Source: Nemertoderma westbladi
Taxonomy: Eukaryota > Animalia > Xenacoelomorpha
DNA: 64,000 bases
Direction of reading: 5' to 3'
Assembly (NCBI GenBank): GCA_032718475.1
Contig: JAUCBJ010005164.1
Coordinates: forward strand, 1 to 64,000
Part shown: one piece after another, positions 1 through 64,000 of the stretch
How positions within the stretch are numbered: the stretch's first letter is position 1
Layout: every line of letters begins with the position of its first letter
The notes under the pieces: generated by a model
The model's input: only the letters and a program-made list of their open reading frames with translations
The model's database searches: none
What the model was told of the DNA's origin: nothing
Position numbers and translations under genes: made by a program

Positions 1-470
1 AAATATAAGCAAAATCTAAGCAGTTGTCCCTTAATCACTTTACACCTAGAGGTAGTCTGGATAACTGCAGTCGATTTAAGACCTCAGAAAAATATTAAAT
101 GACACAGCTAATGGTCTAGTACTATTCTGCCAAGTTTCCGCTTCAAAGCAATGGGAGGACATTTAATGTTTAGACATGTAGCTATCTAGCAGGAGACTGT
201 TGAACTGTTGGTGTCAAAAGTCGCTAAATAATGTCAAGTTTTGGACATATTTATGCCTACAAATTTTCAATTCGACAGCTTTAAATCTGACAAAGTTATT
301 TGAATGTTACGTTAATGAAATCGTTACGACAACAACTATTTGCCATTATTGACATACTCCAACAGTGTCAGTTCGCCAAGGCTCTGCCAACTTCGTGGCT
401 CGCCCCACACACCTTTCAACAATATTGATTATATTTATGTGCTAAATTAACTTTCACTTTGTTGTATGAT

Positions 471-529
<59 letters not shown>

Positions 530-687
530 ATCTCAGTAATGGGTTTGCCCCCCCAGATTTGGCCTCTGCCCCCCCCCCCCCCCCAGATTTGGCCTCTGCC
601 CCCATAGATATTATGATCACCATACATACGGGCTTGCAGTACAACCAGCTACCAACCAGGAGAGTTGCGTGTACGAGTACCACCTAC

Positions 688-906
688 CTTTATCACAAGG
701 GCCGTAGTTCCCGACTGTCACAGTGGAATGGAAGTAGCAGTTGTGGATGTGAAGGGCACATTCCGAATGGAATTCATCTCCGTTAGCACCACAAATGGTG
801 CCGCTATTGAACCAGTCTGGAAGGCATGCGTCACATTCGCAATGGGGTTGTCCGTTGCTCATAACACAGGACATTCCGTTACGGCAGATGATATCAGAGC
901 AATCAC
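688..906 (-). CDS. Exon: follistatin-N + Kazal-like domain 2
   Basis: [27 protein letters not shown]...[20 protein letters not shown]...VGNYGPCD; acceptor ttatag before 906, donor GTAGGT after 688. Confidence 0.8.
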
Positions 907-3900
907 CTATAAGAAATTCATTTCGGGTTATATTATAATTGCGATGGTTCATTAATATAAACTTTGAGATAATAGATTTGAGATGGACTATCTGATCAAA
1001 GTTGGTATCTGGTCAAAGTCTTCCCTCCAGTAACCATATGTACATCCAAACGATTACTATCCTCTAACATAATACTTAATTAAATTATCATCATTAGATT
1101 TCTAGCCAACCACTCACTAGCGCAAGCTCCGGCGTACTCCATCGTTAGACCAGTGTTTCCCGTTCTACACGCAATAAGGAACAGATCCTCGGAATCCCTG
1201 TATGTGTTCCCGTCTGTTCCACAAACGACCCCTGGCATCGGCTGGCAATGGGGCGGTTGACATATACACTGACAACTCGGTTGCTCGTTGACAACAATGC
1301 AGGTCTGAAGTGGTCTGCAAACACCTTCGCGACAAACAGCTGAAAAATAAGCAAGGAAAATTGGGAATAGAGCAAATAATGTATAAAAAATATCAACAAA
1401 ATATATATTAAACGTCGAGTTTTTCACCAAACTGAACTAATTTTGAAAACTTACGTTCGCATATGTAACCATTTCCATTATAGCCGGGCTGACATGCGCA
1501 AGTATAACCACCGTCAATGTTGATGCAGGATCCCCAAAGATTATTGCAGTTATGGGAGCCATCCAGACATTCATTCACATCTAAGGGAGAAGATTATTAT
1601 CAGTTGTTGGTAACAAAAGTCATTCAGATGTGTGGATGCTTACCATAATATAAAAACAATACACTGCAATACAATGATGGTGATATTCCGTTACAGTACG
1701 ACTAACTAATACGACACTTACCTGTACAGCTATCCACACCGTTACCCGAATATCCTGCAGAGCAGAGACATGTATAAGATCCCACAGTATTGACGCAGTA
1801 TGCGTTGTCAGCGCATTGGTAGTCACCGGTACTGCACTCATTGATGTCCACACAGTTCGGTCCCCGACGTTGATATCCTGGGAGGCAGGCGCAGTCGTAG
1901 CTGCCTGGTGTGTTAGTACACTGGGAGTTCGCGCCACAAGAGTTGGAGCTAAAAGGGAAAATCATTGGATTAGTGCAGTTAGGCAGTTGGATTCGGGGTA
2001 GTCACACAGAATGGTTACATTATTATTTATCGTTGCATCGGGCATTTAGCTCGGCGCAACGATAAGCCAAACAGAAGATATGTAACATTGTATTTGTAAC
2101 TTTTACTTTCATGTACCTATTAATACCTATATACATTGCTTGGTGTATTGTTATTGTTTATGTTTACGTAATGTATACGAAATATATCATTTTTTTTTTT
2201 ATATATACATTACGAAATTTATATCTATAATAATGCTTTTTGATACGCAGTCACATAGAATAGACTAACCTGGAACTACACTCATTGACGTCGTCGCAAG
2301 TAAACCCGTTTCCGGAGTAACCATCCCGACACTGACAGTCGAATCCTCCATCCGTGTTGGAGCAGAGCGCGTTGGCGGAGCAGCTGGCCGATCCCTGGCA
2401 CTCGTCAACGTCGTTGCACAGCAACCCGGTACCCTGGTAACCGGCGGGACAGACACAGACATAGGAACCGATGGTGTTGCTGCAGGTCGCACTCGGATCA
2501 CAATCGGCTCGGTATGGACTCCCAATTGGCTCCAAACATTCGTTTATATCTGAGATGGGGAGTAATCGAAATATTGTTATCTTTATTTAAAATAAATACA
2601 ATATTTACGCGAATATCAAATAAAAAAATTGGAGAGATAAGTGGTTTAAATTAAAATAAGTAGACCGTTATGACTCGCTTTCCTATTTTGCGTCAATATC
2701 TTTATACTATAGGTCAGAAAAATATTAAATGTATTAAATATTAATATGAGTCTACAATTTGGTGTTCGACTCACCTTCACAAGAGTTTCCTACACGCCGG
2801 TATCCAAGTGGACATACGCATACATAGGATCCGGGTGTGTTAATGCACAGACCTACACCGCATATGTCTGTGTCGGAACATTCGTTGTCGTCTGTGTTAA
2901 ATAATAAATACAATATATATGTTCTATAATATATATGTCTTATATGTTCTATAATAAATAGAACTCCCAGACCATACCCAAAGAGAATAATAGACTAACA
3001 AATATAATGTCAAACAAAACACTTACTAACAATAATATACTATACTTCCCACACTAACCAATATACTTCTCACACTAACAAATATAACTCTCACACTAAC
3101 CAATATACTTATCACACTAACCAATATAACTCTCACACTAACCAATATACCTCTCGCACTAACGAATATACTTATCACACTAACCAATATAACTCTCACA
3201 CTAACCAATATACCTCTCGCACTAACGAATATACTTCTCAAACTAACGAAAATACTTATCACACTAACCAATATAACTCTCACACTAACCAATATACTTC
3301 TCACACTAACAAATATAACTCTCACACTAACCAATATACTTATCACACTAACCAATATAACTCTCACACTAACCAATATACCTCTCGCACTAACGAATAT
3401 ACTTCTCAAACTAACGAAAATACTTCTCACACTAACCAATATATCTATCACACCAGCCAATATACTTCCCTTCCCGCAATAACCAATATATTATCTCATT
3501 ATCCAATATAACTAAACAAATATTTTTCAAACTAAACAAATAATTATCACACGACCCAATATACTTCCCATACTAACCAAATACTTCCCACACTAACCAA
3601 TATAACACCCATACTAACCAAAATAGCTCCCACACTAACCGTCGCAAAGAAACTCTGGTCCCGGGGTGGCGTTCCCACTCTAACCAATATATTTCCCACA
3701 CTAACCGTCGCAAAGGAACTCTGGTCCCGGGCTGTCGTTACCACACTAACCAATACATTTCCACACAAAAAGTCGCCGAGGAACTCTGGTCCCGGGGTGG
3801 CGTTCCCATACTAACCAATATTTTTCCCACACTAACCGTCGCAAAGAAACTCTGGTCCCGGGCTGTCGTTACCACACTAACCAATACATTTCCACACAAA

Positions 3901-6900
3901 AAGTCGCCGAGGAACTCTGGTCCCGGGGTGGCGTTCCCACACTAACCAATATATTTCCCACACTAACCGTCGCAAAGAAACTCTGGTCCCGGGCTGTCGT
4001 TACCACACTAACCAATACATTTCCACACAAAAAGTCGCCGAGGAACTCTGGTCCCGGGGTGGCGTTCCCACACTAACCAATATATTTCCCACACTAACCG
4101 TCGCAAAGAAACTCTGGTCCCGGGCTGTCGTTACCACACTAACCAATACATTTCCACACAAAAAGTCGCAGAGAAACTCTGGTCCCGGGGTGGTGTTCCC
4201 ACACTGACCAATATATTCCCACACTAACCGTCGCAGAGGAACTCTGGTCCCAGGGTGGCGTTTCCACACTAACCAATATAACTCCCACACTAACTAATAT
4301 AATTCCCTCACTAACCAATATAATTCCCACACTAACCAATATAACTCCCACACTAACCAATATAACTTCCTCACTAACCAATATAATTCCCACACTAACC
4401 GTCGCAGAGGAACTCTGGTCCCGGGGTGGCGTTCCCACACTAACCAATATATTTCCCACACTAACCGACGCAAAGAAACTCTGGCCCGGGGTGGCGTTCC
4501 CACACTAAGCAATATATTTTCCGAGACAGGGGGGGGGGGGGGAACTCGACGCAAAACCCGCCTTGGCGAATTAATATCCCGCCTCAATGTTAAATTCTCA
4601 ATTTAGGGAAATCAGCTGGTTACAGTGTCACGTTATTTTAACCAAATTTGCTCGTATTCAGCTGTTATTTGCGTCGAATTTCCCCTGGAGAGGGATGAAT
4701 TTTCATTGCGTCCAGTCCCCCCCCCCCCCCCATCTGTATTTTCCACACTAACCGTCGCAAAGAAACTCTGGTCCTGGGGTGGTGTTCCCACACTAACCAC
4801 TATAACTCCACACTAACCAATATACTTCTCACACTAACGAATATACTTCTCGCACTAACCATTATATCTACCACAAGAGCCAATATACTTCCCACACTAA
4901 ATAATATACTTCTCACACAAATGAAATGTTTTTCAAACAAATAATTATCACACGACCCAATATAACTCCCACACTAACAAATATAACTCTCACACTAACC
5001 AATATACTTCTCACACTAACCAATATACTTCCCACACTAACCAAATACTTATCACACTAAATAATATAACTCCCACACTAACCAATATATTTCCCACACG
5101 AACCGTCGAAGAGGAATTCTGGTCCCGGGGTGGCGTTCCCACACTAACCAACATATTCCCACACTAACCGTCGCAGAGGAACTCTGGTCCCGGGGTGGCG
5201 TTCCCACACTAACCAATATAATTCCCACACTAACCGTCGCAGAGAAACTCTGGTCCCAGGGTGGCGTTCCCACACTAATCAATATATTCCCACACTAACC
5301 GTCGCAGAGGAACTCTGGTCCCAGGGTGGCGTTTCCACACTAACCAATATAACTCCCACACTAACTAATATAATTCCCACATTAACCAATATAACTCCCA
5401 CACTAACCAATATAACTTCCTCACTAACCAATATAATTCCCACACTAACCGTCGCAGAGGAACTCTGGCCCCGGGGTGGCGTTCCCACACTAACCAATAT
5501 ATTTCCCACACTAACCGTCGCAGAGGATCTCTGGTCCCAGGGTGGCGTTCCCACATTAACCAACATATTCCCAAATTAACCGTCGCAGAGGATCTCTGGT
5601 CCCAGGGTGGCGTTCCTACACTAACCAACATATTCCCACATTAACCGTCGCAGAGGAACTCTGGTCCCAGGGTGGCGTTCCTACACTAACCAACATATTC
5701 CCACATTAACCGTCGCAGAGGAACTCTGGTCCCAGGGTGGCGTTTCCACACTAACCAATATAACTCCCACACTAACTAATATAATCCCCACACTAACCAA
5801 TATAACTCCCACACTAACTAATATAATTCCAACACTAACCAATATAACTCCCACACTAACCAATATAACTTCCTCACTAACCAATATAATTGCCACACTA
5901 ACCGTCGAAGAGGAATTCTGGTCCCGGGGTGGCGTTGCCACACTGACCAATATATTCCCACACTAACCGTCGCAGAGGAACTCTGGTCCTAGGGTGGCGT
6001 TTCCACACTAACCAATATAACTCCCACACTAACCAATATAACTTCCTCACTAACCAATATAATTCCCACACTAACCGTCGCAGAGGAACTCTGGCCCCGG
6101 GGTGGCGTTCCCACACTAACCAATATATTTCCCACACTAACCGTCGCAGAGGATCTCTGGTCCCAGGGTGGCGTTCCCACACTAACCAACATATTCCCAC
6201 ATTAACCGTCGCAGAGGATCTCTGGTCCCAGGGTGGCGTTCCTACACTAACCAACATATTCCCACATTAACCGTCGCAGAGGAACTCTGGTCCCAGGGTG
6301 GCGTTTCCACACTAACCAATATAACTCCCACACTAACTAATATAATCCCCACACTAACCAATATAACTCCCACACTAACTAATATAATTCCAACACTAAC
6401 CAATATAACTCCCACACTAACCAATATAACTTCCTCACTAACCAATATAATTGCCACACTAACCGTCGAAGAGGAATTCTGGTCCCGGGGTGGCGTTGCC
6501 ACACTGACCAATATATTCCCACACTAACCGTCGCAGAGGAACTCTGGTCCCGGGGTGGCGTTAGCGCCGACTGGAACCGGGTGGAATCCGGCCCGACATT
6601 CGCATCGGAATCCGCCATCCGTATTGACGCACAGCTGGCTGTGGATCCGACACCAGTCCCGCTCCTCCGCACACTCATCGTCGTCTACGCAAGTGCCGGC
6701 GTCGTTGTGGTAACCTTCGTCGCAGACACAGATGTATGACCCCTCGGTGTTGATACAAGTACCGTGGGCTGAGCATGGACTACCGGCAGGGTCCTCGCAT
6801 TCATTCACGTCTACAATAATACCGAATTAGGCTATAAATATAACGATTTTCAAACGATGCAAATTGTATGACAATAACAATAACAATTAACTACTACTAG

Positions 6901-9900
6901 AAAAAATACTTCAGACTGTGGATGGGAGATTATAATATCAAAATAAGACAGTAGTCAATATCATTTTCCATGATACAGTTTAAATCGCACTCTCATATTT
7001 CCAATGGAAAGTGTAAAAGGGACACAAAGTATAAAAGACTTGTACTTTGCATTTGAACTGCTACAGTAATTATATTAAGTAGGCTGGCTGGCTGTAACTG
7101 AGGAAAACAATACCTTCGCAAACCGTTCCATCACCCTGGTAACCGACATTACAAGCGCAATAGAAACTCGCCGGTATGTTTACACAATGGGCATTCTCGT
7201 CGCATTCGGCTTCGCCATTCTCACATTCGTTGTCGTCTGTGAAATATAATTTTTTGAAAATCTGAACTTAGTGAAATGTCTCACAATGTGGCATATAAAA
7301 CAACTTTGAGAGTAATATGGTGATAGTGGCAATAAAAAATATGTGACGTAACTAATAATACAGTATTTCGATTTTTTCAGTATTCAAGGGTGAATGAAGT
7401 ATTTCATGATTCAAAAGTAGACTTGATGAAAGTGGATAAGCTTTAGCTGAAATATCTTAAAACATCCACTTTTAGTTAACGCGGTGATTACAAAATTAAC
7501 ATTATCTGGAACACATTTAATTAAATAAACTACATTATTATAACAACATTCTGTGATTAACCCATGATAATTGATAGCTAATTAGAAACAGGGAATCGGA
7601 TACCTTTGGCTGTAACAATAAGCTGTCTAAAACGATGGCTAGATACGATAATAGTCGTCCTAAATTGATTGAGGAAGTAAGTCGAAATTCGAAATATATT
7701 TTTCTGGACAAACCTGTAACTATGGTTAGAATGAAGGAAGGCAATTTTAGGAGTAAGTGGTTCGAAATGACAGTACCACCCGGTACTGAAATCGTATGGC
7801 GTTTTAGTGAAGCTAAGGAAGATGCAGAGGGGAGCCTCACACTGGAGTATCCCACGGGCTTTCCGATACCGCCTTTCCCAATTTGCTCGATTTATAGAGA
7901 CAGCGTAGTGAGTTTGCACAATGCATCTAATGAAATAGTGACAATCGAGGCGAAACATTCCTTCTGGGAATTAAATTTCCAAAGTCAAACGAAAGCAGTC
8001 AAATTTGAAGCCGGACTCAAACGAAAAATCGCTGAGCTCATGGGAGAATTCTGCCGAAACGGAGGAAAATTAGATCCTATCACCAAAGATGTCAGACGAT
8101 TCGCCAAAGAGACTCCGAGATGGATGGATGCATCTAACATGGCTGGGAGAAGAGGTATTTTTAAAAGATGTAACAGTTTGTTTTAACCAGGTTGTTTTCC
8201 TAAATAAAACATTAACTTCTAGCTGAGCAATGAAGATAAATGATAAAGAAAAGTAACAACAACTAGATTTATAAAAATCAAGGGGACAAAACTTGGGTGG
8301 AGGATGTGTATTAATGTCACACCAATTATCATAAATTATAAATTTTCATTGCTTTCCTAAGAAATAAATAAAATTTTAAATATATTCCACGATTTTTTTG
8401 CGGTTTAAAATTTTACAGAGCCGAAAACATCGCGCCTACAGTAAATAACAGAATATAGGTTTACTGACAAGAAGATAATTAATTACGTTAAATGAATATG
8501 CCTAATAATAATACACCAAGAACACATTAAAAACATCAATCCAATATGATTTAATCAAGCACTTCATTCCAAAGATTTATAATTAATCTGCAATGGTTTC
8601 AGACTGCGTAGCGTAAGCCGTAAGGCTCAATATAATTTATAATTATAATCCTTTTTGGCCATATTCTAGAATATTATTTAAGCCTAATAAAGAAACAAAC
8701 GAGTTCTTTGCAAGTGAAAACAGTCCCAACGAGATCTATTTGATTTGATTTATATTTTCTCATAATTCTAAAATTTCTTTCAAGTGTTATTGGCACCCCA
8801 ACACCAGCGATAAATACTTATGAAATTGAAAGTATTAATGATATTGTGTGAAAGTGTGAATATTATATTTAATTTAACATTTTATTGAGCTAATGTAGGG
8901 TGTTTAACATTCAACATAAATTCATACTCCGAATTAGAGTCGATAACCATAATATTGTGCTTTAGAAAAATTTCCACTTATGCCACTATATAATTATATA
9001 TTTACGTATATTTGTGTAATTTGCAACAACTATAAATATCGTCTTATTATTGTGTTATTCGTTAAACCGTATTTTAGCATTTATTCGTATTATAATATTA
9101 CTTATGCATTGCTATCCTATATATTTTCTATATCCTATTGTCATTTAGTAAGGATTAATATTATAGTGCAATTGAACCAGTTAATATAATGTATGTTTGT
9201 GGGATGGTTGCAATAGCTTAGAGCTAGTCGAGGCTACCATCTCACCAACTGACTATAATAGGAAAGTACTGTACGTAGAAATTAAATTAAATATAAAACA
9301 TAATGTTAGCAACAGGTATCATGTTCGATTTGTTTTTACGGAAATTCGCAGAGAATAGGATACATCTGAATTTAAAAAGAAACTCAAATCATGGTTAAAT
9401 TTGGCCGTTTAATTCAGGTTATATGGTCTATCAGATACTTTTTAAGGAGGATTTTAAAAATTTGTTCCTTTTTTGCCTTACAAATGTTATTCGGTAGCGC
9501 ATTCCAGAAAATAGGACCAGAAAATACCAGAGAAGGACTAGAAAATCTAGAATTCTAATTAAAAAAAAACTAAAAATATTGGGTCCAATTCATAAATTGA
9601 AGAAGTTTGTAATATGATTAAAACCGATAAAGTGATCAGTTTTTCATGATTAGTACATATAAAATGGAATAAGACCATTTGAAAGAATATTTGCCATATC
9701 TTAGCTGATCGGGAGCCACGTAGGCAGATGTAGTAGGTATTGTAGTAAGCTGACATCAATAGACCTCAATAAGTCGGCAGCGAACCCACAGCACCCAATC
9801 TCGCTTTTCCCAGTCCGGGCCTCGCGTTTCTCGGTGTCTCAGATAACAATCAAATAAGGTGATTTATTGATTTTGTAGTTTTCCCGACAGTAAAAATAAA

Positions 9901-12900
9901 CTATTAGACAATAAATTTCATATAATCGCGTAGGTACATGACAAATTTATTTAACAATTGACGTAACAATAGAATAGAGAGAAACCTACCGACACATATC
10001 CCTGAGATTGCCGAACGACTGAATCCAGGAACACAATCGCAAGTAATAGTGCCGGCTAGACTAACTGATACACAGTACTCGTTGGCCGGGCAATGATCAG
10101 CGGGTATATCCGAACATTTCGGGTCGGCTGAAAAATAATTTAATATTAAAATTACTAAATTGGCTTCTATCGCATCCGCTAAGGAATATTAGTCGCATTA
10201 TCTTTAACTTTGTAATTTTGTGTTGGTTTGCGAGTCAGTAACTAATTAACAGTATAAATAAACTATCAGTGAATGATACTAAATAATATAGTAGGCCTAC
10301 TACACAGACACCACATATCCTATGGGGAATACTTGCCTAGAAATTACGTTACATATTATTATTTTCCTATGCTTGCGAAATTATGCAGGTTAGTAAAGAA
10401 ATGGGTTACAGGGACAGGGTGACGGAACCAAAACAACAAACAAGAACATCTACGTAGATGATGACATCTACGGCTTACAAACTTCAAATACATTTGACAT
10501 ATTAAATTAAATTAATTACTTATTAAATTAGACAGTTTAATTAAAGTAACATATTTGAAACTGCATTGGTTAATTTTTTCCCCAACCACATATGTGATAT
10601 ACTTACGGTCACATCTAACGAATGCGTCGCCATGGAAACCGGGTTTACAAACGCAAGTAATTCCGCCTGGTGCGGATTCGTCTTCGACGCACATCGCATT
10701 GGCAACCTGACCACAGAGACCCCCTGGAAGAGAATGAGTTGCCATTAATATAGAGAGATACTATAGAGGTAAATTTGTACAATAAATTCTTTGTGGATTA
10801 GAACAACGCAAGCGAGTAAGTACTTAGGGACAGTTTTGATCAAATCTCCCTTAACTCTAAATGGGTACTTAAGCTGGAATGAGCTGGAATAGTAACGGAA
10901 AATGTAGTTTTTTAAAGTCCTTGTTTTGAATACTTAAATTAAATTAATATAATTAAAACAATAATTAATCAATGTTTCAGAGAGTCTATTCAGAAGCACA
11001 AAGACTGCACCCGGTACATACTGACCAGTCCCAAAGGACGCTCTACACCTTCTATACGTGTTGTGATGGTTTACTAAATGAAATGCGATGAGATCCTAGG
11101 ATGAGTGCTTCAGAGAATCAAATGGAATTATAAATTATTTAGTTGTAGCAATAATGCAACATTTTAAGAATAAACCTACATTTTCAATTTTGTACAGTAA
11201 ATAATTTTATTCACAATACAACAGAATAATAGTCTCGTGCCCACGTCAAACATTGTTACCAATCCGTCTGAATGGTGTTACTCACCTGGTTCATTTTGAC
11301 CATCACAAGGAAGCTCTATAAAGCACTCATCTGTCTCTGGGATGTAGATAGCGCCCGGTGGACACACACACTCAGGTTGTCCGTTATCGTTCACCTTGCA
11401 GACAGATTTCTTTGGACTGGTACACTTAATCCCATGACACGGTCCCGGAACTGAAAGGAATAGGTTAGAAACATTTACTCACTTAAGCTAGAGGTTACGA
11501 ATGATTCCCCACCTAATTATTCATATCAAGTGAATTCATAATTAATAATTTGAGAGGGAGGGAATGGGGAGTCGAACTTAATATGGTTACTTACAATCTC
11601 GTGAATACCTTCATGTCGATTTTATAGACTTACGTTCGCAATTTTTACCGTTCCCAAGTTTCGGAGGTACACACTGGCATCTGAAACCCCCGTCAGTGTT
11701 GATACAGATGGCATCGAAGGGATGGCAATCGTGTGTGTTCTCTGTACACTCGTTAATATCTGAAAATAAATACAATTATTCGTTTTAGTAAGTCAACGCA
11801 AAACAATTAACATCCACGTTAGAGATGAAAACGTCTGAAAAAAGTCAAGGAATTCCTTCATGCGAAACACCGACACCCGCCATTACTTAGACCGAAGTTT
11901 AGTTCGACAGTAATTAAATGCTCAGGGATATGATTCTTTAAAATACAATCTGTGGAGCAACTAGATTATTACATACAAGTACAACAGATATTGTTTTTGT
12001 TGCGCACACTAAAATTTATTACCCCGGTACAACATAATATATTTAAATACATAATAAGGTCAGTGTAATTGTTTACGAGTTCTGTATACAGAACTCGCCT
12101 TGATACATCTTTGTTAAAAAAAAAATGAAATAAAAAAAATGAAATAAAAAAAATGCAATTTAAAATGATTTCAAAAACGATATATATAATTATATTCTGA
12201 TACAAATGATCCTAACCTTTACAGCCACTGGGGTGATCTCTGTAACCCGATGGACACAGGCAGGTGAACCCAGGGTCTTCGTTCACACACTCCTCTCCCG
12301 CGTTGCAATCGTGAGTGCCTTCCTCACACTCATCAATATCAACACATTCCAAGCCGTTCCCGACAGCTCCTAAACACATATCGAAAAATAATAATAACAT
12401 AAATTATGTAATGTGATAAATACTACAATTTCATAATTTTAAATCATTTTGTGTAAATTTGATCATGTAAGTTGTGTCATTTAATTAAAATCCTGAGAAA
12501 ATTATTTTAAACAATACGGGATTTCTTGTCTCACGAATAAGTTTGGAACCTCTTTAAATAAAATAATTCATAACAATAAATAGTCTTACCGTCATTGCAA
12601 ACACACAGGAATCCGGGAGCAGTGTTAGTGCAGGATGCCCGATCTGCACACGGGTGCTCCTCACACTCGTTGATGTCGTCACATGCGGGTCCCTCGAACC
12701 CATTGCGACACTCACAGGAGTATGAACCAGGGTTGTTGGTGCAGGTAGCGACACCCACGCATGGGTTACTTGCACATTCATTTATGTCTGCAAATAAAAA
12801 ATGTGCATAAATTATATACCATAAGGCCAACAGGCATAGAGACCAATGTAACTTAACAATTTGTTGGAAATATCAGGTTTCTTCCATTATTGGCTCAAGG

Positions 12901-15900
12901 GCCAATTAGCAGCATTGTAGGATACATGTAGGCTACTCTGAATATTGCTACATATTGTAGATCGCGTATTGCGTGTGTAGCTATGCATGCAATGTACTGT
13001 TTGTGTTTGAACACATGTTTTTTTTATGCAATATAAGTAGGGCACTCACTGACCATAGTCCATAATAATTCAATGCTGTAAAACACTAATCTAAATATGG
13101 AAATTTTGTTGGTAAAAACCAACTAAATATTATCGATATTTGTTTGTGCATTTAAATTGTTTTTGTCCCCATGAAATTGGAATCTCAGTAAGAATCAATG
13201 TTCATATAAACAACAGTTTTATCAAACTAACTAAACACATACCTCACAATTAAATGACATATTTATGAACAAATTGAATTTGTTTCAGTTTGTTTGGGGG
13301 TGGTGGATATGGTGTAATCAGCTTACCATAGCAGAAGAAACCATCTCCACTATAACCGGGATAACATTCACACGTGTAGCCATCTGGTTGGTCAATACAG
13401 TTGGCCAAAGCGTGACAGTGGTTGAGAGAACTGAAAGGAATAAATAAAGCAAATCCTGTGACATTCAAATAAGGTTCAGTAATTTTGAGCTTGAAGCTTT
13501 TTTAATTAAGTTCCCGTTGTCAACTTGTCACCACACTTGTCAACAGTCAAGTCTGGTATATGTACCAGTTGGTATATTATAAATCAGTCTGACCCAACTA
13601 TACGCTGTCGTACGAGTTGGTATAGAAACCAGTCTCACCTGTCTAGACACTCGTTAACTGGGTCGCAAGTAATTCCATCCCCATCGAAACCGGGGTTGCA
13701 TTCACAAGTTGGGGTTCCATCTCTTCTTACACAAACGGCATCTGGGCTGCACGTTCCCTGATAAAGGAAGCAGAATATAACAATACCTTAGACAAAACAC
13801 AAAGAACATGTTGAGTTACGTAATATTACTATAAGCATTGCATACTACACAATGTACGTAAACCAACGAAATCAAATAATTTAATTAATTACACTCACCC
13901 CGCAGTTATCGTCAAGGTTGCAGGCGAACCCATTGCCAACGTAACCGGGATTGCAGAAGCAGTCGAAGGAGCCTGGATTGTCTACGCATTGAGCATTGCT
14001 GGAGCAACCGTGCTGACCAGTAGAACATTCATCAACCTCTGAAAAACAAAATAAAGTGCTAAAAATTATATGTAAAATCAAAATTATAATAGCAGACAAT
14101 TTGTATTGGACACAATTATTTTATCTGACTGAATAACATTAATTGCACTGATAAAGCAGTACATGGTCAGCACAGCAAACTTTATGAGTATTGAGCTATC
14201 ACCGTGAGGACTAGCCAGTGCATAATCTCGGACTTCCGTGGCCTCATGGAGTGAATAAGCATGGTGGACAGCCAACCCATGACTCTCTTGAGACGCCCCT
14301 TAATGGACACTGGCCTTATGATGCACCCTATGATGCGGATGATCTATCAAATGTCATGGGTGATAGGGAGTTGTGGCGGCGCAATTTTGTCGATAAGCCG
14401 GCACAGCATTCTTATGTAATATAGATAATGCAGCTGCAATGCAGCATGCCGATAGTAGTAGTAGTAGTAGTATGAGTATCGACTATCTCAAGAGAACAAT
14501 AACTCACCAACGCAATTGTGTCCATTACCGGCGTATCCAGATTTACACGTGCAGCTGTATCCTCCGTCTGTATTCTTGCAGTCTGCGTTCACGTGGCACG
14601 GATATGGGCCTTCTGTGCATTCATCCACGTCTCTACAAGCACCTCCTGTAACAGTAACACCTCCTGTAACTGCTTGAGTATGTAGATTTACTGCTTTAGT
14701 ATAGGTTTCATGTTTGAGTCTGATGTTTACTGCTTGAGTATGTATGTTTAATATTTGAGTCTGTATGTTTACTGCTGAGCCTGTAGGTTTCATGTTTGAG
14801 TCTGTAGGTTTACAGCTTTAGTCTGTAGGTTTTTCTGCTTGAGCGTGGATTTAATAAAACAGTAGGTTCCTCTATTCATTCAGTTGTTCAATCTTCTTGA
14901 TTTATGATTTTGTATATAATATAATATTCTAAGGCATAGTTTACAGTTACTACGTTAATAACTAGCGTACGGATATAGCTTTACCGCTGTACTCTGAACT
15001 CGCTAGTCTTTCTGGAGATCTCTATGTTTTTCCTATATTGCTTAAGATTTGACTCTGGTTCGAACGCACACACAAACATAATAAAACATTGTACCTCCAA
15101 TTCCAGTGTAGCCGGCATCGCATGTACAAGAATAGGAACCCTGGCTGTTGGTACAGACGTTGTTGGGAGCGCAGGAACCCTGGTTAGCCAGACATTCATT
15201 GATATCAACACATTCATGTCCGCGACCAATGTAACCTAGGAAACAATAATAATAATATCTACTATAATAAGTCGGAAACATAGGAGATGTCATTACGTCA
15301 CGAAAATCGTATTAAACAAAAACCATATTATATATACAGTTATCTCGCTTACCGTCATCGCAAACACATCTTGGGCCGTGGATGGAATCCTCACAGTGAG
15401 CATTGGCCTGGCACTCCTGGACCTCCTGGCACTGGTCTTGAGGATCGCAGGCTATCTTGCCATCGCCATAGAAACCGTCCTGGCAATTACACCGGAAGCC
15501 ACCCGCTATGTTCTCGCAGTCCGCCAATGCATGACACTGGCTGGCACCGGCGCACTCATCCACATCTGTATAAAAGCGAATAGATTTTAAAAGCTAAAAT
15601 TATTTTAATTGCAAATTTATATATTATATTTTGATTAATTTATTCTGGAATCATACCGATCTGATGGTGATGTCATATGTTCACTAAACAGACTCTAGTT
15701 GGCGTAAGTTACATACGATATTTCATGGAGCTGTGCAAGAAAATAGGAGAAGCAACTTTCGACGCTCAAAACTTCACTATTAGTGAACAAAATTCAGATT
15801 ATATGACGATTTAGATTCTGAAAATGCCACCTCTTCCAACATTGCGATCCGTCAAGCTGTGAGTAAGTAGACTGGTTTAATACTGACTGGGAAAGTTAAA

Positions 15901-18900
15901 TCTAACTGATACTCACATTTTCACCGATATATCATGGACAAAGAATCCTACTGGATCGAAAATGTCAATATAGAGTATCAACCACTCGATCGTATTTAAC
16001 AATATAATCCCATTCTCATGTGCGATAATACTTAGGTTTATATTTTACTGTCAACGTTCAAATAAAATAAAGATTTGTTTGTAAATGAAAAATAAAATTC
16101 AAATAGATATGAATTTACGAATTCAATTAATCCAATAGACTCACCTGTACAAGTAGTCCCATCTCCTTGGTAACCAGGGAGACAAACACACTGGGGTACG
16201 TTATTTACTTCGGTGCATCGAGCCGCAACGGGACAGTTCAATATGTGCGTTGTGCAATCGCTAGCAACTAAAAATAAATTGATATGGTCGTATAAGACAA
16301 AAATGTTTGAATTATTACTACAAAATGTTTGAATTATTACTACAAAATGTTTGAATTATTACTACAAAATGTTTGAATTATTACTACAAAATGTTTGAAT
16401 TATTACTACTCCAGTACATTTATCTAAATATTTGTCAAAATGAAATATATGAAAATATATTTCAGGTTATTTGCGCTCCTTCACTACGTTCGTTTGTGTA
16501 AAGAACCACTCGGATCAGCAAACTATAAAGTGGTCATCACACAGACTACTACAGTAGCTGTATTGCTACCTAAACGAGTGACAATACAGCTATAATTAAA
16601 GTTACAGATACATTAATATATATTTTGTGACTAATAATGAAATGTACCAGAATAGGCCTCTGTGTACAACAGCTGCGGCAACAAATAGGTCGATTTACTT
16701 ACGAGTACAGGTTCTCCCGTCTCCATCGTAACCGTCGGGACAGGAACATATCCAACCCCCGTCTGTGTTCGCACAAATACCGTTGTCTGGATCGCAGTCG
16801 TCTGCCAGATCAGCGCACTCATCAATGTCCGAGCAATCGTGACCGTCGCCCTGGTAACCATCGTGACACTCACAGTAATAGGAGCCGTCCAGATTGTGGC
16901 AATCAGCGTCGGCACTGAAAAAATATACAAGAATCGGACATATTAATCGGTGACAAAAATAATTTATTCAAAGAAAGGCATTTTTTATTCAATCACAACC
17001 ATTGTTAATTATGAGAGTGGAAAAAGGAACAAATGTCGACCAACCTACACTAATTACCACCAACCTACACTAATTACCATCAACCTGCACTAAAGACCAC
17101 CCACCTGCACTAATTTACCACCAACCTACACTATTTACAACTAACCTACACTACTACTACTACTACTAGGATCGGCATGCTGCATTGCAGCTGCATTTTT
17201 AAGAATGCTGTGCCGGCTTGTCAACAAAACCTACACTAATTACCACCAACCTACACTAATTACCACCAACCTGCACTAATGACCACCCACCTGCACTAAT
17301 TTACCACCAACCTACACTATTTACAACTAACCTACACTAATTACCACCAACCTACACTAATTACCACCAACCTGGACTAATGACCACCCACCTGCACTAA
17401 TTACCACCAACCTGCACCAATTACACCCACCTGCAATCATTTGCAAGACTACATTCATCAATATCAACGCATTCGCTATTCAGCATCTCATAACCGATGT
17501 CGCAGGCGCATTCGTAGCTACCTATAGTGTCGATACAGTGACCGTTCTGGGTAGGACATTGGTTCTGATGGTTGCACTCATTAGTATTGAAACAGAACCT
17601 TCCATTACCATAGTAACCAGGCGGACAGATACAATCATATGACCCTGCACATATAATAGATGCAAAACGTTTATTAATTATTGATATTGATCATGACATT
17701 CAAGTCCAAGTACTTCGCAACTAATAGACGACAGGTTGCGTTCTCACCAGTGTAGATGATAGTCGAGGCAGTTAAAACTGAGATCCATCATACGATGTAT
17801 CCGAATTCGGGGGAATACCCCACTCTATACTACTACCTACCCTCGGTATTGGCGCAGTGAGATACCTACTCTATACTACTACCTACCCTCGGTATTGGCG
17901 CAGTGAGCTACCTACTCTATACTACTACCTACCCTCGGTATTGGCGCAGTGAGCTACCTACTCTATACTACTACCTACCCTCGGTATTGGCGCAGTGAGC
18001 TACCTACTCTATACTACTACCTACCCTCGGTATTGGCGCAGTGAGCTACCTACTCTATACTACTACCTACCCTCGGTATTGGCGCAGTGAGCTACCTACT
18101 CTATACTACTACCTACCCTCGGTATTGGCGCAGTGAGCTACCTACTCTATACTACTACCTACCCTCGGTATTGGCGCAGTGAGCTACCTACTCTATACTA
18201 CTACCTACCGTCGGTATTGGCGCAGTGAGCTACCTACTCTATACTACTACCCACCCTCGGTATTGGCGCAGTGAGCTACCTACTCTATACTACTACCTAC
18301 CCTCGGTATTGGCGCAGTGAGCTACCTACTCTATACTACTACCTACCCTCGGTATTGGCGCAGTGAGCTACCTACTCTATACTACTACCTACCTACCCTC
18401 GGTATTGGCGCAGTGAGCTACCTACTCTATACTACTACCCACCCTCGGTATTGGCGCAGTGAGCTACCTACTCTATACTACTACCTACCTACCCTCGGTA
18501 TTGGTACAGTGAGCTACGTACTCTATACTACTACCTACCCTCGGTATTGACGCAGTGAGCTACCTACTCTATACTACTACCTACCCTCGGTATTGGTGCA
18601 GTGAGCTACCTACTCTATACTACTACCTACCCTCGGTATTGGCGCAGTGAGCTACCTACTCTATACTACTACCTACCCTCGGTATTGGCGCAGTGAGCTA
18701 CCTACTCTATACTACTACCTACCCTCGGTATTGGCGCAGTGAGCTACCTACTCTATACTACTACCTACCCTCGGTATTGGCGCAGTGAGCTACCTACTCT
18801 ATACTACTGCCTACCCTCGGTATTGGCGCAGTGAGCTACCTACTCTATACTACTACCTACCCTCGGTATTGGCGCAGTGAGCTACCTACTCTATACTACT

Positions 18901-21900
18901 ACCTACCCTCGGTATTGGCGCAGTGAGCTACCTACTCTATACTACTACCTACCCTCGGTATTGGCGCAGTGAGCTACCTACTCTATACTACTACCTACCA
19001 ACCCTCGGTATTGGCGCAGTGAGCTACCTACTCTATACTACTACCAACCCTCGGTATTGGCGCAGTGAGCTACCTACTCTATACTACTACCTACCCTCGG
19101 TATTGGCGCAGTGAGCTACCTACTCTATACTACTACCTACCCTCGGTATTGGCGCAGTGAGCTACCTACTCTATACTACTACCTACCCTCGGTATTGGCG
19201 CAGTGAGCTACCTACTCTATACTACTGCCTACCCTCGGTATTGGCGCAGTGAGCTACCTACTCTATACTACTACCTACCCTCGGTATTGGCGCAGTGAGC
19301 TACCTACTCTATACTACTACCTACCCTCGGTATTGGTGCAGTGAGCTACCTACTCTATACTACTACCTACCTACCCTCGGTATTGGCGCAGTGAGCTACC
19401 TACTCTATACTACTACCCACCCTCGGTATTGGCGCAGTGAGCTACCTACTCTATACTACTACCTACCTACCCTCGGTATTGGCGCAGTGAGCTACCTACT
19501 CTATACTACTACCTACCATCGGTATTGGCGCAGTGAGCTACCTACTCTATACTACTACCCACCCTCGGTATTGGCGCAGTGAGCTACCTACTCTATACTA
19601 CTACCTACCTACCCTCGGTATTGGCGCAGTGAGCTACCTACTCTATACTACTACCTACCCTCGGTATTGGCGCAGTGAGCTACCTACTCTATACTACTAC
19701 CTAACATCGGTATTGGTGCAGTGAGCTACCTACTCTATACTACTACCTACCCTCGGTATTGGCGCAGTGAGCTACCTACTCTATACTACTACCTACCCTC
19801 GGTATTGGTACAGTGAGCTACCTACTCTATACTACTACCTACCCTCGGTATTGGCGCAGTGAGCTACCTACTCTATACTACTACCTACCCTCGGTATTGG
19901 CGCAGTGAGCTACCTACTCTATACTACTACCTACCAACCCTCGGTATTGGCGCAGTGAGCTACCTACTCTATACTACTACCTACCCTCGGTATTGGCGCA
20001 GTGAGCTACCTACTCTATACTACTACCTACCCTCGGTATTGGCGCAGTGAGCTACCTACTCTATACTACTACCTACCCTCGGTATTGGCGCAGTGAGCTA
20101 CCTACTCTATACTACTACCTACCCTCGGTATTGGCGCAGTGAGCTACCTACTCTATACTACTACCTACCAACCCTCGGTATTGGCGCAGTGAGCTACCTA
20201 CTCTATACTACTACCTACCCTCGGTATTGGCGCAGTGAGCTACCTACTCTATACTACTACCTACCCTCGTTATTGGCGCAGTGAGCTACCTAATCTATAC
20301 TACTACCTACCCTCGGTATTGGCGCAGTGAGCTACCTACTCTATACTACTACCTACCCTCGGTATTGGCGCAGTGAGCTACCTACTCTATACTACTACCT
20401 ACCCTCGGTATTGGCGCAGTGAGCTACCTACTCTATACTACTACCTACCCTCGGTATTGGTACAGTGAGCTACCTACTCTATACTACTACCTACCCTCGG
20501 TATTGGCGCAGTGAGCTACCTACTCTATACTACTACCTACCCTCGGTATTGGCGCAGTGAGCTACCTACTCTATACTACTACCTACCCTCGGTATTGGCG
20601 CAGTGAGCTACCTACTCTATACTACTACCTACCCTCGGTATTGGCGCAGTGAGCTACCTACTCTATACTACTACCTACCCTCGGTATTGGCGCAGTGAGC
20701 TACCTACTCTATACTACTACCTACCCTCGGTATTGGCGCAGTGAGCTACCTACTCTATACTACTACCTACCCTCGGTATTGGCGCAGTGAGCTACCTACT
20801 CTATACTACTACCTACCCTCGGTATTGGCGCAGTGAGCTACCTACTCTATACTACTACCTACCCTCGGTATTGGCGCAGTGAGCTACCTACTCTATACTA
20901 CTACCTACCCTCGGTATTGGCGCAGTGAGCTACCTACTCTATACTACTACCTACCCTCGGTATTGGCGCAGTGAGCTACCTACTCTATACTACTACCTAC
21001 CCTCGGTATTGGCGCAGTGAGCTACCTACTCTATACTACTGCCTACCCTCGGTATTGGCGCAGTGAGCTACCTACTCTATACTACTACCTACCCTCGGTA
21101 TTGGCGCAGTGAGCTACCTACTCTATACTACTACCTACCCTCGGTATTGGCGCAGTGAGCTACCTACTCTATACTACTACCTACCCTCGGTATTGGTACA
21201 GTGAGCTACCTACTCTATACTACTACCTACCCTCGGTATTGGCGCAGTGAGCTACCTACTCTATACTACTACCTACCCTCGGTATTGGCGCAGTGAGCTA
21301 CCTACTCTATACTACTACCTACCCTCGGTATTGGCGCAGTGAGCTACCTACTCTATACTACTACCTACCCTCAGTATTGGCGCAGTGAGCTACCTACTCT
21401 ATACTACTACCTACCCTCGGTATTGGCGCAGTGAGCTACCTAGTCTATACTACTACCTACCCTCGGTATTGGTGCAGTGAGCTACCTACTCTATACTACT
21501 ACCTACCCTCGGTATTGGCGCAGTGAGCTACCTACTCTATACTACTACCTACCCTCGGTATTGGCGCAGTGAGCTACCTACTCTATACTACTGCCTACCC
21601 TCGGTATTGGCGCAGTGAGCTACCTACTCTATACTACTGCCTACCCTCGGTATTGGCGCAGTGAGCTACCTACTCTATACTACTACCTACCCTCGGTATT
21701 GGCGCAGTGAGCTACCTACTCTATACTACTGCCTACCCTCGGTATTGGCGCAGTGAGCTACCTACTCTATACTACTACCTACCCTCGGTATTGGCGCAGT
21801 GAGCTACCTACTCTATACTACTACCTACCCTCGGTATTGGCGCAGTGAGCTACCTACTCTATACTACTACCTACCCTCGGTATTGGCGCAGTGAGCTACC

Positions 21901-24900
21901 TACTCTATACTACTACCTACCCTCGGTATTGGCGCAGTGAGCTACCTACTCTATACTACTACCTACCCTCGGTATTGGCGCAGTGAGCTACCTACTCTAT
22001 ACTACTACCTACCCTCGGTATTGGCACAGTGTGCCAGATGGTCGCACTGATGGGCACCAGTTTTGCACTCATTGACATCCTTACAGAAGTCGCAGTGACC
22101 TTGGTAGCCAGGACGACACTGACATATAAACCCTGGATCTTGGTCTATGCACTCAGCCTTACTGTCGCAGTTATGTGTCCCATCATCACATTCGTTGATA
22201 TCTAACACAAGAATAAATTGATTAAAACAAAGTAGAAGTAGAAATCACTTTTCGACGAAGTTATCCAATCGTGTATCAACACCTCCACTAAAGATAAACA
22301 CTACATATGCTAACAGTAATATTATAATTTGAATAATACCAACTTTCGCACTGTCTTCCGGGAGGACTTCCAATCGATCTGTAACCGTCTTTACACTGAC
22401 AAGTGTAACCCCCATTGTTGTTTATGCAATGAGCATTGTCGTCACAGTCATCCGTGCCAAGACCGCATTCATCGATGTCTACAATGTCAGTAATAAACAC
22501 AATAATTATGTCCTACATATTTTATATATTTTAAATAATATCCAATGAATACGCTTTAATTAGTTACATAATTTATATTCTGCAAATTACATATTATACT
22601 GTATATAAAACCGTGCTATTCTTGTTAATTTTTGCGTTAGGGTGGGAGGAACTTCTGTAACATAGGCCCTATATAAAATAATGATTCGTACCGTTAAATA
22701 AGTTGTTGGTTCCAACGACTACTCGAGCCCCCAGCTCGCTCGTACCAAAGTTACTTACCGATACACTGAACTCCCCCGCTCGTACCGGGTGCGTCGGTGT
22801 ACCCAGGACGGCACTCACAGTAGAACCCGGGCTCTGTGTTCGTGCATTCAGCATTCTCGTGGCAATTGTGCAGGTTGGATGTACATTCGTTTATATCTGA
22901 GGAAAATTTTAGAAACATTAATTATAAGAAACTCATTGATCAGTATTGTTTACAGGATTTGACTACATCTCTATCAACCCATTTGGATACTAACCCTCAC
23001 ACTGGGTACCGTCACCAGAGAATCCCGGTTTACATTGACAATGATACCCTGGAATATCGTTGATGCAGATCGCATTATCGTCGCAGTTGTTTCCGTTCGG
23101 AAGTTCCCGTCGCCGTCGGCGATCTGTTATCTCATCGTCCACACACTCGTTGATATCGTCACAACTCCGGCCGTCGCCAGTAAAACCTAAAAAGAAAATC
23201 CGAAGAAAATATATAAAATACGACAAATTTATGAACCACAATAAACAATAAAATCAATTATTCGCTTCTGTTACTGATATTGTGTTGTTAATCCAAAGTC
23301 ATTTTTCGTATTTTTCGTATGTTCAATTTTCCCAGTTTTTCGTATTATTCCAAATAAAAAATAAAAAAAAACAAGTTGTTAGGGAGTACAGATGTTTGAT
23401 TTCGAGGCAATACAGACAATTAAGCTATTAAGGTAATTCATGGGCGCTCCCAACAAAACGTACCTAAATATTACTGAAAGCATTTAAATAAACATAAATC
23501 TACGCACTTCGGTGGCTGAATGTGGCCAATTCCATTAATATCACATTCAGCCAAACCAACGTAACGCACCTAAAATTAGCCCACCGCACCGAAAGAGAAC
23601 TAAAAACATTTTATAGAAATTAAACTTACCGTCGTGACAAACGCAGTCAAAAGATCCCGGCGTATCTATACAATCAGCGTTAACATCGCAATCATCTGTA
23701 TTCTCATCACATTCGTTGATGTCTACATGATTAACATTTGTCATATAATAATATCTAACACAATAATTATTCACACTATCATTAAAGTACAAGATATGAA
23801 ATAAACTATCCATATATGAGACAGCAAATCCCATCTTGGCGAATTAATATCCCGCCTCAATGTTAAATTCTCAATTTAGAGAAAGGAGCAGGTTACAGAG
23901 GCACGTTATTTTAACCAAAACAATAAACTAAACACAATAGAACAGGTAACAGTTATATTTTTGGTAGTAATCAGCTGTTATTTGCGTCGAATTTCCCCTG
24001 GAGAGGGATGCATTTTTTTGCGCCGAAAGACCCCCCGTATCTGCCATCTATCTACACACTAACTTTCGCAGCTGTAAGGATCCACGCGTCTGTAACCAGG
24101 GAGACAGTCGCACTCATACGACCCCTCTGTGTTGATACACGTAGTGCTAGAAGCATCGCAGTTGTCACTGCCGTCAGCGCATTCGTCGACATCTGAGAAA
24201 TATAAAGAAATAAAGTATAGGCCTATACTGCTATACTTGTTGGAGTTCATGGGAGGTAACCAAGATGCAGTAATCAACCGGTAAGCAACTACATGGGATT
24301 CAGGAAATCTATTGCCCCTTCCGGCACTCATTGAATAAATGTAGAAAACAAATAATAATTCTCTTTAAAAACAAAATAAACGTTGAGGAATCTACTTGAC
24401 TATTTAATGCAGAACTACAGTATTATTAAATAAGGTTAACATTACCAGTACAGGTGACTCCGTCTCCTTCATATCCGGCCTTACAAACACACGTGTATCC
24501 ACCAGGGGTGTTTTCGCAATTAGCATTGATGTCGCAGTCATGTGTCCCATCATTACATTCGTTGTCATCTGAATATTATGTATAGAAAAATAAATATCAA
24601 ATATTTTACATTTAACATTTCACCTCTAATAAATGTTACATATTATATTAAATAAATATAAAAGAAAGGAAATATGAAATATATGCCACTAATTAATATT
24701 GTATATTTGGTAAATAATAATTAATAATTTAATAATTCTATAAGAATTTGAATCTAAAATTATTTAGTAAAAAATAATTATTTTCTGTTTATACGACCCG
24801 TAATAGTAAGGGAAGTCGTACCTTCACAGGAAACTCCATCTCCAGAATATCCATCATTACATTCACAACTAAATCCTCCAGGGAAGTTGGTGCAGGTCGC

Positions 24901-27900
24901 ATGGGCGTGGCAGTTGTTGGTACCATCCAAGCACTCGTCATCGTCTGAAAAAAGAAACGAATTATAACCAGTTTGTTTTACGAATAAACTACAGTTAAGT
25001 GATTCAACGATAAAACTTGTATTTCTTTTGTCTTTATTAAGAAGAATGCGAAATGAAACTTATTGACTGGCCTCCGTTGAATTAACTCTGTTCGTTCAAA
25101 GCCAGAAGGTTACCATAGCAAAAGGTTTAGAACAGGCTGATCCTTATATACGTGGCATTGTGGTATATGTTTCATCAGTTTATAAGCTCTTTATCGATGA
25201 CCCGCGATATTTTTTATATAAACAAGATCTTTATAACATCTTTGTTTTCGATATGTTCTTACATTTATTATACGAACTTTTCAAGGGGTTTCGTTACTTC
25301 GAATGATAAGTTTATTTTACGGAAAATAACTTTGTATAATAATGGCGCAATAATTGTAGGACTAACCCCTTCACGTGCTTGTTTCTTAACCGGGTAGTGT
25401 ATAATTTCTTTAATGTAAAATAAATATATCTCACATCTCTCCAAAACACAAACACGTTTCAACTTCACTGAGTATCTTCAGCGTGTTGCCTGATTGGAAC
25501 CTGTGACTCATCGCTTTGGAAGCCGAGTCACCCACGCTACGCCACAAGATCTATATAGAAGATGTGGAGTATGGCACTGCTCGCTTAACAAGTACGCACG
25601 TGATGGAATTAGTACTACAAACGTGCCAATAAAAAATGAGTTAGTTTCCTTAAATGAATAATTCGGGGTTAGGACCCTCTAGAACACAACTCAGTTCCTA
25701 TAATAAATGGGTAACCTTGGAGACAGCTTCTTCTAAACTATGTTAAATTTTGAGGTCCCACCAATATATACGAATGAACACCGATGACGTCAGCCAAAAT
25801 CAGCAACATATACCGCAGGTGTTCCAAGGCTTGCCAGAAATCAGCAACATATACCGCAGGTGTTCCAAGGCTTGGCAGAGTCTAACAAAAATGAGAGCAA
25901 ATTGCATGTCCTTCTGCATTGTGCAGATAGTTGTACAATAACATTTTTAAGTGCCAGAGTTGGATCCAAGTTGCGTCGTCTAGCTTTACAGAAACTTATT
26001 GATTGCTACACGAAAGACTCCCCACAGAGATATGACCAAAAAGGGAGATGACCTTTCATGGGGTTTGGCTGTAATAGTAGTTGGCAATCCTCAATAATAC
26101 CTCGCCCTCAGGCGGGACTCCAATAAAAGTACCATGCTGTATTGGTTTAATTCCTTATTTTCTGTAAATCTGAGAAATCAATAAACCTCTGCATCTCTGC
26201 AAATGTTGCATCACCTATAGGGGTGCCCGAGAGTACAGTGTGGGATACAGAATGTACATAGAATTCATCTGGCAGCACTCGGTCATTAATGATCAGTTTA
26301 TCGATAAGGGCCTTACAACCCGCCAAAAGTTCACCAACAGAATCACTTTAGATACTACTTTAGGAAGGAAAGAAAAATTATTAACTTTTTGTTATTGTAC
26401 TATATTTAATTTTATTCTCCATTTAATATTAGTATACGAGGCTTATTGAATAGTCACGACAATATATTATCTGTGGGATTTGAACATTGTGTACCTCTCT
26501 AACAACCCATTTAAACCTGAACTACTAACCTTCGCACTGTGTACCGTCACCATTGTATCCAGGTATGCATTCACAATGATACCCCGGTACATCGTTGATG
26601 CAGTTCGCATTAACGTCGCAGTTGTTGTTGCCATTCGCACATTCGTCTTCGTCGTCGCAAGTTCGACCATCGCCGCTAAAACCTAAGATTTCAGACAATA
26701 TAATAAAAGGCGACAAGTTAAACAAATCAAGTAACAAACAATACAGATGTAGAATTGAACATCTAGTGAACTTTATTACTTCATTAACCTTTACTCCCGA
26801 TTCCGGATTATCAACCTCGAAAAAACGCGCAGTAATTATTTATCATATGTCTCATCTTTCTTGGCAGTGCCGCACGACCTCGTTCTTCGAGAGGAGCTAC
26901 ATTGCGCGTCTAGCAGTACTATGTTGACATCATCCGCACCAGGATTCCGTCCCGCAGTCAGTTTTTCCACTCCGGGTCCGACAACGTTATGACCTCCCTA
27001 TCCACCGAACCGCCATGAAGTCGGCATGTAGATACCATGAGCTGGTTATGCTCCGCCATCGGCGTAGGTTGGATGGTGTTGTTCTTACCAATTCTATGCC
27101 CCCCCCCCCGCCCTCTATCTCTATGAAATTGTTGGGGTTCTAATTGTAAGGATCTGATGCTAAAATTGTTGAATGACTCGTGGGGTTCCATCATTTTCTT
27201 ACTGTGCCTTGGAGGATTGTCTACCACACATAGGACGCACTCTGATGGCATCTGTTCGGCGACTAGTCCTTTGCTGGTGCTGAATTAAACTGACAACTAG
27301 TGTGTTACCTGAATGACTGACTCGTGATACCTGGGGAGGGACATCTGTAGACATCATTATCATCAACGACTCGCCTTCGATATGACCTTATCCAGATAAT
27401 GACCGAATTGTAATTACATTAGTATTCATATTGATTATTAATATTTTCTAAACATTTTCTAAATATTTGCCTCCGTGGTGTAGTGCTTAGCATACCTGAA
27501 CGTTTATCGGGAGACGCGGGTTCAATCCCCGCTGGTGGCGAATTCATTTTTTCCGCTCCATTTGCTATAGAGTTGGATCATCCTTAGTCCTGTTTAATTA
27601 CTTATTAATATTTTCTAAATGTTTTTTAATTTCTCTGAATAATCTCTTAGAAAATCGTATATTATTATTATTATCTTGAGGAGAGCATTATCATCGGGAT
27701 TAAGTAGCCGTTTTATCGGATTCCATTATTCGTGAGATAAAATTTAAACTCTATATCTATCAGGGGCCCGGGAACGATTTTTGGCGTCGGGGTCATAGAC
27801 TGATGGAAGGGTACAGGATCCTTCACTAAAACTCATGGGGCATCAATAATCATCGGCGCTCTACATTCATTTATATATTCAAATATTACGGAAGATTTAC

Positions 27901-30900
27901 ATAATTAAATCAATCAATCCACCATCAAAATTCAGATAGATTTATATATAGTATGCCATGATGGAAATTAAACTTACCGTCGTGACAAACGCAGTCGAAA
28001 GATCCCGGCGTATCTATACAATCAGCGTTAACATCGCAATCATCTGTATTCTCATCACATTCGTCGATGTCTAAATGTTATACATTTGTCATATAATATT
28101 ATCTAACAGTTTTATTAAACTATTGAATGTTTATTGAACTAACAAACTAACTAATAAACGTACAACATTCACACTATCATTAAAGTATATGACATAAACT
28201 ATCCATCTACACACTAACTTTCGCAGCTGTAAGGATCCACGCGTCTGTAACCAGGGAGACAGTCGCACTCATACGACCCCTCTGTGTTCCTACACGTAGT
28301 GCTAGAAGCATCGCAGTTGTCACTGCCGTCAGCGCATTCGTCGATATCTGAGAAATATAAACAGATAATTTATTAATAAATTATGACTAAGTTCTTTTAG
28401 GAGAATAATATTTTTTGTTTATTGTTGTTCTCGTGTTCTCAGCTTTGTGCGCCAACTCTCCCTAAACGACCAGTAGTTTAGCACAAATAACATTATCATA
28501 TAAATATCAGTACTACAGTAAGATATGATGAATGCATAGGGATGACTGCATAGGGATGATTGATTGTAATAAAACTCGCGTTAAGGCCACAATTTCTCAT
28601 AAAGTGTGAATTCAGATATGATGCAACAATGGTGATGGTGGATATGGTGTTCTTGCATATATTAGTTATCTTTAATAATTAATAATAATTAATATAAATG
28701 TACTGGGATTTAATTAAAGTTATCGCTGTAGTTAATTATATTTTCATTTAAACTGAACATTACCAGTACAGGTGACACCATCGCCTTCATAGCCAGCTTT
28801 ACAGATACAAATAAATCCACCAGGGATATTTTCGCAGTTAGCATTGATGTCGCAGTTATGTGTCCCATCAGTGCATTCGTTGTCATCTGAAAGTTAAGAA
28901 AAAATAACATTAGTAATATGTGTTATTATATTTTATTATATATTATAAGTAATTTAGATGAAAGTTCAATTTTGAAAGTTATACATTTATTATAGGAAGG
29001 GATCTAGCCAACACATTGTTACTATCAATTTTGAAAGTGAAATTTGCAACTATATAATTAATAAATGAAAAGAAATGCATGTTAATATAGGGAGTGACTT
29101 TATGACCATGCCTTTAATTAGTTTTTATGTTCAGCTTTTGCGAAGCTAAGCTTTGCATATAGCTATAGAGAAAATATGAATATTTTAATGCGATATGTTA
29201 CCCCTGTGAGGGGCAGGTTTATTATATTATATAAAATAGTTAAGGATTCTAAAATATCGAACTATTACATAACACAAATATAAAATAATGCAAAAAATAT
29301 CGAACTATTACATAACACAACTATAAAATAATGCAAAGAATGAGGGCATTGTAAAGGCCCATGCATAGAATGAGAACAATGAAACGGCCAAGGCCAAATG
29401 AAGGAGGATGATGGGGTGGCTGGTGGGTTATAAAAACTTATTAAGATAAGAAACAACAAAATTTTGTATTTTGTAATAGACCAAAACATAAGTTGGCGGA
29501 TTAAACATGAAATAAAATATTAACATCCTTTAAAAATCAAATGAGCCGAATGACGCACTTTTAGTAAATAGTCTACTTACTATAATGTGATATTAACACA
29601 AAGAAATCAGCTGATTCAGTTACACAAAGAGATTCGAGGGCGCCACCAAGTGGTGTATTGTGTACGGTATATGTTATACATTTTTAACACCACTTGGTCG
29701 GTATATAAATTGAAATATGCCCGTCATAAAATATATTGGCTCAAATGATATTTTCGCACAATATTGTATTTATTATCATCTACGACTGTAACAATTGGAG
29801 CTAATAACTGTATTTCCGAAAATAAATGAATGAGAAATGAACAAGCGTCATTTTGAATCGATCCATAATTAATATTTTTGTTTAAAATAACCGAATGTGT
29901 TTCGGATTGTTGTAGAATACCGTACCTTCACATGAAACTCCATCTCCAGAATATCCAGGATTACAATCACAATTAAATCCTCCCAGGGTGTTGGTACAGG
30001 TCGCGTGGGCGTGGCAGTTATTGGAACCACCGGGGGCGCATTCGTCATCGTCTGAAAGAGAACGATAATATAAACATCTCTCATGTGTCGCACTTCTCCT
30101 TTCGGCAATATACTTTCAGTTTCAATGAATATCCACACCACTCGAACTCTCACAGTTGAATCAGTGTGTAAGCGGCAACAATGTAAACGGATGAACGAGA
30201 TTAACTACTAGGACCCGATGATTGTGAATTAGTAGGTACACGTCTATAATTAGTATTAGGGGGGTGGGGGGGGGGGGGGGGGGATCATTCTTAAATATAT
30301 ACTTCAATTTGATTATTTTATAAGCAAAATATTAAGGAAGATTGTTAAATATTTCATTGTGAAGCTTTATTTATACCAAACTTTAAGTCAACAATCTCTG
30401 GCTGAGTGGCTGAATGGCTGAATGGCTGGATGGAGTGGCTGAATCTCTGGAAGAATGGCTGAGAAATAGCAAATTATATTACAAGATTATTCTTAAATTA
30501 AATTTTAGAGCAAAACGTGAAACTGAGATCTATGGATTTAAAAATCTATGGGACAAAATTCGAAAGTCGTCATCAATTTAGGATTATTGATTGTCTTCTT
30601 TCTGAAATATATATATGTGAAATAGCTCGACTTTAAAAAAAATTGAGCTAATCCCAAAAATAATAATGATTCTTTATAATCCACAACCCATTTTTTTGCG
30701 AGTCTTTCATGCCAAAATTTTAAGTTAATAATATTAGCCCTTTTGAGACTCTATTGCAAAAAATTGACGCTCAAATTGAAGAAGATCTTGCTTAAGAAGA
30801 TAATGTTTACTCGTGCTGCGCGAACGCTTATGCCATGCCAAATATCAAAATATCATATCTGAGTTTCCATTGAAATATGAATTAATTTAAGAATATATAC

Positions 30901-33900
30901 CAATAATTCTTGTGAAATCGTTTGCCCTTACCCATTCTCTGGGTCCCATATTGAGCTGCACAATCTCCTGCGAGAAATTCGACTATCCATCACGTTGTAA
31001 CAGATAGCACGAGTTTGCAAAAAGATACAACAAAACGGCTTGCAAATTAAAGATCTCCATTACATTCTGCACAAGAAACACAGGGGAGTTTACCCCCGTG
31101 GTTGTGTTTGGATGCCTCTTTGGTTACCGTTTTACTAAATTACATAAATAAAAGTGAACCTACCCTCGCAGCTGCCATCAGCGAGAGCGTGGAACCCTGG
31201 CGGGCAGTCAGTGCTGCATATGTTACACGTTGTCTTACAATGTTCGCGCCATGGATTGTCTGTACAGAATGATGCAACCTCAGCCATAAACGCGCATTTT
31301 GGGGGGTCATCATCCGGTTGAATTACGCAAACTGGAAATACAACGATATAATGGCAATCTATATCATTAATAGTCTATCAGCATGTGTGAAAGAAGTACA
31401 GTATTTAAAAAATATTGTATAAGATTAATTTAAATTAATTAAAATACAGTAATAGTTCATATATTGTCGCAAATACGTAATTGTACGTACAGTCTTTAGT
31501 TTGTCCACTCAACGCCGTGCGTTATTAATACACAAATAAGATAATTGCAAATAATTATTAATTTGCACCTAAAATTACATCAAGACGATGGAAGTGAACA
31601 GGTCGCTCAATCTGGTCTATATTTCATTATTTTAGAATTAAGTTAAAACATTTTCATGTACATTAAGGTGAGCTGAGAGGTAAACAAACAAGTAGATAGC
31701 CTGTAGATATGAATAATCCCTTGCAATTAGTTTGTTGTACATTGTAGAACTACATACATCGCGCGCGGTACATCGTGTGGTACACAATATAGCTGAAAGC
31801 GACTGACTAACCTTCACAGTTCGCGACTCCGTCTCCAAAGTAACCATCACTACATTGGCAATGGTAACCGGGTTCGTCGTTGATACAATCGGCAAACTGG
31901 TGGCAGTTATCGGTGCCCTCAGCGCACTCATCTACGTCATCGCAGGTGACGCCGTCACCTTGGTAACCTGTGGAGAAAACGAGAGAGTCACTCAGGGATC
32001 CGTTTAGCAGACAGCTCGGTATCCTATGGAGAATACGAGAGAGTCACTCAGGGATCCGTTTAGCAGACAGCTCGGTATCCTATGGATAAAACGAGAGAGT
32101 CACTCAGGGATCCGTTTAGCAGGCAAGAGAGACACTCAGGGATCCGTTTAGCAGACAGCTCGCTATCCTATGGAGAAAACTAGAGAGTCACTCATGGATC
32201 CGTTTAGCAGACAGCTCGGTATCCTATGGAGGAAACGAGAGAGTCACTCAGGGATCCGTTTAGCAGACAGCTCGGTATCCTATGGATAAAACGAGAGAGT
32301 CACTCAGTGATCCGTTTAGCAGACAGCCCGGTATCCTATGGAGGTAACGAGAGAGTCACTCAGGGATCCGTTTAGCAGACAGCTCGGTATCCTATGGAGG
32401 AAACGAGAGAGTCTCTCAGGGATCCGTTTAGCAGACAGCTCGGTATCCTATGGAGGAAACGAGAGCGTCACTCCGGGATCCGTTTAGCAGACAACTCGGT
32501 ATCCTATGGATAAAACGAGAGAGTCACTCAGGGATCCGTATAGCAGACAGCTCGGTATCCTATGGAGGAAACGAGAGAGTCAATCAGGGATCCGTTTAGC
32601 AGACAACTCGGTATCCTATGGATAAAACCAGAGAGTCACTCAGGGATCCGTTTAGCAGGCGAGGGAGTCACTCAGGGATCCGTTTAGCAGACAACTCGGT
32701 ATCCTTGTATCCTATGGATAAAACGAGAGAGTCACTCAGGGATCCGTTTAGCAGACAGCTCGGTATCCTATGGAGGAAACGAGAGAGTCACTCAGGGATC
32801 CGTTTAGCAGACAGCTCGGTATCCTATGGATAAAACATGAGTCACTCAGGGATCCATTTAGCAGACAACTCGGTATCCTATGGAGGAAACGAGAGAGTCA
32901 CTCAGGGATCCGTTTAGCAGACAGCTCGGTATCCTATGGATAAAACGAGAGAGGTCACTCAGAGATACCATCGTTGCATTGCAACTGTTTAACATATTTC
33001 AGTCGGTATAAACTTACCTTGTCTACATGTGCATGTGAACGAGCCAGGAGTATCAGCACAGTCAGCATTGACGTCACAGTTATGTGTTCCATCGTTGCAC
33101 TCATTGATATCTGCGGATAACCAGAAGTTACATCGCTATGAATATATCTGATAGGTATTATCCATGTTACCATGTGCAACATAGGCTTTTATACAAAAAT
33201 GAATATCCCACTGACATTCAACTTAAATTACAAATACAGGAGTTCGTGTTAAGATAAAATACAGGAGTTCGTTACCGAGATGATAGAATTCAGTCAGACA
33301 TATTATATTTTATTAATATTTGGACTAACTTTCGCAGGATAATTGGTTAACTCGTCTGTATCCGGGAAGGCAATCACACTCGTAGCTGCCGTCAGTGTTG
33401 CGGCACGATGTGGTAGCGGAATCGCAGCCATTCGGGTTGTTACATTCATTGATATCTAAATAAGCGAATAAAATAACAATTAATAATACAAACTAGATCA
33501 TTATCCATTGTAAAAATATAACTTTTGAGCCTAAAAGAAACCCATATATTTATTTCCCCAACCTTCTGACACCAATATCATACCATCCAATAGTCGTGCT
33601 CCTCCAAATACCTCGTATTATCATACTGGAGGGTTTTTTTTATCTAAGCCAATGCTGAACTCTACCATGAAAATGACCTAATTGTATTTAATCAAAACTT
33701 TTACAACCATGGCTTAAATTCTGATCAAACCTGTGGTAAACAGTTGAGAATTTAACTTGAATCCTTCTCAGTAAGGTTCGCTCGCAACACTACATGTATA
33801 CGTAATCTACCCTATAACTCAGTAAGGTTCGCTCGCAACACTACATGTATACGTAATCTACCCTATAACTCAGTAAGGTTCGCTCGCAACACTACATGTA

Positions 33901-36900
33901 TACGTAATCTACCCTATAACTCATAAACGCTAATATCTGCGAGGCTGTTTATTTTTCTATCTCCCGCCAACTTCTAAACGCTGATAACTACAGCGAAAAA
34001 GGAATATAATATACAGTATTCATTTACAAAATATGTGACATGTGGCAAACCCAAATTATAGTATCGCTAGGGAAAATATGTAATAATAAAAAAATATAGA
34101 TATAATCGATATATCTAGATATAGATATACATATACATAAGATATAATCTATATCTATGGTCGTTAAATAAGAAATTAAAATATATAATATTAAAACAAT
34201 CCACTAGTATTCGATAAAGTGAACAAACCATCACAATCCTCGCCGTTTCCAGAATATCCGGTTTTACAAACGCAGTTAAATCCTCCTGGAGTGTTGTGAC
34301 AGTTGGCGTTAGGGTCACAATTGTGTGTTCCATCAGTACACTCATTGTCGTCTAAATGATAAATACAAATATAGGCCTATATAGACGATTATAATAGTAA
34401 TCATAAGTACATTTTAATGAAGATAAAGGAGAGAAAAGTGAGGAATTGACTTCACACGTAATTAACATATAAAACTTTTTCTATCCCCAGCCAGGACAAT
34501 GCAGCAAGGAGAAGATACTGATATTTTATATGTTTTAACACCTACGATAATGATAGTTTAAAATCAAGCTAAACTAAATGATATGCAATCGGTATTTTGT
34601 TCGAAAGGGAAATATAATTTATGTACTGTAGACCATAGGTAGAAGAGGTTTGCACATCGTCGGGTAAAATCCAATAGCGACCATATAGAAAACAGTAAAC
34701 ATGAGTTAGGTCCATTACCGGTACACCCGGTCAATATCGCCCAACAGTTACTTTCATTTCACTTTTCACTTTCATTACTGTATACTGTACCGGTGCAGCG
34801 GTACTGTAGGCCTACAGACCGTAGATAACCATAGGCCTCGTCGTTCTCTGTATGTTGAAACAGTATGTTAATAACATGCATGAATGAACCGGTACGTGTC
34901 AATATTTAATTGGTAATTTCAATGTAACAAATAAATGTAATAAATACAATGTTCTAGAACATTGTGTTTATCTATGAATAGCTACGCGATAGCGATATTG
35001 TAAAACCATATCGTTGTTGCCCACAAACTCATAATATAAATAACTCATAGAATTTTGCGTATTTATTAAATAGAATAAATGGCTTACAGCGAATGATAAT
35101 TCTTGAAATGTTTGAACGAATCTTTGAATAGGTTCCACCTTGGTGTAGTGGTTGTATTGAATTCACATCTCCCGTAGGTCGTGAGTTCGATCCTCACATG
35201 GGCCAGGGCAGTTTTCGTTTCGGCACGAATGCTATAAAGGGACCAGCCAGGGCGCACCTCTGCTGCCTTTCCTCCTTAAGTGGTAGCTAAATGAGTACTG
35301 GAGTTTCCGCTGGGGAGTAAAGTTCTGGGGGAACCGGACTGGAAATAAGTCGTCAGACTTTGTGCGTAATCCCTGGCCTAACGGCCGAAGAAAATTTACT
35401 TTTACTTTACTTTAACGCCTATATATCAGCTGTTTCTCAACGGAATCACCTATTACTTTAATATATATTTCATTATTCCAACGACTGGTTCATCAATTTC
35501 GCAATGCTTCGATTTTATAATAACTTTCATACAGTACCTGTACATGTGACTCCATCTCCTGAATATCCATCATTACATTCACAACTAAATCCTCCGGGGG
35601 TGTTTGTACAGGTTGCTTGGGCGTGGCAATTATGGGTCCCAGCAACGCATTCGTTGTCGTCTGCGAAAAATTAATTATTTTATCTAATTAATAATGAAAC
35701 AAATTAATTTAAAACACTACCAGAGGCACTTATGTCTAGTCTTAAAATATTATATTTTAAGTTTTCAAATTTAAGATGAATATTTAAAAAATGTGTCAAA
35801 TCAAATTTTATCTTAAATATTATTTGACAATGAAATGTTTAGAAAAGCCAATTACTAATGCTAACTAACTGCATATTATATTATTTGTACGATCTGCATT
35901 CATGAAATACATTTAAGGGAAGGGCTTATGGCAAGGATAGTGACGTGCTTCGGTATGTTACCATACGTATTCAGTTTATTAGACCTACCGTTCCCAGAGT
36001 AACCGGAATTGCATTCACAATGCCAGCCGGGTACGTCGTTAATGCACGCAGCATTGGGGTCGCAGTTCGCTAGACCTACCTGTACAAGTGATACCGTTCC
36101 CAGAGTAACCGGGATTGCATTCACAATGCCAGCCGGGTACGTCGTTAATGCACACAGCATTGGGGTCGCAGTTCGCTAGACCTACCTGTACAAGTGATAC
36201 CGTTCCCAGAGTAACCGGGATTGCATTCACAATGCAAGCCGGGTACGTCGTTAATGCACGCAGCATTGGGGTCGCAGTTCGCTAGACCTACCTGTACAAG
36301 TGATACCGTTCCCTGAGTAACCGGGATTGCATTCACAATGCCAGCCGGGTACGTCGTCAATGCACGCAGCATTGGGGTCGCAGTTCGCTAGACCTACCTG
36401 TACAAGTGATACCGTTCCCAGAGAAACCGGGATTGCATTCACAATGCCAGCCGGGTACGTCGTTAATGCACGCAGCATTGGGGTCGCAGTTCGCTAGACC
36501 TACCTGTACAAGTGATACCGTTCCCAGAGTAACCGGGATTGCATTCACAATGCCAGCCGGGTACGTCGTTAATTCACGCAGCATTGGGGTCGCAGTTCGC
36601 TAGACCTACCTGTACAAGTGATACCGTTCCCAGAGTAACCGGGATTGCATTCACAATGCCAGCCGGGTACGTCGTTAATGCACGCAGCATTGGGGTCGCA
36701 GTTCGCTAGACCTACCTGTACAAGTGATACCGTTCCCTGAGTAACCGGGATTGCATTCACAATGCCAGCCGGGTACGTCGTCAATGCACGCAGCATTGGG
36801 GTCGCAGTTCGCTAGACCTACCTGTACAAGTGATACCGTTCCCAGAGTAACCGGGATTGCATTCACAATGCCAGCCGGGTACGTCGTTAATGCACGCAGC

Positions 36901-39900
36901 ATTGGGGTCGCAGTTCGCTAGACCTACCTGTACAAGTGATACCGTTCCCAGAGTAACCGGGATTGCATTCACAATGCCAGCCGGGTACGTCGTCAATGCA
37001 CGCAGCATTGGGGTCGCAGTTCGCTAGACCTACCTGTACAAGTGATACCGTTCCCAGAGTAACCGGGATTGCATTCACAATGCCAGCCGGGTACGTCGTT
37101 AATGCATGCAGCATTGGGGTCGCAGTTCGCTAGACCTACCTGTACAAGTGATACCGTTCCCAGAGTAACCGGGATTGCATTCACAATGCCAGCCGGGTAC
37201 GTCGTCAATGCACGCAGCATTGGGGTCGCAGTTCGCTAGACCTACCTGTACAAGTGATACCGATCCCAGAGTAACCGGGATTGCATTCACAATGCCAGCC
37301 GGGTACGTCGTTAATGCACGCAGCATTGGGGTCGCAGTTCGCTAGACCTACCTGTACAAGTGATACCGTTCCCTGAGTAACCGGGATTGCATTCACAATG
37401 CCAGCCGGGTACGTCGTTAATGCACGCAGCATTGGGGTCGCAGTTCGCTAGACCTACCTGTACAAGTGATACCGTTCCCTGAGTAACCGGGATTGCATTC
37501 ACAATGCCAGCCAGGTACGTCGTTAATGCACGCAGCATTGGGGTCGCAGTTCGCGGCGCCGGTCAAACATTCGTTTATGTCGTCGCAGTTATTCACTCCA
37601 TCGCCGGTGTATCCTAGCAACAAAATTATATTTTGTTAATCTATGATTGGACAAATAAGAATATAAGAAATAATACAAATTTGAATTTAAAATTTCATGC
37701 CACCGAATGTTGATATTTTCATGAAACATCAGTTAGAATCCACTAATATACATGTGAACGATCCGACAGTGTCGGTACAGGCAGTATAACTTACCTTCTA
37801 TGCAGGTACATTTGAACGATCCGACAGTGTCGGTACAGCAGTATAACTTACCTTCTATGCAGGTACATGTGAACGATCCGACAGTGTCGGTACAGCAGTA
37901 TAACTTACCTTCTATGCAGGTACATGTGAACGATCCGACAGTGTCGGTACAGGCAGTATAACTTACCTTCTATGCAGGTACATTTGAACGATCCGACAGT
38001 GTCGGTACAGCAGTATAACTTACCTTCTATGCAGGTACATGTGAACGATCCGACAGTGTCGGTACAGCAGTATAACTTACCTTCTATGCAGGTACATGTG
38101 AACGATCCGACAGTGTCGGTACATCAGTATAACTTACCTTCTATGCAGGTACATTTGAACGATCCGACAGTGTCGGTACAGCAGTATAACTTACCTTCTA
38201 TGCAGGTACATGTGAACGATCCGACAGTGTCGGTACAGCAGTATAACTTACCTTCTATGCAGGTACATGTGAACGATCCGACAGTGTCGGTACAGCAGTA
38301 TAACTTACCTTCTATGCAGGTACATGTGAACGATCCGACAGTGTCGGTACATCAGTATAACTTACCTTCTATGCAGGTACATGTGAACGATCCGACAGTG
38401 TCGGTACAGCAGTATAACTTACATTCTATAAAGGTACATGTGAACGATCCGACTGTGTCGGTACATCAGTATAACTTACCTTCTATGCAGGTACATTTGA
38501 ACGATCCGACTGTGTCGGTACATCAGTATAACTTACCTTCTATGCAGGTACATGTGAACGATCCGACAGTGTCGGTACAGCAGTATAACTTACATTCTAT
38601 AAAGGTACATGTGAACGATCCGACAGTGTCGGTACATCAGTATAACTTACCTTCTATGCAGGTACATTTGAACGATCCGACAGTGTCGGTACAGCAGTAT
38701 AACTTACCTTCTATGCAGGTACATTTGAACGATACGACTGTGTCGGTACATCAGTATAACTTACCTTCTATAAAGGTACATTTGAACGATCCGACTGTGT
38801 CGGTACATCAGTATAACTTACCTTCTATGCAGGTACATGTGAACGATCCGACATTGTCGGTACAGCAGTATAACTTACCTTCTATGCAGGTACATTTGAA
38901 CGATCCGACAGTGTCGGTACAGGCAGTATAACTTACCTTATATGCAGGTACATTTGAACAATCCGACTGTGTCGGTACAGCAGTATAACTTACCTTCTAT
39001 GCAGGTACATTTGAACGATCCGACAGTGTCGGTACAGGCAGTATAACTTACCTTCTATGCAGGTACATGTGAACGATCCGACATTGTCGGTACAGCAGTA
39101 TAACTTACCTTCTATGCAGGTACATGTGAACGATCCGACTGTGTCGGTAAAGGAAGTATAACTTACCTTCTATAAAGGTACATGTGAACGATCCGACAGT
39201 GTCGGTACAACAGTATAACTTACCTTCTATGCAGGTACATTTGAACGATCCGACAGTGTCGGTAAAGGGGAAGTATAACTTACCTTCTATGCAGGTACAT
39301 GTGAACGATCCGACAGTGTCGGTACAGCAGTATAACTTACCTTTTATGCAGGTACATGTGAACGATCCGACAGTGTCGGTACAGCAGTATAACATACATT
39401 CTATAAAGGTACATGTGAACGATCCGACAGTGTCGGTACATCAGTATAACTTAACTTCTATGCAGGTACATGTGAACGATCCGACAGCGTCGGTACAGCA
39501 GTATAACTTACCTTCTATGCAGGTACGCATGAACGATCCGACAGTGTCGGTAAAGGAAGTATAACATACATTCTATAAAGGTACATGTGAATGATCCGAC
39601 AGTGTCGGTACATCAGTATAACTTAACTTATATGCAGGTACATGTGAACGATCCGACAGTGTCGGTACAGCAGTATAACTTACCTTCTATGCAGGTACAT
39701 GTGAACGATCCGACAGTGTCGGTTCAGGCAGTATAACTTACCTTCTATGCAGGTACATGTGAACGATCCGACTGTGTCGGTACAGCAGTATAACTTACCT
39801 TCTATGCAGGTACATGTGAACGATCCGACAGTGTCGGTACAGGCAGTATAACTTACCTTCTATGCAGGTACATGTGAACGATCCGACAGTGTCGGTACAT

Positions 39901-42900
39901 CAGTATAACTTACCTTCTATGCAGGTACATTTGAACGATCCGACAGTGTCGGTACAGCAGTATAACTTACCTTCTATGCAGGTACATGTGAACGATCCGA
40001 CAGTGTCGGTACATCAGTATAACTTACCTTCTATGCAGGTACATATGAACGATCCGACAGTGTCGGTAAAGGAAGTATAACATACATTCTATAAAGGTAC
40101 ATGTGAACGATCCGACAGTGTCGGTACAGCAGTATCACTTACCTTCTATGCAGGTACATTTGAACGATCCGACTGTGTCGGTACAGCAGTATAACTTACC
40201 TTCTATGCAGGTACATTTGAACGATCCGACAGTGTCGGTACAGCAGTATAACTTACCTTCTATGCAGGTACATGTGAACGATCCGACAGTGTCGGTACAG
40301 CAGTATAACTTACCTTCTATGCAGGTACATGTGAACGATCCGACAGTGTCGGTACAGCAGTATAACTTACCTTCTATGAAGGTACATGTGAACGATCCGA
40401 CAGTGTCGGTACAGCAGTATAACTTACCTTCTATGCAGGTACATGTGAACGATCCGACAGTGTCGGTACAGCAGTATAACTTACCTTCTATGCAGGTACA
40501 TGTGAACGATCCGACATTGTCGGTACAGCAGTATAACTTACCTTCTATGCAGGTACATGTGAACGATCCGACAGTGTCGGTACAGCAGTATAACTTACCT
40601 TCTATGCAGGTACATGTGGACGATCCGACAGTGTCGGTACAGGCAGTATAACTTATCTTCTATGCAGGTACATGTGAACGATCCGCCAGTGTCGGTACAG
40701 CAGTATAACTTACCTTCTATGCAGGTACATGTGAACGATCCGACAGTGTCGGTACAGCAGTATAACTTACCTTCTATGCAGGTACATGTAAACGATCCGA
40801 CAGTGTCGGTACAGCAGTATAACTTACCTTCTATGCAGGTACATGTGAACGATCCGGGAGTGTCGGTACATTCTGCATTGGCGTGACAATTATGTGATCC
40901 ATCGTTGCACTCGTTGATATCTACAGATATAACGAACATTACGTGATATAAAAAAATATGTGTGCAACAAATAAAAAATAGATTATGTTAATTAAGCGGC
41001 CACTAAGTTTAATTAAAACTAAATTACAAAGAGTCGTTAATTATAGAGATGATAGAATTCAGTCAGACATATATTTTATTAATATTTGGACTAACTTTCG
41101 CAGGAGAATTGGTTAACTCGTCTGTATCCGGTAAGGCAATCACACTCGTAGCTGCCGTCAGTGTTGCGGCACGATGTGGTAGCGGAATCGCAGCCATTCG
41201 GGTTGTTACATTCATTGATATCTAAATATTATGGAATAAAATAACGATTAATAATACAAACTAGATACAGTAAAATCAGAAACACAGGATACCATATTTG
41301 GCTGACTACCTTCTAATTTTTTTATTGACCGTTTTATTATTCCAAAATAATTTAACATCATTTAAAGTGTTTACTAATAACACAGTCGATTACAATATAT
41401 CTCATGATGGATTTAATAAAGAAGTAAGTAAAGTGAACTTTACTGCTCTAAGAGACTAATTACTTTACAATAAAACTGAACCTTAACATAGAATTTGTCC
41501 TGATTACGTCACAAACAAGTAATATTTATTTTTTAACATCGATAGACAACGAAATAGACCTAATACCTACCACTAAACCTAATGTGGACCGTTAATTACT
41601 ATTTTAAATTTTACGTTGCTATTGATGTCAGTAATATCTTACAAAATCAACTGGCTTGTGGCTTTATTTACACTAACAAAGTAGGGTCGTGCTGTTATAC
41701 ACTACAGAGAATACAATACCGTGAAGTTATACATTACACGCAAGTGGGTAACAGGTAATACGGAACGAAACATACTTATCAGGCCACATTCATTCACGTT
41801 TGGCCCACATGCAGTAATTCTCAATTTATTCAATTCCTCAGTAAAATTATACAGTTCAATGTTCGTTACTAAGCATGAATGCACCCTCATGTATATTAAT
41901 ATAACAAATTCACCTTCTAATATTTTAACAATTTGATTTGATTTTACCTGGCGTACCTGAACTGTTATATACTACAATACCATAGTAGAGTACACGTTCG
42001 TGGGGCGTCGCGCAGCACGCGAACTTGAGCAAGTTCGAAACAAGTTCGATTTGATCTGGAGTCAAAAGTTCGAGAGGTATTTGCCCGTAACTTTCAAAAA
42101 TATTGGAACTTTTTCTCTAGTATGCCCATACAAAATTTGGTTGAATATGGTTAAAATCTTCAAAAGTTATTTACGAATGAATTTTTCATTACAGACGGAC
42201 AGACGAGACAGTCAGACATACAGACGACATGAAATTTTGCCCTATTTACTAATTATAATTATGCGCTAAGGCTCGCCCTGAGCTGCGTGGCTCGCCCCAC
42301 ATCCGTGCGATAGGAAAGATGCACTCATAAAAATAACTGTGTATATCGATAAAACAATAGTATACTCAGTCATATAATTAATAAGAGTATATTAGTTACG
42401 GAATTCTAAAATATATAATTAAAAACAATCTACTAGTATTCGATAAAGTGAACAAACCATCACAATCCTCGCCGTTTCCAGAATATCCGGTTTTACAAAC
42501 GCAGTTAAATCCTCCTGGAGTATTGTGACAGTTGGCGTTAGGGTCACAATTGTGTGTTCCATCAGTACACTCATTGTCGTCTAAATGATAAATACAAATA
42601 TAGGCCTATATAAACGATTAGAATAGGAATCATAAATACATTTTATTATTATAAAAACTAAAATAATAATAACAAATAAATTATAATAAAATAATATTAG
42701 AAGTGAAAGAAATAATAATAGCTACAGTAGTATTTTCCCAAAATGCGGGATCATTGTATTTTATCACAGATAAATAGCACACCGTTATAACTTTTACTTT
42801 AATAAGTTTATAAACTAAAGATATTAAATTAAGTACAAATAAATAGATTAGGTACGGTGTTGTTGTTGTCGTATATAGTCCGACTCCGTCGCCAAAACCA

Positions 42901-45900
42901 GAGAACGATCGTTGTCGTCCACGGAGGCACAGGAGACAGGACTGGAGAAGGGCGAAATGAAGGCGCCGCCTTACACACCCCAGAACATACCGCAGCCACC
43001 CTCTGCCCTGCCCGTATGCCCCTCGCAACCAAGTCAGCCGGACCAAAGACACAACCGACTTTAAGTCCTACGTTGTCTAGGTGACCACGTGATAGGGTAA
43101 GGAGCAAGGGAACAACAACCTAAGCAGGAAGCTCTCCGAACAATCACATCAACAAACTCCAACCGACTTACAATAAGTAAATAAATCATATCTAACTAAA
43201 GTATAACTAAAATTGAGGTTAAATGGGAGGCCTAATTCATATAAAAATATTTAAGGGAAATGTAATACATCAAACTATTTAACAATATTCTCCATAAGCA
43301 GTATGTATACACTATAGCTAGCACTATGGAATACTCTTATACGCATGTCGCATCCGATCTGTCGAACGACTTGTCAGCAACGTGGTCTCTGAAGACAAAA
43401 CATCGTAAATATCCTCACAGGCGGATTCAAGTTCTTATATTCACTGACTTCTCCATACCAGAGGATTCGATTCCTATATTATTCCTATATTATATTCCTA
43501 TACGCGTAGCGTATAGGAATCGAGGATAACACACCAATAGAACGTGATGGAATGATATAGAACTACTGTAGGACAATCGCTAGATTTTTATAATAACCTT
43601 CATACCTGTACATGAAACTCCATCTCCTGAATATCCATCATTACAATCACAACTAAATCCTCCGGGGGTGTTCGTACAGGTTGCTTGGGCGTGGCAATTA
43701 TGGGTCCCAGCAACGCATTCGTTGTCGTCTGTGAAAAATTAAATATTTCATCAATTAATAAAAATAATTAATTATGAAATAATTTCGATTGGTTTCTAAA
43801 CACATAAAACTTTAGTAAACAATCAACCCACCAGCAAAAAGTATTCAATATATAGTCGGTTATTGTCAATAAGGGTAGCATTGCGGGTTTAGTTTACTAC
43901 AGTAGTCCTTACCTTTACAAGTGATACCGTTCCCTGAGTAACCGGGATTGCATTCACAATGCCAGCCGGGTACGTCGTTAATGCACGCAGCATTGGGGTC
44001 GCAGTTCGCTAGTCCTACCTGTAAAAGTGATACCGTTCCCTGAGTAACCGGGATTGCATTCACAATGCCAGCCGGGTACGTCGTTAATGCACGCAGCATT
44101 GGGGTTGCAGTTCGCTAGACCTACCTGTACAAGTGATACCGTTCCCTGAGTAACCGGGATTGCATTCACAATGCCAGCCGGGTACGTCGTTAATGCACGC
44201 AGCATTGGGGTCGCAGTTCGCTAGACCTACCTGTACAAGTGATACCGTTCCCTGAGTAACCGGGATTGCATTCACAATGCCAGCCGGGTACGTCGTTAAT
44301 GCACGCAGCATTGGGGTCGCAGTTCGCTAGACCTACCTGTACAAGTGATACCGTTCCATGAGTAACCGGGATTGCATTCACAATGCCAGCCGGGTACGTC
44401 GTTAATGCACGCAGCATTGGGGTCGCAGTTCGCTAGACCTACCTGTACAAGTGATACCGTTCCCTGAGTAACCGGGATTGCATTCACTATGCCAGCCGGG
44501 TACGTCGTTAATGCACGCAGCATTGGGGTCGCAGTTCGCTAGTCCTACCTGTACAAGTGATACCGTTCCCTGAGTAACCGGGATTGCATTCACTATGCCA
44601 GCCGGGTACGTCGTTAATGCACGCAGCATTGGGGTCGCAGTTCGCTAGTCCTACCTGTACAAGTGATACCGTTCCCTGAGTAACCGGGATTACATTCACT
44701 ATGCCAGCCGGGTACGTCGTTAATGCACGCAGCATTGGGGTCGCAGTTCGCTAGTCCTACCTGTACAAGTGATACCGTTCCCTGAGTAACCGGGATTGCA
44801 TTCACTATGCCAGCCGGGTACGTCGTTAATGCACGCAGCATTGGGGTCGCAGTTCGCTAGACCTACCTGTACAAGTGATACCGTTCCCAGAGTAACCGGG
44901 ATTGCATTCATAATGCCAGCCGGGTACGTCGTTAATGCACGCAGCATTGGGGTCGCAGTTCGCTAGACCTACCTGTACAAGTGATACCGTTCCCAGAGTA
45001 ACCGGGATTGCATTCACAATGCCAGCCGGGTACGTCGTTAATGCACGCAGCATTGGGGTCGCAGTTCGCTAGACCTACCTGTACAAGTGATACCGTTCCC
45101 AGAGTAACCGGGATTGCATTCACAATGCCAGCCGGGTACGTCGTTAACGCACGCAGCATTGGGGTCGCAGTTCGCTAGACCTACCTGTACAAGTGATACC
45201 GTTCCCTGAGTAACCGGGATTGCATTCACAATGCCAGCCGGGTACGTCGTTAATGCACGCAGCATTGGGGTCGCAGTTCGCTAGTCCTACCTGTACAAGT
45301 GATACCGTTCCCAGAGTAACCGGGATTGCATCCACAATGCCAGCCGGGTACGTCGTTAATGCACGCAGCATTGGGGTCGCAGTTCGCTAGACCTACCTGT
45401 ACAAGTGATACCGTTCCGTGAGTAACCGGGATTGCATTCACAATGCCAGCCGGGTGCGTCGTTAATGCACGCAGCATTGGGGTCGCAGTTCGCTAGACCT
45501 ACCTGTACAAGTGATACCGTTCCCTGAGTAACCGGGATTGCATTCACAATGCCAGCCGATACCGTTCCTAGAGTAACCGGGATTGCATTCACAATGCCAG
45601 CCGGGTACGTCGTTAATGCACGCAGCATTGGGGTCGCAGTTCGCTAGTCCTACCTGTACAAGTGATACCGTTCCCTGAGTAACCGGGATTGCATTCACAA
45701 TGCCAGCCGGGTACGTCGTTAATGCACGCAGCATTGGGGTCGCAGTTCGCTAGACCTACCCGTACAAGTGATACCGTTCCCTGAGTAACCGGGATTGCAT
45801 TCATAATGCCAGCTGGATACGTCGTTAATGCACGCAGCATTGGGGTCGCAGTTCGCTAGACCTACCTGTACAAGTGATAACGTTCCCTGAGTAACCGGGA

Positions 45901-48900
45901 TTGCATTCACAATGCCAGCCGGGTACGTCGTTAATGCACGCAGCATTGGGGTCGCAGTTCGCTAGACCTACCTGTACAAGTGATACCGTTCCCTGAGTAA
46001 CCGGTATTGCATTCACAATGCCAGCCGGGTACGTCGTTAATGCACGCAGCATTGGGGTCGCAGTTCGCTAGACCTACCCGTACAAGTGATACCGTTCCCT
46101 GAGTAACCGGTATTGCATTCACAATGCCAGCCGGGTACGTCGTTAATGCACGCAGCATTGGGGTCGCAGTTCGCTAGACCTACCTGTACAAGTGATACCG
46201 TTCCGTGAGTAACCGGGATTGCATTCACAATGCCAGCCGTGTGCGTCGTTAATGCACGCAGCATTGGGGTCGCAGTTCGCTAGACCTACCTGTACAAGTG
46301 ATACCGTTCCCTGAGTAACCGGGATTGCATTCACAATGCCAGCCGGGTACGTCGTTAATGCACGCAGCATTGGGGTCGGAGTTCGCTAGACCTACCTGTA
46401 CAAGTGATACCGTTCCCAGAGTAACCGGGATTGCATCCACAATGCCAGCCGGGTACGTCGTTAATGCACGCAGCATTGGGGTCGGAGTTCGCTAGACCTA
46501 CCTGTACAAGTGATACCGTTCCCAGAGTAACCGGGATTGCATCCACAATGCCAGCCGGTTACGTCGTTAATGCACGCAGCATTGGGGTCGCAGTTCGCTA
46601 GACCTACCTGTACAAGTGATACCGTTCCCTGAGTAACCGGGATTGCATTCACAATGCCAGCCGGGTACGTCGTTAATGCACGCAGCATTGGGGTCGCAGT
46701 TCGCTAGACCTACCTGTACAAGTGATACCGTTCCATGAGTAACCGGGATTGCATTCACAATGCCAGCCGGGTACGTCGTTAATGCACGCAGCATTGGGGT
46801 CGCAGTTCGCTAGACCTACCTGTACAAGTGATACCGTTCCCTGAGTAACCGGGATTGCATTCACAATGCCAGCCGGGTACGTCGTTAATGCACGCAGCAT
46901 TGGGGTCGCAGTTCGCGGCGCCGGTCAAACATTCGTTTATGTCGTCGCAGTTATTCACTCCATCGCCGGTGTATCCTAGCAACAAAATGTAGTTTCGTTA
47001 AAACCTTTGATTTACAGTATGTATCCTAGCACCAATATCTGGCCGGGCTACAATGCTCAGTCAATGTTCTTTCAAGCTGCTAAGTCCGACACAGACTAGA
47101 GTAAAGCTTGGTCTTTTATTGATACGGCTAAGTACCCAGTGCTCTACATAACTACCATCTTGTGCGCATAAATTAATTATTAATCGTATCGAATATATTA
47201 TTTATTACACAGAACAGGGTCCTCGAGTTTGTAAAACTCAGTGATTAATAATATGACTCTAATTCACACCATCCAATTATTGGTATATAGAGAGCATTGT
47301 GTTCATAAATAACGTGATCTGCAACAGGCAATTAATAAGTTCAGTGGCGATTTGTTGTAAATTAATTAATGAAGTTTAGTATACGATGGGCACTCAGCTG
47401 TACTATTGTATTGATACAGTACATACTGTACACATAACCCTGTAGACGACTACTAACTAATATATCTTGTAAACTGCCGCTACAGTAGCTAAAGTTCGAT
47501 AATTCCATTCACTTCTGACTATATCAACGCATAGCTTTATTACTTTAAAAAATTGGAAAATTAATTTGTTCGATCCTTTTAAAAGTACAAAAGTAATCGT
47601 TAGGCCCAGATTAACGATTATATTTTTGTGTAATCTGTTGTTTATTCAGGTATTAATTGTTGTAAGTATATCGTAATAGATAAACACCATATTCGGGAGT
47701 TACCTTGGCCCGACTGCATGAAAAAAAGTAAAAAATATGGTGAATTGATTGATTTACTGTATATTTACGGTATTTAAATAACTCGTGATGTTCAGATGTA
47801 CCCCAGTGTGTAAATATAAACCTCCTTATGTCTTTGTAATAATTTAGTGATCTTATTAAACTACAGTACCGGTACATCATCCACGAGTTTTTCTATGAAT
47901 CGTTATTTGCAATCGTATTATATAACTTTTCGCAAATTACTTTTTAACAATATTTATGAAGCAGTTTGAATAGCTTCCTATCACATAGTGTACCTGTTCA
48001 CACCTAAATTTTAGTTTTGCTTTTGAGGGAACAATTTCGTGGAAAAAAATTTAAAACTGTTAACAATTGTGTCAAAAAACTGTATGCTTTGTGGGCTAAG
48101 CTACAATGGGCGACGGTGGCCACGGACGAAGGTGACTCTCGGGTGACGGTATCTCACTCATTCGATTCGGATGAGGTTAGAAATAGGTTATACATGGAAG
48201 GGTGCAATTTGAGTGCCGTTAAATAAACGAACGTTTGCAAGTCAAAGTCAGTCATTTTAAGCCAATAAAATCAAATTGTTTTCGCGCTGAACACGATGTT
48301 ATGACAATCAATCTCGTGGATGATTAAGTAGTTTAGGTAAACTTGCCTGTATTATTTATACTGCCAATTAATAATAATCTACTCGTTATTAGATCGCCAT
48401 GTATAATACTTCGGTTAGTCTCGAGATGGGCCACAACATTAGTACGGGAGATGGTGACAATTCTTCGCTCTATTTCGAAGGGGGAAATAAAAAAATCGAC
48501 TATGTTTTCGTCTATAAATCCAAAGATTTTGAATCCGGCAAAGTGGCAGAAATGCGAGAGAATTTCAGAGAAGATATCGAGGAGATAGGAATAGAGGTTG
48601 AGGTTGATGACGGTGATGAGTCTGACGGCGACAAACGAATTCGTTGCTACAAACTCCACGCGACATGGGAACTTCTATGTAAATTCGCTGAGATTTTAAA
48701 ATTAATGATGCCATTGAAAGTCCATGAAATAAAGACGCATAAGGACATTTTTATTGCTCGTAAAATGCACGACATACTTTTCACCAACGAAGACCATCGA
48801 AAAATGGCTCCATTCAAAATTGCCAAAGCTGCTGACTTTATGACTGAACCGAGGGATATGTTTTTTACTTCCACCCAGAGGAGCCAGCTGCTCTGGGCAG

Positions 48901-51900
48901 CTCTCCAGTGCTATAACAAATATGATGGTAATAGTGATGATGATAACTTTGAGGTCAAACCTGATATCAAAACTCTCCTAACCAACGGCACCTTCAAAGA
49001 GGCCTACCCACTACATGATGGTGATTACGATGAATATTCTGGTCAGAAGGGTAGAAAGTGGCTACTTGAAAACTGGGCAACTTTACGTAAAGTGCGTAAC
49101 AAGCAACCATTAGAGGAAATTAAGGCGTATTTTGGAGAGAAATTTGCCATATATTTCTCATGGTTGGGTTATTACACATTTATGTTAATATTCCCAGCCA
49201 TAGTTAGCATTGGTGTTTTTATGTACGGTCTTGTTTCCTCAATAATGATCGATGACGACTTGAGTAAGGAAGTATGTGGTGATGACGTAGGCAATATTAC
49301 TATGTGCCCTCTTTGCGACTCTGTCTGTCCTTATTGGCACCTAAGGGACAGTTGTAATACCTTGGCGACTTATCCGATATTTAACAACGAGGCCAGCATA
49401 TTGTTTTCTATCTTTATGGTCCTTACCGTCACATTATTTTTGGAATTGTGGAAAAGAAACCAGAATGAGATAAATTACGATTGGGATTTGTTTTACTTTG
49501 AAGAAGGAGATCGTCCAGAGTTTGAGGCCAAGGCTAAACATTCTCGAGTCAACCAGGTTACTCAGTCTATCGAGCCCTTTGTTCCACGTCTATGTAAATG
49601 GTCGAGGCTATTGGGTGTGATTTTAGTTACGTTTCTGATGATACTAGTTGTTGTTGCAGCTGTGTTTGGTATAATTCTATACCGTATCAGCGTCGCTCTG
49701 GCATTCTCACAACGGTTCTCTCCACAAACGTCTTCAAACCTAGTAGGTGTCACCTCTGGCATTATTAACTACATCGGGATAAAAATTTTAGGTACGATTT
49801 ACGAAAAAATTGCTTGTTGGTTAACAGTCCTAGAATGCCAGAGAACTGATGCTAGGTATGAAAAGAGTTACACACAAAAGCTGTTTCTCTTTCAGTTCGT
49901 TAACAACTATGCTTGCTTATTTTACATAGCTTTCATCAAAGGCAAATTGCAAAAGTTGCCTAATCAAATATTCAAGATAGGTGGTACAAAGGGTAATGAG
50001 GCATGCGACGCTAATGGGAGCTGTATGACAGATCTGCTTATCCAATTGGCAACCCTGATGGCCTGCGAGGCTCTGCAGGATAATATTGTGGAATATGTCA
50101 TGCCAATAGCCATGAATTACCTCCGCAGAAAATGCGACTGTAACTTCACCAAGAACGCTGAGAACCTCAGCCAATGGAAAATAGATTACCGTCTTCAACC
50201 TCAGGACATATTAGGCCTGTTTGATGAGTATATCAAGATGGTAATCCAGTTCGGATACGTCACTATTTTCGTAGTCGCCTTCCCATTGGCTCCACTACTG
50301 GCGCTTATAAATAACATCCTAGAAATCAGATTGGATGCTAATAAGTTTATCAAGCACTATCGTCGACCTTTCCCAGACAGGGCCCAAAATATCGGAGTGT
50401 GGTTGCGAATACTTAAGGGGGTAACTGCGATCAGCGTGGTATCGAACGCTTTCATCATCGCGTTCACCTCCGATATAATAACTCAGGAGGTCTATAAACG
50501 GGCGGTCAGTCCTACGGGAAGCATGGTCGGATATACCAACCACTCACTATCCATATTCTACGTCAAGGATTTCCTACCGGGCCAGATGCCTAATCGCAAT
50601 CTTACCAAGGGCTTCGGTGATTCAGACATAATTGAACCGGAGACGTGCCGTTTCCACGGTTACTACGCCCACTCAGGTGAGCCGGGCACCTCAGAATCGA
50701 CTTACACTCTGACGACATTCTATTGGCACTCGATGGCGGCCAATCTAGCTTTCGTTATCGCTTTCGAGCATGTCGTCTTCCTCTTGCAGGTGGCGTTGGC
50801 CTACGCCATTCCTGATATGCCGGGACACGTGGCAAAGAGTTTGAAAAGGAGGCAGGAACGCCAAGGTAACGCTTTGAACATGGCTTTCGTCACTAACAAC
50901 AATGAAAGACAGTTATTTTGATAAAACATTTGTGGCGGCCACCCTAGAAACGTACCTTAACGTAGAGAACATAGTTCTGAGATAAACGCATTTAAAGTTT
51001 TTACCTTGAAAATTTTGTTAAATTTTTTAAATTTTTTAAAATTTTTTAGCAGCTGATTCTACATTCGCGATTTCAGCCAAATTCGGACAATTTCAGCCAA
51101 AATATGACTCACCCCCAGATGGCTGACTGATGTCCGAAGTCCAATTTTTCGTCCAAATATATGCCAATTTAAGCTAAAATCGGCCAATTTGAGTCAAAAT
51201 GAGCCAAATTAAAATTTTCAACTTTTTGACAAAAATGTCAAAAATTATTCGAAAAGTGTTTTAGAAAAACGGCCATATCTCACAAACCAAACAAGATCTC
51301 GCTTAGCCGTTTTCATTTTCGAATTCTACGGAAAATTCTGCATCGAATGAAGCAATAAAACAAAAATTGACATTCCTACGCTAAGGTCCGTTTCTAGGGT
51401 GGCCGCCACATTTGCTTAATTTACACTGGTATTTACACTGGTACTATATCCTATTTAATAATTAACTAAATAAAATTACCGATAAATTTATTATTAGATG
51501 ATTTGATACTTTGTGTCCCTGGTATTATATTGCACTATATTTTTCTATATATTATATACAATATTATTACATCATATATTTAATATCATTCATGTACAAT
51601 ATAGCTTTAGGCATTGATATATTAGTACAATATATTTGGACATATAGCATTTATTTACATGTATATATATTTATTTACATTAATTTTCAATTTACGTAAG
51701 ACCTGTGAGTAAGGCCAGTATGCTACGAGTATAATTATAATATATTTATTACCACTGGAGTTAATTTAAATTAATCTAGTGTTAATAATTCTCATTTATC
51801 TATATGCAGTTTATTTTTTTCATTTTATTATATCTGTGTAATGGTGATATTGTTTGCTTTAATACTACAGTATATAGTTGTATGGCATACATGTCATATA

Positions 51901-54900
51901 CTGTAGTATATCTATAGTGTCTAATATTGTATAATGTTGAGTTCGAGTTGCAATATATATTCTCAATGTTACCGACTTTTCTTTTCTGGCTAAAGTATAT
52001 ATACTGCATATGAGTATAGATAGCTCCACTAAATATTTATGTGAATTGCTAAACTCACCTAGTTTGTTACTCGTTAATATCGTACTGCGTACTACAATGT
52101 TATTATCGTACTGCGTACTACAATGTTATTATCGTACTGCGTACTACAATGTTATTATCGTACTGCGTACTACAATGTTATTATCGTACTGCGTACTACA
52201 ATGTTATTATCGTACTGCGTACTACAATGTTATTATCGTACTGCGTACTACAATGTTATTATCGTACTGCGTACTACAATGTTATTATCGTACTGCGTAC
52301 TACAATGTTATTATCGTACTGCGTACTACAATGTTATTATCGTACTGCGTACTACAATGTTATTATCGTACTGCGTACTACAATGTTATTATCGTACTGC
52401 GTACTACAATGTTATTATCGTACTGCGTACTACAATGTTATTATCGTACTGCGTACTACAATGTTATTATCCTACTGCGTACTACAATGTTATTATCGTA
52501 CTGCGTACTACAATGTTATTATCGTACTGCGTACTACAATGTTATTATCGTACTGCGTACTACAATGTTATTATCGTACTGCGTACTACAATGTTATTAT
52601 CGTACTGCGTACTACAATGTTATTATCGTACTGCGTACTACAATGTTATTATCGTACTGCGTACTACAATGTTATTATCGTACTGCGTACTACAATGTTA
52701 TTATCGTACTGCGTACTACAATGTTATTATTTGTGCTATCGCCTAAATTAATGACAAATAGTTAATATATTATAGTTGGTTATTGCAAAAAATGAAAAAA
52801 AAATCTTCAAGGGCTCAACTCATAACTATTGTTCCCATGGGCGGATTTAGGATATGTTACCGCAGCCGACCTACTCTTTCAATGGCGCACAATCCAGTTT
52901 GGCCGTCTTTTTTTCCGGATCCAACTCTATTTATACAGAACTAAAAGGCTCTCCAGACCAGGGAAGTAACAGGTAATAATAACCTGTCAAATAATGTTGG
53001 CCCCTATATTTGTGACAATATTAAATTCACGTGCTTTATCACAATAACCTTGGTATTATTTTTAAATTTTTTTAAATTTGCTGTTTATACGTGTATGTGA
53101 CATTTATTTTTTTACATACTTTTTACCCCGCATTTTATTTGGGGTGGGTAAAAAAGTAGTGTGAACAGGTAAGAATGATAGGCCTACATCAAGGTCACTT
53201 ACATCGGAAAGAGTGCCTTGTCAAGGGAACTGAAACAACATTTTTTTTCCAGTTTAGGAAACAGATTTAGTCCGGAGCAAATTTAATTCATAGACAGATA
53301 CAATACAAGCCATGGGTGGATAGTGCCACACTAGGTCTGTTCGATATCCTCAAAGACGATATTGGAGAAAAATATCGCGAGTAAAAATATCGAGAGTAAA
53401 AATATCGCGAGTAAAATACATTTTCATGGTAGCTTTCGAAGGTTAATAGTGTTTTCTTTGGTAGCTATAGTGTTTTTGCAAAAAAATGTTTATTCTTAAA
53501 TTGTAACTTTTTCGCTCAAATATAACTCAAAATCGGGAGAAAAAGTTACACTTTTTTCCCTAGAAAATAAAGTAACACATACGTTTGTATTGATTTTACC
53601 GGCGAAAAACGTAAAATTAAATATACTTGGTGGAATTTCTTAAATTTAATCTTAAATTAAATTAGAACACGGCGTAGAAAAGGTTTGCACGTAATTTGAG
53701 CAAAATCCATTCGCACACTCCGAAGTTATAGCAAATTTAGTGTCTACAATGTGCAAAGTGTACTCCAAAACGGAACTCAATATCCACCATTGAATTGAAT
53801 GTACTCTTCATTAATTAAAAACTCAACGTATAAGAATACAATTGAGGCAGTTAATACATAAGTAATATTTACTGATAATTCATTCATGATTTACTGATTT
53901 CGGAAAATAATACATTTACAATTTTAACTCTTTCACAATTTAACACCTCCACCTCCAGCTATATTGCCAGTTTAAACACTTCTGAAAACACAGAGGAAAA
54001 CTCAAAGTAGAGTGAGACACTAGAAACAAGTAATTCCTGCTTAGGTGTGTTGATGTGGTTCATTATCGTGGCTCTTGTGGTCGTAACTACTGGTGAAGTA
54101 TACTTTTCCGGAAATTTCCTTAAAATAACATATTTCCGGAAAACTATATATATCCCTATTTATAACACTATTTCGTTCATTCTTTTATTAAAGAATTGAG
54201 CAACAAAAAAAGTACCAATTTAAGAATAAAATTATGTATCACATGGGGAAAAAACGTAGAATATTTTTTCAATATCCTCTACACCCTGTATTAATTATTT
54301 GTTATAAATCATTGTTATTACTCGCGATATTTTTACTCGCGATATTTTTCATGTCCCACGCTTTGGGAATCACGACGATAATAGAAAACATCGCTTTCGC
54401 CAAGATCTAGATGAGAAATATGATGAACCTCATTCAATCTTATAATATATGTTTAACTATTTGGAATTTAATTGTTAATCAATCAATTTACTTACATTGT
54501 ATTTACTTATGTTATGATTTTGCTGGGGACTATTAGATTGTTAAGTCGGGGTCGACTTGGTAGAAGATAGCGTGGAAAATTTCGCGACGAATTAAATTTA
54601 ATAAACTAATAATTAATAACTATAATATTTAATAACTAACTAACATAAAGTAAAATTTTGCTATATTGTAATTGTAAATAACAATTTTGTTATTTATAGA
54701 GCGTAAAATTTTAACTGTTAAATTTTTTATGAATGTGCATTAATAAGAAATTAAATTTATGAGCATATTAATTTGATAAGCATGCTAATTCTGGACAATA
54801 TAATATATTCGGTTTAACTTAACAAATAATGAATGTAAATTATCTCAACGTATTGCCGCCTTTCATTACAAGCTAAACAGTAATTTCCATCCAAAATAGG

Positions 54901-57900
54901 AAAATGTGAGATTTCTTAAATTGTATATTATATTATAATACATACAAAGCTATCGTATTAACACACATAATTAATTAACTGGTCACCCATAACCATTAAA
55001 ATCTAAGTAGGACAAAGTGATATCTCCAACAAAATACGTACGACGTACGTTAAAAACAAATCATACGCAATAATACCTAAAGTCTAGTACAAACACACGT
55101 GTGCCGTGTGTCCAAGTCTAGTCATACTGTACGCATCTACAAGTGCATCCATAGGTTGGTAGTAGGTACGTCCGTGTCCAATAATACGCAAGTCCAAGTC
55201 CATCATAAGTAGCTCCAAATGCAATAATACGTACGTCTTAATCAATCATAAGTCCTGCCAATAATCATACATGTCGTAACCGATGGACTCGTCTTCATTA
55301 GTGATAAACATATGTTGCAAATAGCTGCACCTTCGCCAAATAAAATCGATCAGCTGATCAATATAGTTAATGGACTCGCCGCCGGTACTCGTGATATAAA
55401 CACTTGTAAGGCCATCTAGATTGCCAGAATCAAATATTTCTTCCATATCCGACACTATATGATCGAATGAGGGTGAAGTAATATCTTCAATTTTAATACG
55501 AAGTTGAGTTAGTGATGGTAAATATTTCAGAGCTGTTATGAGACTCGAGTAACTTGACTCCAATAGTCGTAAGTCGAGAGAGAGAATGGAGTTGACACAA
55601 ACTATTTCATCTTCTCTCTGAAGCCTACAACCACTTAAAACCAAAGATTTTACATTAGGAAACAAACAAGACAATTGTGATAATGAGACTGACTCGTTGC
55701 AACCTGATAAACTGAAGGAGATGACCTGAGGCATGATAACTCCCTCATGGAAGCCCCGAGCGACAAGGTTGGGAGGATTGTGGGACATGTTTGCATCCAA
55801 AGACAATGAATATAACTTATCGAATTGTTTGAGCTTACGGAATAGGCCTGTTTCGGATTCATCGGTTATATTCCAACTCCAAAACAACTTGAGACTCTCC
55901 AAAGTATCCCGACAATAAGGAACAATGTACTCTAGATTCTTAGCAATAGGGACTCCCGGGCCGGTGTATAAAATATCTGCAGAGAACGGCCGGTCATAGA
56001 GATAAAAACTAGTGAAAGGAATTATCGGATTATGTTTCAAAGACAGTGGGAGCTGGAGCTGGTAACGGTGAATTAACTCATTGAGAAATTCCATGCTTCT
56101 ATCTACAATTACGGTGAAACGCGGGTGCATTAAATGAAAATCAACTAGAGTTTCAATAGTCAAATCATCACAGATACAGCCATCAAGAATTATGGTTCGC
56201 AGTTTCTCAAGTTTGGGCAGACAATAGAACAGAGCGAAGTCCAATCGACCCATAACGGAATCTGTAATGTGCAAAGTTTCAAGATTGGGACAAGAATTAG
56301 AGATGTTGCTAATAATCGTGAGATCTATATGGGAGAACTTAATCGTGGTGAGTTGAGGAAATTCACCAGAGAACGCAGACTCTAATATGAAGGGGTCAAA
56401 GAAGCCTGCAACTCTGGTGGTGTCCACTGTACGTAAAGCTACAGCCATCTTAGGAAACCATTCGATTAGAATAGGGACGATATCTTCAGGAAACTCTTTG
56501 AGAAATTCATCATCGAAAACCATATCAATAGGCCAAAAAGGCTTCAAACATTGCGATGGAAAAATATCGGAATAAATTTCCATAATTTCTTCAAGAGTTG
56601 GTTTCTCTCGCGGATGAATATTGTTCCAGTCAAACATCAGTTCCAGTTGATTGTAAGAAAGAATGTAAGCATGCAGCACATACTTATATATCTTAGTGAG
56701 GAGTTTGGGAGCCAAACCTTTGTGGAACCACTTCGATATGATGTCACTCTGGTCACCCTCGGTACTACGATCTGCAACGTTTCCCCACTTCCTACTTTCA
56801 GCAGTTACAATCCCGCGGGCCAACGATCGTATTAAGTTGGCCATGGCGATTTCCTGTAACGTCAGAAGACGGCAATCGGATTTCAGAATAACCGGTCCCT
56901 TTCCTTTAGCTTTACTCGCGTACCGGTAGGCACACATTGTCTACCGGTATTCCTAATAAATAACTTCTAATAACAAAGTACCGAACGGTAATTATAAAGA
57001 AAACCTAAACTGTACTCAGTACTATTTTAATTACAATACAAATATTTAATAAGGCTCGTTCGTTATTCAGATGTATGTTAATAAATAACAGAATGATGTT
57101 TTATTTAATTAGTGACAGTTTTATTTAGGTCAGTAGGGTTAAGGCCTGACCAACTAACCCTAACCAAAATAATAAACCAAATATACCCATAATAAAACAA
57201 TCATCCATTGATCCATAGCCTCAACAAATTCACTGTACCGTACAATCCCGTAAATTAAAAACAATTTAGTATTTTGTATTGGAGTATTGGTGTATTCAGC
57301 CAATTTAGGAACCGGTATTGTATTATTGTAAGTACCGGTACTTGAAACGTGACTGTACCGAACAGACGATTTATGGTAAGTTATTGCCAGCAGCAGCTAT
57401 GGGTTTCACGCTCTAGGGGCCTACCGCACACCTTAAACAAGCGTATTAGCAGCTTAATTAAACTGTTGGCCTAATTAAAATGGCCTCCCAATCCTACAAT
57501 CACTGAATCAATACTACAACAGCAGTAAGCCTACTGCAGAAATAAAATTCAAATTTCCCGCTTAAATGCTAAAAATCCAAATACAATTAATTTTTTCGCC
57601 ACAGATTGTGTCACATTGTACGAAAGTACTACAAATGTTAACGTTCGCATTGTACATATTATGTAGTTCAGTTGAGTAGCGAGGTTTCTGGCGCCCTGTG
57701 ACTGGCGCTAACCCCCTCCCCCCGCATTTTAAAAGATATATAATATTGCTTGCCTTATCCAACTACTGGTAAATATAAATAAGGCCCCAACACATTGTTA
57801 AATTATAAGAGAAAAGGCTGGCTGGGTGGATGACTGGGTCGGGGTGGAGGCATTATTGGAATGTGGCTGGGACTACAACGTTTAGATAATGTATGGCTTC

Positions 57901-60584
57901 CTTATCTTTATGCTTATAGACCGAATTTTCTAATTTGGCACCCTTCGCAAATAGACGCCCTGTAACACTTGTCCCCCTTAGTCGGCGTTAGAGCTTCGGG
58001 GCTGGCTAACCAAAACAATAAACGATCTCAATAACAATACAGCAGGGAAAGAAGCAGGTAACAGAGGCAAGCTTTTCTAACCAAAACAATAAACGATCTT
58101 GATAATAATATATGGAAATATATGGAGCAGGTTACAGGGGCGGGCTTCTCTATACAAAACAATGAACGATATCATTAACAGTACAGGGAAAGGAGCAGGT
58201 TACACCAGAAGCAGGCTTTTCTAACCAAAATAATAAACGATCGACTTACAGTATGTACATATATTGAAGGAAAGAAAACAGGTTATACAGAGTAGGCTTT
58301 TAAAGGGTAAGTAGGCTACTTAATATCAAAATTATGTAATTATAGATAATAAATTACGAACAGTATAGATAGTTACTACATTACATATCACAATCAGAAT
58401 CGATACGTTGTATTGCAGTACTGAATATGCACAAGTAAAGTCTATAAATTAATTCTCTGTAAGTCTGATATACAGTAGGACTTAAGGGGGGGTATACCCC
58501 CCCATGAACCTTTTTTTTCAATGGCTGTCAATTAGTGTTAAATAAGAATATTGCTATTTTGTCATGGTCAACCGCTGTATGGAAGGCCAAATAGCCTTTA
58601 AAGTAAAATTTGAAAATTTGTAGCCTCCCCTAGCGGCTGGCGGCGGAATTAAAGATTCAACTAAAATTGCTACTAGTTCCTCAATTTTGGTCCAAATTTC
58701 ATGAAACCAACTTTTTTGGACTCAGCGTGATCGACTCTACAAAAGTTATCGTATAGAATTTTTAAATAGCCCATTGTATTTTAATTAATTAATTTTATTA
58801 ATTAATTATCATATGTTTAATTAAAAATGGCTAATTAGAAAAAATGGTAATATTTATTAACTTTTATATTATTAACTATTAACTTTTGATAACTTTTAAA
58901 GAGCTTCCAAAGCTCGTTCGAATGAGCCATAAATTAAGAAAATTGGTTGAAAAATGACGGAGGAGTAGTAATTTGAATATGAAAAATGTCATTCCGAGAA
59001 AATGCCCTTCAAAGTTTAAACCGTCCCGCTAAAATTGGCTGTCTGTGTTCTGGTTGGTTAATTATTTCTGGCACGAAGGATGCACACCAACGAGCTAAAA
59101 TATTCATTACTGGGGTTTTCGGGGTCGCTGATTTCATTTCCGATGTCAGTTTTAATTTTTGGTGGAATCTAGTCTATCTGTCTGTCTGTCGGTCTTCTGT
59201 CTTTCTTACAATTTGACGGACAGACCGTCATACGGAAAAACAGTGATAACTCGAGAACTGAAAGAGGTCTCACTAAGCGGTTTTCAGATTTGTAATCCTC
59301 ATTAAATTCTGCTCTAGGTGAAATAAAGAAACCAGAATTTGAAAATTTTACCTGAGGGGGGGGGGGGGGGGGGGGGGGGGCGTGGGGTATACCCCCCCCC
59401 CCCCCCCCCCCCCCCCCTTAAATCTGAAATAAAACTGGCGCAAAAAAACGTCAAAAAAAACTGAGAGAAAATTAAAAAAGAGATTTACGGGAGCGGTGTA
59501 ACTGTGGTCGACTACTAATCAATGATGTTGGATGGATCTCCAAGACAAATCGGTGTTCATAATACGTCGTTACATTTTAGACAATAATATTATTATTGTT
59601 TTTGTTTGTTATATGTAAATATCAGGTTTGCGGTGATTAAACTAACGAACAACCTAGGCCTAATTACCCGAATGGACCAACTCACCTTGTCTGCAAGTGC
59701 ACGTAAATCCAGGGAAGTTATCTACGCAGTCAGCATTGATATGGCAGTTGTGGGTACCAGCGGTACATTCGTTAATGTCTGCATGTGGAAAGTAAATTAA
59801 AATTAAAGTATATTGTAATGGTCGGGTCGGTTATATTCAAATTAACTTGATGTTAAGGCAAAATTACAGTATCTAATAATACGGGCGCATTTACTTGGAA
59901 GTTAATTGAAACTAAGGAAAAAATAAAATATCGGAATTAAATAAAGTATAATTTTTTTGGCTACCACAACTGGTCTTCCCGTGATAAATAAAGTATAACG
60001 TACTGCGACAGGTGGTCGGGTCTCCAGTTGGTTCGAATCCTGGTAGGCATTCGCAGGTAAAAGTCCCAAGTCCTTCTACACATATAGTAGTCTGCCTGTC
60101 GCAGTTATCACGCCCCAGTGCGCAGTTTTCAACGGCTACAAATAAGTAAAAGTCACAAACAATTCATTTAATAAGTAAACGAAATAAACGAAAAAATCCA
60201 ACAACAGTTAACACGAGAGAACGTTATGTTACAACCTAGTATTTACCTGAAATAAAGCTTAAGTGGGTGTTGTTATGGCTATGGGCAACACAAATGAGAG
60301 TAATACAATTGTTGATTCGCAAAAGTGGGAAAAAAATAAATTCAAAAAAAGTTATAGTGTATTATAGACGGGGCAAACACAAGAACGCAGTTTAAATACT
60401 TACGAATGCATTCACCATACCCATCTCCGTCTGGGTCGTGCAAAGTAAATCCTTCCAGACAGGTGCAGTGGAATCCTCCTGGAAAGTTCTCGCAATAAGA
60501 CACAGACTCGTCGCAGTCATCTTCTCCCTCAACACATTCGTTAAAATCCTCACATTCTTCGGTGTCATAGTTATAATCGAAGCC
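688..60584 (-). CDS. Large multi-exon cbEGF-repeat extracellular protein (fibrillin-like EGF arrays, no TB domain seen), with one ShKT exon and two follistatin/Kazal exons; partial
   Basis: Exons read by eye (transcript order), GT-AG with compatible phases where checked: 60584-60404, 59778-59686, 46975-46820, 43728-43606, 42580-42458, 41221-41096, 40920-40828, 37613-37458, 35660-35538, 34351-34229, 33455-33330, 33110-33018, 31967-31812, 31331-31164, 30051-29926, 28886-28764, 28347-28219, 28070-27978, 26682-26530, 24944-24822, 24568-24446, 24192-24064, 23722-23630, 23186-22995, 22896-22759, 22478-22344, 22201-22013, 17644-17431, 16914-16703, 16267-16145, 15565-15353, 15235-15095, 14645-14508, 14038-13899, 13757-13639, 13430-13327, 12787-12590, 12369-12217, 11759-11634, 11450-11286, 10723-10607, 10127-9990, 7236-7114, 6810-6529, 2891-2775, 2549-2270, 1948-1722, 1580-1455, 1339-1118, 906-688. 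Translations repeatedly show the cbEGF consensus D(I/V/D)(N/D)EC...C...C.(N/D)..G.(F/Y).C.C..G(F/Y). Confidence 0.9.
1118..1339 (-). CDS. Exon: follistatin-N + Kazal-like domain 1
   Basis: [26 protein letters not shown]...[21 protein letters not shown]...MEYAGAC (VCGTDGxTY Kazal motif); tttcag acceptor, GTGAGT donor. Confidence 0.82.
3030..6562 (-). repeat. Composite splice-donor-derived tandem array (about 65-bp exon-end+donor units and 21-bp donor units)
   Basis: About 29 copies of AACGCCACCCCGGGACCAGAGTTCCTCTGCGACG|GTTAGTGTGGG (end of exon 6810-6529), interspersed with 21-bp GTTAGTGTGGGAGTTATATTG units; 561-bp higher-order duplication (identical ORFs 5681..5950 and 6242..6511). Confidence 0.9.
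4523..4736. mobile_element. MITE with 8-bp TSD (hAT-like), copy 1
   Basis: TATTTTCC at 4515-4522 and 4737-4744; ends GAGACAGGGGG...CCCCCATCTG; interior homologous to 23818-24043. Confidence 0.75.
7635..8186 (+). CDS. Nested antisense single-exon ORF, 183 aa, possible PH/EVH1-like fold
   Basis: Non-repetitive ORF, more GC-rich than the AT-rich intron 7237-9989; start context AAACGATGG; AATAAA at 8203-8208; [18 protein letters not shown] resembles the last strand/helix of EVH1/RanBD-type PH folds (inference). Confidence 0.6.
   Translation: MARYDNSRPKLIEEVSRNSKYIFLDKPVTMVRMKEGNFRSKWFEMTVPPGTEIVWRFSEAKEDAEGSLTLEYPTGFPIPPFPICSIYRDSVVSLHNASNEIVTIEAKHSFWELNFQSQTKAVKFEAGLKRKIAELMGEFCRNGGKLDPITKDVRRFAKETPRWMDASNMAGRRGIFKRCNSLF
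14150..14472 (+). mobile_element. 5'-truncated non-LTR retrotransposon (RTE-like) 3' end with (TAG)n tail
   Basis: Degenerate ORF end ...WPHG...GQP...[17 protein letters not shown], similar to RTE-clade C-termini, followed by a short 3' UTR and a GTAGTAGTAG tail; inverted partial copy at 17152-17228. Confidence 0.6.
14646..14850 (-). repeat. 18-nt tandem duplication of the acceptor plus degenerate 21-bp repeats
   Basis: GTTACAG|GAGGTG occurs twice, 18 nt apart (exon starts 14663 and 14645); upstream AAGCAGTAAACATACAGACTC-like units. Confidence 0.7.
16299..16408. repeat. 22-bp minisatellite x5
   Basis: CAAAATGTTTGAATTATTACTA repeated. Confidence 0.9.
17038..17435 (-). repeat. About 20-bp donor-derived minisatellite
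   Basis: Units TAATTAGTG(C/T)AG|GT(G/T)GGTGG repeat the real donor TGCAG|GTGGGT at 17431/17430. Confidence 0.75.
17152..17228 (-). mobile_element. Short 3'-end copy of the RTE-like element inserted in the minisatellite
   Basis: Near reverse complement of 14386-14470 including the (TAG)n tail; flanked by AACCTACACTA on both sides. Confidence 0.7.
17822..22031 (-). repeat. 46-bp splice-donor tandem array, about 91 copies
   Basis: Unit CACTGCGCCAATACCGAGG|GTAGGTAGTAGTATAGAGTAGGTAGCT = last 19 nt of exon 22201-22013 (HCANTEG) plus first 27 intron nt. Confidence 0.95.
22995..23186 (-). CDS. EGF exon with polybasic insert (DRRRRRELP)
   Basis: [41 protein letters not shown]; paralogous exon 26682-26530 reads ECANGNNNC without the insert. 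Confidence 0.85.
23818..24043. mobile_element. MITE with 8-bp TSD (hAT-like), copy 2
   Basis: Flanked by CCATATAT/CCATCTAT; same GAGACAG...ATCTG ends and interior as 4523-4736; paralogous intron near 28200 lacks it. Confidence 0.75.
25485..25546 (-). mobile_element. tRNA-derived SINE head (degenerate)
   Basis: Minus strand TGGCGTAGCGTGG (A-box-like) ... GGTTCCAATC (B-box-like) at tRNA spacing. Confidence 0.4.
27469..27540 (+). pseudogene. tRNA-like cloverleaf (pseudo-tRNA or SINE head)
   Basis: Acceptor stem GCCTCCG/TGGTGGC (one mismatch), stem CCTGA/TCGGG with non-canonical loop ACGTTTA, T-arm GCGGG-TTCAATC-CCCGC, T-run just downstream; 18-bp direct repeat TTATTAATATTTTCTAAA at 27435 and 27602. 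Confidence 0.7.
31164..31331 (-). CDS. Exon encoding an ShKT-type domain (missing from the ORF track)
   Basis: [55 protein letters not shown]; CxxTCxxC signature; 168 nt, phase 1-1, ttccag/GTAGGT boundaries. Confidence 0.8.
31968..32953 (-). repeat. 56-bp splice-acceptor tandem array, about 17 copies
   Basis: Unit CTCTCTCGTTTT(C/A)TCCATAG|GATACCGAGCTGTCTGCTAAACGGATCCCTGAGTGA versus real acceptor CTCTCTCGTTTTCTCCACAG|GTTACCAAGGTGACGGC. Confidence 0.88.
33767..33922. repeat. 51-bp tandem repeat x3
   Basis: CTCAGTAAGGTTCGCTCGCAACACTACATGTATACGTAATCTACCCTATAA. Confidence 0.9.
35132..35414 (+). mobile_element. tRNA-derived SINE
   Basis: A-box TGGTGTAGTGG, B-box GAGTTCGATCC, GC-rich body, (TTTAC)n tail. 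Confidence 0.7.
35980..37554 (-). repeat. 106-bp splice-donor tandem array, about 15 copies
   Basis: Unit = 3' about 97 nt of exon 37613-37458 ([32 protein letters not shown]) + GTAGGTCTA. Confidence 0.95.
37749..40869 (-). repeat. 57-bp splice-donor tandem array, about 54 copies
   Basis: Unit TGTACCGACACTGTCGGATCGTTCACATGTACCTGCATAGAAG|GTAAGTTATACTGC = end of exon 40920-40828 plus donor. Confidence 0.95.
41990..42300. mobile_element. Possible non-autonomous Helentron/DINE-like element
   Basis: (GACA/GACG)n microsatellite at 42192-42228 followed by a GGCTCGCCC...GGCTCGCCCCAC end motif also seen near 397-408. Confidence 0.3.
43909..46916 (-). repeat. 106-bp splice-donor tandem array, about 28 copies
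   Basis: Same unit as 35980-37554, attached to paralogous exon 46975-46820; one unit has a 45-bp internal duplication near 45555; terminal unit ends AAAG|GTAAGG. Confidence 0.95.
48399..50921 (+). CDS. Anoctamin/TMEM16 family protein, 840 aa, intronless CDS, nested antisense
   Basis: Family motifs [90 protein letters not shown]...RAQNIG.W, LAFVI.FEH. Paralog cannot be assigned by eye. Confidence 0.96.
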   Translation: MYNTSVSLEMGHNISTGDGDNSSLYFEGGNKKIDYVFVYKSKDFESGKVAEMRENFREDIEEIGIEVEVDDGDESDGDKRIRCYKLHATWELLCKFAEILKLMMPLKVHEIKTHKDIFIARKMHDILFTNEDHRKMAPFKIAKAADFMTEPRDMFFTSTQRSQLLWAALQCYNKYDGNSDDDNFEVKPDIKTLLTNGTFKEAYPLHDGDYDEYSGQKGRKWLLENWATLRKVRNKQPLEEIKAYFGEKFAIYFSWLGYYTFMLIFPAIVSIGVFMYGLVSSIMIDDDLSKEVCGDDVGNITMCPLCDSVCPYWHLRDSCNTLATYPIFNNEASILFSIFMVLTVTLFLELWKRNQNEINYDWDLFYFEEGDRPEFEAKAKHSRVNQVTQSIEPFVPRLCKWSRLLGVILVTFLMILVVVAAVFGIILYRISVALAFSQRFSPQTSSNLVGVTSGIINYIGIKILGTIYEKIACWLTVLECQRTDARYEKSYTQKLFLFQFVNNYACLFYIAFIKGKLQKLPNQIFKIGGTKGNEACDANGSCMTDLLIQLATLMACEALQDNIVEYVMPIAMNYLRRKCDCNFTKNAENLSQWKIDYRLQPQDILGLFDEYIKMVIQFGYVTIFVVAFPLAPLLALINNILEIRLDANKFIKHYRRPFPDRAQNIGVWLRILKGVTAISVVSNAFIIAFTSDIITQEVYKRAVSPTGSMVGYTNHSLSIFYVKDFLPGQMPNRNLTKGFGDSDIIEPETCRFHGYYAHSGEPGTSESTYTLTTFYWHSMAANLAFVIAFEHVVFLLQVALAYAIPDMPGHVAKSLKRRQERQGNALNMAFVTNNNERQLF
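50932..51409. mobile_element. TIR MITE with probable 4-bp TSD (ATTT) just after the anoctamin stop
   Basis: GTGGCGGCCACCCTAGAAACG...CGTTTCTAGGGTGGCCGCCAC (21-bp perfect, about 35-bp imperfect TIR), ATTT on both sides. Confidence 0.85.
52079..52730. repeat. 26-bp minisatellite, about 25 copies
   Basis: ATCGTACTGCGTACTACAATGTTATT, nearly invariant. Confidence 0.95.
53366..54350. mobile_element. Foldback/TIR-type element with internally repeated termini
   Basis: (AAAAATATCGCGAGT)x3 at 53368-53413 and its reverse complement x2 at 54318-54349. Confidence 0.55.
55246..56937 (-). CDS. Nested single-exon LRR-type protein, 563 aa, with putative BC-box
   Basis: Long open frame; degenerate LRRs ([60 protein letters not shown]); N-terminal [10 protein letters not shown] resembles a BC-box. 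Confidence 0.8.
   Translation of the reverse strand: MCAYRYASKAKGKGPVILKSDCRLLTLQEIAMANLIRSLARGIVTAESRKWGNVADRSTEGDQSDIISKWFHKGLAPKLLTKIYKYVLHAYILSYNQLELMFDWNNIHPREKPTLEEIMEIYSDIFPSQCLKPFWPIDMVFDDEFLKEFPEDIVPILIEWFPKMAVALRTVDTTRVAGFFDPFILESAFSGEFPQLTTIKFSHIDLTIISNISNSCPNLETLHITDSVMGRLDFALFYCLPKLEKLRTIILDGCICDDLTIETLVDFHLMHPRFTVIVDRSMEFLNELIHRYQLQLPLSLKHNPIIPFTSFYLYDRPFSADILYTGPGVPIAKNLEYIVPYCRDTLESLKLFWSWNITDESETGLFRKLKQFDKLYSLSLDANMSHNPPNLVARGFHEGVIMPQVISFSLSGCNESVSLSQLSCLFPNVKSLVLSGCRLQREDEIVCVNSILSLDLRLLESSYSSLITALKYLPSLTQLRIKIEDITSPSFDHIVSDMEEIFDSGNLDGLTSVYITSTGGESINYIDQLIDFIWRRCSYLQHMFITNEDESIGYDMYDYWQDL
58005..58300. repeat. Degenerate about 75-bp repeats related to the MITE interior
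   Basis: GGAGCAGGTTACAG...CTAACCAAAACAATAAACGATC units, resembling 23885-23930. Confidence 0.5.
58486..59417. mobile_element. Non-autonomous DNA transposon with TTAA TSD and GG termini (Kolobok-like)
   Basis: TTAA|GGGGGGGTATACCCC ... GGGGTATACCCCC(n)|TTAA; no ORF. Confidence 0.75.
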
Positions 60585-60708
60585 CTAGAAGGAAGACACA
60601 TAGTTCCACTAGGAATTTGTTATTATTTTAAAACAATTTTCATTCAACTTAACGTAATAATATTTGTGAGCATATTTCAATCTCCCCCACCTAATAATCT
60701 ACCTCCAG

Positions 60709-60899
60709 TAATGTATGACTAATGTATGACTAATGTATGACTAATGTATGACTAATGTATGACTAATGTATGACTAATGTATGACTAATGTATGACTAAT
60801 GTATGACTAATGTATGACTAATGTATGACTAATGTATGACTAATGTATGACTAATGTATGACTAATGTATGACTAATGTATGACTAATGTATGACTAAT
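60709..60899. repeat. 11-bp minisatellite, about 17 copies
   Basis: TAATGTATGAC repeated. Confidence 0.95.
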
Positions 60900-61007
60900 A
60901 TTATGACAATCTATACATTCCAATATATCAAATACATTCTCAACAAGGGTAGATCAAGATAATTTAATTTATATCATCAAATAAGCGATGCTTTAATTAT
61001 GGCTACC

Positions 61008-62059
61008 AATTAAAGTCATCCCAAAATTGATGAAAATTTCACCAAAAAAATTTTTTATACCAAATTAAATAATGTGACCCCCAAAAAAATTACTCAACAC
61101 CAAATAAAATAAAGTCACCCAAATAAAATTATTGAAACACCAAAATAAATTTTTCAAAACCAAAAAACATTATTCAACACCAAAACCAATTATTCAATAC
61201 CATAATAAAAATGCTCCCCAAAACCAATTATTAGCACCAAAATAAATGACAATACCCCCAAAATAATTACAAATTTTCCCAAAACAAATACATTTTAGCC
61301 CAAAATAAATACATTTTCCCCCAAAACAAATACCTTTTCCCCCAAAACAAATACATTTTAGCCCAAAATAAATACATTTTCCCCAAAACAAATACATTTT
61401 AGCCCAACATAAATACATTTCCCCCCAAAACAAATACATTTTAGCCCAAAATAAATACATTTTCCCCAAAACAAATACATTTTAGCCCAAAATAAATACA
61501 TTTGCGCCAAAACAAATACATTTTCACCCAAAATAAATACATACAGTAATCCCCCAAAATATATACTATACTACTGCAGCAATAGGCCTCGCACTTCCTG
61601 GAAGTTAGACAAAAAGTTCAGTACTGCCGTAATACGGAAACCTAATAACATAGGCAAAAATAGATAGGCAATAAGGCCTAATAGGTAAGAATACTGTAAC
61701 TGAAGACTGAAGCATGCGCCCATGTGAAGAATACCAGGATTTAATATAAAATATTTGGTGCTGGAATAATTTTTTTGATGACAAGTAATTATTTTTGGGG
61801 GAAAAATAATTGTTTTTGGGGAATCAATAATTGTTTTTGGGGGTAGAATAATTGTTTTTGTGGGATGAATAATTGTTTTTTGGGGGATGAATAATTGTTT
61901 TTTGGGGGAAGAATAATTGTTTTTGAGGGATGAATGATTGTTTTTGGTGAAATGGATATTCAATATTGGGGGATGTGAATTGGTGATACAAAAAAATATA
62001 TTTGGTGGAAAATAATTTATTTTGGTGTTAAATCATCTAATTTGGGGTGGCATTCAATT
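61008..62059. mobile_element. Foldback-like element
   Basis: Left arm of CCAAAA-rich 21-bp repeats, right arm of TTTTGG-rich repeats, imperfect inverted termini, unique core about 61560-61740. Confidence 0.55.
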
Positions 62060-62376
62060 ACTGGCGTTGAATTATTCATGTAATTTAATTTATCGTTCAT
62101 TCCTTTCAAACTCATTCATTTATTTACTGAAAATGTTCCAGCTCACAAGCGGATTTTTGTATTAGAAGTGAATTTACAAAAGGTGTAATTTGATGTGTGT
62201 TAGCTTCCATGCTGAAGATACATCTTAGCCTATATAATGTCAATAGCTTTCTAGATTCATATTTACCCTACATTATGTTATAATAAATTAGTCATGCGCA
62301 CTTCTATTAGCTCTGTGATTAACTCAACCTCAACTGACTGGTTGATAACTTCGTAATAGGAGAATATTTAATAAAA

Positions 62377-64000
62377 CTTACAGGAAAGCATTCACAGCTG
62401 AAACCTGGGTCCCCATCAATGCATCCTACTTACCGGGAAGCATTCACAGCTGAAACCTGGGTCCCCATCAATGCATTCTACTTACCGGCAAGCATTCACA
62501 GCTGAAACCTGGGTCCCCATCAATGCATTCTACTTACCGGGAAGCATTCACAGCTGAAACCTGGGTCCACAACAATGCATTCTACTTACCGGGAAGCATT
62601 CACAGCTGAAACCTGGGTCCACAACAATGCATTCTACTTACCGGGAAGCATTCACAGCTGAAAATTGGGTCCACAACAATGCATTCTACTTACCGGGATG
62701 CATTCACAGCTGAAACCTGGGTCCCCATCAATGCATTCTACTTACCGGCAAGCATTCACAGCTGAAACCTGGGTCCCCATCAATGCATTCTACTTACCGG
62801 GAAGCATTCACAGCTGAAACCTGGGTTCACAACAATGCATTCTACTTACCGGGAAGCATTCGCAGCTGAAACCTGGGTCCACAACAATGCATTCTACTTA
62901 CCGGCAATCATTCAAATCTGAAAACTGGGTCCCCATCAATGTATTCTACTTACCGGCAAGCATTCACAGCTGAAACCTGGGTCCCCATCAATGCATTCTA
63001 CTTACCGGGAAGCATTCACAGCTGAAACCTGGGTCCCCATCGATGCATCCTACTTACCGGGAAGCATTCACAGCTAAAACCTGGGTCCACAACAATGCAT
63101 TCTACTTACCGGCAAGCATTCACATCTAAAACCCAGGTCCCCATCAATGCATTCTACTTACCGGCAAGCATTCACAGCTGAAACCTGGGTCCCCATCAAT
63201 GCATTCTACTTACCGGCAAGCATTCACAGCTGAAACCTGGGTCCACAACAATGCATCCTACTTACCGGGAAGCATTCGCAGCTGAAACCTGGGTCCACAA
63301 CAATGCATTCTACTTACCGGCAAGCATTCACATCTAAAACCCAGGTCCCCATCAATGCATTCTACTTACCGGCAAGCATTCACAGCTGAAACCTGGGTCC
63401 CCATCAATGCATTCTACTTACCGGGAAGCATTCACAGCTGAAACCTGGGTCCACAACAATGCATTCTACTTACCGGCAAGCATTCACATCTAAAACCCAG
63501 GTCCCCATCAATGCATTCTACTTACCGGCAAGCATTCACAGCTGAAACCTGGGTCCCCATCAATGCATTCTACTTACCGGGAAGCATTCACAGCTGAAAC
63601 CTGGGTCCACAACAATGCATTCTACTTACCGGCAAGCATTCACATCTGAAACCTGGGTCCCCATCAATGCATTCTACTTACCGACAAGCATTCACAGCTG
63701 AAACCTGGGTCCCCATCAATGCATTCTACTTACCGGGAACCATTCACAGCTGAAACCTGGGTCCCCATCAATGCATTCTACTTACCGGCAAGCATTCACA
63801 GCTGAAACCTGGGTTCCCCATCAATGCATTCTACTTACCGGGAAGCATTCACAGCTGAAACCTGGGTCCCCATCAATGCATTCTACTTACCGGCAAGCAT
63901 TCACAGCTGAAACCTGGGTCCACAACAATGCATTCTACTTACCGGGAAGCATTCACAGCTGAAACCTGGGTCCACAACAATGCATTCTACTTACCGGGAA
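62377..64000 (-). repeat. 52-bp splice-donor tandem array, at least 31 copies (runs off the window)
   Basis: Minus unit TGCATTGATGGGGACCCAGGTTTCAGCTGTGAATGCTTCCCG|GTAAGTAGAA = CIDGDPGFSCECFP, a phase-0 donor matching the phase-0 acceptor of exon 60584 (GFDY...). Confidence 0.92.

Follow-up and report, generated by a model that had tools for sequence, protein, structure and literature searches.

Here we identify eight tandem arrays in a single gene of Nemertoderma westbladi as a large and unusually dense case of an already known class of repeats, the 'mirage' minisatellites, whose units run across the border between an exon and an intron of the gene that carries them. Seven of the arrays are on the donor side and one on the acceptor side, and together they cover 18,454 bp, or 29% of the window, by which we mean the whole stretch of 64,000 nucleotides that was analysed; the 12 non-junction arrays of the window total 2,523 bp. 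With a probability of about 70%, we interpret the arrays as boundary duplications that have expanded into the intron, likely by ordinary, recombination-based repeat turnover, and that are likely tolerated through splicing from the exon-proximal site. A small duplication spanning the boundary would disturb neither the exon nor the first donor (or last acceptor) beside it, and the extra copies would fall within the intron and be removed by splicing from the exon-proximal site. Such a seed could then grow through unequal exchange or repair slippage, a growth that may favour GC-rich, exon-containing units against the AT-rich intron background.

The host gene was modelled by placing exons, between 60584 and 688, from cysteine-rich frames and sequence reading.

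688..60584, minus strand: host gene of 2,538 amino acids (7,615 nt) in 51 modelled exons; EGF repeats of the calcium-binding type, followed by two exons of the Kazal type

All 51 exons have GT-AG ends, their phases chain, and the 2,538 codons join with no stop, while the gene extends past both ends of the model. A Pfam scan of eight segments returned EGF_CA in three test exons and Kazal_2 in the last two exons, and gave no match for one of the segments, the exon at 31164-31331. The GC content is 51% in exons and 33% in array-free introns. Within exons 4-13 and 16-25, blocks of five exons are duplicated.

The arrays were detected with Tandem Repeats Finder, and the division of their units into exon and intron parts was read in the gene sense.

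3041..6562, minus strand: 65/21-bp donor array below exon 6529-6810; donor 6529; 65-mer of 34 exon and 31 intron nt, with a nested 21-mer that starts at the donor
17039..17432, minus strand: 20-bp donor array below exon 17431-17644; donor 17431; 5 exon and 15 intron nt; degenerate
17822..22031, minus strand: 46-bp donor array below exon 22013-22201; donor 22013; 19 exon and 27 intron nt; about 90-91 copies
31962..32966, minus strand: 56-bp acceptor array above exon 31812-31967; acceptor 31967; 50 intron and 6 exon nt
35986..37554, minus strand: first 106-bp donor array (106a) below exon 37458-37613 (exon 9); donor 37458; 97 exon and 9 intron nt; about 15 copies
37749..40870, minus strand: 57-bp donor array below exon 40828-40920; donor 40828; about 41 exon and 16 intron nt; about 54 copies
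43910..46916, minus strand: second 106-bp donor array (106b) below exon 46820-46975 (exon 4); donor 46820; 97 exon and 9 intron nt; about 28 copies
62376..64000, minus strand: 52-bp donor array, running off the window; at least 31 copies; unit of 46 + 6 nt, an EGF exon tail followed by GTAAGT

Thus, the original prediction, made from the same DNA, was accurate as to the number of arrays, their places and periods, and their extent of about 18 kb or over a quarter of the window. Seven of the eight adjoin a modelled exon; the source exon of the 52-mer lies beyond 64000, and its donor is compatible with the acceptor at 60584, both being of phase 0. The predicted retention of GT in seven arrays and of AG in one was also confirmed, GT following the exon tail in 203 of 211 copies pooled from five donor arrays (106b, 27/27; 57-mer, 50/53; 106a, 13/13; 46-mer, 89/90; 65-mer, 24/28), and the 52-mer and 56-mer arrays containing 32 GTAAGT and 15 decoy acceptors, respectively. 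The decoy acceptors end in TAG and the exon-proximal acceptor in CAG. Each 46-mer has two GTAGGT, and a sub-copy within it starts at GT. The exon overlap is small for the 20-mer (5 nt) and the 21-mer (1 nt).

As had been proposed, units of different arrays are unrelated in length and sequence, except for 106a and 106b, whose exon-tail consensus sequences differ at 1 of 97 nt and which are one event. No microhomology was seen by eye at the 106-mer breakpoint. End copies are degenerate or partial, and dispersed-repeat pieces interrupt two arrays, the 65/21-bp one near 4520-4740 and the 20-bp one at 17154-17227; this lack of relation between units, the decayed ends and the inserts are as in neutral turnover. 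Several arrays carry array-wide variants without a match in the functional exon (two sites in the 57-mer, one in the 46-mer, two in 106a), the exon-absent variants being common to 53/53 of the 57-mer copies and 86/90 of the 46-mer copies.

The idea that such arrays are not a described system does not hold, as earlier reports already name the class. Mirage minisatellites have been described in the amphioxus genes for Adh3, the globins BflGb6 and BflGb9, troponin C and PGBD5 (PMC3087553, PMC3902484). They occur at donors as well as at acceptors and have units of 10-160 bp; splicing is normal, the repeats evolve in concert, and their origin is said to be unclear (PMC3087553, PMC3902484). Length polymorphism and somatic instability also belong to the definition of mirages (PMC3087553); here, contig depth differs between samples, but it does not measure copy number. 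The arrays studied here resemble mirages in that the repeated unit crosses from an exon of the host gene into an intron or the reverse (next to a modelled exon in seven of eight cases, and by translation and phase only for the 52-mer), in that many copies keep GT or AG, in that regular mRNA comes from the authentic site, as seen at the 65/21-bp array and, for the 46-bp array, in a contig that leaves at the first donor, and in that evolution is concerted inside clusters with the boundary copies excluded, as the array-wide variants and degenerate end copies indicate. They differ in scale, with eight arrays, 18.5 kb and up to about 91 copies here against 3-6 copies in BflGb6, in that one array is common to two paralogous exons, and in the enrichment estimate given below. 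In a full-text literature search, with most subscription papers outside its scope, we found no genome-wide enrichment test of junction-spanning repeats in an animal; repeats of plants and algae are reported as enriched near, not across, intron ends (PMC3887541), and the accessible sections of PMC10078293 do not address junction-spanning units.

Three human cases are close relatives. In the 37-bp VNTR of F7 intron 7, the first unit spans the junction, the most upstream donor is chosen, and the identical downstream donors remain silent and do not compete in minigene tests (PMC1557585), which contradicts, for these donors, the premise that duplicated splice sites compete in cis. The F7 repeat is a single array of 5-9 copies tested in minigenes, with no acceptor-side case (PMC1557585). 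The 25-bp VNTR of ABCA7 intron 18, with 12 to about 427 copies, has a unit that begins at a GT donor, as does the 21-mer here. Measurements on ABCA7 showed that its second donor is used at a low level and that exon skipping depends on repeat length (PMC5954066); nothing comparable is seen in the present data. The low-level second-donor use and the tracking of isoforms by repeat length in ABCA7 caution against taking neutrality for granted (PMC5954066). Finally, variable internal tandem repeats at exon-intron boundaries have been reported in human segmentally duplicated genes (PMC2812944); as here, the boundary repeats differ between paralogs, but that paper concentrates on new intron formation in exonic repeats, and its paralogs are whole genes rather than exon blocks of one gene.

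That the arrays were created by the assembly is extremely unlikely. Of six sequencing runs, five contained the stretch and none was recorded as RNA. Runs X1 to X4 were compared as contigs, including over 21925-32040, X1 and X2 coming from different samples and studies, X3 from the same sample as X2, and X4 from a third sample. Contigs of both X1 and X2 break at 21996, where the last 31-mer that includes the exon-specific base 22026 starts, and contig depth, which is not copy number, reaches 879.5 in X1 and 276.3 in X2 in the edge bin of the 46-mer array, against baselines of about 19 and 29 (25.1 in X3, with little rise). Depth is likewise raised in the 56-mer edge bin of X1 (98.6), X2 (57) and X3 (283.2). 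The 46- and 56-bp arrays are thus supported as real and are not assembly artefacts, and the variants missing from the exon, the higher-order patterns and the inserts within arrays also argue against an artefact. What may be said for it is that array lengths are beyond what contigs can check, that X1 may be the source of the window itself, and that the read support concerns the edges of the 46-, 56- and 65/21-bp arrays and not the 57-, 106-, 52- and 20-bp arrays. At the 65/21 edge, the X2 contig stops at 6529 with a depth of only about 2.6 times baseline; this array may be short or diverged in the X2 sample.

The survival of the duplications through splicing from the exon-proximal copy, as originally suggested, is supported by RNA-like contigs at two of the eight arrays. 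X4, a single run labelled 'DNA?', behaves as spliced RNA: in its record 9 (3,782 nt), the 15 joints listed, between 6810 and 16703, all correspond to model introns and read CT..AC on the plus strand. The loose end of this record at 6529 is identical to window positions 2862-2891, where the next exon begins; since 6529 is joined to 2891, splicing proceeds from the first donor of the 65/21-bp array and passes over the array in full. Record 24 runs from exon 27 (22344-22478) to exon 28 (22012-22201) and departs at 22012, the first 46-mer donor, with 42 further letters past that point, so that the onward joint to the next exon is seen only for the 65/21-bp array. The X4 depth in the two edge bins (574.7 and 8.6) corresponds to exon-only cover. 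No distal-site use was found in X4 contigs at the edges of these two arrays, in contigs of one run from which rare isoforms drop out, and from a sample whose own genome may be without the arrays. The long X4 contig stops after the first 79 nt that it covers of exon 16703-16914, and most exons above 22900 have little or no X4 cover; the RNA-like evidence therefore reaches the 65/21- and 46-bp arrays only, with the 20-, 56-, 57- and 52-bp arrays and both 106-bp arrays outside it.

Almost all distal sites would break the reading frame: across five arrays, just 2 of 203 distal donors keep the frame without meeting a stop, both in the 57-mer array and each adding 19 amino acids, and none of the 15 decoy acceptors in the 56-mer array does so. 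Under the established rules of nonsense-mediated decay, transcripts from frame-breaking sites would be degraded, and this is the fate that we infer for distal-site transcripts. We also infer first-site use at the six arrays beyond the RNA contigs, as well as the neutrality of the arrays and the mechanism of their expansion.

The proposal that hundreds of decoy sites tune expression or isoforms found no support here, and it is very unlikely that the arrays were selected as decoys or as alternative sites, whether to adjust expression or to contribute additional EGF-like peptide. Hundreds of sites are intact, GTAAGT donors included, two 57-mer donors could be read through, and ABCA7 offers a precedent for a length-linked change in splicing (PMC5954066); however, no X4 contig enters the edge of either the 46 or the 65/21 array, use of 201 of the 203 distal donors would shift the frame or run into a stop, and paralogous exons are array-free or have a different array, as with the 57-mer of exon 8 and the 56-mer of exon 13. 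A decoy regulatory system is thus unsupported, and as a splicing device the arrays probably do not matter. They do provide a natural example of how heavily first-site selection can be loaded, with about 180 donor-like sites in one intron, and a trap for annotation and assembly, as the 106-mer copies can be read as EGF exons.

The set of arrays is non-random within the window. After merging of Tandem Repeats Finder rows, 20 arrays were retained (period of at least 10 and about three or more copies; rows with fewer than three copies and mononucleotide runs were dropped), and in the null model the 106-mer was counted once and each array was collapsed to one unit and placed anywhere except wholly within an exon or nested ORF. 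This permutation, proposed at the genome scale and run here within the window, gave 7 of 19 arrays spanning a junction against 2.0 expected (p = 0.0015); GC-matched placement lifted the expectation to 3.2 and left the excess at p = 0.02. All six arrays of at least 900 bp are junctional (p = 3e-5; GC-matched p = 0.001), and all of these p-values are optimistic, coming from a post hoc analysis of one locus in which the hypothesis and the 900-bp cut were both taken from this window. The claim that large arrays lie at junctions stands, but its counterpart, that the non-junction ones are small, needs qualifying for two of them, a 26-mer array of 658 bp and a 21-mer array of 501 bp, both longer than the 394-bp junctional 20-mer array.

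Because the null excludes exonic placements, tolerance alone does not yield the junction excess, and survival through exon-proximal splicing falls short as a full account; because the excess remains after GC matching, composition and tolerance together are incomplete as an explanation. Composition is nonetheless distinctive, the junction arrays (GC 0.43-0.54) being richer than the other arrays (Mann-Whitney p = 0.003) and the introns (0.33). At array donors, GC content is also higher over the 20 nt with which the intron begins (0.46 versus 0.32, p = 0.009), a result that we discount because three units put exon-derived bases there and the 106-mer was counted twice.

A scan of all 102 modelled junctions revealed two further cases, at exons 4 and 34, in each of which the acceptor is present in two copies.

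14640..14671, minus strand: acceptor duplication of 18 bp, in two copies, at exon 14508-14645; a mirage at the seed stage, whose exon-proximal acceptor fits the X4 contig
46970..47033, minus strand: acceptor junction of exon 46820-46975 found a second time about 50 nt upstream; a short duplication at the seed stage

At the first of these, the coordinates of the X4 contig allow no 18 extra nt (joint side 137). Seeds were not enriched at the modelled junctions, with 2 of 95 against an intronic background of 2.2% with arrays masked, or 1.0% for a GC-richer background, and unit ends lay no closer to junctions than uniform (p = 0.56, or 0.58 with the two seeds added), by which clustering of breakpoints at the junction was rejected. 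Uniform unit ends and unenriched seeds imply that the bias acts on expansion and not on aiming at the splice site; it appears to reside in which seeds expand. Of the originally envisaged process that targets exon-intron boundaries, what survives is the enrichment itself, and the targeting does not. A lesion coupled to splicing or transcription (an R-loop, a paused polymerase or U1-bound nascent RNA) that steers template switches to the splice site would be in keeping with the donor-side location of seven of the eight arrays and with the 21-mer and the 46-mer sub-copy starting at GT, but the positions of breakpoints and the frequency of seeds at junctions both count against it, and we regard it as unlikely.

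The duplicated exon blocks offer a view of how exons and introns have diverged. In six paralogous exon pairs, 5 synonymous and 7 non-synonymous differences were found in 244 codons, and their flanks are 85-95% alike over about 15-65 nt, whereas the intron interiors gave no blastn match in four of the five intron pairs tested, the pair 18/23 aligning in part. Other exon pairs (8/13, 17/22 and 16/21) are only 82-85% alike. The introns past the 106a and 106b arrays align over the last 49 nt only. This homogenisation of exons beside diverged introns would fit exon-centred gene conversion with tracts on the scale of the repeat units. Array introns share their positions with array-free paralogous exons (13, 19 and 24 for exon 8; 14, 20 and 25 for exons 4 and 9), and the intron after exon 8 carries the 57-mer donor array while the paralogous intron after exon 13 carries the 56-mer acceptor array. 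Since these intron positions are common to array-free paralogs and the ORF is intact and needs no extra intron, intron gain by tandem duplication is not borne out.

A tentative explanation for the junction bias is that strand invasion starts in exons, where homology between alleles and between paralogous exons is best, and that the resulting tracts stop a few tens of bases past the boundary; if the strands then re-annealed out of register, the boundary might be duplicated, and repeated rounds might expand it, although we consider this less likely than not. It is consistent with the near identity of the six exon pairs and their flanks beside mostly diverged intron interiors, with the 106a and 106b units differing so little between introns that are otherwise unalike, with the intron parts of donor units (6-31 nt), which are on the scale of the homogenised tracts, and with the junction excess that remains after GC matching. 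Against it, three of the seven independent arrays (46, 20 and 65/21) are on exons without a close paralog (best identity 0.54-0.62), unit ends are no nearer to junctions than uniform, and the scheme comes from the sequence of a single locus. Ectopic recombination between paralogs as the sole cause was rejected on the same three arrays. Exon-anchored exchange is compatible with the favoured reading of tolerated boundary duplications as far as splicing is concerned and differs from it on cause. Conceivably, the mirage arrays are a footprint of exon-centred recombination, whose tracts would also copy exon edges, amplify them and move an array between paralogous exons.

The remaining interest of the locus lies in the cause of the junction bias, for which exon-centred recombination is a testable if speculative candidate. 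The locus is suited to asking where mirages come from, as it combines a junction excess above the prediction from tolerance with exon-centred homogenisation on the same length scale. If such recombination were the cause, it would account for the mirages, which are said to be of unclear origin, and their density would become a marker, readable from sequence alone, of recombination focused on exons in animal genomes.

A 12.7-kb intron of the host gene also contains two intronless ORFs, encoding an anoctamin and a weakly LRR-like protein; the nested anoctamin has 36-40% identity alike to hemichordate, mollusc, echinoderm and vertebrate proteins.

The units of two donor-side junction arrays, the 46-mer array (17822-22031) and the 65-mer array (3041-6562), each contain a nested re-copy beginning at the donor GT, which suggests that two duplications occurred in succession. 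Each 46-mer unit carries two GTAGGT motifs, and a 21-mer is nested inside the 65-mer unit.

Other features of the window (coordinates, strand, description)
4520-4740 and 23824-24016: element of ~200 bp with inverted ends
14387-14470 and 17154-17227: tail part of a very high-copy dispersed repeat
22995-23186, minus: EGF exon broken by a five-arginine run
31164-31331, minus: non-EGF exon within the EGF run
22995-46975: near-identical exon pairs 4/9, 5/10, 6/11, 7/12, 18/23 and 19/24
48399-50921, plus: intronless anoctamin ORF of 840 aa, nested antisense to the host gene in its 12.7-kb intron
55246-56937, minus (host-gene strand): second intronless ORF, 563 aa, same intron
52073-52730, 60709-60899 and 61042-62045: non-junction minisatellites

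Dispersed repeats also lie within two of the junction arrays. The ~200-bp element, likely a MITE, has one copy within the 65/21-bp array, and depth at 23824-24017 was very high in all four runs mapped there. The tail of the very high-copy repeat terminates in a TAG run, and an inverted piece of this repeat breaks the 20-mer array. The non-junction minisatellites include a 26-mer (25 copies, 99% alike), an 11-mer (17 copies) and, around 61550-61780, 20/21-mers that are AT-rich and oppositely oriented.

Synonymous sites are almost unchanged between the duplicated exon blocks (5 of 244 codons differ synonymously across the six pairs); the exon flanks are similar over 15-65 nt, and intron interiors mostly fail to align. 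This pattern looks like exon-centred gene conversion, as judged from sequence comparison. The five-arginine run is a possible proprotein-convertase site. The non-EGF exon gave no match in a Pfam scan, and we take its cysteine spacing to be reminiscent of a ShK-type domain.

The nested anoctamin ORF is likely a retrocopy; its Anoctamin and Anoct_dimer domains are both complete, and it shares ~40% identity with its best matches. The 563-aa ORF has a weak LRR_4 match. A coding-looking stretch within the 2.75-kb intron (7600-8150, plus strand), possibly a decayed mobile-element fragment, had no cover in the RNA-like run X4.
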